From Pavona decussata (lineage: Eukaryota), in assembly GCA_977016875.1 (NCBI GenBank), contig CDRNST010000186.1, positions 2,542,001 through 2,606,000 of the forward strand: a DNA stretch of 64,000 nucleotides, read 5' to 3'. The translations under genes and the position numbers were made by a program. The notes under the pieces were generated by a model. That model had not been told where the DNA came from. It saw nothing but the letters and a program-made list of their open reading frames with translations, and did not search any database. This document shows positions 1-64,000 of the stretch, in pieces. How positions within the stretch are numbered: position 1 is the stretch's first letter; each line of letters starts with the position of its first letter.

Positions 1-342
1 CCTGCTAAACGATCAACTTTATAAAGCGATTGAATCGGTCCTGACGCTTTCATCGAATATTTTTACGTTTGAGAAGCCCTGTCAAGAAGAAAAACTTTCA
101 AAGTCTATCCAATTTCGTTTACTGAGCTGGAAAATAATTTCTTCTGCTTCCCAGCTTAACATCGACCTGCGAATAACATCTTAGACAACCAGCGAACGCA
201 GATCGCCGGAAATTAGTCTGCGTTTGCAGGCTACATCTTAGATCATCGAACGACCTTTGTATGAAATAGCTAAAAAGATATCGGAAATGCATCATATCAT
301 GCGATCAGAGTTATAAGGCGAACAAATACAATCATAACTGAC

Positions 343-2972
343 CTTTGCCTGATCAGATGTCCCTCTAGAAGAAGGTGAATCCGTGTTGGAGTAAGGGACA
401 CGAACGCACGCAAGATCTCCAGGATAAAATTCCAGTTGTCGGCTACTGCAGTAGTTCCAGGGAAGAGAAATCTGCCCACAAACAATACCATCATCCTGCT
501 CCCACACCACGTTAATTTGTTCAATGATGAAGCCGTCATTCTCCTTGACAGCTTCCGTCGCGGCCTCCATCGCAAGGACAGGCTTCCAAGCATTTATGTA
601 CTCATCAATGCTTCCATACCTCTCTCTTGACGCCTGATGTCTGGCCGTGTGAGCAAACGACTCGCGCGGGTACCTTCGATGCTCGATGCAGATATTAATG
701 TGAGTATTTATCTTGAACAACTGAATATCAGGCTCCAGTATTCCACGTATCATATGAGGGCAGAGCTGTACAGAAAAGAAATCGTAACTTTTCAAAGGAA
801 GACTTTTCTCATAAAAATGAGAAACGGTTTCACCGGAAAATGAGGGAGCCTTGTCATCGTAATGAGGATGTTTATAAGCCTCACCACGGGCGTACTCAGG
901 CGAACTGCGTTGTGGAATATCCTCAAATCTCTGTGGTGCAGACAAGATTCTCAACTTGGCTTCTGTTTGCTTGATTATCGTAGTTAGCTCGTTCTCGTCA
1001 CTGGACCTTATGGCATCCAATACACGGAGCCAAATATCAGAGGGAATCTCCACTAATTCCCCAATACCACCGTCGCATTCTCCCCGTAAGTCTCCTTGAG
1101 CGTCTGGCGCTACGTACTTCCTAAACCTCCACTTGAGAACAGTACACTTATGTCCATTCCCGTCCACGTCTTCCTCTTTTAGAGCAACTGGATTTAGATG
1201 GCTTAGGAGCAATCGCTTTTGTCTCCCTGCTAGGTGGTCATCCTCTGGCTTGGAAAAATTAAGACTGATTGACTGTTGGTCAATAGATTCAATAAAAACA
1301 CGTGTGTCATGGCACCGCTGTTGAAGCTTGGTTGCCATGTGGATTCTCTTACAATCCTTGCCAAATTTTCGTGCGTTGGCTTGTAGGAACGTTGAGCGGC
1401 GACAAACTTTTCTTATTTCATCCTTCGTCATGTTTTCTTCATAACGGCTACCAGATTGTAAACCAAGAAGGAGACGATGGACTATGATGTCCATGTACCG
1501 CCTTATTGGAGACGTAAACTGAGTGTATGATCGCATACCAAGTGAGTAGTGTTGGATCTTCTCGGAGGGCTGATCACCTTCACAGACAAACCGGGACTCG
1601 GACTGAATCCGTCTAAAATGGGACTGTGCTGCAGCAATTTGAGGGTGGTTTCTCTCGTTGCATATCAGTTGATGAGCTGTGGGAAGATCACAAGACTCTA
1701 CAGCTTTACATATTGCACCCCAAACAGACTTGTGGATTTTGAACGAAGTCTTCTCAGAATGCATCACATTTAGTGGTGGTGACTCACTCGATTCGTTCTG
1801 GAAGATCTTTGCAAATTGAAGTGACAATCTAGCGTATTTGCCGTACATTTCAACCCATTCAGCTAGTCTGTGGTCTTTAGGAGGTAGCTGTACTCTCAAA
1901 GGCGCCAATTCAGAACACTTTTTGGACAGAAATTTTGCGACTTCCTCGTTAGCAAGAATCATCATTTCTTCCACCAGCTCGTGAGCTTCAACAAACTCAC
2001 CAACCCCCTCGTTTTGCCAATGATCAAAGGCACGGTCTCCCAACCGGTAACGTCTTCGGTTTTGAGCGAGTGAGCTTAATTGCCTGACCTTTTCCATAAT
2101 TTCCTCTGAGACTTCTCTAGTGCTCACACCTCTTCCATCTATAATCACTTGAGCTTCAGTGTAACTCAGCCGACAGCAGGATCTGACAATTGTGCGTTTT
2201 ACGTTTGGTTCTTCAGTCACCTTTCCTTCCTCGTCAAGTGTGACAAACACTGATATTGCAAGACGTTCCTTGTCGGGCAGAAGACTGCAGTGGCCTTCAC
2301 TCAGCTCACGTGGCAGCATTGGGATATTTTCTTGTTCTTCCCCAGGGTAATACGATGTGCAACGCAAGAAGGCTTCATGATCCAGTGGACAGTTTGGTTT
2401 TACAAAGAAACTGACATCTGCAATGTGGATTCCTACCAGGAAAGCGGATGATGAGGTTTTTTCTATCGTCAGGGCATCATCAAGATCTAGAGATCTCGGC
2501 GGATCAATGGTAACAGCTTTACTAACCCTAGTACGACTAGCGTACTCGTTCTCAGGAATGGACCACTCAGGTGGAAATTTCTCCTTGACATATTTCATGG
2601 TGGCTTGTTTAAAAGCTCTTCTTATACCACGCTCAGCGTAGGCAATCTCCAGGCTAGTCTTCAGGTCCTCCCCTCTGGGCATTGTTTTTACGACAATTCC
2701 TAAAGGACAGCTGAAGTCTCGTCTCCACTGAAGGTACTTCACAACAAACAGGTACTTTCCGCTGAGGACCTTCTCTCTCTTCATCATGTTGACTTTAGTC
2801 GCCCTGTCGTTCTGATCCTTCTTGTAGATTGGTATATCTTTACAGCTCCTGTCTGTTAGATTCACCAGTTTTGTAGCTGACTTGTTTATGGGTACCATCA
2901 GAGCAGGGTTTTCATAGTCTGTGGTGCACACAAACTGGCGTTCGTGGGGGCTGATAATGTGCTCTAGTACAC
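343..2972 (-). CDS. Gene A exon: OB/cold-shock + RNB (RNase II/R/Dis3 family) exonuclease domain and downstream linker
   Basis: ORF 292..3039 contains TIDPPRSLDLDDAL, VGIHIADVS, HELVEEMMILANEEVA and YTQFTSPIRRYMDIIVHRLL; acceptor at 2973/2974, donor GTCAG at 342. Confidence 0.93.
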
Positions 2973-5900
2973 CTGTGTAAGGTAGACGAGTGAAGATAAA
3001 TGGAAGGTTTGTTATTTTACATTTTACATACCCACACATTTATATGTGGCTGTAAGTGGCTTTTGTGGAGGCGTAGCAACCTATCATGATTAGTGCATGA
3101 GTCTCGTACGAAACCTCAGGTGTGAATGTAACTAGTAAGAGCATTGCTCTTTGCTTTTTATTAGGACCTTCTTTACCTTGTAGTATAAATGTTAACTGGG
3201 AGTGAGACGGGGGCTCTGAGGGGATGAATATCTCCTGTCCATCGGAAGTTACAATGTTCCTAATTTTATAAATTCTAAACCGGATACCGGGGCAGCACGC
3301 TGATAATCTAACTGCTGTATGAGTTTAATGGATAACTGGTAATATGTTGTTTAACATCTTTAACGCTATACACCTACCCACAACCTTTCCTTGGACGTGA
3401 GGTTCACTGCCATCGACTTTTGAGCGGGCTTTCTTCTCAATTAGCTCCAAGACCACCTTATCTTTGTCGAACGCTTGGCGAACTCTTCCTTTGATTTGAA
3501 TGTCTGGAGTTTTGGTGTCTTCTATCTCTGCATATCCCACCTGGGATTTTTCGGGACTAAGACGAAGATTGCAGACAATGTACTTTTGCGGCTCATCGTC
3601 AAGAAGCTTCCTCAAGACAGAAGGATCCAAAAATTCCTGTTGTTTCGTGGAAGCTATAATTCGCTGAGCCCTTTCGGAGGGAGACTTGTAAATGCCAAGG
3701 TTTGTAAGACGCACCTCGACGCGACCATTGACAACTCTTACTTCTGGAAACAGATCTTTGAAATCCCCTTCTTCCTTAAATAAGTAAGGCTCCTCATTCC
3801 CAGGTGACTGAATTTTGCTGATCTTAGACATGGAGGCCTCCAAGGGAGGAAATTCAGACTCTTCAAACATTCCCCTTCTGTCTGCATCTCGCTTCAATGT
3901 CTCCTCGCATTCCTTTACAAATGCTAGAATAATTTCATCCATAAATCTCGGAGATACAGTTTCATCTTCAAGAAGGTCATCTTGGAAGTCTCCTGTTTCT
4001 GCAGTTGCATCGTCTGGTTCTTCTTCCTTCTCTTCTTGATCATCATCTTGTTTTTCTTTATGCTGTTCATCCCGGTCCTGAGCCATGTTGTAAGTATATG
4101 AGGCGTCTACTCGATCGTGCTCATCTTTTTCGTTGGCATTTTCACTTCTTTCCTGAAGACCACTTGAGTGCAACCCATAACCTTCTTCGTCTTGTATTTC
4201 TTCAAGAGCCTCTTGGTTGTTAGAGGCATTGTTTCCTCCAGACGCCGATGTGCTGACACTTTGTTCTGGCGCTGGTGGACATTTTGGGATAAAGGGCTGT
4301 GCTTCCGGGTTAAGCTGGATGCTGGCGATAGCTGCGTTTATGTCTTTCTCAAGCTCAACTATAGTTGTTCCAAACAGCCCTCCTTTTTGGTCACATCTCT
4401 TGATGTAGTCTCTCCAAATACTGCGACATTCTCCAACGGTACACAGCGATACAGGGTCACCGACAACAGCAACCAAACACCTGGCTCTAGTCACCGCTGT
4501 GTTTAGCAGTTTTGGATCAGACAAGAATTCCCAGTACAACTGTCGATCAGATCCACTGGCACGTATCTGTTCCTGCTGTGGCTTGCAGGTATGAAATGTT
4601 CGAACGGTGCTGATGAAAAGCACTCGAAATTCTTCCCCTTAATTGGGAAGCAAGTAATAAAAGCAAGCATTAAGTCTCCCACATTAGGTAATCAACGCTG
4701 CCTAGTCAGAGAATCAGTCAGTCAGTCCAGCTGTCAGTTTTTGAGCTGGAGAAATAAGTCTCTTTTATAGAGAAAAGGGTTTCCCTAGCAACCGAGACAA
4801 GGTTTCTGGTTTTTTAAACAACTTTTTCAGGTAGCATTATTCTATAATGACAGCCGTGACAATTCAAGAATCACTCCCAACAAAAAAATTAGTTTGAAAG
4901 ATCCTAAATCGATTTACAAAGTAATTTTCTGTTCAATATAAATCAAAACACAGTTTTCGAGTAATTTTTTTTTAAGCAATTTTAAAGAGTTTTTATACAC
5001 AAATTAGGAATCGTCTGTTATTCAGGCCGTTTCAACAAGAAACATTAAAAGCAAAATTTCGCTGAAATATGCTGTTCAGTAATATTTTACTATAGGAGAA
5101 CTTAAAGTAATTTCAATTTACTGTGAAATAAAATCAGAGGCATTCACGGTGAATCGCTAGGGAAACCCTCCCGCAGGCCCTTATCCGTTATTTAGGAAGA
5201 CTGCAAGTCCATATCATCCTCCATTTTTAAACCAGTCAGTCAGTCAGTCAGTCCATCAATTAGCGAGGCAGTCGATCAGTCAACTAGAATGATCACAAAA
5301 CTTTTTATGTTTCCATTTCCGTAAATTATTGATGTTCCACAAGGATAAAGCAATTTACGTTCAATTATACATTTCAAATTTTGAAGATGGTGACATTTTT
5401 TCTTTACCTTGAACATTGTGTATTGTATCCACTTTCACTTCCTTCAGATTCTCCTTCCTTAGGCTATTTCGGATGGCTTGTACCTAAAACCATTAACCCT
5501 TTTTAATATTGAGATCATAAAGTGTCATATGGGTCATATCCTATTTTAAGTTTTATGGAATTCCCTGAAGGAGAACCTGGATACATTTCAAAACTATATC
5601 TAAGTTTAGGATAAGCGGCTTTCCGCTGACACAACGCAAAAAGTCAACAATTCTTGTCAATAATGACTGGCTCAGTATTTCAGTTGAAACACAGCGTCTC
5701 AACGCTGAATGTTGTTTTGACTGACTTAATTGAGGTAGCAAGAAAACCTTGTTCAACTAGCTATTGCTTTCAACAGAAAGCTATTAGGAGCGCGATAAGC
5801 TTTGTTTCCCCTTATGATCGCTTTCAGAAATCAGAAAAATTGATTCCAATTATTGAGTCTCACCTGGTAACGATATGAGGACAGAACAGCTATATCAGAT

Positions 5901-8900
5901 CGTTTCTCAGGACCCCAAACACGAGGCCAATTGCTTGCGACCTCTTTCACTCTCTTGACGACTTCGTAAACCTCAGACAAGTTAATATAGGAGTTGTCAT
6001 GCTCCTTTTGCTCCTTGCCACGAGCTGAAAAGAACAACAGAGGACCGTACTTCGGATGCGCTGGCTGAGATTTTTGACCTCGAGGAACCAGTTTTTCCCC
6101 ATAAAAATTGTCAGAGGGAAACTTGAGGATATCCTCATGGCAACGATAATTCTCCGTCAGGAACAAGACATTGGATTGCTCTAGTGCCTCTTGCTTATCT
6201 TTGGGTTGATCTATTGCCTCTTGCTTATCTTTGCCATAGAGATCAAACAGCCGTTCAGCTAAAGATTTTTGTAGGCCCAGCCGCCTTGCTTGAGGAGAAT
6301 AAACCTCTGGGCTCATCTGAAAGAAACGGGGAGGCAAATACGTTCAGGTGTACAGGGCTCTCTAATAAACAATCGTTTTACAAATGGCGATTGATTTTCT
6401 CAAACAATTTTTTAGCCAACATAAAACAGATACCTTGCGAGATTGTTTGATAAGATATTGACTGATATAATTCGACTCTGAAGCGGCCATTTCGAATTCA
6501 TTGCACGCATCAACACCACTACACGAACGGCTAATTTTAGCCTTCAATTTTTGTACCGTACTGTCCTAGAACCATTAACCATAACAATAAACGGCGTTAA
6601 TGTGCGTGATCAGTTTAAAAGGTAACACTTCTTACGCCGTCTTTGGATAACTGTTGTATAAGTGTATATTACTATTTATGTCATTGTAACAATTGGATGT
6701 GTGCTTTTTTCAAAGGGATGTCGGGCCCACTGGCATGGTCAAGTCTCTTTTCCTGCTGACATGGTAAATATACATAAAGGGAATGGCTTGTGGCTTGTGG
6801 AAGTAGCAACTGAGAACTGCTAACCTTTACCTAAGGCTAGCAACACTTACAGAATACTGTTATTATTTACCTTTCAATGCGCACATGTAATACAATACCT
6901 GCATGTGATCACCAGTAAAGACGACCTTGGTGTTAGGCCCAGCGAAGACCAATGGTGTTAGCGCCTCCGGTTCAAGTGCTTGGGCGGCCTCGTCAATAAG
7001 AATGTGGGTAAAGAAGCCATGAAACACTTGTAGATCAAGTAGCACTTGTGATGTGCTTAGAGTGGTGATTACAACACGATGTTCAACAAGGTCGTCACGA
7101 GAAGGCAGCAAGAACAGGTCGTCTTTGATCAGACAGTAATTCCTCGCTGTTTCGGATGCCGTTTCCAACCTAAATGAAATGACCAAAATTTATATTTAAG
7201 CGATCTAAGAAATTAGCATTTTGCAAGGCTTTGCAAAATTGTCTTGCGTTTCACTTTTAGACTTGCAAAATTTGCAGTCAATGTTTTGGGATAATTATTG
7301 TCAGCTAACAGTTTATTCTAAACTAGATACACCTAAAAATTGCCATTATGAAATTGAGTTTCGAAAAACCATACTTTTGTCACAACAACAGAATTAATAA
7401 TTACTGAATTGCCTCCGAAATGATATAAGAAGCACAAGCAGATATTTTGGGGGCTGTTGCTTTTCGCAGTATGACTACTTCAACTGTAGTGTTTGACATT
7501 TACATCATTAGTAGTATCATGCTAATCGGCGGGGGGCGTGATAGCATACATAACGCCGAGGAGGCACTTTTGTAACAAAAAATGCTACCACACAACATAA
7601 ATCTTGTACCTGCCACTATTCTTTGGGACGTGCTTAACGATGTAGTTAACCGAAATATACAAGTTATTTGCAGAACAGTCAACGTACCTTCTCATAGGCT
7701 GATAAACCCTCAATGGCCTTGCTGCAGGTACGCCGTTCTGTTTGGTCAAGTACTTATCTAACAGCTCCACATGAATATCAGCTGCACGATTTGAATGGGT
7801 ACATAGGAGAATCCTATGTGACTTATCTAATTGAACCAGCAGGCGAACGGCTTGATTCAACGTGAACGTCTTTCCAGTCCCAAATGGGCCAAACACCACC
7901 AGAGGAGGAGCGTTGTACTCGGGCGAGGCAATTCGCTGGATTACCTTCTTTTGGTTCTCATTCAGTCGTTGATCGAGAAGCCATTGCCAGCGAATTTTCA
8001 CCTAAATATTTGAACGGTTGGTTAGTTCACCAAATATGACGTTTATGCTATGAGAAATGGAAGTTGTAAATTGCAAAATATTTTAAGGAAAACGAAAAAA
8101 CTTTTGAGTCAATAAAACATGTTTCGACAGAAACTTCTGTCATCCTCAGTTAAAGTACAAAGCGGTAGAAGTTGAATTTATAATAAGTAGACAAAAACGT
8201 TAATTATGGTAACGTTAATAACAAAATGAAAAATATTCTGATCCTAGTTGTTGCCATGCTCCAATCGGTAACAAAACGAGTCCACATCTCATGTAGATTA
8301 AAGAAATCCAAATAATTCCTTCCTTCTCTGAATGAAAAGCTAGACAACTATTTAAGCAGCCACCAACAGACACTTGCATAAGTTAATGTTAACATTAACG
8401 AACTTCAGCAGCAGTTTGGAAAAGGATTTTATTCTCTGGTAGCTGCTCGTAGGCTATTTTTGATCTTATTCGCAACGACTTGATCTATGAAAAATGAGAT
8501 AAATGGTATAAATATGTGGTCATTGCCAAGGAAGGGGCCTGACGTAAAGGCTTGGGTTCTTTTAGCCCCTTGTGACATATCCTGAGTATGTTTTTTGGTA
8601 CGAATTTTTAACTACTTACTTCACTCCCGACAGCAACGGAAACGCTTGGCTCTGGAAAAACAAGGCGCTTTAACTGCCCCGTTGTAAGCCGATCAACGGC
8701 CGCGTGCATCTTACAAAGCGGCCAGCGGTTCAACTGGAACTGGGAATTAACAGTAATATCACAAGTGTCATAGAGCTGTAGGTCAGAGCGCATTTTGGAT
8801 GACAGTCTCAGCACAACACATTCACTCTCTACTTTCTCAACAGGGGCCTCATAGACTTTGTTAGAGACGCTTAGAGCCTGCTGTAGCCATACGGAGCTGA

Positions 8901-11900
8901 CGTTGCGGTAGAGAAGGCGACCTGCTGCATCGTCAGGTCTTAGGGCATCTTCCTCTTGTAGGTAGAGAACACCAAACAGCTCATTGTCCAAAGCGCATTT
9001 CATCCCAGTCATCTCATCAAAGATGTTCCGTTGAGCATGTAACTGTGTGTTGGTCAGAGTGTAGCTATAAAGAAAGGAAACCATAATTAGCCCGCTATAC
9101 TCGCTTTAGTTCTAAAAAGCACTTTGAATTGCCCTGTGGGAAAATATGTCAAAATAAAGTGTCCGCTAAACAAAAATTAAAGCACCAAAAAGCCATGGAC
9201 ACGTTTTTAAAGAGTCATGCAATAGCCAATGCAAATCAATATAATCAAAATCATATGAACAGCTTTCGTTTAATCTGACTGTAGCTTTGGTTGTTCTTGA
9301 TCCACTTTTTCTTCGTTTGGTCACTGAGTGGCGCCTTAGTTTAGCCCCAGACCATTTTTATCCGTGCTGTTGACCATTACCAATAATGAGTGCAAATGTT
9401 AATGTAATTACCTCCACTCATAGTATTAATGGTTGTTATCTGGTTACTGCATTACTTTTAAAGACGTTTATGCCTGGTTGTAGGAATGCGAATTTGCACG
9501 GGTGAATTTGTAAAAATTCTGCCCTATGGTAGTCAAAGTAAAATAAAACTCCTAGACGACAATTCTGAATTTGGCGGCTGCTCTCACCGTGAAATTTCAT
9601 CCTTCATGAAACCTTCCTCCACAAACAGCAGTTGATGGATGACTCGTTTGTAGTTATCGAGATTCAATTCGCTAGCTACAACGTCCACCTGTTTACGAAG
9701 GCTGTATGTTCTTGATAAGTGTTCTCCCTGGAGAGCCTCGCCTGTTCCATGGACGAACCTGACTACCTCCATGGAACTTTCATCCCATATGGTAGCAGCA
9801 GGAGTATGCTGCGAGACAATGGGAGTTCGTGACAACGATTCGCTTCGTACATCTGCGTTAAGTCTCTGCACCAGGTACGGTTTTCTTCCAAAGTCGAATA
9901 CAATGCATTGATCGAAATTTCCATACAGGGCGGAATTGAATGAGACAGTGACAGACACTTTTATTCTCCCAGAAAGATTAACTTCTGGAGCTTTGTACCA
10001 GAACTCTTTCAGCTTAGCCGTGTAACATGTCCTGTACATTTCACAGCCACGATTCTCCTGATAGCAGCCGACGTGAATTTCCGACAGCTGATAGCAATTG
10101 TGGTATCTATGAAGTAGAAGAACGTGACGTAGGCATCCTACGTCGTTGGCCTTCAAAATTGAAAAAAAAAAAAAGAATCACATAGTCATTTCAGGTAACG
10201 TCGTATTTTAAAGCTTCAAAATTTCGCGATATAATCGAAAGGTAGTGACGAATGTCATTTCACGGTTGTAAATGCCACGGGATGAGACAAAACACCATAA
10301 TGTATGCCTCTGTTATTTCTTTTATGTAGAAGTGGAGTAACTGAGTTTGGTAAAGGAATTAATAAATTACTTAATATATCACCTTGGTGTCTTGACGACT
10401 TTTTTAATTACTATAATTTTATAAACGACTTTTTTCATAACGATTCGTTCTTGCTTTTGAAACCAGGGATATTCTCCGCCTTAGTTGGTTCATCGGTGCA
10501 AAAGAAATTCTCGGAATTTCTGAGTGAAAATTAATAAACAACCTTAGCTTTTGAAGTTCCATAAACTCCTCATAAATAACAATTTACCAAGATTTATGGG
10601 GATAAAAATATCAGTATCGGCATTTTAAAATACGCGTTTTTATTGTTTATGTTTTTGTTGTTTTCTATGGCACAAGTCACAAGCTACCCAATTAAGTAAC
10701 TCAGTGGAGAACGTCGTTGAAAAGTTCACAAGTTTACTGACCTTGAATATAAGGTTGAAAGTCCACTGACACGCATGCGTATCATTATTGTCTTGAAGTG
10801 TTATACTACGGTCTGGAGGTGTGCAGGTAATTTCAACTCCTGGAAGATACTCCGCAAGCTGTGTAAAAAAGATGACATTTTTGGATTTACAATCAATCGA
10901 TGGCATTTGGGGAGTGAATACATTTTTGTAAAATTGTGGTTATTAAAATCGCTCTCTGATTTTTTACTTTGTTGACTTAAATAAGGCAACAAAAACAGAG
11001 CCACATATAATTTTGTGGCTTTTTTTTTTCTTTTTTTAAGGAGTAAAAAAAAAGAACACGTTTCCTCAACTTACATAATTTAAAGAAAAATACCAGAGGG
11101 TAATTGGAACAATTCACTCGTACTTATGTGGATGCTCGCCTGCAGGTTGGGTGCAGGTAAACTTTTGAATTCTTCCAACCATTCTCCCTTTCGTATTTGT
11201 AGTAAGTTAGCGAACTAGCCTCAGACTGACAAAAATTCAGTTTTGGCTATAGAAGGTTTTGTGCTTTAACTAGCCATTTTGGTTGGTAAAGCATTGGAAT
11301 GCTGGACGGAAAACAAAGATGAAAATTATTTAATAACCACAAAAGGAAATCAAAAGGACAAGACTACGCCCGGACGCCGGTTTTTGTGCTGTATGACTAG
11401 AGTTGCGGCTTTTCATGTTAAGGTGGACTTGAAATTTTATTCGCATATACAATTTTTAAACAGTAAAAAAACCTTCACGCGTGGGACAGATTCTTTCTTA
11501 CCTCCCTTCCTCCCCTTTTCCTGAAAGTGAAAGTGCGGCTGGTAAAAGTGTTGTTTTGGCTAGTAAAATCAGACCTGTACTAGCCACTGAGCTAGTGAGC
11601 TAAAAAGTTAGCCTCGAGCCCTGAACCTCCCTGGGAAATATATCCGAGCAAAAGAAAACAATTCACTTACGTCTTCAGCTGGACCTTTTAAGATCTCTGA
11701 TGCCATTTCCATAGAAACAATTTCCTCCTTCTCTTGGAGTTCTTTTGTTCGTTTTTCCCTTTTTTTGCGTTGGTATTCTTGTTCCCATTCGTTTAGTTCT
11801 TGGATGCTATGTGCAAAGATGCATCCCCGTCCAAATCTGCATCGCTCACGCGTGTAACAACTGCAAATAAGATAATAACCATAGCTTTTCCAAAACGTGG

Positions 11901-14900
11901 TCATACAGACGTTACCATTATCGGTGAATATACAAATAATTTAAGTGCAAGTTGACACATAAAACCTATGAAAAAGAAGTTTAAAAGATTTCAAATAAAA
12001 TACATGATACCAAGTAAAAAAATTCCTTGGGGAGCATTTTAACCCCATTATATTATTACTGTCTAGCTCCTATGTGCTTCTTTAGGCCTAATCAAACGTT
12101 CAGATGGATTTCTCTAATCTCATTGATACCACCAACTAGTCGGTGATACTACCCAATTTTCGTGTTACATAGCGATTGAAGTGAGACATTATCTCATGCG
12201 TTTTAAATGTTTACATGACGAGCTCCCCTAGAGTTTGAAAGCTTACAACAAGTTGGAACAGAATTTTACCTGTCCGGATATTCTAGCGAAAAGCTATCTT
12301 TACGAAAATAGTGAATCTATAGATACCTCCTGCACAGTTTGTAGGCGCCATTTGTAACTCCCGGTGGGGAAGGTCTGTACCATAGCTGTGGTGAAGATTG
12401 GCTAGAAGAACAACTTTCGCTCGTTGCCTTTCCAAGTGATCTCATGAGAGTTTCTCGTGGAGTTGGAAGAACTAACATATATGGAAAAAAAAAAAAACAA
12501 ACACAAATGCCTCTTATAGCCAATTTCTCCTCACACCTAATTTTTTTAGTCTGATGCAAATAAAATGAACTGTTTGCTCTAAAATTCAGTGATTCTGATG
12601 TCTAGTGTTCTAGTGCCTAGCAGCGAACTTCGAAAACTTACCCCCTTCTCTCTCCATTGTCCACATGAGTAATTCTACTTGACCGTGAGGAAACGAGCAC
12701 GTTGTCCTTAGACAGCTGTTTACAGCATATTGACGGCATACTGAGAAGGCCACATTTGCACGTACTTTTTCGATTGGATATGACCTAATAACTTGCCACT
12801 CTTTACTGTTATCATTCCAGAAAGCGTACTTTAGTTTTGAGCGATTCTCACAGCCTTTGCAGGCCTTAGTCTTTTCGTAGATGCTTGCTGGTCTCTTAAG
12901 ATGCTTTTGGAGGAAGTCGTCACAGACAACGAATACATTATCTGGTATCTTTCTGGAATCGTTCAATGAGTAAGGAGGTTGTTCAGCAACTGTCTTCTTA
13001 GATGTCAGGCCGCCACTTTGAAGCATTTTGGAAGTCTCAGTGGTCAAGTTATCCAAGGATGGGGCAGGTGTCGATCTTCCAGATGCGTTAGAATGCGTAA
13101 CCGTCGAGGACGGCCTGGTGTTTTCGAAGTTATTTGTGGGAATCCTTTCCGTAGAATTAACCCCTGTACCTATCATCTGGGTAAGTACCTCAGGTCGAGT
13201 GGGGAAGGTGGAGGAGGACGCATTCCTAGGTATATGTGCAGTGGACCTTTGAGTGTTGGAAGCAGCCTCCACTTCAGCTATTTGAGAAGACACTATCATG
13301 GGTTTCGCCGCGGACAAGACTTCACTAAACGAAGCACCAGATGTATCCTTAGAAGTCCACACTGAAGTCGTAGTATTGCAAGTGGTTTTTGTCATAGCTG
13401 TTTGCGAGGAAACAGCTCCTAACATGGGGAATTCTTCCATAGCTGTCAATGTCAAGCTGGAAGAGACAGCAAAATCATCTCTTCTTTCTTGTGAGGTACC
13501 TGTGTTCGGTACAGGAGGATGTGTGGTCGACGATTCTCGAGCTGATGACAAAATTCTCCTGGATAAAGCGCCGACTGAAAAACTTTCTTGAGGTGTAGGA
13601 AGAACTGTTGAGAAGTTAGAAACATTTAAGACGTAAGGTAGAAGCATTCAAAGATTGTCAATCAAGTAAAGTAAAATAACTTTGAATTTGTTCTTTGAAG
13701 TCTGCCATCTTATTCTCAATTTCTTAGCAGAAGGTGACGCAAGTTAAAAAGTCACTCCATCCTGGAGTTTCTGTTAAACCATCGAGATTTTACCCCTGTA
13801 GCTTCTAATGGGTACCCATTTTTACAACCGAAGCAGTGAGGGTTGACCGGAGATGCTAAGCATCTAAAAGATGGCACTCGAATAATGACTAAAGACATCC
13901 ACCTTCCAATTTAGTTGCCATAGATCAGTGCTCCTTCTGAGTTCTCACAAGACTGGCATCACTATTTTTAATGAATGAAACGTGATTAATATACTCACCA
14001 CCTTGCCGTTCCATTGTCCACATAGTTAATTCAACTTTTCCATGAGGAAAGGTACATGGTTCCTTTGGACAACGCATGTTAGCGGAGAAATGTCGGCAGA
14101 CATCCAAAGTAACCTTTGGGTGAACCTTAAAAGCAGGGTATGGCCTTATTTCTTGCCAGTATCGCTTGATGTTGTTCCATAAAGCGTATTTCATCAGGCC
14201 ACGATTTTCACAAGCTTTACAGGTCTTGAGTGTACAAATGCCCCGTAGAAAGTGGTCACACACAACAAAGACCCCCTCAGGAATCTTTCTAGAATCATTG
14301 AACTCCAGCGGTTGCCTAGCAAGAGGACTTTCTGACTTGTTGTTGGTTTTATAGTCCTCAGAAAGGGTGACTGGTTTGGAAGAGCTCTCACAACCTCCAT
14401 GCTTTGTCGAACAAGAAAGGAACGAATCCGTGCTGCTGCCACTACTAAGAGCACCAGGCATCCCTTGAGAAGAGATCTCTTCAAGTCGCTCAGTGTTGAT
14501 ATTTTTTGACTCCTCCCTTTCAGACCTCTGCGAAGTTTCCTGGAGTAGCGGTTTCATAGGCGGCGCTCTTAGCCCGTTAGATTCTTCAAAATTATCGCCT
14601 GCAATGTCAAAAGTGTTTTGAGGACCTTGAGCTGACATTTGAGATGAAACGTTCCCCAAGACGGGAAATTCAGAACAACTGGAGAGGTCTGGAATTTCTT
14701 CTTTTCTACGGGTTGCACTAGCCTGTACTTCGAGAATAGGGAGGTGATGAATCTGCTGCAGTTGTGTTTTTGTGCTCCGCTTAGGGACTGGCTGGGCTGT
14801 TGCTGCTTCATTTGGGGATGGTAATTCTGTGGTCATAATGGCTCTTTGCGGTGGTTGATCTTGAAGCTGGCGATGAGGATCTGGTACATTTGTGATAGCT

Positions 14901-17900
14901 GCTGATTTGGCTGCCTGCCCATAAGAACGGCGAGAGTATTGCACCTTAATAAAGTCATCAGGAAGCGAGTCTTCATCTTCACCCACAACTGAGGCCCTAA
15001 AGGTAGACGATAAGTTAGAAAAAGGTGTATTGATGTCTCTGTTGGTAAAGTCGGAATACCCCAGGCTTATATCTGTGTCTCCAATGACAGAATCCGTTTC
15101 TTGAGATTCATCTTCATCAGCGCTTCCATCAGGAGAGGGAGAGTTGGTGTTAGGCAATGGTTTCTGATTGGCTGAAATACAAGAAGTTCACATTATAAAT
15201 ATATACGGCCATCGCGCGAGGTATTCACCAAAGAAGAGGAAGATCAAGAAAAACATGGCTTTGCAAATATTAAGAAGTGGACGGGACTTAAATCAGTTAT
15301 AGTGGCAAGCATTGCGGATCGACGGGATTGGGCAGGCATTCTTGGGTCTCCAAAACTGGACCTACCGCCCCCGAAGGCTATAAAGAAATCATGTTGATTA
15401 CGCTGAGTATGTTTTCACTCTTTATCAATACTTAAAAGAAGGGTGCCAAAAAGCGTTGAAGCTCTCGCTGTGATGACTGAAGCCTTTGCAGTTTGTGTCC
15501 ATTAGCTGACCCTGATTTGACTGAAATATGTAGCACAATGGAATCCTCCCCAACAGATTATTGTGGAATGTTTGACGCTTTAAGTTAATCCCTATTATAT
15601 AAAGCGTTTAATTCTTCCTGCAGATGCTTTAGAGCTTTAGTTTTAAAAGTAAAGGTGGCAAACTTCATTTAACTGAGTAAACATTTGCGGTTCATCTTTT
15701 GTATTTCTTTAAGTGACATTTGTAACTTCCCTTAATAACGTGAAGTAATTACCAAAATTTGGGAAAATGGCGTGTAACTGGGTGATCTGATCTTTGCCCA
15801 ATAAGATGCGCGACTTGATGACTTCTTTTTTGCGGCGATAACTACTGCTGCAGCAAACAATTCAAAACACTTGGGAATCAATTGAAGACACATATGTTCC
15901 TTTCCGTACTCTCTCGGATTCAATGTTAGTTTTGACTCCTCTAAAATAGAATCGGCTTTGAGACCCAACTAGTGTGACCTGTAGAAATCACACAAGGAGT
16001 CTATTCAACTCCGGGTGGCCAAATCTTAATTCCTCACCTGAAGCACTTTTCGTTTTCTCCTGCGCCTTTTTCTTCTTCTTTTTCATTTTCTTCTGCTTGT
16101 TTTTCTTTCTCTTCTTTTCTATCTTGGCTGCAATTTAAAAAGAATGATCTCTAACAAAGCACGCACACTTTAAATTGGGCAACACGTGAATTCAAGCAAT
16201 GTCTTCCATAACTGAGAAAAAAGAATGAATAGGCCTCTTGGCACGGTCCAGGGTACAGGTAAAAAAAAAAGGTCAAATAATAGAGCGACATTATATACAG
16301 TTGTAAAAGAAAAAACGTACCATTATCCTTAGGTGCGACGCTTTGCTCTTCAGTTGCTGTTAAAATAATTTTTGGTTCTGTTAAAAACGAAACTCTTTGG
16401 CAAGAAAATAACTTAATTAAGTGGATCTCAAAAAGCAACAAATGATTGGATAAATGTTTACCATTTTCTTCAAGAGAAACAAAGTTGTCTTCTCTTTCCT
16501 CTTCAATATCCTTCTGTAAATTAAATCACAGCATATAAGCTTTACCCACTTTGTCAGAAAGTTGTATTTCTACCAATTTGTGGGTTTGCCGTATTTTCAG
16601 TGGCTTCCGTAAATATACATATACTTAATATACATGGCCCAGTTGTTCAAAGAGCGGGTAACTTTAACCAGTGGATAAAATGTATTGGTTGGAGTACATT
16701 TTATCCGCTGGATAGCGATCTATCTACTGGAAAGCAGTATCCGCTCTTTGAACAACCGAACCAGCCCAGGTCAATATCTAGTCAGTCTTGATAGCAGAAA
16801 TTGTCCTCCTACATCTTATAAACTGTTAAGTCTCACCTATATCTTTGATCGCCGTCCTCAACATCCCTTTCTCGTTGTTCAAAGAAAAAAATTGCTTGAC
16901 TGACAAGAAGGTAGGTACGATGTAAACATCACCTAGCATATTTCTCTTTTAAAGCTGCTACATCCAGATATCCATTCTATATTTCCCAACTGAATCAAAT
17001 TTTGTCTTTGGCCACGACTGGTGGATTTAGTGATGACGAGGCAGAACGGTTTGACTTATGAGAAATTCTACTTAATTGTTGTTTAAGTTATTTCGTGAGG
17101 GAAACATATTATTAACCCTTTCAATGGGGCTATTATTCTTTTTAGATTAGTATGCACTTGAGGATACTTTAGGAAGAGTCACATCAGCTTCCGACGCATC
17201 GCGTATCGATGACGTTAGGAAGTTTCCACTTTCTCAAGATTCAAGCGTACAAAAAAAATGAATAGTCCCATACCTTAGATGCAGAATTAGATGCACCTTG
17301 GTGGTTAGTCTTGTTCTTGTGCACTGTGGATGAACCCACTTGCAATTCATCCTACAGAGTTCAGAGATTTTATGGGAAACCAACAATTATTGATTACTGA
17401 AAATAAAGTGGATCCACTCTTCAGTGACCTCCCTCGTACATTGCCTAGTTCCTTGTACGGCCTTCTCCCGGGCTTTCACGATCAATTCGTTTCCAACCAT
17501 GTAACCTGAATCGGATAGAGACGAACAAGAGAGGGAGGCCTTGCAACTAGGCGTCCTTAGACAGCATTTAAGGACGGTGCCTACTTTGTTACTGCGCATA
17601 CGTTCTGTGCATCTCAAGATACTCTGGTTTCCTATGGGTGGCGCCTACTAATACTGGGATATTTTTGCGCGGTTTAAAACTATGTGGAGAAAGCAGAATT
17701 TAGCAAGTGCTTTCGGTATACAAAAAGAAAAATGGGGGTAACCATGCATTTTTCAGAGATAATAAACCTTTAATTTTGAAAAAAGAAAACGCCAAACATT
17801 GCTTTGAATTTTACTGCTTTTATCTCTAAAAAATGGGTAGTAACCCCCAATTTTCTTTTTGGACTCCAGTAGCCCATACTAAGATCTGCTTTTTCCGCAT

Positions 17901-20900
17901 AGTCATTAACCGAGCAAAAATACGTCGGTATTAGTAGGCACCGTCCTTAACGGTTATTACTGGCGGCCGTTTTGTAAAGGTATAAGTGTGAGTTAATTTG
18001 AGTACGTAAACGGATCGGTGGTCAGGACAAAAGAACATGAACTGACGCTGCAAAAAGAGAGCTGCCATGGAATAACAATTAGAGTGTTTGAGTGAATGTC
18101 ACAAGTGCTAGACGTACCTGAGAAAAGGCAGCCGTTTGTTGATCTCGACCTTCTGCTGACGAGTTTTCTATACCTACATCAGAATGCTGCTTTTCCACGG
18201 TGCTCTGCTTATAAAAAGAAACACTTGAGATTTGCAAGGATTGTCCGCTAAAACTGTGTTAACTTTTTAACTGGTGGTAGCCAATAAATATCTCAAACGT
18301 CTTTTAACGTCTGTAAATACTAAAAGCGTCTTTAGAAAAGCAATAAATTTTCATTTGCTTTTTATAAAAACAGCAAGACAAAACTACAAAAGTAACTTTA
18401 GCGGAGCAACACTTCTATTCGATTGTTCGGCTGTTGCTCGTAACAGATTAACACTTGTTATATACTTTGTCACCGCGTTTTGATATTTACCATCGCTTCA
18501 GTTTAAAAATTCCACACTTTTGGTTGTTGAAAGAACAAAATAACTAAGGGGGTGTGAAAATGTATTAAGGAACATACTCTGATCTATAGGCGGGAAAAGA
18601 AAAAGGTAAAGAGAATTCAAAATGTAAAGCTAGCTGTCCTATTTTGGATTCAAATCGGGAGGGAGGAGAGCGAGGGGGAGGCGGGGGGGGGGGGGGGGGA
18701 GAGGGGACTAGACAAGTTTTCATGGCTGTTGTGGAGAGGTCCCCGTTAGTTGGCCTAAAATAATATCACAAGTCCCAGAGGTACCTGAAGCAATACAGGC
18801 TGTTGATTGTGTCCTTTGGCTGACGCCGAGTTTGGTATTTCCGTATCAGGTTCTCGCTTTTCCGTTATGTTCTGATTACAAAAGTAAAAACACTTAAAAT
18901 TAAGGATTGCCAATAATTGCTGATACCCGAGAATAGTTTCAGTATAAAAATGAGAAAGGTTTATTTACTTTTATGGAAACAAATCGCCATGAAAAGGAAC
19001 AAGTACGACAACTTTGGAGCTTTTCTCAGTTTCATTGCTCGGCTATTGCTAATGAGAACTGAATCAAGTGGATCTTTCCAATCCTGACGGTAACGACACT
19101 GGTGTAAAACGCCTAAGTAGGTGGGGATTTGTGGATTTTGTCCTTTCATTTTGGAATTTCGTTGAAAAATTGATACACTAGATGTTCTGAAATTGGATAA
19201 CTGATTTAAATATTTATTCCGTAATTTACAACAGTACAATTTTTTTGAAATGCTCTTACGATAGAAGCTAAAAATTCAATTGATGTAAAACGTTGTAAAA
19301 TATATTTTACCATCTCTTGTTTTGTCCGTTCTGCTTTCTTCAAGCTTTGAGTAATTCGACGCATCATCGCGAGAGCTCTTTCGTTACCAGATTCAAAATA
19401 TAAAACTAAAAAAAGAAACAAATGAACACACTAAACCCGTTTTTCATGACATTGCAGAAACATTGTTCGTCTGAGACAACGTTAATTGTCCTGACTATGT
19501 GTCAAGTAGATCGTCCTTACAAGGCCTGTGCAACACGGAAGCAGTCTTGGTTTCGTCTTTCAAGACGCACCGTTTTGAATCGGTCATTATTCCAGTCGGC
19601 GAACTGCGGCGCACGTAACAATGTAGACTAAACTCTGCTTACATGGATAGTTTGCCTCCCCTGACTGCAAAAGTGATCTATGATTTTGCCCGGTGAGGGT
19701 AAAAGGCGGCATGAGTTTGCGGAATGGCATGTGGCATGACCTGCGGCATGGCATAATTATGCGAAATACGATACTTGCAGAATGACTTAAAGAAATAAAT
19801 TAAAAGGAGAGCGCGTCCTGTTTTCGCGCCAATTTTATAATTGTAGTTGTGGACTCCAAGCTGAATATTTAAAAACAACTAGACGACAGAAAGAGGATTA
19901 GAAAATACAAGTCAAGGGACTGAGTAAATTTAAGTTTCATGTTCGCTTTTCACCTTTTGACTTCCATGTAATTGACAAAGTTCAACTTGCGTACGTATCT
20001 CGCCGATAATGTATAAAGGTGAGAAAAAAAAGAACCTATTTCTGTCTTGAGTTTGTTACAAAATTTTTATTCGTTACAATAACCGTTAAATGTTCACAGC
20101 GTCTGACAAAGCAAAGGCCAAACGCATTTTTAAGTTCAATAACAGTTTCATACAAGAAAAGCGAAGAAACTTCCCAGCTTTTCCTGAAAGCTAACCTGGC
20201 CGGTTTGACAGCGAGCCGGAATAACTAACAAATACAATTTCCAAAAGCGGCAAAATTTGTTAAACATCGCATCGAGGAATATTTACCCCCTTAAATTAAA
20301 AAGATTGGCTATAAATATTCGTGATTTGAAACGGCGGGCGAAGAAAGTGCATTCGGTGGGTAGGTCACAGGTCAAGCTGTAAGTTGTAAGTTTCAGTGAC
20401 CCGACCGGCTGGGGAGGGTAGCGGGGTATTTTTCCTTACGACCCACATATTTTATTAGGCGTTAACACGACTATAGCTCGTTATATCTATGAAATAAAAT
20501 TCTGGGATAACAATGTGGAATTAGATAACAAATGCGATACGTGGTGGAAAAAAAAATTACCCGGCGGAGGTGCCGTGGCACCGGTGACTATAGACCACTA
20601 CATAATGTTTCAGCACTTTAATACCCGAGCCGAGGTCTCACCCAAACTGACTCGGGAAAAGGTAACATATACTTTTGATATTACTTCGTTTTTTCTTTAA
20701 CAAGACGTATATTAACATGATGAAGGGGATATTTTTTTTTCCACAAAAGGCGATTAACCATCTGCGAACGATCGTACGCGTCCGAGAGTAGGCCGCCCAA
20801 AGTCTACAATATTTTTCAAAATTACGGAGAAACCTCAGGCGTTCAATCAGCCAATCTTTAGCATGTGTTTAGGTATTAAAGGAACTATATACTAGAAAAT

Positions 20901-21296
20901 GTTCTGCTTGCTCCCGTCCTTCTGAGGTAAGTCATTGTGATAAATGCAAAAAGTGTCCGAGAATAGGCACATGTACTCCTATTTCCTTGAATGTGAGAAC
21001 AACAAACAGTATTCCAGTCATCGATTTCTTCACCCTCGCTTTTTCCTAACCACCGATCAGACATGTTCTATCCCAGCTGCAGGCTTGTATTTTCTCATCA
21101 GCCCATCTGTTGCATTTTCCGCAACATCGAAAAAGCTAATGCTCTTATATTAAAATTGGCGCCAAAAAGAGATGCACTTGTTTCTTTGAGTCATTCCGCA
21201 AGTATCGTATTTCGCATAATTTTGCCATGCCACATGCCATTTCGCAAACTCATGCCGCCTTTTACCCTAACAGGAAGTGCACGGCCAATCAAGCAT

Positions 21297-21369
<73 letters not shown>

Positions 21370-24300
21370 ACCGCAGTTACGTATGCAACATAAAACAACT
21401 GCTAATAAAAAAGAAAGCCTAAAAACCTTTCAGGTTTCAACGGGAATTCACGCCATGGATTCGAATCCCTTTGAAATGTTATTTTTCTAGGCTTTCTTTT
21501 TGAAGCTGCCTAAATTACGTACATAACTGCGATTTTATTCTTTCGCCCGCAGTTAAAACATATGGATTTCATAGATTTCACTTCCATACCCTTTGCGCAG
21601 TCATCTTTTGCTTCGCCGTGTCTTCNNNNNNNNNNNNNNNNNNNNNNNNNNNNNNNNNNNNNNNNNNNNNNNNNNNNNNNNNNNNNNNNNNNNNNNNNNN
21701 NNNNNNNNNNNNNNNNNNNNNNNNNNNNNNNNNNNNNNNNNNNNNNNNNNNNNNNNNNNNNNNNNNNNNNNNNNNNNCGATTAAAGTTGTACTATCAACT
21801 ACTTACCCTGTACGATATCTAAAAAAAATAACCGTCAGCATTGCTAGCTTCTGTTAGGATACTCAAGGAAGCATTTTACGACATGGAAAATAAGGTACGT
21901 TGTGAGGTTTTCTTTGTCAACTTGTTATTCCCAGTTGTGGTAACAAAGTAAAGACTTGACCAATGTTTTTTTTGCATGTCGCCGAAGGTAAACAGTGGAG
22001 GGTATAAGTATGATAATATTTTACCAGGTTCAGCAGACATTCCGCCCTCCTAAGCAGAACTCCAGGAAGAAACTTAAAGTATAGTAACTCCAGTAACTCG
22101 CTGAAATATTCTAAAGCTGCTTCCATTTTGTTACGTCTCATCTCTTCGTCGGCAAATTCCAGCATTGTTATCACTACATCATGAACCAGTTCATCATCCT
22201 GTTAACAAAGAATACATTTGAAAGTTTTTACGTTCTTTCCAAACTTTATGGCTTTTGCCCATGCAAATTCCTGGTGCAGTAGAGAAGCTAAAGAAAAAAG
22301 AAGGCAAAAAAGGAAACACCGTTGTGTTCATCTACGCATGGCGTAACTTGGCACTACACCTTGATATCAGCTAATTTTTTTGAGGTGGCCAAACACAATT
22401 TCCGACCACTGGTACGTAATTCATCACTGTTTTCGAACATTCCACGCTTTGTGTTGCTTTGCAAGTGTAGTATCGTACTGTTAGGACTGGGCACTAGGCC
22501 TATTGTATGCTGGGACTCTGCAGGCCCCGTTAAGTTTGTTCGGTCGATGCCAGCATGGCAGCTTTTGTTGTACGATAGTTTCATGGACTATTAAAACAAG
22601 TTACACAAATAAATGCCTCTCGTGTAACATGAACTAATAAATAGCGCAGCGCACCCAAACTGTGGTTGACCAATTTTATTAGGAATTCACCTTTTTTATC
22701 TCTTCACTGAGCTTTTCCTTTACCTCTTGTAAGGCCGTCAGGGTCTTTTCACACTGAAAATCAATTCACGGGTAACAGTCAAATGGATAAATTTACTCTA
22801 TTCGTGGCTCTCCCTTAAATGTTTCCTCCCTGGAGTCCTTTACTATAACGTGCCGAGAGTTCCAAAGAGTAACGGATGGGAAGGGGGTGGGGTCACAAGA
22901 CTAGGAGCCTGTCTCCATGTAGTTTTAATTAAAACACTTTAAGGTTGAGCTCCATACAGGTAAACACTTTTCTGAGGTCAAAATTTAAATGATTTGAGAT
23001 AAAAACAAGCGATAACAATGTCGAATGACGTTTCGACGACTCCGTGTCACTATTAAAATTTAAATGGAAACCACAATACTTGCTAAACAGGTAGGATTTG
23101 GTTTATTATTTTAGCATTTAGAATTGAACGTCAGATATTGCTTAGTGGATTACTTACATCTGGTCTCAAGTGTCTGCACAACACAGCATAAGGCAGTGCC
23201 TGAACATAATCTCCAAGACTTTCGATTGCTTTCATCTTGATGAAAAGTGATTTGATAACTAGGTTCAAGTTGTTGCTGCGTTTTGCAATTCCAATAGCTA
23301 ACAAATAAAGAAAAGAACCACATCATTTCCGATTATTAAAATCAGCTTCGTACAATAACTTGCCCAGTGTAAATAACTACAACGCAGAAACACAAAAAGG
23401 GATTACAAAGAGGAGAATATAATTGTGAATATATAAAATAAACACAGAATCTAGAACGTTAGAAATGATATAGATCCTTTACAGGGTGGGTGACGTAATA
23501 GAAAGCTAGAGTTTATTGCCAAGAAAATATTGTATTGTAGCTGAAAGAAAATACAAAAAACCTATTCCCTTTTTTAGGGTAAAGGTAGATACGAGATATA
23601 AGAGTTACAAACTACCCAGCAGCATCAGGAAGACGTTCATAGATTGCAGACAGATTAAAATCAGGGGAAGGTAGCCTTTATAAAAATCGTGCTTCATGCC
23701 TTTTAACTTGTCTATGATTTGTACTTTTCAAAGGTTGCTTTTTATACATCAATATACAAGATGTTACTTAAATAATCATGCAACTGAAAGCTGATCGGAT
23801 CATAAAAGGCACAGACATGTAATGTACTTAAAAAACTACCTGTTTCGCTGTCGTCAATAGCCTCAAAATATTTGCCCTGCGGGATAAGGAGGCACAGAAG
23901 TAGTTAGAACAGTTTGAACGGTTCATATCTCTCTTCAACGAAATGATAGTAGAAAATTTGCTGTTGCTCTTGCTACCTAATTGAGTGAGGGAGTGAGAGA
24001 AGCTAATGATAACAATTTTTGTCATAAAATTTGATCTGTGGGGCTGCGCTGGTCCATTGTTGCGGCAAAAAAGACTATTTTGATTGGTCCCCTAAGATGT
24101 CTGGAAGTTTTGGTACGGACAACCAATGCGGAGCGCCAGTGAGTCACTCTTACTTCACTGGCTTGTTTTAAGAAAAGTAAAGAGTTTCGTGTTTCAGTCG
24201 TAGGAACTTTTTCCTATACTTTCGAAGTGAGCAGCGATTGATATTTTAAAAATTAAATGTAATGCGCTTTCCATGCCCAACGCTAATGAGCCTGGAGAAT

Positions 24301-27300
24301 ATTAATAATACATGGTTACTTTGGAAAAAAGATGCTTTAATTTTTAGCTTTATCTTTTACTAGCTGTCATCGACCGCAAAATAATTCCTCCGATGCAAAC
24401 ATTATTGTAGAATAGTTCAGTGACATCTATAAATTCAAACTACAAAAAAAAAATCTTGAGAAAAACAACTGACCTTGTCTAAGCATGTTCAGGTTGGCTG
24501 AAAATCCGCGGCGTTAATTTAACTCGAAAATTATTTTGAGTGCTTATTTCATAGAAAAATAGAAACCTTTCATTACCTGGTCAGTTTCTTTCAAGTTATG
24601 GTAAAAAGTTTGAGATGTAACCCTCGGTTTTTCTTCTTCTTCCAAACTTGCACACTAGTACCCTATAAACTTTATAGAGGCTTCACCATCAATCCACAAT
24701 AAACGGTATAAAAAAAGCTTACCAATTTGAACTGACATTCGGCTCTCCTACGAAAAAGATGCTCAGAATTGATAGCTACTTCTTCAAAGGAAGTAATTGG
24801 ACATTTGAGCGCTATAGTATAGATTGCTTCAGCCTTGTGATATTCTTTCGCACGAAACTTGTCGTCACCAATCTTTTTAAGCTCTTCCACGTTTAGTACG
24901 CCCTGCAAATACGTATACAGAAAGCAGAAGTCATCAAGGAAATTCAAAAGAAATTAAAACGCGATCACTGGGGAAGTGAACAACCATGTTGGTTCCGAGC
25001 TGGATATTATCGACATATCGACCCAATTAAACGGTACGTGTACATTAGCGTTTACATTTCGCAAATACAATTCTGTAAGATATTTTAAACCGACGTTTCG
25101 GCAATGCCGATTGCTGAAACGTCGGTTTAAAATATCTTACAGCGTCAATTTTATAATATTGTGAATTCATATTTATTAACTACGCTGCGCAGTATTACGA
25201 TCTTTCTTACATATAAGGAATGTTTAATGGCAGAGCACAAAGGAACAGCGATGTTTCCTTTAAGGCTGGTTTCCATATGATCGCAGATCGCAATAAGCGT
25301 CTGCGATCATATGGAAACCAGCCTTTACTTTCACCAAATTTTTTCTTCACATGCCCATAACAAGCACTGTACTATGACTTATAAAGGCTTGTTGAAACGG
25401 TTCCAACATTTGACCAACATTCGTTCAACAAAAGTTGTACAGATGTAGGTCAAATAGTGTTCAAACGTTTCCAACGCAATTCAAGATTTTCAAGAATAGA
25501 GGATGTTGAATCGATGTTGAATGAAAGTTTGAACCAATTTAAACTTGATTCAGCAAGCTTGGCAACAAGCTTTCAAAATTTTTATGTTGAAACGACAGAC
25601 CTGTTTTAACGTCCCTGACATTTGGTTCAACAAACTGTTGAACGCATTGAAGCAAATGTTGAAACCGTTTAAACGGGCCTTAAGTCACTGATTTCAGTAT
25701 GAATCAGTTTAAAAAAAAAAAAATCAACATGAGATCGCTGATCCTTACCATGAATGACAGCATCATTAAGTGCGCAATTTCTGAACTATAAATTCAAAGG
25801 AAAGGAATTAAAACACAAATTAAAAACAGCAGCGTTCTTTAGCTAGAGAGTTTATCTGCGGAACGAAGACGGCAGTAACATTTACCAGTAAGTGGAGGCG
25901 TTAAATCCGAAATTAAAAAAAAAAAAAAAAGAAAATTGCCTATTTTGTTAAACATGCAGCAGACAGTCGTCCTCCACTACAATATAAAATAATTTCCATT
26001 TCTTTAAATGTTCTTCTGATCTAAGGTACACTTAGAAGCTATTGGCTTGTTTACCAAGGGCAATTCCCAGTTTTATGTGAAGGCTCATTTTGCTTCTGAG
26101 ACCTTCAAATGATCCATGCAGGAACTATTTTTTTAAGAACTAAACTTGCATGAATTAAAGTAGTAATATTCCTTGTCTGCGGCGCGACCAAAATTATTTC
26201 TGAGGATCTCGGCTTTATTAGTCCGTTTTTATACCATGAACCTCTATCGTGGCATTTTAGTTTTGCAGTTTCTTAACCGAGTAACTGATTTTTCGTGTGA
26301 ATGCTTTCTGCACCAATTGTACACTAAGAGGTCACTTAAAGTCATCAATGGTCATATAAAATGGCGTTTGGATTGCTCCAATCATTGAAAAAATTGTTCA
26401 GTTTAATTTTAAAAGATACATTTTAAGTGCTATGCAATACCGAGCAGAAACTCGCTATCTGCAACGCTACTGCAACGGAGAGATCAAATTTGACAGCCAT
26501 GTCAATGAACGATCGAGTAGCTCAGGACGGGAAAGGAGAAAATTTCTTCTAGAACAACAAGCTTTACTACCTAATTACATCCATTTTGAAATCACTGGTG
26601 ATCCTTGGAATCTGATTGGTCCAAAATGATGCAATTTATTCCCAAATTGCACCATTTTTTGCTCTAAATTGCATCCTTTCTTTAGCCCATCAAAATGGAA
26701 ATGAAGTAACACAAATAGAATATTAATATTGACAATGATACTCTGTGATTTCGAAATGGATGTAGTTAAGTGGTAATTAAACTTCGTGTTGTGCAATTTT
26801 GGTCTGAAATCATACTTGTGATTTCAAATCAAACTCGCATTGCGCGCTCGTTTGATTTTGAAATCACGCGTATGATTTCAGACCAAATTGCACTCCACTC
26901 AGTTCAATTACCAATATAAATTAAAAAGTTAAACTTTATTTACAACATAATATATTAATAAAAAAGAGGTTACAATTAAGTCAGAATAACTGAAAAGCTA
27001 ATCGAGCTGAGTAAAACTAAATAATGTTTAAATAAAGCTTGAGCAAAACAATTGATTAATCACTAAAAAAAGATGAAAAGAATAAATAAAATAAATACAG
27101 TCGAACCTCCACTAACGGCCACCTCTCCACAACGGCCACCTCTCTACAACGGCTACATTTTTTTGTCCCGGCGGACAGTCCATACATTAGCTCTTGTTTA
27201 AACCTCTCTACAACGGCCACCTCTCTACAACGGCAACGGCCACTAAAGTGCGTCCCCAACTGCCAAAATAACCTCTCGACAACGGCCAGTACAGTTCTTT

Positions 27301-28388
27301 TTTGTAAAAACCATTTTTTATAAACATGCAGTAATCGACATTTGTCTTCGGAACATTACGTTTCTGTATCCATTTTAATGATATACGTATTTTGATTGTG
27401 TTCCATTTTTATGCTGCAGTAAGCATAAATTGTCTACAATAATATAGCGAATATTGCGAACCTTGCTCGTTTCGTCTGTTAACATTTTGATTCAAAACAT
27501 TATTTACGTTTTATTGTGTATTTTATCTATATATATATATATATGTTATTTAAGATTGGATTGCCATTATAGCATGAACTTGGCACAATAAACATGTTGT
27601 ACTTCCCGAAAAAAAAGGTGTCATATTACACCCCTACCTCCCCATAACGGCCACCTCTCCACAACGGCCACTTTCTTCTGTCCCCAAGGTGGCCGTTGTG
27701 GAGAGATTCAACTGTAAATAAGTACCAGTTGAAAACTCATGAACCCTTGATCCCTACTCTATTTCACACGGCAAACAAATATCAAAGCTACCGATAGCTG
27801 AACCTTTCTTTTCGTTTTAAAATCCATCGAAATGTCTTGACCTTTGTTTAACTAAATTCTTCTAAAAGCTTTGAATTGAACTAGGTTTCCAACTATTGCC
27901 TCTGTACTGGCGACAGTCTTGTAGTCAATTAGGTTGCAACTATCGACAAATGGCATAAACAGTAACAGCATTTCCTGCTTTGATACAAACAACTCAAAAG
28001 ATTTTACAATTAATCCTCCCATCCACATTCTCATGAGAAGTAGAACTACGTCCAACACCATGGTCAACAGCACGGCGGAAAAGTGCAACGGATTTTGATA
28101 AATAGAATATGAATGCTAACACTTTTAGATTTCATCCACAGACTCAAAAGCTAGAGTAACGTCTTATTTAATTCAACACAAGTAACAAGACTGTATAATT
28201 AAGTTCTGTTCGCTAGCTTTCATTTAGATGATAGCAGGTTGAGACTCATGCGCAGGATTAAAAGCAAAATAAGAACATAAACTATTTTTAGAAAGGATTT
28301 TCGCGGAAAGTGTTTTATAACAAAGTAATAAGGCGAGCGCTCACCTTTCCTCCTCGTCCATCCAGGATCTTGCTCCACCTTCCGCCAT
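343..28388 (-). CDS. HELZ2: Gene A: multi-exon HELZ2-like helicase/RNB exoribonuclease with N-terminal TPR and CCCH zinc fingers; 3' part continues beyond the window start
   Basis: Phase-compatible GT/AG exons read manually: 28345-28388 (MAEGG...), 25749-25785, 24723-24902, ~23158-23297, 22025-22198, 21590-21625(+gap), 19311-19405, 18785-18871, 18118-18207, 17274-17351, 16462-16513, 16038-16127, 13999-15171, 12642-13604, 12327-12471, 11671-11860, 10742-10858, 9588-10150, 8620-9064, 7688-8001, 6899-7169, 5864-6316, 5408-5483, 3378-4637, 343-2972. Motifs: GPFGTGKT (Walker A), IDEAAQ (Walker B), GDHMQ, ENYR, LNTAVTRAR, RNB TIDPPRSLDLDDAL and FTSPIRRY. The helicase/RNB part is solid; linkage of the 5'-most exons is less certain. 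Confidence 0.85.
3378..8001 (-). CDS. Gene A helicase domain 1 (UPF1/SF1B-like), 5 exons, plus acidic linker
   Basis: LNENQK (Q motif), FGPFGTGKT, THSNRAAD, LIDEAAQ, TGDHMQ, ENYRCH, NVQGEEF, LNTAVTRAR. Small exon 5408-5483 (VQAIRNSLRKENLKEVKVDTIHNVQG) is not in the ORF track. Confidence 0.93.
4776..5169. mobile_element. Non-autonomous TIR element (MITE)
   Basis: 14-bp terminal inverted repeats AGGGTTTCCCTAGC ... GCTAGGGAAACCCT, AT-rich non-coding interior. Confidence 0.55.
11671..15171 (-). CDS. Gene A CCCH zinc-finger region (ZC3H7/HELZ2-type fingers) with Ser/Thr-rich linkers
   Basis: CRHFSANMRCPKEPCTFPHG..ELTMWTMER, CRQYAVNSCLRTTCSFPHG..ELLMWTMER, and a finger split by an intron LCR|SCYTRERCRFGRGCIFAHS.QELNEW; preceded by W..IRPYP and CKACEN motifs typical of ZC3H7-family fingers. 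Confidence 0.85.
16636..16762. mobile_element. Short palindromic MITE (GGCC-terminal, PIF/Harbinger-like)
   Basis: GGCCCAGTTGTTCAAAGAGCGG ... CCGCTCTTTGAACAACCGAACC inverted termini with internal TGGATA/TATCC repeats. Confidence 0.65.
17568..17950. mobile_element. TTAA-flanked MITE (Kolobok/piggyBac-type target site)
   Basis: TTAAGGACGGTGCCTACT ... AGTAGGCACCGTCCTTAA perfect termini plus long imperfect internal inverted arms. Confidence 0.8.
19311..24902 (-). CDS. Gene A TPR-repeat exons
   Basis: ELKKIGDDKFRAKEYHKAEAIYTIAL...LFRRRAECQFKL; KSLFIKMKAIESLGDYVQALPYAVLCRHLRP; LLRRAECLLNL|(G)RHGEAKDDCAKV|LYFESGNERAL match the TPR helix-pair consensus; canonical splice sites. Confidence 0.75.
19691..21273. 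mobile_element. ~1.6 kb non-autonomous DNA transposon with long (~130-150 bp) imperfect TIRs
   Basis: GGTGAGGGTAAAAGGCGGCATGAGTTTGCGGAATGGCATGTGGCATG...GCGAAATACGATACTTGC at 19692 is mirrored by GCAAGTATCGTATTTCGC...CATGCCGCCTTTTACCCTAAC ending ~21271; no transposase ORF. Confidence 0.75.
21303..21367 (+). repeat. (AG)n microsatellite
   Basis: Uninterrupted AG dinucleotide run. Confidence 0.98.
21372..21530. repeat. Imperfect palindromic short interspersed repeat
   Basis: CGCAGTTACGTATGCAA..AAGAAAGCCTAAAAA mirrored by TTTTCTAGGCTTTCTTT..TTACGTACATAACTGCG; central B-box-like GGATTCGAATCCC. Confidence 0.5.
21626..21777. other. Assembly gap (N run)
   Basis: Run of N that abuts the 5' edge of a TPR exon. 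Confidence 1.
25073..25142. repeat. Near-perfect 70-bp palindrome
   Basis: CTGTAAGATATTTTAAACCGACGTTTC..GAAACGTCGGTTTAAAATATCTTACAG. Confidence 0.85.
25262..25325. mobile_element. Minimal hairpin MITE (26-bp perfect arms)
   Basis: AAGGCTGGTTTCCATATGATCGCAGA - 12 nt loop - TCTGCGATCATATGGAAACCAGCCTT, flanked by TAA/TTA. Confidence 0.7.
25385..25680. mobile_element. MITE with imperfect TIRs and internal TTCAAC/GTTGAA repeats (Harbinger-like)
   Basis: AGGCTTGTTGAAACGGTTCCAACATTTG ... CAAATGTTGAAACCGTTTAAACGGGCCT. Confidence 0.65.
26572..26920. repeat. Interspersed repeat with long 3' hairpin
   Basis: GTGCAATTTTGGTCTGAAATCATAC..GTGATTTCAAATCAAAC mirrored by GTTTGATTTTGAAATCAC..GTATGATTTCAGACCAAATTGCAC (~26791-26893). 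Confidence 0.6.
27098..27714. mobile_element. Tc1/mariner-pogo-type MITE with TA target duplication
   Basis: TA|CAGTCGAACCTC ... GAGATTCAACTG|TA; multiple internal ACAACGGCCACCTCTC repeats. Confidence 0.8.
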
Positions 28389-30182
28389 TGCTAATTTCAG
28401 ACTGAAATAATTCAAAGCGATACATCAGCGAGAAAAGAACTGAAACACAAAACAAGATTTAATTAAATAACTCTCAAAACTGCAACTGGACAGATTAGGG
28501 TGGTAGAAAATCGTAAAGCTTTGAATGGAAGGTAATGCATATCTTAAATAATAAAAATACGTCGAGTTGACAGACCAAAGCTAGTAATTTATTGTGTGCT
28601 GATGATTATTCTGTATCATTGAATAATTTAGTTCACTTAGCCCTGAAAGGTCACCTAATGGTTCAATTTCAAAAGTTATATTAGTAAGAACGATTGTTCA
28701 ATTGATTGATGGCTGCCCGTCTGAGGAGCTTTGAAGGTATCAATCTGCATATAAAAATAGCCCAACGAAATCAAGTGGCTTAGAAATGTAAGCATATGAC
28801 CATGCATTTATCTGATATAACAGTCCTTAATTATTGACCATCATTTCTAGAATTGAAACACGAACGTCTATTTAAGAATCAACAACACAAACCATGCACA
28901 CCTTGGTTTCTTCAGAGATTAATCTTACAGACCGTCTATTATATTTAGTCTAATAATGTCTATGCCGATTGAAGAGGGCGATTGTCGCCGCAAAGTGTAA
29001 TCACAAAAGCGCTAAAATTGCGAGAATCCTTGAGGCCCTTAAGATGCAAACATAGGATATTTCTTCAAACTGAACATTGCCGGGGTAACAGCTCCCGGAC
29101 GATTTTCAACGCATCATCTAATGCTAATGGATCAATACCGTAACTCGAGTTGTTGTGTCTCCGTTGGACCTTATAAAGTGTCGTGTTCAAACTTGTCGGT
29201 AAAATCGTGATGTGTAACAGCATCTTATGGCTTTAGATGGAAAGCAGGCTTAACGTAAGCGGCCCTTCGAGGACGAAACTCACGGTTCCTTCTCGAAAGA
29301 TTTCACCTCTTGTTGATGTAAAAAAAGAATACAGTATGAGTGGCTGGACTGGACGTTGACCAAAGTTCAATCTCGCTTTCGTCCAACTCTCTATTGTCGA
29401 CCTCCGGCATTCTCCTTTAATTGTTATGTGTCCCTTATTTATCTATTGATTATTCTTTGCCACCAAAGTGTTAGTGCAGTAAGATTATAAATTATTTCAA
29501 TAAAGGTAATGGCAAAGTTATTCTGGCCGATATTGTTGAACTCATGATGCTTTGGTTTCGAGGTTTTGCATTTGACGATTTCCTGTGTCAGTGGTTGCCT
29601 CGTCTGTGCTGGTGCTTGCGTCGTGCTTGGTTTCAATGGTTTCAAATTCGATCAATTTCTCTCGACGGAACAATTCTCTGTAGCGTGAATCTCAAACCGG
29701 AATTGAATAGGATATACACTTGTAATCTCTTCAGAAACGATTTGGAGATTTAAAGCGCATTGTTGTACCCGGTGACAGTTCTTAAAATGTTCATCCATAA
29801 CTGCATGCCTTATTTTTAACATCCGCCTGGTAATTTGAAAGACTAGCCAGCTTTATTTTTAGAAAACGGACAATAACCGAATTTAGTACTTCAAGTAAAA
29901 CATTTTCTCTTCGATGAAATTTAGAAACAACATGCCTGACCCTGTACACGAAACATCGGCATTTCAATAGCATATGCTGCAGTCAAATAAGATTTACTTA
30001 CATACCTTACACTGGTGAAGATTTCCCCTCGTACTCGCACAACACGAGTTTATACGTGTCTATTATGAATTACATGACTTTTCTTTCCAACGAAGCAATC
30101 TGTCTTTAGCTACTCGCATCAGCTAACAAACAAAATAAAAAATATTTTATTCAAATTACCTTTGATAACCCTTAATTTCCGC

Positions 30183-30222
30183 TTCCATGAAAAAGCTTTC
30201 ATTTCCGGTTGTTTTCTCGGAA
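30183..30222 (-). promoter_or_regulatory. Candidate immune-inducible promoter module of gene A: GAS - ETS/IRF composite - GAS
   Basis: TTCCATGAA (30183-30191), CCGGAAATGAAAGC on the minus strand (30195-30208), TTCTCGGAA (30214-30222). It lies ~170-210 bp upstream of a minus-strand splice donor at ~30005-30010 that could end a non-coding first exon spliced to the acceptor at 28402. Confidence 0.4.
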
Positions 30223-30876
30223 ACCGTCGGATGACATAACTGGAGAGTGCGTCTGAACCTGTCACAACATGACTCCGTGAACAGCTGTTGACACTAGAAG
30301 CAAGGCCTTCATCGTCAGATAAAATTAGCCTTAGACTTCGTGAAGAGCGAAGCCTGGGGAGAGACCCAAACAAAATGGCAGCCACACGATCAAGCTTGTT
30401 TGAAACCGAAGAAACAGTATTTGAAAGAAATTGTTTGGTAGAATCATTCATTGATTGGGAGAGTGATTGTTTTGAGCTTGTACTGACTACGACTAATGTC
30501 AGAAGTCCGTCGCTGGTGTGAACGGTGAAAACGATGCTCCTACAAGAATAGTTCGTGTTTTGTTCCACTAGAATAAACCTGTACACGGTGTCGGACGCTA
30601 CCTTGGTTGGGGGGGCCAAACACGGCTAAAAGTTTCAGTAAATCGTGGGGATTTTGGCTGACTTTGATTACTCCGCTTAACACCGACGTACTTTCAAAAA
30701 TAAAAGAATGGTTATTCTATATCTCCGCTACATCAGTCAGATTAGATGAAAAAATTAAAACATTTTAGACACATGTTACGACGTTCGTGTTACGACGTTC
30801 GTTAATTACCACCTTTAAGTTTTGCCACGTTTGCCGCTCATGCAACCAAAATTGCGTCAGAAACGGTGAAAATAGC

Positions 30877-31293
30877 TGAATTCATATTAGAGACGGAAAA
30901 TCGTCTGAGACGGGAAACTCATCACAAGACGGAAAACTCATCAAATGTGAATCCGGTGTGTGACGAGTTTCCCGTCTCAATTTATCCGTCTAACCTTCCC
31001 GGCCAAACCGACAAAAAAGTTGGACGAGAAACTCGTCAGCGACGAAAATCCGTCCTAAATTCCTATTAGACGTGAAAATCGCGACGGGATTTCTGTGTGT
31101 CGTAGGATTTAAGACTGGACCGAGAGATCCCCCAAGTGCTTCTGGGATAGAAAATCCAACATGGCGTCGAAGCTGAATTTCACATTTCTCGGAAAACTAA
31201 CACGGTTAACCGTCCTTTAAATTCACACTAGTCGGGTTTTTGTGAGACGAAATTCCGTCCGAGAGGAGTTTTCCGTCTTCTAATATGAATTTA
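30877..31293. mobile_element. MITE-like inverted-repeat element
   Basis: AATTCATATTAGAGACGGAAAA ... TTTTCCGTCTTCTAATATGAATT with internal GACGG/CCGTC repeats. Confidence 0.55.
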
Positions 31294-32875
31294 ATGTCTA
31301 TCAGCTACTGCAAGGGCAAGGCACAGAATGGAACAGGCAACGAGTGTACTTACGATCGTGTCCTAAATAGGTAAACTTGAACTTTAAAATCCGTTTATCT
31401 GCACTGTGTTGTATCAACAGTCCAGTTCACACGGCCTTCTCTAGGATCGCAACGCCTTATGGGGCATTCACGTGCGGAAACTTGGAATGTCGTCCGACTG
31501 ACTGCACTGACAGCTTACCTGCGCATGATCCAGACAGAGTAACTGCGGAGCGATTGTCTTGGCAATGGAGCTAAATATATTGAGCAACGAAGCTGCAAGC
31601 TGCTCGTCTCCTACCCATTCCACTCGTTTTAAATAGATGCTGAAGACGGGAAATTTATCAAACTTCTTATCAACTCTGAGATAGCCTGGACGAGTTGTAG
31701 CAGTCCTATTTGTGTGCTGCCAGAGAAATCAAATGTAGATGTGGGTAGCTAAAAGTGACCTGGCTCGGCTTCACTTCGCACGTTGGACTCAGACCATTTA
31801 GAATTTCTTAAGTGCTATTTTCGTGAAATTTAGTGAAAAATGTGTATAGAAATAGTAAGGGCCTGTTAAGGGCCCGAAATGAGAACGCCGTATTTAGAGA
31901 TCACGAGATGGTTGTGAATAACTAGGAAATTTCACGTTGGAATGCTGTGGCTGACTTTTCAGGTCCGCTAGGCTACGCTATCAGAGCAATTGATTGGCTC
32001 CCCTTTTCTCTTTATGCACAGTGGGTTTGCTCTTTACGGCACCTTGCCAGTTTTCTTTCATCTTGTTTTTGGTCAATATGGCACAAATTTCCATTAACGC
32101 AGATGTGGCTGTGTAAGACCACAGTGGCTTTGTAAAACTAAAAGGCAATAAATAAGTTTATTCGCTGAAGGATATTTTGTCTATCCCCACCCTGCTTGTT
32201 GCGACAGTATCATGATATTTCAAATTCTCTGTTCATTTTTAATAGTCAGGTGCTATGACGCTGGCAAACCCTTGAATCGTTTTGCGGTCCTTTGCCACTA
32301 ATTCACTTTGTCATTATGGCACGGTCTTTTGGAAACTTTTCGTCACAACGTCAAATGCGGAACAATTAATTTTATTGAAGATATTACAACTTATTATAAC
32401 CAACAAAGTAAGTTTATGCAAAAATTGACATTGGATGTACGTTGCATATAATTGAGGTTCAATGGCATTAAATTTTACTACCCTACCACTTCTACAATTT
32501 AATATAGTTTTGCATTTACGGCTTTAAAAAACTGCATGTTCCTTTAAAAACTGTAATTCGTTCTACTGGGCCTGGATATCGTAGCAACTGGGAGTCTGAT
32601 TAAAAAAATCAAAAGTTGTCATAGTCATATTTACACGAAAATCATATCGACATAATTTATCCGAAAAAACCAAGTCCAGGAAGGATATATTGACGCTAAA
32701 TCGTATACTACTCTAGGTTAATCCATGCCCACGATTTGTCTTATAAAAATGCTATAGTGAGCTAAACGTCACAAATATTACGTGTCCTCGTTTTCAGAAT
32801 GAGTAATCGATTCTGTGAGAAATATGGTATAGGTTAATACAATTAGAGAACTGGTAGAGATGTGGAGACTTCAGT

Positions 32876-35800
32876 TCATGGTACAGGCCAGTGATCACTT
32901 TCCACGAGGCATGACTTTTTCTGGTAGTGCTCAATGAGATTGCTCCACATTTCATAAACACCAAGCAAATTCTTGTTGCCTGAAAGAAAGAAAAACAAAA
33001 AGAGTTAGGAAACTCGCATGGCTGCCTTAGTTTCAAAACTTTGCTCGAGCCATCCTGGATTTCACCGATGGAAAGACCTTGGGGACGAGGTGCAATGTTT
33101 GTTAATCGTTTCAATGACAAAGAACACATGCGTGGAATCAGGATCATTCCCAAGACGTCGAGTTACTGCAAGTGTTGTAACACGTTAATTGTGAGCTTAC
33201 GTAGTACGATGGCCGACGTTATGTAGGAGAACGGCAAGTTGTCCTTGTCCCGACCAACGCCACAGCTAAATTTACAGGATTCCTTGTTGTAACTTGGCCA
33301 TCTTTCGTTAATTTCGTGTGCTGATCGCGAATATCGTGTTAAACGTAAAATCAGTATGGTGCAACAGTGGTCAAACTACAATTTTTGCCTTCTTTTTTCC
33401 TCAGCCGTCCTGCTCCATTAAGGGTGACTTTCTCGAAGATCCTATTCAATCTTCATCAAAAAAATAGATTTCCCTGTTAACTCTTCCATGGAAATCTGTT
33501 GACAAGTAGGTAGCAAGTATGAAATACGAATGGAGAAATTTAACTTCCTTAAAATTTTCTGATTCGAACTATTCGCACCCCGGGCTGTGTCCACTCACCA
33601 CGGCAGTGACGAGATCGTGAATTTTGCGAGACTTGCAGCTGTTAGTTCTGGAGAATACAGATTATTCAAAACCTCCTTATTCGTTAGTTATAAACGATGA
33701 TCCTTCACGTTTGTAATATTTTGAATTGCAATCATAAGCTTTAATTGCTGTAATAATAGGCACAAATTTTATCTTCTTTGAGCACTTATCACATAGTGCG
33801 ATTAAGCTCAATTTCAGAGGAATAAATTGCAGAAGTGGGTCATCCTCACTGGCTCATCTACATATCAGTGCAAATTTCCATCCATCGTCTGAGCAAATCT
33901 GTTAAGACGTTTGTTGGTAATTCAATTTATGTTCCATAAGTGAGAGGCGCAAGTTGTGACATTCGACTAACACGGCCATATTTCCATCGCACATGTCATC
34001 AACGAATGTTAGCAACAAACCAAGAAGCAGCCTGGGGGCAATTTCTCGAAAGTCCCTTTAACTTATCGGGCCCGATAAGTGTCTTTGGTGATAAATGTTT
34101 CTTAACAGAAGTAAATTTAATGAGATTTTGACGAAGGGCTAGCTAGTGCTCGAAAGGTCATCTCCAAATTACATTATCAACTCAGTCCATAAAACCAAAT
34201 ATTCGAGTAAACATTATCTTACATTTCTGGGTCCAGATCCGCAAGGCCCTCCTAAGCTATAAGTTTTCTCCTAGGCACTGTTTCTTGAAGAGGCTATTGT
34301 TGAGAAATGATACTCAAGAGAAATCTTAAAAGGAGCCTCACGAATCAGGGGCCAGATTCACGAAGCCCTCCTAAGTTAAGATGCATTCTAGTAAGTATTG
34401 CTTCTGGACAAAAGCCCATTTTTATTTCAACAATATACACTTAATCTATGGTTCCGTGGGAGACAGTTAGTTTTGTTTTCCCGAGTGTCCTGATGTTTCC
34501 TGGTGTTTCCTGCACTGCCTAGTGACCTGATTGTGGACATAAAAGGGATTGACATGTTGGCCCTCGATGGAGGACCGCTGTCATGTAATTCTCTATGTAC
34601 TCATCGTATCTATCTTACCAATGATACACAGTCCTCGCTTTGCTCTCGTCAGGGCGACATTGATTTGGTGCTCGTCCGTCACAAATCCAAGTTTCTCTGC
34701 CAGCCACCCGCGACTGGGCTCGTGGTCGATTTGGGACAGTGGCAACGACCGAACCAGCGATATGATCACAAAATCACTTTCACTGCCTGTGTTGAGATAT
34801 TATGCATTAAAACTGTAAATGGCTTGAACCATCATAATATATTGGTCAACCTACGTATGACATTATGCATCAGTTAATTCTTTGTTCTACTGTGCTGTTA
34901 CAGTAGTTCTACCATTCCTAATTAATATTTTTGGAAGAGTATTATCCTCTCAATTAAACGAATACTTCGATGCTGTGATTTTTCAATTTACTTCGGCCTA
35001 AAGGATGCACTATAACTGTGAGTCTGCTCTTTTGGCTTTGGTCGAGGGCTGGGAGAAGAGTTTGGATGACAAGGAAACTGTTGCTACTATGTCTCTATCT
35101 ATAAAAAGCCTTTAATGGCTCTCCTACCCTGTGATTACCTATTAGGGAGATATCAACATATCAAACTCGGCAATACGTATTCCTCATGGCTTCCCGTCTT
35201 TAAATGACAAGGAAACTGTTGCTACTATGTCTCTATCTATAAAAAGCCTTTAATGGCTCTCCTACCCTGTGATTACCTATTAGGGAGATATCAACATATC
35301 AAACTCGGCAATACGTATTCCTCATGGCTTCCCGTCTTCAAAGGTGTTCCCCAGGGATCGGTACTTGGACCGCTATTTTTTAACATCTTCTTCAGCGAAT
35401 TTATTTTATGTTATTAAACATGTATCGGCAAATTCGTATGCCGATGATGTGCAACTTTACAACTCTGCCGAGGACCCTGTCATTTTGGAATCAAGGGTTA
35501 TACAGGATGATCTTGGCTTGATGGTTAATATTTCGATTTCTTTTGAATGTTTTCAGGAGTCATTAAAGCCCAGACACACTTTTTAGCACAACAAGCAGGA
35601 AAAAAGGGAGAGTAAAGTCATTAAAAGAAAACACCCCGATAGACTGGATAGAGGTAAGGCTGTTTTTCATGAGGAGATATATAACCATAAGCATAAGCAA
35701 GAAACAAGAAGCATGAATAATAACGCTCGATATGACAGATCCGTACAGACTCTTAAATGCCCCGAGAACAATAGGCATTCTGCGCGATAAGGACGTTGGG

Positions 35801-38800
35801 CAAGAAGTAAGGGCATTTTACAAGAAGCTAAGGACATTTGACTTTTTTAACCTAAAGACCAGCTGTAAAAGTAACTACTGTCCATCACAGGGATTATTCA
35901 ATTTTGCATCATATTTTTAAATTTGGGTTGTATCATAATTTAGTTATATCAACTTGGGATTGTATATATACATTTTTACTTTTTTACACTATTCACGTGA
36001 GTAGGTAAGCATTTATATCTTTTTAGTTATGATTATATTTTAATATTCTTAGATATGCTTCATTTCCATTTTCATTTTTTTATATATTTACTTAAATTTG
36101 TTTCTATTGTGGTTCTTTGTAAGTTAAGTTACTCCTACCTATTGTCATGCGTTTTACACATGAGCCTCTGGCTCGGGTACAGAGGGAAACCTTATGCCAC
36201 GCTTTAACATTAATAAAATGATTGATTGATTGATTGATTGTTTCACACATTGATTGTTTGATTGTTTGAGAGCTCTAGCTACATAATCATAAGGACGGAC
36301 GCACGCGCAGAAAACCATTTCTTGACGGAATTCTCGATACCAGCTCCCCTCAGTCTTAGGCATGATGACGCACGAATCGAAACGGTTGACTGCCTTGTGC
36401 TTGTCCTTATGTCGCCCCCGTTCTCATGAGTGAAAACTGTGACATATAAGCATAAGCGCTATCGTTCTCCTTGTGCTTATGCTTATGTCAGTCGCAGGTG
36501 CTTTCACTTGCTTAAGCGGCGTTTGTCATTAGCGGAGCTTGCCCTCGCGCCGTAGGCGCGCGGCGGAGCCCCATAGCTAAGAGATTTTGGTAAACCCATC
36601 AGTGCGAGAAATTTTGGTTTGGTTATGACGTCACTTCCGTCCGACCGACCGACCGACCGCCCGTACGTACGCTTTCTCCATGTAAGCCAACATGAAATGA
36701 GACACTTAAACCTTGTGCTGCAAATCAGGTTTTTTTCGGCGGGAAAATGCATGGCCAACTGCGCTGCCGGCCGCGTTTGTTTGGCAGGAAATTGCATCGC
36801 CAACTGCGTTTGAGAAAAAAAACAATAATAGTTTTGGAGACGACGTGCACGACAGAACACAAACTCAATTTATGAATAATTCTACAAACATGTAAAGCAA
36901 AGAAAGGGAGATGGAAAGAGATCGAGAAAACAGGCGACGAAGAAGCGAAGTTCGACGTCAAAGAGAGCGATTGAGAGCGGTAGCAAACAGACGAAACATG
37001 AGTGACGAACAAAGAGAGAAAGTACGGGAAAGGGTGACAAAAAAACCCGTGTTGCAGCACAGTGTTTGAGAGTCTCATTTCACTTTGGCTTACATAGATG
37101 AGCGTTTGTGATGTAACCCGGGTTGTTTTTCGGCGGGAAAATGTATGGCCAAGTGCGCTGCCGGCCGCGTTTGTTTGGCGGTAGGTTACATCGCCAACTG
37201 CGTTTGAGAAAAAAAAAACAAAACAAAATAATTTTGAAGACGGCAAGATACAAAGTCAATCTTCATATGTGGCCAACAACAGGAGAAAGAGGAAGGAAAC
37301 TAGCGGCGGGATAAACAAATCGACTGGCACATCATCAGAATCTTGAAGTGAAATCATTTTACTCCGATCCGGCGTGACTAAACGTTGGATTTTTCCTCTT
37401 GAAGTGAAACGTTTCGCTCACTAAACGTTGTAAAAGGAACGGAAAAATCAGCAATGGAATAAAGGGATTGGTTATTCTCAGAAGAGGCGAGTACATTCAT
37501 GCAATTTTGTTGACAAAACTTTGCTAGTTTGCTGGTTTGCAAGATATTGTTTTCTTGCAGTTTTGACACGCTGTTCAACTTAAGCTTAAGCTAATACTGC
37601 TAACTTCAGAACAGTATTTTGAGCTCAGTTTTTCGGTCCATGTTGATTATTTCCCTTGGAGTTTTATTTTCTGATCTCGTCCAATTTTGCCGTCAAACAG
37701 CGGGAGAAAGAGTTAGGCGGATCGCGGCGGGAGAAATAAATCGACTCTTTTAGCAGCTTTTAGAGGCGGCATTTCATAAACAGCGGCCGGATCTCAGTTG
37801 AAGAGAAATTATTTTACTCTAGTCAGGCGCGATGAAATGAAATTAAGATGTGATGGATGTTTCCTCTTGAAGTGAAACTCAACGTTGTAAACGAACGAAA
37901 AAATCAGCAATCGAATAAAAGGACTGGTTATTCTCCAAAGAGGCGAGTATATTCATGTGATTTTGTTGACCAAACTTTGCTGTTTTTGCAAGATCTTTTT
38001 TTCTTGTAGTGTTGACACTGCATCTTGTTTAATCTCGGAGCAGCCTTTTGAGCTCATTTTTCGGTCCATGTTAGTTATTTCTCTTGGAGTTTTATTTTCT
38101 AATCTCATCCCATTTTGAATTAAATAAAAAAAATTTGATTCTGAGCTTGAAATAGTCAGTCAAACAAACGTCTCCCAGCATTGTATCGTTGGCATAAACT
38201 ACTGACAAATTTTTCTCGCATATATTTCCAATTTTAGCATTTATTTCTGACAATCTTGACAGAAAACAAACAAAAATACTTAAAACAGTAGGATATAACC
38301 GCAAAGATTAAGATGTGTGAGTAATTTTCACCGAAAGTCTTTTCAAAGAACGTTAAAAGCGAATGTAAAATTAAAGTGTGATTTCATTTTCATCAAAACA
38401 AAGTTAACGCAAAACATTCATTCGCTTGTTTTTGTGAATTTTTCAAAGATAGTTGTTTAGTTTATTTCTGTACTTATTGCTATGAATTATCACAGTGCTT
38501 TTTTCATTTGTTACTCAAAGATATATTTGAAGTGTGTTTTTTGGTTATTGCATCCATTTTCTCTGAGGTTTAAAGCGTACGGCCTTCTTGATAAGCAAAA
38601 TTGACTAGACAGTGATAGTGCCAGTAGCGCGCGTTGGTCGATCATCTTAAAAACTAAAAACAATAATAAAAACAGAAAATATCATTTTGAGTCCATTTAA
38701 ATTCCGCTTTTATCACATAGAGAGCAAAATGTTCCTAAAACTATCAAGGAACTTCGTAAAACAGTCAGTAAAACACTCATCGAAGGCGCAGGCAAACCAA

Positions 38801-41800
38801 CAAATTATTTAATTTTTTCGTAGCGTACAAAACAAACAAAACCGACGAGAACAGTTCCCTTTATACACATGCAATAAAGAGAGAATACAAGTTTAATTCA
38901 GGAGCAAACTAACAACGATAAATCAAATGTTAGGCATCAATTAATTGTTCGCCTGAGCTGTGAAGCTTCCTACCGCTTGGAAATCACACGAACATTGATC
39001 GATAAAAATAGCAAACGATGGATCCAAAGAAGGAACTTGCGGAGTAATTTCTTCCTGCTCCTTCCTCCCATCAAAAGGACACTTCCATGCTCGGTTATAA
39101 TTCGTTGAAAGCACTTTAACGCCATGACTGATTTCAGTTTCTCAACCGAAACAAAATAAAATCAATCCGATCCAAGTCTTTAGCTTTTGACACAAATAAA
39201 CTTTTGCTGTTTCTTGTGAGAGCCACCAAAATTAACCTTTAGAAATTTCCTTCCTAGCCGCGGCACTTGATTTCCATCTATTTTTGGTACAAAGAACCCG
39301 GCTTAAAGAGTCGAACTTCGAAAGAACCTCAAAGAACTTGTTTTCTTTTTTTTTTTGACACAAAATGCAGAAACCAACAAAATGTAAAACTGTCGTGCTC
39401 AGCCAATCAGCAGCGAGTATTTTCGCCGCTCGACCAATCAGGAGTAAGTAATTTTGCCCTCAGTGAAAGGAAATTACGAAAAACTGCCCTCTGTTACAAC
39501 TAATCAGCATTCAGTAATTTTGCCCTCTGTTTTACATTGTTATTGTTGATGAGCAGTTAGTTGCATATGCATTAAAAATGTACTATATAACTGCAGCATT
39601 GATGAGGAACTCATAAAGTTATTACGTTCATACAATAAGCAGACTTCTATTGTGGAGCTCCGCTTTTAGGCTTGGCTAAATATATGTATTGTGCTCATGT
39701 TTACGTTCTGGTGAAAATCAGGCTACAAAATCAGAGACACGTGGAAACTCTCTTTGGGTATATTCCGTTCTCAGCCTTCGTTCGATTCCACCATGACCGT
39801 ATGGCGATAACATGGCATCTTCTACAACTGCTACGGGAGAAAGCGCACAAAAGTACAGCTAGGGTGTGTCTCATAACCATAGAATAAACAATACTTGGTT
39901 TCAGCCGAGTTCAGTTCATAAACTTTACCGCGTTCACGGACTTAATTTTGACGTCTTATCTGATGGTGTATAAATAAACCTATCCTATCCTGTCCTATCT
40001 TTGAAGAATGGGAGTTAAAAGCGGCTCTTGTAACAATCATAAATGGAGTAAAATCCGACGCCCTTCCCGTTAGATTTGGCGTTCCGAAGAGTTCGGTATT
40101 AGGCCCCATTTTTTTGGCCCCCTTTTGTAACGATCTTCCTGTTATCGCCCACGATTGCGATAGTGAAGTACACATGTATGCTGACGACAAAGCCATTTAT
40201 GCGTCAGCACCTTCGCCAGACATGGTCACTGTTCTTTTAAATGACACCCTTAATAAGATTCACACCCGATGCTGCCACCACCGAATGTTGCTCCACCATG
40301 GGAAAACCGAGTGCATAATTTTTTAAATGCGTGGTCGTTTCATCGATCCGATACAGGCAATTAAACAGGAGATAACGTAGTTAATCAAGTCAAGTCCACC
40401 AGATGCCTAGGTGTTGAATTAGACAATGAACTTAATTGGAAGATTCACGTTGCCGATCTCATTAATTCTTTCACCCAGAAACTGAATCTTTTGAAGTCTT
40501 TATACTCTTTACCTACCACAATCAGAGCTAACTTTTATCTTAAGATCATTCTCCCTTCCGTTACCTATGCGTTAATCCTATGGGGTTCCTGTGGAAAAAT
40601 CCTCTTCGAGAAGTTTGAAAGGATCCACGTACGTGCCGCCAAGATAATGTACGGTTTAGACTGATACACACCCAGTGATAAGGTGCTAGGTCATGCCATG
40701 GTTCTCACTGTATGATTTGTACACTGTTTGCCCTTTGAATGTTTTTATGGAACTGCTCCTCTCTACCTAAAACTGCTTTAAGAAGTATACTTGCAAGAAC
40801 AATCTACGAAGGAAAGTGACCTTTGAGGTACCACTTTTGAAAACGGACCTCCGTTGCAAATCTACTTTATACAAATTATTCAATAAGCCTTTGGAACTCT
40901 CTGGATACGCAAACAAGGGAGCTATCCGGTACAAACTGTTTCAGTAAAAATAAACTAAAAGTATTCTTCTATAAATATTTGTTTTTGTTTTAGGATCATT
41001 GTCAATAGTTTTAGTTTTAGCTTTTTGTGCATTGATATGTGTTATTTTTATTACATTTTATATTTTATTTATAACACGACCACATCAGCTCTGCTGTAAT
41101 TTTTTATCGTGTATAAATAAATGCAACTACTGCAACTACTAATGCAGTATATATTTTGTATATGACTGAAATAATTTACTGATCCAGGTCTCAGGGCTGT
41201 TTACAACGATCACTCATCAAACTATGAAGAATCATTGGATAGGAACAACCTAGTGACTCTGAATGTCAAACGCATACAGGATATGCTGTTGACTGCATTC
41301 AAGATTTTATACATAATGGATATGCCGAGATACCTATCTGACTTACTGGTATTAAGATACCCTCAATTCACGAAAAGACAAAAGGAAAAAGGAGAGGAAA
41401 AAACAAGTTCAACATACCAAGGGTCTCAACAACAACATATGGGTTATATTCTTTTAGATACTTAGTCCCTAAAACTTGGAGTAACCTACCAGAAAATATT
41501 CTGTGTTCGGAGATTTTAAAGGTGTACTTAGTACTTTGTCTTTTACTAAAACCTGTTGTAATTTTTGCTGACACTGCTTTGTTTGTTTTTAACTAGTCAA
41601 TTAACGATATTATGTTTATTTTATATGTAAGGGTATTTTAGTAAGTTAGCTTTCGGAAATGCCAGCATATCTATGCTACTCTGTAAATCCGAATTTAAAT
41701 AACATCTATGTATGTAAGTAAACTCCATATCAAAGGGAAAAAACAAGTTATTCTAGAGCCGCAGAACCATTCTACCTAAGGCTTAAGACAAAACATACAA

Positions 41801-44800
41801 AAACAAAACCGAAAAATTAAAGGAATTATTAAAATCATTCACATACTTTGTTTGAGTTAAATGTTTTCACGATTATTCCATTTGTGCTTTTCACTTATCA
41901 GCTCCTTGTTTTGACATTGTTAATTACATGTATGTGTGATGCCTCTTGTCTTTATCTGTTCTTGTCCTAATGCAACAATACAACAGGCTGCCTTTATAAC
42001 AACTTTGTAAACACTTCCACCTACCTTGGCTTTGCACAATCGACATGACTCGAATCTCGGACAATTTCTCTTTGGCAAGATCGTCTCCTATTATGTGGCA
42101 TTGAGCTCGGTAAGGGGACAAAACCACGATCTGATCATTTTTTACTCCACAGTCGATGAGTTTTTTAATCACCTGTACCTGAAGAAAGGAGCGTAAAAGA
42201 AAAAACCTCGTAGTAATAATATAAAAGATAAATAGAGAGCGGAAATAAATAGAGCTTCGACAATAGCTCGTTAACTTAGTGACAACTACTAGCAGTCCAT
42301 TGAATCCCAGGCCACTGAATGACTACACGTTGGCCACTTATTCACCCGAGATCGTCTGGCATTATAATAAGCCATATTTAAGCCGGAAAATGAAGGACCT
42401 TACTCTTTCAAGACTTTTCTCCGTTAAATGAAATATGCTCAGCATCCAACATCAATTGAACCTAAACATGAGTTTAGTTTTGTGGGAATTAGCCAGATCC
42501 CTAAATGACTGGTATTAACCGATTTATGAATAGCCTTAAGAAGGGTCGCATCAAGCACAGTTTACTCCTGCGCCAATGGTTTCTCAGCACTGTCACAAAT
42601 GTTCATGTTATTTATAACGGTATAGTCACCAAATAAAAGAAATCGTTACTAAATTAGAACCGGAACACTCACTTTTACAATGTGATTCAGACACGAGAAC
42701 CAACTACAAATACGTATAAAATTTAATGATTGTATCATGTTGGAGCACCAAGTGACGGCAACTGCTCGATGAATAAACCGCGAGCCGCAACGATTGTTAT
42801 TATTTTGAGCCGATAAAAATGTTGATGGTGGCGGCGGAATTAACTCTACAATGAAATCTAGGTACCCCGGTCTATTTTGATTCCGTAAGACTACGATTCA
42901 AGTGGCGTCGCGTTGATTTTACAAATGAGATTTTCAAACTGTGGTGTGACTCTAAAAAGCATATTGTACGACGACCTGTCACTACTAAGCGGTCTAATTG
43001 ACGAACATCTATTTGACAATAACTGTAGAAATTCCCGCGCGCTGATTGTCTATAAGAGTAGGGACAATAAAAATAACGTCAGATGTAATGCGCGCGCTTT
43101 CTCAACGGAACCTTAAAGCCAATTCCACTTGTACCTTTACCATGTTATTGTAAAAAAAAAATCGACGACAGTTTTCTATGGTCCATACTTTTATAGACCA
43201 TAAAATGACTCCATAAAATGTTCAAAACTTGGCAAAGAAACCACTCGCCTGCGACTCGTGGTTCCACTTTAGTTATGAATATTTTATGACGTCAGTTAAT
43301 GGTCAATAAGAGTAAAGACCATAGGAAATCGCCGTCGATGTGTTACGCACGAACCGAGATGTACTTCCTCTTAAATTTGATGGGAAAGAGCAAAACGTCA
43401 CATCACCTGTGGTCGACACACGACCATTGGTGGTTTATTATACAATTAGCATGCTTCTCCACACTCACCACTTTATCTTTCTCCTCCACGTTGCTCTTGG
43501 AGCGCTCATTGCCTTCGTGTGAGGTCACCACCAGCTCTTCCTCCTTACCGACAACATTACAAAATACAAGAGGCACGTAATCCTTTGCAGTGTGACTAGG
43601 CCAGAATTTTACAAACTTTCCACTCATTCTTGACCTCTCTTCACGCTCATTGACTGAGTTAGCAGTTTTCAATCTGTTGCCATAGAAATGCTCCGAAGGA
43701 AATGCACAAATTTCTTCGTGCTGAAATAAAACAAGCCATAGAGGAAACAAAAAGTGAATTCACACAACACCAGGTAACACGTGTATAGATGCCTCATTTC
43801 ATCAGTTAAAAAAAAAACACCGTTGTTAATAGGGTGTAACAACTAAGGATCCCCATAGAGCCACTTCATGCTTTCTTAAAGTCCACGAACCATAGATATC
43901 AGCCGAGTAATTCGATGATTCAGTTTCAGTGTGGCTGGATCATTTGACCGCGGTTTGGAAGATCTTGGGGAATTAAGATTTTAGGTTTTTTCACTGTGCT
44001 AGGCACGATCTGATCGCAAATTAATTGTACACAACTCATTTCGTTAGCTTTGAAACAAAGGCCAAACTGGATTATAAGACAGCTGCTGCTCACACCATTC
44101 AATGGATGATCACCCTATGTACAATCGCTGATTACGATTCCCATTTAGCATTATCTGATAGCTTTTAATCACTTACTATCTCCAAGATAATAAAAAAGAC
44201 TTCATGACAATCACTTACTTATTTTTCGGGAAACTTTAGGTGATGAGTGAATTATTTCCATCTGTCATCGCACAGGAGGAAAAAAATTCTATCCGTATTG
44301 ACATTTACCTTTCTTTCTTAACAAAACATACTGACTAAACTGGCTTCTGCGGCTATTTTCTGAACTTACCATCCTGTATTGCTCCTCAAGCATCAAGGCA
44401 TCCTACTCAGCGGGCTCGTTACAAACTGATAACAGTTTAATTGTACACATTTCTTTTGCTTTAAAGCAAACTAAAGGTGAAAGTGGATTATGAGTGGATG
44501 CTGCTCCCGCGATTCTATGGATCACAGCATTCACAATCGCTTCCGGTCTCCGAGATAAAAATAAAAGCTCCATGAAAAGCACTTATTCATTTTTTGGGGA
44601 CCTTTTGGTGACGAGGAATTAGTTGTTCTGTCAGTCGCGACATTTGCCTTTCTTTCTTAGCAAAACATACTGACTATACACTGACTTATGCGGCTTTTTT
44701 TTTTAACTTACCATTCTGTATTGCTCCTCAAGCATCAAGGCATGGTTTGAGTATCGCTCAAACAAGGACTTACTCAACCCTAGAGACTTGGCAGTTCTGT

Positions 44801-47800
44801 TAATTACGATCGGTTGAAGCTGCATGTGATCACCAATGAGAACCACTTGTTCCGCTTGTGAACAGACAATAGGGATGAGGGTTTCCGGTTCCAAACACAT
44901 GCCGCACTCGTCAACTATGCACTGAATCGTGTTGTCACACCCGTCTTTCACTCTCTTACTTCCCGCCGCCGAGCAGGTGCAAAGCACAATTTGGTGGTAC
45001 TGTCCTTTCCGCACGCTCCTAATGACCCACCGTTCAGCTTCCTTTATTTTCTGCGATTAGAAATTTACCAAACTCTATAGTCTTAACCTCTTATTTTGTG
45101 GGAGGTTAAATTGCCAGGGAGAATAAAGTACTATGAGCCCTACAGAATAATATTAAATTGATGCCTTAATTCATCGGAAATAGAAATTTTCCCTTTTCTG
45201 TCTTCTTGGACAATTCGGGTAACATTGAACCGGAGCAGACTCAGAGTGACTGACACATAGAAAAATATCTTTCTGGCAGAAGTCTGAGGGTTTCGTTTCA
45301 AAAACAATAGTTTCAGGATTTTACTCGAGAAACTTAAAAATTAAAACTTCCTTTTGCAGCAAAAATATTAAGCACATGTATGATTACTCTTCAGTTTAAA
45401 TTTGAATGGTCCCACTTTTGGGGTCCATCCACAAAATGAAGCGTTAACAATTAGAACCACCTTTTCAACATTAATTATCAAGCCCTGTAAGAGAATGCTG
45501 TTTAATTAATCCTTGAAATTTAAATAACCGTACTTAAGCTTTTATCAATAGACGTAAAATCCAAAGTGGTTTAACTCTGTGAATAATAGGGCACTAGTGA
45601 ATATTACACGAATACAAATTACACAATTCGCATACGTTGTTTTTTTTTTCATTGCACTCTCATTAATGAAGCTGTTCAAACCTGTAGATACTTTGCAACT
45701 TCCTTGTCTTTCACTTTTTTCTTTTCTTTCTTCATTCTGGCAAACTTTCGCTCAAATTTTTTTAACTGGCGCGCAAATGGTGACCTTTTTTTGTCTCTGA
45801 TCACGTGATGCAAGGCAACACGTTTTAAGTCCTGAGGAACTTCGTAGACATCGGTCTTTCGAGTTTGTTTTACTTGGTTTGGGATCGGAAATTCTTCTTC
45901 CTCAATGACGTTTCCGTAAAGTCGAAGGATATTGATACCGGTAATCCTCATCAAATAATCTACAGAGGAAAAAATAGTAAGTAATTTCGTATTCAGTTTA
46001 CTACGAGCATGCTTGTGACTGCAAAGAAACTGGCTGAATGTATGCTAGAGACCAATCTCGTCCCCACAGCGCGTGCGCGTTTTAGGCCAGCGGAGGCCGC
46101 ACGTCCACGGGCTCTGGGCTAATCAGAAACCGGAAGCCAAGATTTGACTTCCGGTTTAAAGGGGGATACTGCGGACCTGGAGGAAGACAGCCTCTGGGAA
46201 AGAGCATCAAAGGCCATTAAAACAAGTGAAAAAGGTGACAACCTCCATTCCTCCCGTTTGCCAATGATTGTCATTCATGTGAGACTTCCTTGAAAACAAA
46301 ACAACCAAAACAAACGCTGCATATAATCTGGGTTTGTCGACGATCGATTAGCTTTCTCAACCGCGACAAATTCATTTTGCACATCCTCAGGTCGTTTTAG
46401 AAAACCAAACATTTTCCATAGGCAGGAGCAAAAAAAAAAAAGATATAGACTTGTAATGTTAAATAGTCGAATGGCGATTAGAAACAATTTGTTGTACTAC
46501 ACTCATATGGAATCAAATTAAGCTTGTTTTCGCCTGTATAGTGTAATTCTCAAAACCTTTAAAATGGGCGTGAATATAACGCTACGCAGCATGAGATTGC
46601 CAAGTTAATAGGGAAACGAAAATAGCGCCTAGTCGGAGGTTATATAAGCTTAAATCTGATTAAATAAAACTTAACAGGGTAAAGATTTTCAAACAACATT
46701 CGAGAAACTTCAGCAAAGATATCGTTCCTAAATGATTGCGTCGACGACAAATACCAACAAATCAATCATTGCAATTTTTTTTTTACAGAAACGAATTGTC
46801 TTGTCAAGCGTAAGCTTAATTTTTTCCGCCGTGAAATTTTACAAACGGTAGGTTTCACAAGATCACCTTTTGCCTACTCAGATACCATGATCACAGAAAC
46901 AATACAATAAAATAACAAAATTTCATTTAATAGCAAGACACATCTCTAGATCTGTAAACGTTCAATCCAAATAACCAGCAACTTGAAAATCTAAGCTTAT
47001 CTTGATCAGAAAGATCGGCTATTTTTTTCAATTCACACACTCAGTGTAAGCTTGTACGAAACTCACCCTGAAAAAAATATTTTACCTGCACTCCATGTGG
47101 TTTATCAGTCCTATAAGGTGCAAACTTAGAAAGCTCACAAATGAACTTGTGTATTAAGAGTGAAAACGATCTCTATTCCAAGCGTTAATATTTTTGTCTT
47201 TCTGTCCGACCGCTCTCTGAACCACTTTTTGGGCCACGCATTCTTGAATAATCCGCTTTTAACGCAGCGGTAACAAAGGATGTTTGTTTTCCTTGTTAAA
47301 CCTTCAATTATGTTTCTGCTGGGCTGCAGACAATATCTGTTCCAGTTCAACAAAGTAATCTTGAATAAATTCTGCTCCAGTCAGATCAACTCGCAGATAA
47401 CTCCGCGTTGCGAATGATTACAAGTTTGCTTCTTTCTGCCCTTTCAGTTCCTTCAACAGCACGAGAAAGGCTCTCAAACTTTTATCCGCATAAGACAATG
47501 TTAAGAACGATTCTAAACGGTCAGCATTGACTATGAACCACATTTCAGAGTCGATAATTAGAGGAGTTTTTTCGACTTGTCAGGTCCATCGTAACCTCGA
47601 CGCGACCCTCGACGCAAGTGTCATACTGTCATTCAGCTTTGTCCAACACTGTAACATATCGCAAAGGTTTTCGCGCCTTTTCCGTTTAGTTGTGATCTAC
47701 ACTTGTTATCTTTTTCGTGTTGTTTCACTGCCAAGAAAAAGTCAATGGAAATTTGTTTGCATTTTGATTCTATAGCGGCTTTTGCTTCGCCCAATTTCAG

Positions 47801-49145
47801 ATGTCTTTGACTCTATTTCATTTCCTGTTTTGAAACCCGATTCAAAGACACTTCCGGTAAAATGTGTTAGCCAATCAGATTTCGATTTGCTGGATTTTGA
47901 CATTGATTAGCCCAGAAGTCTTGCTTCCTTGGTGCTGACCAAAAGGAACGCAGCCTCTGGGAACGAGATTGACTAGAGACAAATAATCCGTGTGGAAGAA
48001 CTTGAGCAAGCATAAATACCGAAATGTTGTAAAACATTCAGTTGTAAAAAGCTAACACACCTGCAACAACGTCTACAGATTTGTTTGAAGGCCCACAATA
48101 AAGGACTTGCGGAGGAGCCTTTTTTGGAGGAGTGGCCTTCTGTTTATTTATTTGCGAAAACCAATAGGCAATGTGCACTCCAGTCATGGTCTTTCCAGTT
48201 CCTGAAATGGAAATGGTTAAGGTAACACCTTTCAGGAACATTGTCCAGAGAGTAACTGTTGCTTACTTTATCATTTTACTAAGCAGCTTCAGCAATTCAT
48301 GCTGAAGTTTCAGGGCGTTTGCGCAAATATCAAAACATTTATTCAGGTTTAACGTCGCCGCGGGCAGAATCCCCCCTCCCCCCCCCCCCCCCTCACCGGT
48401 CTAGACGACGGAAATGATGGAAATGTATGTCTAAGGATGCCCACCAAGGATACCAGCATTACATGTGCCAACCAAATGCGAATTAGCAAAAACAATGGCA
48501 ATTACTCATTTACATTCGGTTCGGCACATATAAAGTTCGACTTTTGGACCAGGCCTTGTAGTGTTTTGGGGTAAGGTAGGTTAGGGGGATCTGAGGGGGA
48601 TGGTATATAAAAACGACTTTAAAGAGGAACTTACATAGGAAAGAGAGTCAACATTCATAAATGGTAAGTAAAACAATTCTCTTTCATTTTTATGGGGAGG
48701 GTGGGGAATGGGGCATCTGAAGAAATAATATTTACAGAGGCAGAGGGAGCCGTGCAAAAACTTCACGTGGAAATTGGTGGTCTCGACACGCGTAACATAC
48801 GGACTAAGCCCTCCACGAGACTACCTGTGTCGTCATTATGGAGGTGTTTATTATGCTGCCACCAAAAAAACACAACTCTTTGTCCGAATTACAGGTGTAG
48901 GCAGAGTAACGATGATAGGTGCCTCATCAGGATCAAAGTAAACCGGCAAATTTGTAAATTTGTTCATCCACAAATTCAAATCAATTTCTGTTTGAACTCA
49001 CCTGGTGGGCCTTGAATAAGAGAAAAACGTTGTCGCAGAGATTGTCCGACAGCAGCGACTTGTAAATTGTTAAGCGTTCTGAGGTTACAGCCAGCTACAT
49101 GGTCTGCAATCGAAAGTCTGTCACTCGGTAATCTAATGCGGCGAT
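32876..49145 (-). CDS. Gene B helicase domain 2 (UPF1-like), 8 exons
   Basis: LNNLQVAAV..LIQGPPG|TGKT, CGPSNKSVD, CIVDECGM, IGDHMQLQP, LEEQYRM|H, VLSPYRAQ, QSQG|SESDFVIISLVRS, GFVTDEHQINVALTRAKRGLCIIG|NKNLL..WP stop. Exons 34619-34786, 32876-32979 and 49002-49145 were found by hand. Confidence 0.9.
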
Positions 49146-50954
49146 CTAAGGATAAAAAATATAACCTTTAATCTGGAATAGCCGTTCCCCTTCCTGAGCC
49201 GTCTATTGATAGAACTCTAATCTATCTACGAATCAAAACATTTAAGTTTAATTTTAATCCTAATAATGTTAACCGTTAGAGTAAATGCAAGGTTGATACG
49301 CTCTGACGATGGTGTAACGGTGGGAACGCCAGCTATTGTATCTCGTGATGGCGGTCAATTTACCTTATCAACTCATTTGATAAAAAGACAAATTTTGGAT
49401 TGGAATTAGTTAGAGCTACCAGTATTAAATTACTGTAGAGCATCAAGCATAAGAAATGGATTAGACAATTGTAATTAGCAATGGTTCCACTTATGGTTCG
49501 GATTAGCGACAACAGTCTAATTAAGGATAAAGAACATGACGTGTACGGTTGTAAATTAGCTGACTAACCGCTTCTTACCAGGCAGTTGTAACGCATTCCC
49601 CAGACAAATGTTATGAGCAAGAGGAGTGAGATCCCCTGATTGTTCCATATGTGGCAGTTTTATTAAAGTTGAAATCATTCGTCTGGCAAGTTAAAGAACA
49701 GACAATTTGTTATTGATTGGTTGGGTATTGAACTTTCATTACAGAAAGTCCACTGTGTTGCCATTGTCTGATTTTAACATTAATTACTTGCAAATTGAAC
49801 AAAACAACAAGTCCTCATATAATCTTGAAGCTATAAAATGGGGCAGAACATACAGGGGGAAAAGGAAAGAGGACAGACATCCTTGTGACTCTCAGTGTCA
49901 ATAAAACTGGAAAACTACTAGAGCTATTTGATTCCAAAGGCATTCCAATATATTGTAATGTATTCCCCTTCCAAAAAACAAATTTATTGAATTTACGTTT
50001 GCTAAAAGGTCACAAAAAATTACCTCGAGGGGATAGTCTGCTTTATTATCTCCAGCGTACAAGTCCGACTGTTTCCATTTGCAAGACCTTTAGGGACTTT
50101 CATTGAGTTTTGGAAAACCCTCAGCGTGTATTTCGTCAGTGATTCTTCAGCAAGATGAAAGATACAATGGCCCACCCAATAGCTCTTCCCGACCGAGCTT
50201 TCCGCACATTCCTTGTCGTCACTTTTACTTGCATTTGCATTGTGGTTTTCAGAGGCCATAGCGAATGCTTGCACATCTACGGCTTCCTTTCCCATTTCTT
50301 TGCAGAAGTCATGTTTTCTATCTGATGGCTCAGGGTTCGACAGACAGCCTGAGGAGGGCGTTACACAACGAACTTTTACACAAGCGTAATCACCAGGAAT
50401 GATCTGTATCTGCCTCGTTTTGCAAAAGTTATCGTTAAGTTGAAACTCGCCGAAAATGCCACCACCTTCATCTTTTCTCCAATTCACTTCAATGTCTTGC
50501 AGAATTATGGTATCGTCGTTCCTTACGGCCACGGTTGCAGCTTCCATTTCAAGCACCGGCCTCCAAAGATAAACATATCTATTGATAGTCCGATAGCTTG
50601 GTTGGGACGCTTTGTTTGATGCAGCAGTTGAAAAGCATTTATCGGCAAGCTTCCTATGTTCAAGGCAGACGTCAATTCCAGGTGCGAGATTGAAGAGCTG
50701 AATTTCGGGTGACATTAGACCTCCAGAGTCGTTTGCTGAAAGTTGCACGGTGACACTGTCGGAAACGTTTAACACAAGGGACGTCTCAACGAAATGCACC
50801 GACGTATCATACTGTTCATTGGAAGGTAAAATTTCTTCCCCTTCTTTGTCCACGTCTTTGTCTTCCTCATGACTATCAATCTCACCATCAAAGTACTCAT
50901 TATCCTCCCCATTACTACAGTCAGGGTTTTCCTCATCCTCATCACCATCATCAA

Positions 50955-51003
<49 letters not shown>

Positions 51004-54000
51004 TTCTTCTTCTTCTTCTTCTTCATCTTCTTCTTCTTCTTCATAGCCTTCTTTTAAAAACAGTTCACAATTTCGTCTTTCTTCCTCTCTTCTTAATCGT
51101 GACATCTCTTCCCTCTGGTCAGCAATTATTTCATCCAAATCCTTTAAGCGTTCGCTTAGTTTGCTCTCATCACCTGATTTAACTGCGTATAAGACCTCCA
51201 GCCAACGGTGGCTTGGAATGTAGTAACCTTTTTCGCTGACAGAAAACAAACTCTGAATTCTGATCCGATCTTCGCGGAGATGTCTCTCTGGGTTTCTACT
51301 GCGCTTCGCGCGTCTGACATTTTCTGTAGAAGCGTCGTAGATTCTAAGCTTCCACTTTAGCTCTAGGCATCTGGAAGTTTCGTCAATCTGTGGTTGCTCA
51401 ATTGGGCCAAGGTGGCTAATCTGAATTCGCCTCTGTTTCTGTGAAAGAAATTGGTTTAAATCAGATAAAACTTGCAGCTGAATGAAATCTTCTTCGATCA
51501 TTTCCACGATGGCGGAGAACTCACAACTTCCTTCACTGAGTTTTACAGCAACTTCAACTCGGGCGCAATCTTTTTCAAACTTGCTTGATTTGTCAGAAAG
51601 AAATGCGCACCTACGATAAACAGTGGGTATATCGTCGGGTACCAGTTCTCGGCCATCAGTCTCAAGCAACAAACGATGAACTACAATGTCAAGATACCGA
51701 CGAATTGGAGAGGTGAAGCGAGTGTATTCATGAACATTCAAAGACCAGTGCTTTCTGTCATCCGTCTGCACTTGAGCAGCTATAACATCTTCAGCTCCTC
51801 TTTGCAAGGAGTTAAAAAACGAATGCGCGACTGCCAGTTGGGGATAGATGTTATCATTACAAATCCAAAGTTTCAATTCCCTCTTATCCGGTTTGCGGCG
51901 AGCTTTACAAATAAGGCTCCACGTGGGGGATGGCAGAAAGAACTTCTCCACGCATTCAACTTCTTCAGACAAATGCCTGTTGAGGGAAAGAGACAGCCTG
52001 GCACAATTTCCGAAACTCCCTTGCCACTCATTAAGTTTGCGCGTCTTCGGGGGACGCTGGATTCTCAGCGGTGACAGGTCAGCTTTCGTTCTCACAAGGT
52101 GCTTTGCTACAGCAGTGTTGGCCAGGATCATCATTTCCTCTACCAGCTCATGAGCCTCAACGTCCTCCTTTCGGTCTGCATGGTCGAAGTGAAAGTACGA
52201 TCCGTCAGACAGACGCAATTTTCTTCTTTTCTGGGCTAAGGAGTTTAGCATGCGGATACTTTCTTCGATCTCCGAAGTCAGTTGTCCATCTTCGCGCCTA
52301 CAATGAACAGTCTTTCCAAGTATGACCTGCTGTGCTTGGGAATACGTCAAACGACACTGCGACTTCACAATGGATCTACAAAATTCAAGCTCCTCTCCTC
52401 CCTGAATACAACCAGTTTGATCCAACGTCAGATAAACGGACACTGTCAGTCGATCTTGATTCGGCAAAAGACTGCAAATGTCATGGCTTAACGCCACGGG
52501 AAGCATAAGGACGTCTCCAAGTCGACTACCTCCAAAGTACGAGGTACCTCTTCTCTGGGCCTCACGATCGATTTGACTCCCCACTGGAACAAAGTATGAC
52601 ACATCGGCAATATGAATTCCGACTTTACAATATCCATTCTCTAACCTTTCGATTGTCAATGCATCATCGAGAGCTTTACTTCCGGGAGGATCAATTGTGA
52701 AGGCGTTCTTTGCCAGTGGACGGCTATTTCTTTCGTGAGGGATACTTGACCACCTCTCTGTGAATCTTTCTAACTCTTTGCAAACGTCTCCTGGAAATTC
52801 GTCTTTAAGTTTATATTCAGCTTTAAGAACCTTGAATGCGTCAGAAAGATCATTTCCCTTTCGAAACGCCTTCGTCACTATGCCAAGAGGATAAGGGAAT
52901 TCTAGTCTCCATTGTAAATATTGTACGACAAAGAAGAATTTACCGCTCAAAGCTTCTTGTAGGGGAAGGGTTTTCACACGCACTGCTTTTTCATCTGAAC
53001 CGGGTTCAATTTTTCTGTAAATTGGAACTCCCTTACAACTTTCATCGGTCAGGTTAGCGATTGGTGTCATTGACTTGTTGATGGGATACATTATCCGTGG
53101 GTTATCCCTGGAAATTGTGCATACAAACTGTCGCTCACGAAGATTGATCGCATGGTGGCGAACACCACAGATTTTGCCCTTCAGTCCTTCAGAAGCACCT
53201 GTAAGTTCCGAGGAATCACTCGAAAGCTTCTGGGATAACTTAACTACCACGACGTCACGATCAAATGTCTGGCGTGTGTCTCCTTCTATTATGATATCTT
53301 CACTCTCGGCATCAGGTATCTCACCACACAAAGTTCGTGCTTTGTCGAAGGTAACTCTCAACGTGCATTCACGATAGAGCTCAGGTTGTTGTTGAAGCAA
53401 GCGATCAAGATAATCCTGTTGTAAACATTCTTGGTTTTGCACTTTAGGGGAACGAACAAGGCGTTCTGTTCTTTCGCTGTATTTATAATCTATGTTTACC
53501 AGAAAAATCTTGGTTTTGCCTTTCTTTGTTTTCATTTTTATGTCTTCGTGAACTATTTTGTTTTCTGTGGTATTGGAATCTAATCTTTTCCTGCTTCTCG
53601 TGGCGTTTTCAGGTAAGGGATCTATCTCGTCCTTGTCTTGCTCTGCATTTTCTCTAGATTCTGCCTCCTTTGCTTCCTCTTTGCTTTTTGTTTCATCTCT
53701 AATTTTCCCTTTCACCTTCATTTCTTCGCACTTATTCTTCAAGGCTTGGATGATAGGATCAATATGCCGTGGGGGGACAGTTTCATCCACGTCTTCATAT
53801 TCTGCAAAATCGTCAGCACTACCTAGGCCGTCACTCATGGACATTTCGTCACCAGCATCGTCGGATTCAGATGCACAATCATGTTCACTCCCGGCTTTCT
53901 CAGCTAAATGGCTTTTTGCTTCAAAAGAAAAGTCGTTTTTCTTTTTTGTGTCATTTGGATCATCCTCCTTGGGAAGTAAAGAAGAATTGGAGTAAGGCAA

Positions 54001-57000
54001 ATCACTTACATCCGAAACAGACGGTTGACCGGTCCCTGATGGTACAAACTCGGCAGCGTTGACATTGAGTCCACTCTCGGAAATGCTTTCTTCGAGCTCG
54101 TAGTGTTCAAAGCCAAACATTTTCCCTTCCTGACTACATCGCTTGATGAATTCCTCCCATAAACCTTGGCAATCACCAACAGTTCTTAAGGAAAATGGAT
54201 CTCCAACCACTGCGATGAGAGATTGCGCTCGAGTGAGAGCAGTGTTGAGCAGCTTGGGGTCTGATAAAAAGTACAGGTAAGGGCTGTCACTCTCATCTGT
54301 TCCGGAACCCTGCTTCCCCACGCAAGTGTGGAACGTTCGAACTGTGCTTACGAAGAGAGCTCGGAACTCTTTTCCTGATGGAAATTTAACAAATGGAGGT
54401 CAATGTTGACAGTGAAGTAGGAATAGCGTTCAACATTTAAATTTTTTTTTTAAAGAAGCAAATTATAGTCAGCAGCGTGATATAGACAAAAGCTTTGATA
54501 ATAACCGATATATACAAATTTTAAATACTGGACCTCGATCAAGGTTGCATCTTATTCATTAAATACTTCTCCCTTTGCTCACAAATTGTACTAATATATT
54601 CCGAGTCAATTTACCTTGAATGTTTTCAATAGTTTCAACGTCTACAGCTCCAAGACCAATTTTTCTGAGGCCATCTCGAATTGTTTTGACCTATTTAAAA
54701 GGAATAAAAGTAAATCAGTGAGGCAGTTATATCCTTGCGGCCGCGTACAATAAGGACAATTTAGTTGGTCATAGACAGACCGCTCGTTGGGTTGTTTCAG
54801 TTCAACAGTTCAGTACAGAGCCCAGAAAATTACAAGTGGAACAGGCTGCTCGTGTCAGTAACCTTTGGCAACCTATGGTAGATCCTCTACCCGTGGAAAC
54901 TTTGCACTACAGCGCAGACTTCTTCATAGCAAGGACAGGCCGCTTTTAAGTTCCCCTTTATAGTCATCGCTGTCATCATTATCATCATCATTATGGATAT
55001 CTTTAATTTTTGTCATTATTATCTTTATTACTACCTTTAAAGACATTCAACTGTTATCGATCCTATGCGTGGAAGGAATCGCTTTAAAATTAAATTTCCA
55101 TCGCCAACCACTTGTTATTTAACCTTTTCTCGATTAGCCAAAACACAATTCGCGCATCTTGAGTGAAAGATACTAACAACTATCTTCCTGTAGTGCTGTT
55201 GTTTGATAGATTATATTACGAACTTAACGTTCAGAAAACTTGTCGCTAAGAAATGTTGCATGAAGACTGAGAATTGGTGGTTATATGTGTATGCGTATCG
55301 TACTGACCTGATAGCTATATGATGAAACGACTGCTATTTGTTTAAGATTCTTCGTACCCCATTCTTTCGGCCAGCAATCGCAAAGCTCCTTCACTCGCTT
55401 TACAACTTCGTTAACCTCTGCTAAGTTACGATATGACGCATGGCTCTCTTCGATCTCTTCTTTGCCAAGAGCGGAATAGAACACAAGTGGACCAAACTGT
55501 GGGTGAAGAGGTTGGTCACTACCAGAGGAAAGCTCACCACCGTAAAACATGTCGGACGAGAACTGAAGCACCTGTTTGTTTGAGCGGTAGTTTTCTGTCA
55601 GCAAAATAAGATGGGGATCTAGTTTTGACCCGTCTTCACGTCTTTGATAATCGTAAAAGAGTCTTTCCTGTAAGGAAACTTGGAATCCCCACTTCTTTGC
55701 TTGAGGAGAGAACACATCGGGACTCATCTAAGAATGACAAAAGGCAGCATTTCATTGCATCTAATGCACAAAGTGGATACTATTCGTAAATATGGGGATG
55801 ATCGAATAATCAGGGTAGAATACTGATTAGTGGATTAAAAACTAGCACCATTGATTCGTCCACTAATAAAAACATGGCTAGATGACTATTCATGGTAAGA
55901 CGAAACATATGACTAAAAAGGTTTTTCTGAGGAAATTCACTGAAGTTGATAACCAAGACATATTTTTTGAAATTAATCTGGAATCTGCAATCAAATTCTC
56001 TCACCGATGCCCAAAACCTGCTCCACAAGCTCCGGTGAGCTGCAAGACTTTTAGAAAAAGATATTTACAGATGCAAAGAGATCGTATACCTGCATGTGGT
56101 CTCCCGTGAAAACCACTTTGGTATTATTCCCTGCTAGGGTGAGTGGCGCTAATGTCTCCGTCTCCAGCGCTTGTGCCGCCTCATCAATAAGGATGTGTGA
56201 AAAAAATCCTCGATGAAATTCCATGTCAAAAAGAGCTCGGGACATGCCCAGAGTAGTTACAACAACCCGGTGACGTATCACGTCTTCACGAGTTGGAAGT
56301 CTGAAGGCTTGCGCTGGCGTACCTTTGTCTGCAATGAGACAATACTCCTTCACCGTGTCAGAAACAGTGGCCAGTTTGCGGAAAGGTGTGTAAATCCTTA
56401 AAGGTCTACATGCTGTTATGCCGTGATCATGTTTCAGGTAGTGGTTCAGTAGTTCCACATGTATATCCGCAGCGCTGTTTGAGTGAGTGCAGATGAGCAC
56501 CCGGTTGTTTTGGTTTACTGAGATACGACGAATGGCTTGATTTAGCGTGAACGTCTTCCCAGTGCCAAATGGACCGAATACCACGAGGGGAGGCGCATCA
56601 ATCGCGGGAGCGGATATTTTCTTAATAATTTCTCTCTGATCCTCGTTTAATTTTGAGTCAAGAATCCATAGGAGATGTTGAATCTGAAATGAATGTAAGA
56701 CGACGTTTAGTTGGATAGCCAAAGAATTTAACGCTGTAAAAATAAAATACCTAATACGAATTTGGCAGTTTTTAAGACGGGACCGGAACAATGAAGCCCG
56801 CCTTAGTTGACATGTTTCCTAGAAGTATCGTCTTCAAACAATGCAATGGACCTTTGAGATTACAAAAACACCCATCACAATAATTTACATTGGAATGTAT
56901 TAAGTAAACGTCATTTTTATCCAAAGGCTTACATTTTTCTCATATTTGTCATCTCTAAACTACTTACAAGTTCTATACCTGCTAAACGTAAAAAGTACCT

Positions 57001-60000
57001 TCTCTTCCTCTACATCACTGCTGAGTCCCGGAAACAGAATACGGGAATGTTCTGGTCCCAGCCTATCAATGTTGTCATGCATCTCACACAGAGGAAGTCT
57101 GTTGATGTGGAACTGGACGTCCACCGTCACGAAAGTGTTATTTGCCAACTCCAAGTCTTTACAGCATCGTTCAGACAGTTTTAATATGACTCTACTGTCC
57201 TCCACCGAGTCTACCAATGCTTCATAGACCATCGAATCTTTTTGGTTTTTTGCTATTAGCACTGAACCCATGCTTCTGAAAAGATTCCTCAACAAGAGCC
57301 TTCCTTGAGCGTCATCAGGTGTTATCGGGTTCGAAACGTGAAAAGAGCCATACAACCAACCTTCCTGGGCACACAAAACCTCTTCTTTTTTCACAACCAG
57401 TTTTGTAGCATGCAAATGTACCTCCTGTGCGTTGAAACTGCAAAAGAGGTAATTAAAGGTTTATTTTAAAGTTTGCTTAAGCTCCATAATGACCTTTTCA
57501 ACATTAACGGCAGTCAAACGTAAAAATAAAGATAAAGATAAAGTAAAGATACTTTGAGAGCTCCAAGCCGATAAGATTTTTGTGAGTCTTTGAGCTTACT
57601 AAATCACTTTACGATTTACTTAAAGAGTTTCAAGTTATTGTTTTTTTCAAGTGAATTATTTAGAGACTGTTTCGGGGCTTTGTGTATGTGTTCACTGTTT
57701 AAAATGAAGTACGGAAAACCTATTAATCTAATGGTTCCTTGACCTTTTTTCAGTAAATCGTAAAACGAATTAGTAAACTAACAGACACAAATCAGATTTG
57801 AGCTTTCAAAGTAAAAACCTTATCTTTACATAACGGGCTTTCATTACGTTTTACGTTTCATATAATTATAATTTATGCACCCGTTGTAATGTTTACGTGG
57901 GGTGGAAGGATCGACCGACAGAGCGACTGCCCATATCAAGCTTTGCCTTTACCCGAATTTTCGCCCTAACTACGATAACTCGTTTCAACGTTAGGCGCCT
58001 TAACAAGCTACAAACAAGGTATTAATTATTCAAATTTGGTCTGGTTACTCCGTCCGTATTCGTTAAAAAGATAAACCTGAGTGCAGCCACATTACGTGAA
58101 AAACTTAACGAAAAGGTTCAAGCTGCCGTCAAAACCAGTTGACCTCTTCAGTTTCTGCCATTGCTGATCAGATACAGCTCAAAAATTATTTCTAAAGTAC
58201 AATGTTTACCTGGCAATTTGTTTGCGGATGTAAAATTCCTCGACAAATAATAGTTGATGCATGACATCCTTGTAATTTTTCGGACTCAAGCCTTGTGACT
58301 TGTCAAGAAGAGGACACGGCACAATATCCTCTGCTTTTGGTAACTTGTATTTATCGATCAACTGGTCATTGTTAAATACTGCTGGTCGTTTAGGTTCGAA
58401 TTTGACAATTTCACGTGATCCGTCATCCCACAGTGTCCAATTCAAATCCAACTTGGACTTCTCTTCAACAAATTCTTGAAGAAATTCTTGGCTGCCAACC
58501 TCGATATTCATTTTCATTGCGAGATGAGAAGATTCATTTCCAAAATCCAGGACTAAGACTTGCGCAAAGCTTCCAAACACCGGAGTAGAGAAAGACACTT
58601 TGATCTCTACCTCGCAACTTCCTTGCAATGAGCGCATATAAGGTTTCACTTCGTAGTGGAACTCATCATTCAGGACTTCAGTCTCTGGAGATTTCACTTT
58701 CATTGGCTCACCGTTAGGGGTTGGCACAGTACACTCAAATCTAACGCTAGAAAGAGTGTAGCATCTGTGGTACTGTGGGAGGAGCACAACATCTTGAAGA
58801 TGGCCAGTGTCACTCGACTAGGTAGAAAACAACGGACTTCCGTTAATGTAATGTATAGAAGACTAATTCATGGTTAACATAAGCAAAAGACATCATTTTC
58901 CTGGAAAAATGATACCTTCCATCACACGTTGGTTTAAAAACGACATTTTTCAAGTTGAGAGTTAAGGTTTCCTGTACTTGTAACCTCTAAACCATCAAAT
59001 TTTGCTGCGTCAGCTTCACGTTTTGTGACACCTAATTGAAGAGAACACCTGGCCTAATGCTCTAAACATGGTCCAAATAAATTGTTTCAGCTTAAATGTC
59101 ACCTGAATTACAGGCTGCAAACAAAATTCACAGTGGGTATAAGATAATTAATTTAATACTGCATTCAGTATAAACGCTGTACAATGCACATAACCAGATG
59201 TCCCCCAAGTTTATCTTATGTTATGTTATCTTATCTTTATCTATTTATTTCATCATTAAGTGTACATTAAATTTATAAATATATTAAACGCATAAATACA
59301 AAGAAATGCAACTTCTTTTACTAAATACACTGGACCACGGGTAGCGAAAACTAATCGAAGCGGACAGAGTAAGACAAGAAGAAGATATACAATATATTTA
59401 AGAGACACTAAGTCGTAGCTAAGATGACGTCTCCTGACGATCCCATGCAACATACCTGATACTCGTTATTATGTAACTAAAGAAAAGGGTAGAAGTATTT
59501 AATCTTCTTCAAACTACATTTGTAAGCCTAACTTTACAACCTTCTTTTCATCGTTAGACTGGTAGCCTTTATTTATCGCAGTACGCCTGAAATTCTAGTT
59601 TAGAGTCCAACCTCGTATGAAACATGCACGGTCCAGTTGTACGATGTTTCGCCCTTGCTGTCCAGTGGTATCTGTAAAGAGACATTCAGATCCTTGGGTT
59701 CACAAGACACGGTCACTCCTTGAACACTGGAGACAAGGTCGTCAAGCTTAAGGCAAATAAAGAAAAGACAAACAAAAGAAATAAACGAACAAATAATTAC
59801 CATTAAAAAAAAGTACAAAACTCGCTGTCCGTATTTTGCAAATGAACGCATGTATCATCTTCATCCTTTAAAGCTAGAGTGGTTCTATTTCAGTTGGCAG
59901 AATTAAGAGGTACGTAGGTGAAAGACAGATATTCAATTTAGCGTAAAAAAGTTGACATGTAAAGGTTGAAATTTATCAAATAACTAATAAACACTCCTCA

Positions 60001-63000
60001 TTTATCGCGTTATACTATTTACTTCCTCACTGTACTACGCTAGTTACAAGTGCATAACAAACATTTTATGATTCATTATTTCGTAACATCCAACCTTGTA
60101 AGTAGGAGCTGCACGTTCACAATTCTTATCCTTCATCGGTGAATCGCCCACTTCACTTTTCTCTAAGGGATCATCTTTTTGCTCTTCATTTTCATTTTCT
60201 GTTTTCGTCTTCATTTCCTTTTCCATTTTGTCCAAGTGTTCATTCCATGCATTAAGTTCTTTCTCGCCATGAGCAAATGTACATCCCATGCCGAGTTTAC
60301 AAGCTCCTTTTGTCCACCTTTGAGTACGTATAAAAATGCGATTAAAGGTAATTAACACCACACAATCAACTNNNNNNNNNNNNNNNNNNNNNNNNNNNNN
60401 NNNNNNNNNNNNNNNNNNNNNNNNNNNNNNNNNNNNNNNNNNNNNNNNNNNNNNNNNNNNNNNNNNNNNNNNNNNNNNNNNNNNNNNNNNNNNNNNNNNN
60501 NNNNNNNNNNNNNNNNNNNNNNNNNNNNNNGAACCAAAGACGGACAACTTCTGGGAGCCGTATTAATTGGAAGGAAAGGTTATATCGTCCTGAGTGGATT
60601 AGAACACACACAGAGAATTAAAAAGTAGTCCACGGGCGCGCGTTGGATACAAGATGATAGATAGCCACGAGGTACGTAACGCCGAGTTTGGTATAATCAT
60701 CTCCTATCCAACTAGCGCAAGTGGAAAAATTGTTTTATTAAAATCGGCCAAGAACTATTGCTAGACTTTTCTGAAGATAATTTAATGGTCGCTATTTCTC
60801 GGGCATGGTATGTCTCGTATACCATGGGAGCTAAGCCAATCAAATGATCAATGATCAATGATCCTGTTCGTAATAAAGATATCAAATAGCATTTGCGGAT
60901 CCAGACGTTTGTACGGCGGGAGTCCGAAGAAAAACAAAATATAACGATCTTAAAAAACAGGTATGCGCCTTAATTATGGAACCCAGTTAGCCCAGACAAA
61001 CAATTTAATATTATGATGTGCTTACTCTGGACACATCCTGTACTTCACGCCGTTCTCAGGAATCCTTAATGGTGCTCGGCACTGGCCCCTGAATGCTTTG
61101 CGAAATTCTTTTAACACGGAACTACTTCCACTTGCGTTTTGTTTTCTTCTCGTCTCTTGCCTTCCAGTCGATTTACTTGAACCTAAAATACAATAAATTA
61201 AGATCTATTTCTGATAAAAGGGTGAGTTAGCACATGTCTAGTTGTTGCATCTTCATATTCCTGACAAAGTTCTGGTTATACATATTACCCACAAAGAACG
61301 TGAAGATCCTTACGCTGAAAAGATTCCATCTTGCTAGTCATTGACTCCAGCTGAGTGACTAGTCCGGCTTGGTATTTTTTGGTCAACTGGGATCATGGGG
61401 GTGAGGGGTGGCAGTAGTCTATAGCTTGCGTTTTCAATAAGTGGCAACGGTTTGCAACGGAGTGCAGTCCACCTAAATATTTTTATTATACCTCTCAGTG
61501 AGCACGCGCGGTGTGATTGGCCAAATTGCGGCCATGTCTCACTGTGCGACCCGCTAAATTTGAAAGTATTTCCTTTCCTACGCGTGCGATTAATCTCAGA
61601 GATATAATAAGTATCTTACCAACCTTGTTTTCTCGGTCCGTACTGTAAGTTACGGATCCTCGGGAAAAAACTCAGTCCGTATCTTACAGCACGAACCTCA
61701 AATTCAGTTAGTAAAAGGTGTGTATTCACGAAACGAGAGAAAACTGGCATTACGCAACGAGCATATGTCGTACCACCTTCATGCCGCTTCCATTACGTAC
61801 GAAAATTGAGCCTTTTTCCATTTATCAACATCTCGACTAGATATGTGATAACTATTTCGCCATGAGGATTATTTTGTTCCTTTTTCGTACCTTTCTTTCT
61901 CTCTGCTTCCCATGCCCTTCTCTCAGCATCGCTGTGTGCGAAGCGGCATCGGTCACCAGAGGGACAAGGCCGCCCAAGTTTGAGTTGAGGACAAATTCGA
62001 AAAGTACAATAAATATTGGGTGGTCGGGGGCGAATTCCATCTCTCGGCTTAATGCAGGACTGAACGTACGAAGCTGTTTTCGTTTCTGTTGACGCTACAC
62101 TCTAAAATCAAAAAGAAAAAGAAAAAAATGAAACCAATATTAAGTAGAAAATAATCTAAAAACGTACAATGGGCTTTAAAGGTTTGGAAGGCATATTGCT
62201 CCTTAAAACCACAGTTGAGCTTCCAGGATTGTTGTTTCGGTTCGTGATACAATGTATAAGGTTTATCCCAAATTATAAACCAGAATTAACTTTAGTCCCT
62301 ATTTATTACACTTCTAAGATGCGCCACTGTATTTAAAAAAAAAATTAAGTGGGTTGTTAACGTCGCAGTTCAGGAATAAGCTGTAATAGTAGTAATGTGT
62401 TAGAATAAAGCTGAAATAACAACACTTTTAGTGTATATTAACGCTAGGACGAAACTCAACATTGACAAACATATGGTGCCCCAAGTTCTACCAGTCAAGG
62501 AAAGCAATATCACTATGTCCGTACCTTTTTAGTAAGACTCGAAGTATCTTTAATTTTCCTTGGAGAATCATGATCCTTCTGCTGCTTGCTTTCCTCTTCT
62601 GTTTCCTTTTGTATTTCCTTTTCCATCATTTTCAAATGCTCATTCCACGCTGTGCGTTCCTCCTCACCATGTGCTCCAGTACATTTCTTGGCGCGTTTGC
62701 AATTTCCCTCCATCCAGCTTGGTTAAGAAATGTAACGAAAACAAAATTATGTGGAACAGTAGTGAAATGAAGTACTATATTTGCTATTTTATCAAACCAC
62801 TTCCCGGCGTTTGGACTGACCGGATGAACCTCTCTTCCTCGTGTTTGATATATGACAACTCAGAGTTTTTTCAATATGGTTCCTGTAATAACCGCCTCAG
62901 GAGATTGCACTTACTATTGCTTTTTCTTTTTCGCTTCTAACTGGAAGAAGGAGAGCCGGAGCTATGACCTTCATCACAGGTGCCTCCCATAGCTCACTGG

Positions 63001-63620
63001 TAGAGCATTTATCCAACCCCAGGTGAGTGTAACCATATAACTAGGTTCAGATGTGACACACGGTCCTGTGATACCGCAGGGGCAACAATAGCAACAACAA
63101 AGTGCGAAATGAATACCACGTTTTACTAAAGAATCGAGCCATAAAAAAATGCCCAGAACGCAAGTGGGTTGCAGAGCGGTAGACGAGGGATTTCAAGTGA
63201 AAGATGGCAGTAAAACCACTTTTACCTCATCATTGATTCTTTTCAAGTTCAGACGGTTAAAATTGAAATTGTGACAAGTGAATAAGTTTTGATCAAGGAA
63301 CTACAAAACAGTTTGGCAGATTTAAAATAACCCAGCTTTGTATCTTATACATGTCCAAAGATAGACTACCGCTGCTCTTACAACTGTAATAGCAAGGGAT
63401 TGTTTTTAATCAAATAGTCATGTTCTGGGAAAAAAAAAAAGACATACAACTAATGCTTACTCAGGACACATTTTGTACTTTGCGCCTTTCTGTGGAATAT
63501 GCCAGGGTGCTCTGCATTGCCCTCTAACCGCTCGACGCCATTCTTGGAGTGAAGGGTAAGAGCTTCCACTTTTGTTTTCCTTTTCGGGATTTTCTTTTTT
63601 ATTTGATGATTTGCTTTGAC
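32876..63620 (-). CDS. HELZ2: Gene B: multi-exon HELZ2-like CCCH-helicase-RNB-helicase; 5' end lies beyond the window end, stop TGA at 32876-32878
   Basis: Exons: 63461-63620, 62525-62717, 61891-62101, 61026-61182, 60095-60317, 59612-59746, 58210-58817, 56999-57437, 56090-56683, 55308-55727, 54615-54690, 50024-54374, 49579-49682, 49002-49145, 48061-48201, 45682-45959, 44712-45050, 43469-43720, 42025-42178, 34619-34786, 32876-32979; all phase-compatible. Two Walker A/B sets (GPFGTGKT/IDEAAQ and GPPGTGKT/VDECGM) flank an RNB domain. Confidence 0.92.
34960..35500 (+). mobile_element. Decayed CR1/L2-type LINE reverse-transcriptase fragment with internal 138-bp tandem duplication
   Basis: CESALLALVEGWEKSLDD, GVPQGSVLGPLFF and SYADDVQLY motifs with frameshifts; 35066-35200 repeated at 35204-35338. 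Confidence 0.85.
35700..36240 (+). mobile_element. Probable LINE 3' end with (ATTG)n tail
   Basis: AT-rich 3'UTR-like tract ending AATAAA-ATGATTGATTGATTGATTG; 5' boundary approximate. Confidence 0.45.
36525..38600. mobile_element. Composite non-coding repeat (possibly Helitron/Helentron-derived) with internal direct and inverted duplications
   Basis: GC-rich hairpin head, (CCGA)n microsatellite at ~36641-36658, direct repeats ~36729-36820/37124-37215 and ~37300-37690/37720-38110, inverted repeat ~36680-36725/37050-37095; boundaries approximate. Confidence 0.5.
40030..41130 (+). mobile_element. 5'-truncated, decayed CR1/L2-type LINE (RT C-terminal half + tail)
   Basis: GVPKSSVLGP, HMYADDKAIY, GKTEC, CLGVELDNELNW motifs with frameshifts; ends AATAAA-TGCAACTACTGCAACTACT. 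Confidence 0.85.
41185..41720 (+). mobile_element. LINE 3' fragment (L2-like)
   Basis: RAVYNDHSSNYEESL...KRIQD..FKILY..PRYLSDL..KTWSNLP-type C-terminal LINE ORF2 remnants, ending in (TATG)n. Confidence 0.55.
44020..44742 (-). repeat. Diverged local tandem duplication containing a copy of an exon 3' end and splice donor
   Basis: ~44020-44401 aligns by eye with ~44437-44742, including AACTTACCAT(C/T)CTGTATTGCTCCTCAAGCATCAAGGCAT. Confidence 0.8.
46053..47971. mobile_element. ~1.9 kb non-autonomous TIR transposon in a gene B intron
   Basis: CAATCTCGTCCCCA ... TGGGAACGAGATTG termini, subterminal CTGGGCTAATC/GATTAGCCCAG, CTAGAGAC present on both flanks. Confidence 0.8.
50024..54374 (-). CDS. Gene B 4.35 kb exon: end of helicase 1, PAM2, OB folds, RNB domain, acidic tract, linker
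   Basis: ORF 50020..54321: LNTALTRAQ, LNVNAAEFVP, TIDPPGSKALDDAL, VGIHIADVS, YTRFTSPIRRYLDIVVHRLL. Confidence 0.93.
50930..51043 (-). repeat. Coding trinucleotide repeat (GAA)n(GAT)n giving a poly-Glu/poly-Asp tract
   Basis: EEEEEDEEEEEEEDDDDDDDDDDDDDDDDVDDGDEDEE within the large exon of gene B. Confidence 0.95.
60095..63620 (-). CDS. Gene B CCCH zinc-finger exons (3 fingers visible)
   Basis: MCPD|WMEGNCKRAKKCTGAHG; exon 61891-62101 ICPQLKLGRPCPSGDRCRFAHSDAERRAW (frame not shown in the ORF track); MCPE|WTKGACKLGMGCTFAHG. Confidence 0.85.
60372..60530. other. Assembly gap (N run), intronic
   Basis: Run of N between exons 61026-61182 and 60095-60317, which are phase-compatible. Confidence 1.
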
Positions 63621-64000
63621 CTACATGCGATAAAGATGAAATACGTAAAGTCAGACACATACGTAATGGTTACTTTGTTTACTGATTTTTAAGTTTACCC
63701 AAGGACGCTGTGCTATCGAAGACTTCAGAGCCGTATATTTGTAAAGACATACTGCAAAATTATATCTTGTTTGGAAAAAATGAACAGCACGGGTTGAAAG
63801 CACTATACGAATACTGTGTCCGGTGCTTTTTACCGATATCGTCTGATTTTGGATCTCCTCATAAAAGATAACCTAGGCTCAAAAACCGATTACTCACAGA
63901 TGTTTGTACCTCAAGGGAGAATCTCCTTACTTCCTCTCTCTACTGAATCCTGATTTATTGCAGAAGTTTTAGTCCATTTCCTTGGGGCATTTTGCAGGTT

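Follow-up and report, generated by a model that had tools for sequence, protein, structure and literature searches.

Gene A, on the minus strand of the 64,000-nucleotide stretch of Pavona decussata DNA analysed here (the window), is a single real gene, expressed and very large: it occupies about 45 kb and encodes one protein of roughly 3,900 residues. We identify it, with a probability of about 0.87, as the coral orthologue of HELZ2, a 3′-5′ exoribonuclease with two UPF1-like helicase domains, in a long form that is common among invertebrates, and we describe its structure, transcription and splicing, its domain content, its intact catalytic motifs and its orthology. From the N-terminus, the protein contains two TPR units of three exons each, a linker with acidic and lysine-rich parts and three ZC3H7/HELZ2-type finger modules, each with a CCCH motif, followed by helicase 1, a PAM2-like motif, the HELZ2 OB fold, the RNB nuclease and helicase 2. 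It is the closest match to the Acropora orthologue P0169 (RefSeq XP_067044297, "3′-5′ exoribonuclease HELZ2-like" isoform X1, Acropora muricata, 3,589 aa).

In the window, the gene model begins on the minus strand with the ATG at 28388 and reaches the donor at position 343, and its 27 exons add up to 9,750 nt, that is, 3,250 codons with 0 stops; in a 26-exon version the other two frames contained 153 and 247. Every visible junction is AG/GT, and the gene extends about 17 kb beyond the left edge of the window. The boundaries placed by an earlier sequence-only reading at 24902, 23297, 19311, 18871, 16038, 15171, 7688 and 343 are all true splice sites; exons 25785-25749 and 22753-22691, the latter overlooked in that reading, were added to its model. 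The features are the following:

28345..28388, minus strand: coding part of exon 1, assigned from sequence; starts with the ATG at 28388 and reads MAEGGARSWMDEEE up to the donor GTGAGC, phase 2 at its end
25749..25785, minus strand: putative exon 2, a 37-nt micro-exon (..SEIAHLMMLSFM), phase 2 to 0; matches Acropora EEMATLMSMA
24723..24902, minus strand: exon 3, 180 nt, start of TPR unit 1 (ELKKIGDDKFRAKEYHKAEAIYTIAL ... RRRAECQFKL); splice sites, HMM E=1e-12
23840..23876, minus strand: exon 4, 37 nt (GKYFEAIDDSET), phase 0 to 1; splice sites and phase
23158..23297, minus strand: exon 5, 140 nt, end of TPR unit 1 (KSLFIKMKAIESLGDYVQALPYAVLCRHLRPD); HMM E=8e-13, 56% identity to Oculina P0178
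22691..22753, minus strand: exon 6, 63 nt (CEKTLTALQEVKEKLSEEIKK), phase 0 to 0; AG/GT sites, matches Oculina CDKTKTFLKDLKENLRDAFKK
22025..22198, minus strand: exon 7, 174 nt, start of TPR unit 2 (...LLRRAECLLNL); E=7.5e-13 to P0169 residues 162-223, HMM E=1e-4
21626..21777, no strand: assembly gap of 152 N, covering the last part of intron 7 with its acceptor and, by phase arithmetic, the first base of the 37-nt exon 8
21590..21625, minus strand: exon 8 as far as it can be read, RHGEAKDDCAK followed by 1 nt, closing in phase 1 at donor GTATGG; Oculina counterpart CNEAKDICAN
19311..19405, minus strand: exon 9, 95 nt, tail of TPR unit 2 (VLYFESGNERALAMMRRITQSL...); RNA contigs X1 record 4 and X3 record 14, sites, frame
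18785..18871, minus strand: exon 10, 87 nt, linker; RNA joint 18871/19311 in X1 and X3, exon covered by an X6 contig, sites
18118..18204, minus strand: alternative in-frame cassette exon, 87 nt (29 codons), open in frame; included in X1 record 2 and X6 record 22, skipped in X3 record 14
17274..17351, minus strand: exon 11, 78 nt, linker; RNA contigs, sites
16462..16513, minus strand: exon 12, 52 nt, linker; joint 16513/17274 in X6 record 19, sites
16321..16356, minus strand: exon 13, 36 nt, linker; joint 16127/16321 in X1 and X3, sites; upstream joint predicted
16038..16127, minus strand: exon 14, 90 nt, lysine-rich linker (KKRKKNKQKKMKKKKKKAQEK); joint 15171/16038 in X1, X3 and X6, not in the DNA-like X15
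13999..15171, minus strand: exon 15, 1,173 nt, low-complexity sequence, then finger module 1 (Cys cluster and CCCH CRHFSANMRCPKEPCTFPH at about 14098); entered by RNA contigs
12642..13604, minus strand: exon 16, 963 nt, finger module 2 (CCCH at about 12738); sites
11671..12471, minus strand: exons 17 (12471-12327) and 18 (11860-11671); third, classical CCCH finger across their junction (CRSCYTRERCRFGRGCIFAH..ELNEW)
8620..10858, minus strand: exons 19-21 (10858-10742, 10150-9588, 9064-8620), pre-helicase region; weak MOV10-helical match (Pfam E=0.005), sites
3378..8001, minus strand: exons 22-26 (8001-7688, 7169-6899, 6316-5864, 5483-5408, 4637-3378), helicase 1, PAM2-like motif and HELZ2-type OB fold; Pfam, motifs, sites
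343..2972, minus strand: exon 27, 2,630 nt, RNB exoribonuclease domain; donor AAG/GTCAGT at 343, phase 0

RNA contigs, frame checks and collinear orthologues support the central claim of the sequence-only reading, namely that one transcript and one reading frame run, without a stop, through the TPR exons, the linker exons, the CCCH modules, the helicase and the RNB domain. In contigs of three runs (X1, X3 and X6, from two samples), splicing leads from the last TPR exon, 19405-19311, through a series of five small linker exons into the exon of the first CCCH module at 15171; the joints are 15171/16038, 16127/16321, 16513/17274, 17350/18784 and 18871/19311, all GT..AG on the minus strand. A single contig of 2,641 nt spans all the linker exons and continues for 896 nt further upstream. 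None of these splice joints occurs in X15, a DNA-like run in which the introns are covered. The joint 16356/16462, between the two smallest linker exons (13 and 12), is absent from the joints listed and would follow from the lengths of the pieces and their canonical AG/GT sites. Along the chain from the TPR tail to the CCCH exon, the frame set by the latter has 0 stops, versus 8 and 25 in the others. The lysine-rich stretch of exon 14, of a type also present in Oculina and amphioxus, is possibly nuclear-localisation-like.

From the TPR exons onward to the 3′ terminus there is about 11.7 kb of coding sequence, and the RNA contigs cover part of it rather than one entire molecule; RNA mapping was confined to one stretch downstream of exons 1-8. 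The phases, the collinearity with orthologues and the 896-nt upstream run of the RNA contig argue for the inclusion of these exons, the gap-cut exon 8 among them. Exon 2 is the sole strong AG..GT candidate compatible in phase, and the N-terminus resembles Acropora MAEGSEAF...WEE and Oculina MAQGGHHLGLDEEE. Single TPR exons are faint by Pfam (exon 3, with 43% identity to P0169 residues 24-93, matches TPR_BSK1_C at E=0.013). We built an HMM from the HELZ2 front ends of four phyla and ran it against all 390 open segments of 15200-30200, both strands included; its matches were confined to predicted exons and followed the order of the profile: 24953-24675 (E=1e-12), 23322-23134 (E=8e-13), 22201-21920 (E=1e-4) and 19430-19209 (E=0.07). 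Ahead of the assembly gap, exon 7 closes at 22025 in phase 0; after it, the sequence is readable again from 21625, two bases into a codon, and exon 8 ends at 21590 in phase 1, the phase needed by the RNA-proven exon at 19405; were its start at 21626, exon 8 would equal exon 4 in size and phases. Because the flanking phases agree, the gap would hold intron, acceptor and one exon base, its true length would be irrelevant to the frame, and the reading frame appears continuous across it. A TPR-less isoform may also arise from an internal start; the Acropora millepora model P0164 begins at the second finger module.

Three CCCH motifs are found in gene A, at about 14098, 12738 and 11865. The module in exon 15 matches modules of P0169, P0178 and P0013, as well as the ZC3H7A finger structure 2D9M at E=0.029, and module 2 is its tandem duplicate, with 53% identity over 116 aa and a shared donor phase. 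Pfam zf-CCCH models match these fingers weakly. At the third-finger position of the front-end profile, 2D9M is matched at E=2.4e-10 and is the sole finger among the 60 best PDB matches listed, which bears out the earlier assignment of the fingers to the ZC3H7 type; similarity to ZC3H7/RoXaN fingers has been published for human HELZ2 (Huntzinger et al. 2023, PMC10516660). The finger exons also carry long low-complexity stretches.

Exons 19-21 share 54-74% identity with P0169. Helicase 1 contains the Walker A motif GPFGTGKT and DEAAQ, and the region 5834-8001 matches Pfam AAA_11 twice (50 bits) and AAA_12 (65 bits). The PAM2-like sequence LNPEAQPFIP lies at 4314-4285 and OB_HELZ2 (PF25049; E=1.5e-13, 50.8 bits, cut-off 29.3) at 3328-4638. 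RNB (PF00773; E=1.4e-72, 245 bits, cut-off 29.3) spans 295-3039, and the four aspartates of its motif I, DPPRSLDLDDA, are all intact. Helicase 2 is located left of the window, at about -2205 to -16247 in window coordinates (Pfam AAA_11 E=4.5e-21, AAA_12 E=2.8e-14), in a region collinear with P0013 and P0169 up to the C-terminus. Hence, the helicase-RNB module proposed from the sequence is present in both its parts but was incomplete, and the earlier interpretation stands for the single TPR-to-RNB frame and the finger type, whereas it fails for the completeness of that module and for novelty.

With respect to novelty, an undescribed invertebrate architecture, in which a ZC3H7-like reader became newly fused to a HELZ2 degrader, had been suggested. 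We found no mention of a TPR domain on HELZ2 in the searchable literature, and in the 2023 HELZ2 paper the N-terminal domains listed are all zinc fingers (PMC10516660); however, that paper already relates the fingers to ZC3H7, and the best long relatives of gene A are RefSeq HELZ2 or HELZ2-like proteins in which the architecture is largely annotated already. P0169 is collinear with gene A over residues 24-3588, its identity to gene A being 43-52% across the TPR exons and reaching 89% in the helicase, and Oculina P0178 provides an independent join of TPR, linker and finger module 1. An N-terminal TPR precedes fingers, helicase and RNB in RefSeq HELZ2 or HELZ2-like models of Acropora muricata, Branchiostoma (amphioxus), Glandiceps (acorn worm), Patiria (sea star) and Antedon (crinoid), and UniProt/RefSeq HELZ2 models with precomputed PF00515/PF07719 occur in Cnidaria, Cephalochordata, Hemichordata and Echinodermata. 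A new fusion is largely refuted by these TPR-headed models of four phyla, and we hold it to be improbable. Since coral, amphioxus, acorn-worm and echinoderm gene models have the same layout, gene A belongs with the ordinary HELZ2 proteins of invertebrates and does not represent a new protein type; the TPR-headed protein is the ancestral-looking form of a known family.

Still less likely is that the TPR exons constitute a separate small gene upstream of a TPR-less HELZ2, the joined RNA being a minor read-through or conjoined transcript. Such an arrangement would accommodate the approximately 4 kb between the last TPR exon and the CCCH exon, the HELZ2 paralogues of this genome, including the tandem neighbour gene B, in which no TPR exons were seen, and the existence of TPR-only or TPR-less database fragments (P0177, 547 aa; P0164, 3,048 aa). 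Against it, every RNA contig covering the stretch, in three runs, is spliced from TPR tail through linker to CCCH exon; phases match throughout, with no in-frame stop after the TPR; the order is kept in Acropora, Oculina, amphioxus, acorn worm and echinoderms; and P0177 comes from a 50-kb contig and already extends into finger module 1. Least probable of all is a decaying duplicate, transcribed but non-functional, within a multigene cluster: the genome has at least 8 HELZ2-like loci, 7 of them on the contig of gene A, and the finger exons are rich in low-complexity sequence, but the 3,250 codons are stop-free, the catalytic motifs are all intact, splicing is canonical, expression is seen in several samples and gene A is the closest match to the Acropora orthologue.

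Human HELZ2 degrades structured RNA 3′-5′ in an ATP-dependent manner through the coupling of its helicases to the RNB domain, and is induced by interferon or infection (PMC10516660). By analogy with that biochemistry, we propose for the coral HELZ2 a model in which the fingers would bind RNA, the ATP-driven helicases would unwind structured RNA and hand its 3′ end over to the RNB site, where degradation would proceed from 3′ to 5′. The TPR, of the co-chaperone three-repeat class, would most likely dock a protein partner or a peptide tail, and poly(A)-binding protein may be a ligand of the PAM2-like motif. Interferon induction of HELZ2 is known in vertebrates only, and any immune or antiviral role of gene A is presumptive, as are its enzyme activity and its TPR partner.

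Taken alone, the TPR looks closer to co-chaperone TPRs in general than to that of ZC3H7 in particular. The three-repeat TPRs of HOP/STIP1, SPAG1, UNC-45, CHIP, PP5 and TOM34 show clear sequence-profile similarity to that of gene A over about 130 residues (E 2e-37 to 1e-9), and the TPR part of the profile matches SPAG1, HOP, UNC-45, CHIP and PP5. In co-chaperones, EEVD tails are held by a clamp of five positions; alignment of gene A to HOP and SPAG1 at these presumed positions shows the Lys kept and two Asn changed to Asp and Arg (GD for GN, RRA for NRA). Because two of the five are replaced, binding of Hsp70/Hsp90 tails is doubtful. ZC3H7A and ZC3H7B (RoXaN) resemble the front end of gene A in their succession of TPR, linker and CCCH fingers and in the finger matched by 2D9M, and they are the nearest named Atlas clusters of the whole coral front end (ZC3H7B and ZC3H7A, at 0.88-0.89, a lead only). 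ZC3H7 proteins have about 970-990 aa and no known helicase or nuclease, whereas the frame of gene A runs on into helicase, RNB and helicase, so the likeness is limited to the front end. Human and mouse HELZ2 share with gene A the helicase-RNB-helicase core and the OB fold specific to HELZ2, and at the N-terminus they too have CCCH-type fingers related to ZC3H7. For the human protein, Huntzinger et al. (2023, PMC10516660) describe an N-terminus of six fingers, C2H2-like and CCCH in alternation, and no TPR, while gene A has the TPR in front, three CCCH motifs and, by pattern search, no classical C2H2 finger. Gene A is about 300 residues longer than P0169, owing to longer low-complexity inserts in its two large finger exons. 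Nevertheless, P0169, from another coral species and with about 62% identity in the RNB, has the same TPR, three finger modules, helicase 1, OB_HELZ2, RNB and helicase 2, and shares with gene A even the N-terminal peptide and the small exons.

The minus-strand gene whose exons 1-27 run from 28388 to 343 (gene A) lies downstream of a tandem neighbour (gene B) in the window, placed at G000:C186:2542001-2606000 of a 602-Mb assembly. Between positions 1 and 30000, the large open frames of the minus strand contain an RNB domain (Pfam, E=1.4e-72), an OB_HELZ2 fold (E=1.5e-13) and the SF1 helicase halves AAA_11 and AAA_12. A motif search located three CCCH motifs upstream of these frames:

~14098, minus strand, CCCH motif
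~12738, minus strand, CCCH motif
~11865, minus strand, CCCH motif

Along the locus the gene B 3' end is followed by TPR-like exons and then by the gene A finger exons, and because the TPR-like exons occupy this intermediate position, whether they belong to one gene or two is the key question. Strong frame-preserving GT..AG pairs mark every boundary between the first finger exon and the RNB exon, including the splice sites 7688 and 343 predicted by the sequence-only reading.

Splicing of the TPR tail to the fingers was analyzed by placing reads on one stretch, 15050-21049. Coverage by the RNA-like runs X1, X3 and X6 comprised exons only; the DNA-like run X15 was even across introns and contained none of the joints, and hence serves as the DNA control. 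A 2,641-nt X3 contig aligned in pieces at 15050-15171, 16038-16127, 17274-17350, 18784-18871 and 19311-19406, with a further 88-nt piece fitting 16321-16356 plus 16462-16513; it extends 896 nt more upstream, and none of its pieces falls in 19407-21049. The joint between 15171 and 16038 was present in all three RNA runs, which derive from two samples. That between 16356 and 16462 is absent from the listed joints, and we infer it from piece lengths and canonical sites; with it, RNA joints from X1, X3 and X6 chain 19311 to 15171, the path proposed from sequence. Once alignment ambiguity was resolved, every exon was preceded by cag and followed by gt on the minus strand. The linker chain has no stops in one frame versus 8 and 25 in the others; the open frame is that of the CCCH exon and encodes the TPR-tail peptide SGNERALAMMRRITQSL. 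Some RNA contigs include and others skip an in-frame 87-nt linker exon (18204-18118, minus strand), showing that gene A is alternatively spliced. In all runs, the RNA-like ones included, the intronic stretches 16450-16850, 17450-18050 and 19650-19850 have read depths from hundreds up to hundreds of thousands and show many aberrant joints; they represent repeats of high copy number, probably mobile elements that are transcribed.

Farther upstream the model was built from the following features, the proteins used for comparison being those of Acropora muricata (XP_067044297, P0169) and Oculina patagonica (P0178):

28388, minus strand, start ATG (MAEGGARSWMDEEE), matching the Acropora and Oculina proteins at their N-termini
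25785-25749, minus strand, 37-nt micro-exon, phase-restoring and in agreement with the residues that come next in Acropora
24902-24723, minus strand, exon, phase 0 to 0, from splice sites and phase
23876-23840, minus strand, exon, phase 0 to 1, from splice sites and phase
23297-23158, minus strand, exon, phase 1 to 0, from splice sites and phase
22753-22691, minus strand, 63-nt exon from an unbiased HMM scan, with a residue-for-residue pattern match to Oculina
22198-22025, minus strand, exon, phase 0 to 0, from splice sites and phase
21590, minus strand, end of exon 8, phase 1, exactly that needed by the RNA-proven exon at 19405

The edge of an assembly gap (21626-21777) is two bases ahead of the first complete readable codon of exon 8. 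By phase arithmetic, exon 8 begins at the last N and is 37 nt long, like exon 4. The gap would then hold intron sequence, an acceptor and one exon base, and its estimated length is therefore irrelevant to the frame. The intron that directly follows the gap-cut exon contains a long dinucleotide microsatellite (~21290-21400, translated as SLSLSL...), which may be the cause of the gap.

Searches were run exon by exon or with database proteins, and the joined exons were translated for stop counts and motif location. Across its 27 exons the resulting model comprises 9,750 nt, or 3,250 codons, free of stops and with a single X where the gap base falls; in the 26-exon version the other two frames had 153 and 247 stops. 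With flanks from the same contig, gene A reaches ~-17079 in window coordinates. The second helicase (AAA_11, E=4.5e-21; AAA_12, E=2.8e-14; Pfam) lies to the left of the window, which gives a protein of ~3,900 residues with a complete HELZ2 core. A limited-range search found no frame-preserving site pair at two boundaries there, ~-578 to -1174 and -1341 to -1648, where small unaligned exons are likely.

The TPR domain is barely visible to single-segment searches: the best Pfam match of the open segments in the region was E=0.013, in one segment, since the repeats are split across short exons and fall below Pfam's reach. A HELZ2 front-end profile (corals, amphioxus, acorn worm and sea star), run against 390 open segments from both strands of 15200-30200, hit the predicted exons and no others, in the order of the profile. 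Two further tests agree that the TPRs are real. Against the PDB this profile retrieved the three-repeat TPRs of co-chaperones, SPAG1 (2e-37) followed by HOP, UNC-45, CHIP and PP5, and in the Acropora orthologue Pfam TPR_2 (E=6e-8) falls at the position of window exons 7-9. Exon sets 3-5 and 7-9 are alike in phases and sizes (180/37/140 versus 174/37/95), indicating internal duplication of a three-exon TPR unit. The two large finger exons (12642-15171, minus strand) are likewise tandem duplicates, 53% identical over 116 aa, with a common donor position and phase after ...MER.GG.

BLASTX of 15188-30200 against 150 representative relatives gave no match. The close coral orthologue was hidden within a 50% identity cluster and was found by listing the cluster members. 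This Acropora protein (3,589 aa, HELZ2-like isoform X1) is collinear with gene A over residues 24-3588, TPR exons included, and the Oculina protein (853 aa) independently joins TPR, a lysine-rich linker and the first finger module. Among the long relatives recovered by searching exhaustively with the RNB exon, several carry an N-terminal TPR; these proteins, annotated as '3'-5' exoribonuclease HELZ2-like', 'helicase with zinc finger domain 2-like' or 'HELZ2', belong to Branchiostoma, Glandiceps and Patiria. A local HMM extended the list by three more paralogues of amphioxus, a protein of the crinoid Antedon and two unnamed proteins, and found no TPR in the remaining long relatives. From this distribution across cnidarians and invertebrate deuterostomes, the TPR-bearing form of HELZ2 is probably ancestral. 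RNA joints, the single open frame and collinearity with the Acropora protein place the TPR, linker, CCCH, helicase and RNB exons in one gene, and the earlier proposal of one polypeptide stands. Its companion, that the architecture was unrecognised, fails given the published finger relationship and the TPR-bearing relatives already annotated as HELZ2 or HELZ2-like in A. muricata, Branchiostoma, Glandiceps and Patiria: gene A is a further instance of a known form, not an effector of a new kind, and an antiviral role for it is putative. What is gained is a well-supported, RNA-backed model of a very large coral HELZ2, whose own protein is absent from the searched libraries, and the modest point for specialists that in most non-vertebrate lineages the N-terminus of the family is more than zinc fingers.

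Gene B is 30-60% identical to gene A by segment (window 32885-64000 plus the flank 64001-74000):

~64300 down to 32900, minus strand, gene B, tandem HELZ2-like gene
64282-64115 and 62035-61895, minus strand, two module-type CCCH units
60316-60182, minus strand, classical CCCH, adjoining a second assembly gap (60372-60530)
50023-54399, minus strand, fused OB+RNB exon of 1,459 codons
~48200-34600, minus strand, helicase 2

The region 57500-84000 upstream of gene B has no counterpart of the TPR exons, and no second copy of them was found genome-wide at E<=0.1; an argument from a duplicated unit is thus unusable. The genome has at least eight OB_HELZ2 loci, seven within ~510 kb of a single contig and all in minus-strand orientation (G000:C186 2545376-3052961; the other at C183:242045). 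Their exon structure is of two types, with either a split OB exon (437-489 codons) or a fused one (1,444-1,518 codons), and the set looks like a lineage-specific expansion of HELZ2. Among these HELZ2-like loci, only gene A has the TPR. Three weak matches to TPR exon 3 on contigs C129 and C71 were rejected as relatives, being generic tandem TPR genes without fingers. In these stretches (C129:3016700-3026699, C129:2811300-2821299 and C71:62400-72399) a repetitive acidic open frame lies ahead of near-identical TPR exon arrays (AELFKNQGNDEFRKKEFSKAILLYTKGI...), which are an unrelated, tandemly amplified family. An ORF of 168 codons (30122-30625, minus strand), between the gene B end and the gene A start, matched no Pfam family.

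Human HELZ2 is an active 3'-5' RNase whose helicases enable degradation of structured RNA (Huntzinger et al. 2023, PMC10516660). Gene A keeps the RNB motif DPPRSLDLDDA, and both its helicases retain their motifs (helicase 1, GPFGTGKT and DEAAQ; helicase 2, GTGKT and DECG). By analogy, its mechanism is most likely that of the human enzyme. The fingers would act as RNA readers and the TPR as the docking site for a protein partner. Just past helicase 1, the peptide LNPEAQPFIP (4285-4314, minus strand) fits the PAM2 pattern LNxxAxxFxP, PAM2 being unmentioned in the 2023 paper.

The same study noted HELZ2 orthologues in some corals and molluscs and listed six fingers at the N-terminus as 'highly related' to the ZC3H7A and ZC3H7B/RoXaN fingers (PMC10516660). 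It does not mention a TPR on HELZ2, and in the searched literature no paper connects the two. The residual interest of gene A hence resides in this unremarked TPR and a possible common origin with ZC3H7. The ZC3H7A structure 2D9M matched the front-end profile (E=2.4e-10) as the sole finger among the 60 best matches listed, which supports the published finger relationship. When the coral front end was queried as a whole, the Atlas ranked ZC3H7B and ZC3H7A closest (0.88-0.89), which serves as a lead only, and a query with just the TPR brought up generic TPR families. ZC3H7 was not retrieved by word searches using the Acropora front end or a 7-sequence profile of front ends, in which 8,000 candidates were scored; this outcome does not weigh against kinship. 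We give about three chances in ten to the idea that ZC3H7A/B is homologous to the invertebrate HELZ2 front end throughout (TPR, linker and ZC3H7-type fingers), vertebrate ZC3H7 having arisen by detachment or partial duplication of a HELZ2 front end, or the two sharing one TPR-finger ancestor, with later loss of the TPR from vertebrate HELZ2. If so, the TPR would be an ancient module for docking adaptors within a machine that destroys RNA, and the known partners of RoXaN would become candidate partners of HELZ2 in invertebrates. The TPR and the mirrored layout make the HELZ2-ZC3H7 evolutionary link testable, and point to a protein partner. Taken alone, the TPR looks generic; it is the whole layout of ZC3H7/RoXaN that the TPR-bearing N-terminus of invertebrate HELZ2 mirrors.

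What the first reader, a model, noticed from the sequence alone, without database searches (positions are those of the whole stretch)
4285..4314. PAM2 (PABP-binding) motif right after helicase 1 in gene A
Seen: QLNPEAQPFIP fits the PAM2 pattern LNxxAxxFxP and sits at the start of the disordered linker after helicase motif VI. Established: HELZ (HELZ1) has a PAM2 after its helicase but no RNB; I do not recall a PAM2 in vertebrate HELZ2. Inference: the protein may dock on PABP-coated poly(A) tails and present the 3' end to its own RNB nuclease. This could be a HELZ/HELZ2 ancestral combination.
Basis: partly seen in the sequence, partly recalled or inferred. Interest (0 to 1): 0.7.

Follow-up and report, generated by a model that had tools for sequence, protein, structure and literature searches.

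The report
PABP-docking motif in coral HELZ2-like nuclease
A coral RNA helicase-nuclease gene of the HELZ2 type carries, right after its first helicase, a short conserved peptide of the kind that binds poly(A)-binding protein; it sits where the tested motif of the related helicase HELZ sits, and vertebrate HELZ2 lacks it.

Summary
Observation confirmed. Window 4285-4314 (minus strand) encodes LNPEAQPFIP, inside an exon (3376-4636) that spliced transcript contigs cover.

It is not a chance match:
- The strict pattern occurs twice in the six-frame translation, against 0.045 expected. The second copy is at the aligned site of tandem paralogue gene B, a site the scan had already noted (s1-480841).
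- All 7 clustered HELZ2-like paralogues in this genome have the motif.
- 111 of 120 gene-A orthologues and 45 of 45 gene-B orthologues match. L and F are invariant, N, P, A and P are at least 90% conserved, and the next ~100 residues are unconserved.

The same aligned columns hold a PAM2 in HELZ2-like proteins of amphioxus, hemichordates and echinoderms (near-matches in a sponge and octocorals). They also hold it in true HELZ from fish to flies, where F1107 is needed for PABPC1 binding. Snake, gar and mammal-like HELZ2, Lottia HELZ2 and an eighth coral paralogue lack it.

The coral encodes a PABPC MLLE domain very close to the human one.

Reading: a real, ancestral PAM2 of the HELZ/HELZ2 helicase module. 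It probably docks the helicase-RNB nuclease on PABP-bound poly(A) RNA. Binding and the 3'-end hand-off are untested. No paper in the library links HELZ2 with PAM2 or MLLE.

The parts
4285..4314 (-). PAM2 core LNPEAQPFIP of gene A (exon-ORF residues 104-113)
   Evidence: L104 and F111 are invariant, N105, P106, A108 and P113 are >=90% conserved in 69 orthologues. 111/120 orthologues match the pattern at a fixed offset.
4456..4503 (-). Helicase 1 motif VI through VVGD (NTAVTRARCLVAVVGD)
   Evidence: AAA_12 C-terminal match; aligned with HELZ ...SLVAVVGD1050
4315..4455 (-). 47-residue C-terminal extension of helicase 1 (PxxLCxxGxC..W....C...), shared with HELZ and ending in the last helix before the PAM2
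   Evidence: alignment; model helices 585-597 and 606-619 at pLDDT >90 falling to 67
3991..4284 (-). Unconserved acidic linker after the PAM2 (98 residues)
   Evidence: no conserved column between residues 114 and 211; composition; coil in both models
3835..3990 (-). Second conserved block of the linker (acidic stretch plus predicted helix), function unknown
   Evidence: conserved between genes A and B and among orthologues; helix 225-252 in a low-confidence model
3376..3630 (-). OB_HELZ2 domain (PF25049)
   Evidence: 50.8 bits, cut-off 29.3; exon end at 3376 from RNA joints
3376..4636 (-). The exon that carries the helicase 1 C-terminus, PAM2, linker and OB fold
   Evidence: joints 2970/3376 and 4636/5407 with CT..AC ends in contigs of runs X1, X5 and X13
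292..2970 (-). RNB exon of gene A. RNB domain about 1468-2523; catalytic motif DPPRSLDLDD at 2476-2505, all four Asp present. Lower exon end not determined.
   Evidence: PF00773, 245 bits
5407..8001 (-). Helicase 1 core exons 5407-5481, 5862-6316, 6899-7167 and 7686-8001 (GTGKT, DEAAQ)
   Evidence: RNA joints; AAA_11/AAA_12 matches; translations
11809..14098 (-). Three CCCH zinc-finger patterns of gene A's front end (11809-11865, 12685-12738, 14042-14098)
   Evidence: regex C-x7/8-C-x4/5-C-x3-H. Pfam gave no match at E<=0.01.
54040..54069 (-). PAM2 of tandem paralogue gene B, LNVNAAEFVP, at the aligned position
   Evidence: 45/45 orthologues keep it; best PDB matches are the PAIP1 and PAIP2 PAM2 peptides
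50020..54321 (-). Gene B large open frame: helicase 1 C-terminus, PAM2, linker, OB and RNB in one piece

Best explanation
The peptide is a genuine PAM2-type short linear motif in an expressed HELZ2-like gene with CCCH fingers, a UPF1-like helicase 1, PAM2, an acidic linker, an OB fold and an intact RNB exonuclease. The second helicase lies off the window. The motif sits at the end of the folded helicase, where the chain becomes disordered, and it is homologous to the tested PAM2 of HELZ. Shown here: the sequence, its expression, its selective conservation, its positional homology with HELZ, and a conserved PABPC MLLE domain in the same genome. Inferred: the motif binds the MLLE domain of cytoplasmic poly(A)-binding protein, with the Leu and the Phe as the two anchors. 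That would concentrate the enzyme on polyadenylated RNA near its 3' end. More speculative: the tethered helicase and 3'-5' RNB nuclease then attack that RNA from the tail, in the way PAM2-bearing partners bring the PAN2-PAN3 and CCR4-NOT deadenylases to PABP. The motif most likely belongs to the common ancestor of the HELZ and HELZ2 helicase module. It was lost in vertebrate and mollusc HELZ2 and in one coral paralogue.
For: Sequence and chance. Paralogues: gene B at the aligned site, while only 31% of the exon is identical; all 7 clustered paralogues in the genome. Orthologues: 111/120 for gene A, the other 9 differing by one residue at the same site; 45/45 for gene B. Conservation falls exactly on the PAM2 determinant positions, with variable x positions and an unconserved linker after them. 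Expression and splicing. Boundary position: (pLDDT 85.6 overall; last helix 606-619, motif 622-631 in coil with pLDDT 54 falling below 50). Wider spread at offset +46 to +49 from VVGD: Branchiostoma, Diadema, Acanthaster, Patiria, Ptychodera and Antedon, with near-matches in Anneissia, Glandiceps, B. lanceolatum, Corticium and octocorals. HELZ from gar, amphioxus, hemichordate, crinoid, Limulus, Drosophila and a snail has Y.LNP.APEF.P at +50. Human HELZ-N ends at ...VAVVGD1050, the LxxLAP part of the motif ends at P1105, and F1107A/V abolishes PABPC1 binding (PMC3135610, PMC6769256). The partner exists: a coral MLLE exon matches human PABPC1 MLLE at E 6e-32, including chains solved with PAM2 peptides. 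The gene B peptide's top two PDB matches are the PAIP1 and PAIP2 PAM2 peptides. Gene A's RNB catalytic motif is intact.
Against: The gene A peptide found nothing in the PDB at E<=10. It has Pro rather than Glu before the Phe; many orthologues have P, T, S or A there. The motif follows the last helix by only about 3 residues, so access could be restricted. In human HELZ the PAM2 was dispensable for the decay, repression and translation read-outs tested, so a conserved PAM2 need not drive the main activity. PABP covers and protects poly(A), so docking does not by itself give the RNB site a free 3' end. Several lineages carry LDP instead of LN/SP, which is outside the ELM pattern as I recall it. 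The representative search used a query that contained the motif, so its ranking favours motif-bearing hits.
Confidence: 0.7

Rival explanations
1. The motif is a real MLLE ligand, but its partner is not PABPC. It could be the MLLE domain of the UBR5/HYD-type ubiquitin ligase, or the unusual multi-MLLE protein encoded on contig C176. The motif would then control turnover or assembly of the enzyme rather than poly(A) targeting.
For: The genome holds several MLLE-coding loci besides the PABPC-like one, including at least 5 tandem MLLE repeats at C176:114.4-118.2 kb. UBR5 MLLE chains are among the PDB relatives of the coral MLLE, and PDB 3ntw pairs UBR5 MLLE with the PAIP1 peptide.
Against: The homologous HELZ motif binds PABPC1 in cells and in pull-downs. 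PABPC is by far the most abundant MLLE protein (established knowledge). Nothing here links the multi-MLLE gene to HELZ2-like genes.
Confidence: 0.15
2. The conserved peptide is not an MLLE ligand. It is kept for another reason, such as an intramolecular contact that caps the helicase C-terminal extension or a docking site for an unrelated partner, and only resembles PAM2.
For: It directly follows the last helix of the fold. Some lineages carry departures from the pattern (LDP, LRP, A-to-S, A-to-T). No binding data exist for any HELZ2-like protein.
Against: The positions under constraint are exactly the PAM2 determinant positions and the x positions vary freely. The aligned motif in HELZ is a proven PABPC1 ligand that depends on the aligned Phe. 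The model gives it low confidence and no packing.
Confidence: 0.12
3. It is a chance match of a short degenerate pattern in a low-complexity linker.
For: The loose ELM-type pattern alone gives 5 hits against 2.3 expected in the window. Three of them are clearly spurious: two in non-gene frames and one inside the helicase core.
Against: The strict pattern gives 2 observed against 0.045 expected, both at homologous sites. It is invariant or nearly so in about 165 orthologues and 7 paralogues, while the adjoining linker is free to vary. It is present in the same columns across phyla.
Confidence: 0.01

Closest known systems
PAM2 of HELZ (human residues about 1098-1110; F1107)
   Same: Same alignment columns. 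The motif Leu is 50 residues after the VVGD of motif VI in HELZ, 48 in gene A and 44 in gene B. Both share the CxxGxC..W..C extension before it and a disordered region after it, and the helicase cores are 40-53% identical. The HELZ motif binds PABPC1 through the aligned Phe.
   Different: HELZ has no OB, RNB or second helicase, and its tail recruits CCR4-NOT. The HELZ motif is nearly fixed as Y.LNPLAPEF[VI]PR and overlaps an LxxLAP and a YxxxxL-hydrophobic signature. Gene A has neither signature, and has Pro before the Phe.
Vertebrate HELZ2 (interferon-induced 3'-5' exoribonuclease, PMC10516660)
   Same: Two UPF1-like helicases flanking an OB_HELZ2 and an RNB domain, with CCCH fingers in front. 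The Pfam signatures are shared.
   Different: Snake, gar and the mammal-like sequences have an acidic Ser-rich stretch at the aligned site; snake, gar and lemming have no PAM2 anywhere in the protein. Neither of the two main HELZ2 papers reports a PAM2 or direct PABP binding: the first has no 'PABP', the second names PABPC1 only as an RNA-dependent ORF1p partner.
PAIP1 and PAIP2 PAM2 peptides solved on the PABC/MLLE domain (PDB 1jh4, 1jgn, 3ntw)
   Same: LSVNAPEFYP and LNPNAKEFVP against LNVNAAEFVP (gene B) and LNPEAQPFIP (gene A). L, N/S, A, F and P fall at the same spacing, and these are the top PDB hits for the gene B peptide.
   Different: The matches are statistically weak because the peptides are short (E 0.44 and 1.1). 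Gene A gave no hit. PAIPs regulate translation and are not enzymes.
PAM2-mediated recruitment of deadenylases (PAN3 of PAN2-PAN3; TOB and GW182 for CCR4-NOT); from established knowledge, not tested here
   Same: A PAM2 brings a 3'-5' poly(A)-directed nuclease activity to PABP-bound tails.
   Different: There the motif and the nuclease are on separate subunits and the nucleases are DEDD/EEP deadenylases. Here the motif, a helicase and a processive RNB-type exonuclease would be on one polypeptide.

Membership tests
PAM2 motif (ELM LIG_PAM2_1 type MLLE ligand) | Sequence pattern: L/F/P, N/S, small hydrophobic, x, A, x, x, F/Y, x, P | tested here: met
   LNPEAQPFIP and LNVNAAEFVP match. The PAIP1 and PAIP2 peptides returned by the PDB search show the same spacing.
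PAM2 motif (ELM LIG_PAM2_1 type MLLE ligand) | Lies in an accessible, disordered stretch | tested here: met
   By prediction only. In the model of the orthologue P0047:217-880 the motif (model residues 622-631) is coil, right after helix 606-619, and pLDDT falls 93, 67, 54, 48. The linker after it is unconserved and acidic.
PAM2 motif (ELM LIG_PAM2_1 type MLLE ligand) | Determinant residues conserved in orthologues while the x positions vary | tested here: met
   L and F invariant; N, P, A and P >=90% conserved in 69 sequences. 29 different 13-mers share the pattern.
PAM2 motif (ELM LIG_PAM2_1 type MLLE ligand) | An MLLE-domain partner exists in the same organism | tested here: met
   PF00658 matches at 101.9 bits with KITGMLLE. 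E 6e-32 to human PABPC1 MLLE chains.
PAM2 motif (ELM LIG_PAM2_1 type MLLE ligand) | Phe-dependent binding to the MLLE domain | not testable with these tools
   Needs peptide binding or a complex prediction. Only the homologous HELZ motif has such data.
HELZ2 (helicase with zinc finger 2, 3'-5' exoribonuclease) | OB_HELZ2 fold followed by an RNB domain | tested here: met
   PF25049 at 50.8 bits and PF00773 at 245 bits, both above cut-off. RNB motif DPPRSLDLDD is intact.
HELZ2 (helicase with zinc finger 2, 3'-5' exoribonuclease) | UPF1-like SF1 helicase upstream of the RNB | tested here: met
   AAA_11 and AAA_12 matches on the exons. The orthologue's model matches UPF1, IGHMBP2 and SETX structures at E about 1e-33.
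HELZ2 (helicase with zinc finger 2, 3'-5' exoribonuclease) | Second UPF1-like helicase downstream of the RNB | tested here: inconclusive
   For gene A it lies beyond the window start. One short open frame in L024 looks like a helicase piece, and a retroelement follows it. Gene B has helicase-2-like frames in the window, e.g. 44703-45014. Orthologue P0047 shows only one motif I and one motif VI by my regex.
HELZ2 (helicase with zinc finger 2, 3'-5' exoribonuclease) | N-terminal CCCH zinc fingers | tested here: inconclusive
   Three CCCH spacings found by regex, but no Pfam match at E<=0.01.
HELZ (helicase with zinc finger) | Single helicase with a long low-complexity C-terminal half and no OB or RNB | tested here: not met
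   OB_HELZ2 and RNB follow the linker, so gene A is not HELZ, although its helicase and PAM2 are HELZ-like.

The most novel reading that the evidence does not exclude
The ancestral animal HELZ/HELZ2 protein was a self-contained poly(A)-tail-guided RNA destroyer: CCCH fingers, a helicase, a PABP-docking PAM2 and a processive RNB exonuclease on one chain. Corals would keep this form and have multiplied it into a tandem array, perhaps against polyadenylated viral or retroelement RNA. HELZ would be the branch that kept the PAM2 and lost or never gained the nuclease. Vertebrate HELZ2 would be the branch that kept the nuclease and lost PABP docking. No separate HELZ gene was detected in this coral genome, which fits the HELZ2-like genes covering both roles there.
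Probability: 0.3. Interest if true: 0.65.

Novelty: new member of a known kind. Interest (0 to 1): 0.45.

Why it matters
PAM2 motifs route factors to the poly(A) tail. Finding one at a homologous site in HELZ2-like nucleases of corals, echinoderms, hemichordates and amphioxus ties HELZ and HELZ2 together as one ancient helicase module. It also suggests that the HELZ2 lineage once found its substrates through PABP. That gives a concrete and cheap hypothesis about how invertebrate HELZ2-like enzymes, expanded here to at least 8 copies, choose RNA. It also raises the question of what replaced this targeting in the vertebrate interferon-induced enzyme. It is an incremental insight, not a new mechanism.

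Tried and rejected
- The gene A 25-mer found no PDB chain at E<=10, and the whole exon found no solved relative.
- Folding the exon alone gave a poor model (pLDDT 41), so I used the orthologue's whole helicase instead.
- The loose ELM-type pattern also hit 27134-27172 and 27649-27687 (plus-strand frames with no gene) and 55680-55718 (DVFSPQAKKWGFQ, inside the helicase core of gene B, where gene A has no Trp). I rejected all three as false positives.
- A separate HELZ gene was sought in the genome with hemichordate HELZ pieces. Only HELZ2-like loci came back. This is not proof of absence, because only the best candidates are scored.
- Papers joining HELZ2 with PAM2 or MLLE: none relevant. The ELM expression itself is not quoted in any paper text I could read, so it rests on my memory.
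- The HELZ LxxLAP and eIF4E-like signatures are absent from gene A, so those readings do not transfer.
- The trees were built with the quick method. Deep branches are weakly supported, so I do not claim an order of events beyond parsimony.
The helicase of gene A was studied exon by exon and through the annotated orthologue P0047.
- N runs in the window were left untouched.
Full report
**What is there.**
The finding lies on the minus strand. Translating window 3325-4623 in reverse gives the C-terminal end of a UPF1-like helicase (motif V LFISTVRT, motif VI NTAVTRAR, then VVGD). A 47-residue extension follows, and then IQLNPEAQPFIPK. LNPEAQPFIP is exactly 4285-4314.

Pfam finds the AAA_12 C-terminus and an OB_HELZ2 domain in this open frame, and a strong RNB domain in the next one, 292-3039. 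Upstream exons carry the rest of helicase 1 (AAA_11/AAA_12, GTGKT, DEAAQ) and three CCCH spacings. Gene A is therefore a HELZ2-like gene. Its nearest named relatives are coral proteins from Orbicella, Desmophyllum and Oculina, so the genome is a stony coral's.

**Expression.**
Assembled contigs of public runs were laid on window 2600-8500. In three of the four runs they skip 2971-3375, 4637-5406, 5482-5861, 6317-6898 and 7168-7685. The skipped pieces end in CT..AC, which is GT..AG on the minus strand. These contigs are therefore spliced transcripts. The motif lies in an exon spanning 3376-4636, which one 6.4-kb contig covers without a break.

**Chance.**
The pattern LN[PIVTAFL].A..F.P occurs twice in the six-frame translation of the window, against 0.045 expected from shuffled frames. 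The second hit, LNVNAAEFVP at 54040-54069, lies in a second HELZ2-like gene (gene B) and aligns with the first, although the two exons share only 31% identity. The scan had already noted that second site (s1-480841).

**Conservation near home.**
- The genome holds eight loci of this kind. Seven lie on the same contig within 0.5 Mb, all on the same strand. Four are gene-A-like and three are gene-B-like.
- All seven have the motif at the site. The eighth, on another contig, has the helicase, OB and RNB but no PAM2 anywhere.
- Among database proteins, 45 of 45 gene-B orthologues (52-90% identical) keep the motif.
- 111 of 120 gene-A orthologues (52-94% identical) match, at a fixed distance of 63 residues from motif VI. 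The other nine differ by one residue at the same place.
- In an alignment of 69 gene-A orthologues, L104 and F111 are invariant and N105, P106, A108 and P113 are at least 90% conserved. The four x positions vary, and no column is conserved for the next 98 residues.

This is the signature expected of selection on a PAM2 and not on a folded element.

**Structural context.**
The exon alone folded poorly. The whole helicase 1 region of the annotated Orbicella orthologue, with 26 aligned sequences, gave a confident model (pLDDT 85.6, pTM 0.83) of UPF1-like fold. The last helix is model residues 606-619. The motif (622-631) is coil, and confidence falls from 93 to 67, 54 and 48 across it.

**Wider distribution.**
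An exhaustive search with the 125 residues ending just after the motif returned 150 representatives. I anchored each on the VVGD and looked 38-60 residues further on. Of 138 that could be judged, 104 have a full match, 18 a near-match and 16 none.
- Among the hits that also contain an RNB domain, 9 match, 6 nearly match and 7 do not.
- Named matches are HELZ2-like proteins of Branchiostoma, the urchin Diadema, the starfish Acanthaster and Patiria, the hemichordate Ptychodera and the crinoid Antedon.
- Near-matches are Anneissia and Glandiceps (LDP), B. lanceolatum (LRP), the sponge Corticium (Ser for Ala) and octocorals (LDP).
- Snake, gar and mammal-like HELZ2 and the two Lottia proteins have nothing at the site; snake, gar and lemming have no PAM2 anywhere in the protein.
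- The query contained the motif, so the ranking favours motif-bearing hits. The named full-length proteins are still informative.

**Link to HELZ.**
Twenty of 21 long hits without an RNB have Y.LNP.APEF.P exactly 50 residues after VVGD. The ones I looked up are annotated HELZ, from gar, amphioxus, a hemichordate, a crinoid, Limulus, Drosophila, a sea spider, a snail and a tick.

The published human constructs fix the same geometry. HELZ-N ends at D1050, and its reverse primer encodes ...SLVAVVGD. HELZ-C starts PIALCSIG. The LxxLAP part of the motif ends at P1105, which puts its Leu at 1100, and F1107A or F1107V abolishes PABPC1 binding. The motif Leu is thus 50 residues after VVGD in HELZ, 48 in gene A and 44 in gene B, and the residues in between align.

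HELZ helicases are 40-42% identical to the coral helicase 1, which is as close as HELZ2-like proteins of other phyla. I built a tree of the helicase with the motif cut off, rooted on the second helicase of HELZ2-like proteins. HELZ and all helicase 1 sequences form one group (support 100). HELZ is a clade within or beside them (99), and the deep order is unresolved. A tree of the RNB region places vertebrate, Lottia and some unnamed PAM2-less sequences on one side (96) and almost all PAM2 or near-PAM2 sequences on the other. As few as three changes of state are needed. Both trees used the quick method. I read them only as showing that the motif is old and was lost a few times.

**The partner.**
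The coral genome encodes MLLE domains. The best match (101.9 bits, KITGMLLE) aligns with human PABPC1 MLLE at E 6e-32, including chains solved with PAM2 peptides. The gene B peptide's two best PDB matches are the PAIP1 and PAIP2 PAM2 peptides. The gene A peptide found nothing.

**Mechanism.**
- Shown: an expressed, selectively conserved PAM2-pattern peptide at the HELZ position, an intact RNB catalytic motif in gene A (DPPRSLDLDD), and a conserved PABPC MLLE.
- Inferred with fair confidence: the peptide binds that MLLE, through the Leu and the Phe.
- More speculative: this tethers the helicase-nuclease to polyadenylated RNA so that the 3'-5' RNB can start at the tail, as PAM2-bearing partners do for PAN2-PAN3 and CCR4-NOT (established knowledge).
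- Cautions: in human HELZ the PAM2 was dispensable for the read-outs tested. PABP shields poly(A). Other MLLE proteins, UBR5-like or the odd multi-MLLE gene on C176, could be the partner.

**Novelty.**
No paper in the library joins HELZ2 with PAM2 or MLLE. The paper that characterises HELZ2 as an exoribonuclease notes corals and molluscs as having HELZ2 but says nothing about PABP. The motif class and the HELZ instance are known, so this is a new member of a known kind, with a modest evolutionary point attached.

**Limits.**
- No binding test was possible.
- Human HELZ2 itself was not examined.
- The ELM expression is from memory.
- The absence of HELZ from the coral is only a failure to find it.

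Noticed in passing
own genome G000:C176:114401-118217 (loci L011-L014): One 368-residue open frame and its neighbours encode at least five tandem MLLE (PF00658) repeats (KLTGILLE, KITGMLLE and so on). A multi-MLLE protein is unusual and could be another receptor for PAM2 motifs.
   Followed up: partly
own genome G000:C186:2.54-3.06 Mb (L001-L007) and C183:234-248 kb (L008, L009): Seven HELZ2-like paralogues lie in one same-strand array. There are two exon layouts: A-type, with the PAM2/OB exon separate from the RNB exon, and B-type, with one open frame of about 1450 residues. An eighth, divergent copy on another contig lacks the PAM2.
   Followed up: partly
own genome, whole: Searching with hemichordate HELZ (fingers, helicase, PAM2) returned only the HELZ2-like loci, at 48-53% identity over the helicase core. 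No separate HELZ gene was detected in this coral assembly.
   Followed up: partly
window 50020-54321 (-), gene B RNB motif: Gene B reads DPPGSKALDD where gene A reads DPPRSLDLDD: the second catalytic Asp is Ala. Activity was not assessed.
   Followed up: partly
window 3835-3990 (-): A second conserved block inside the linker: an acidic run, then ETV.PR..D.II.A...CEE, predicted helical. It is conserved between genes A and B and among orthologues. Its function is unknown; it may be another docking element.
   Followed up: no
L024 (G000:C186:2532001-2542000), just beyond the window start: Downstream of gene A's RNB exon there is a short helicase-like open frame (7559-7771, minus), then a non-LTR reverse-transcriptase open frame (4620-6543, minus), and a GPCR-like open frame (1575-2591, plus). 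Whether gene A's second helicase is intact was not settled.
   Followed up: partly
window 5161-5357: Contig depth rises sharply here inside the intron 4637-5406 (275 in run X5), with odd joints at 4727/5233 and 4733/5234. This is probably a repeat or another transcribed element.
   Followed up: no
octocoral-like hits P0258-P0302; Anneissia P0292/P0353; Glandiceps P0360: Several lineages consistently carry LDP.A..F.P instead of LNP.A..F.P at the site. The Asn-to-Asp variant is outside the ELM pattern as I recall it, but it is conserved, so it may be a tolerated or retuned form.
   Followed up: no
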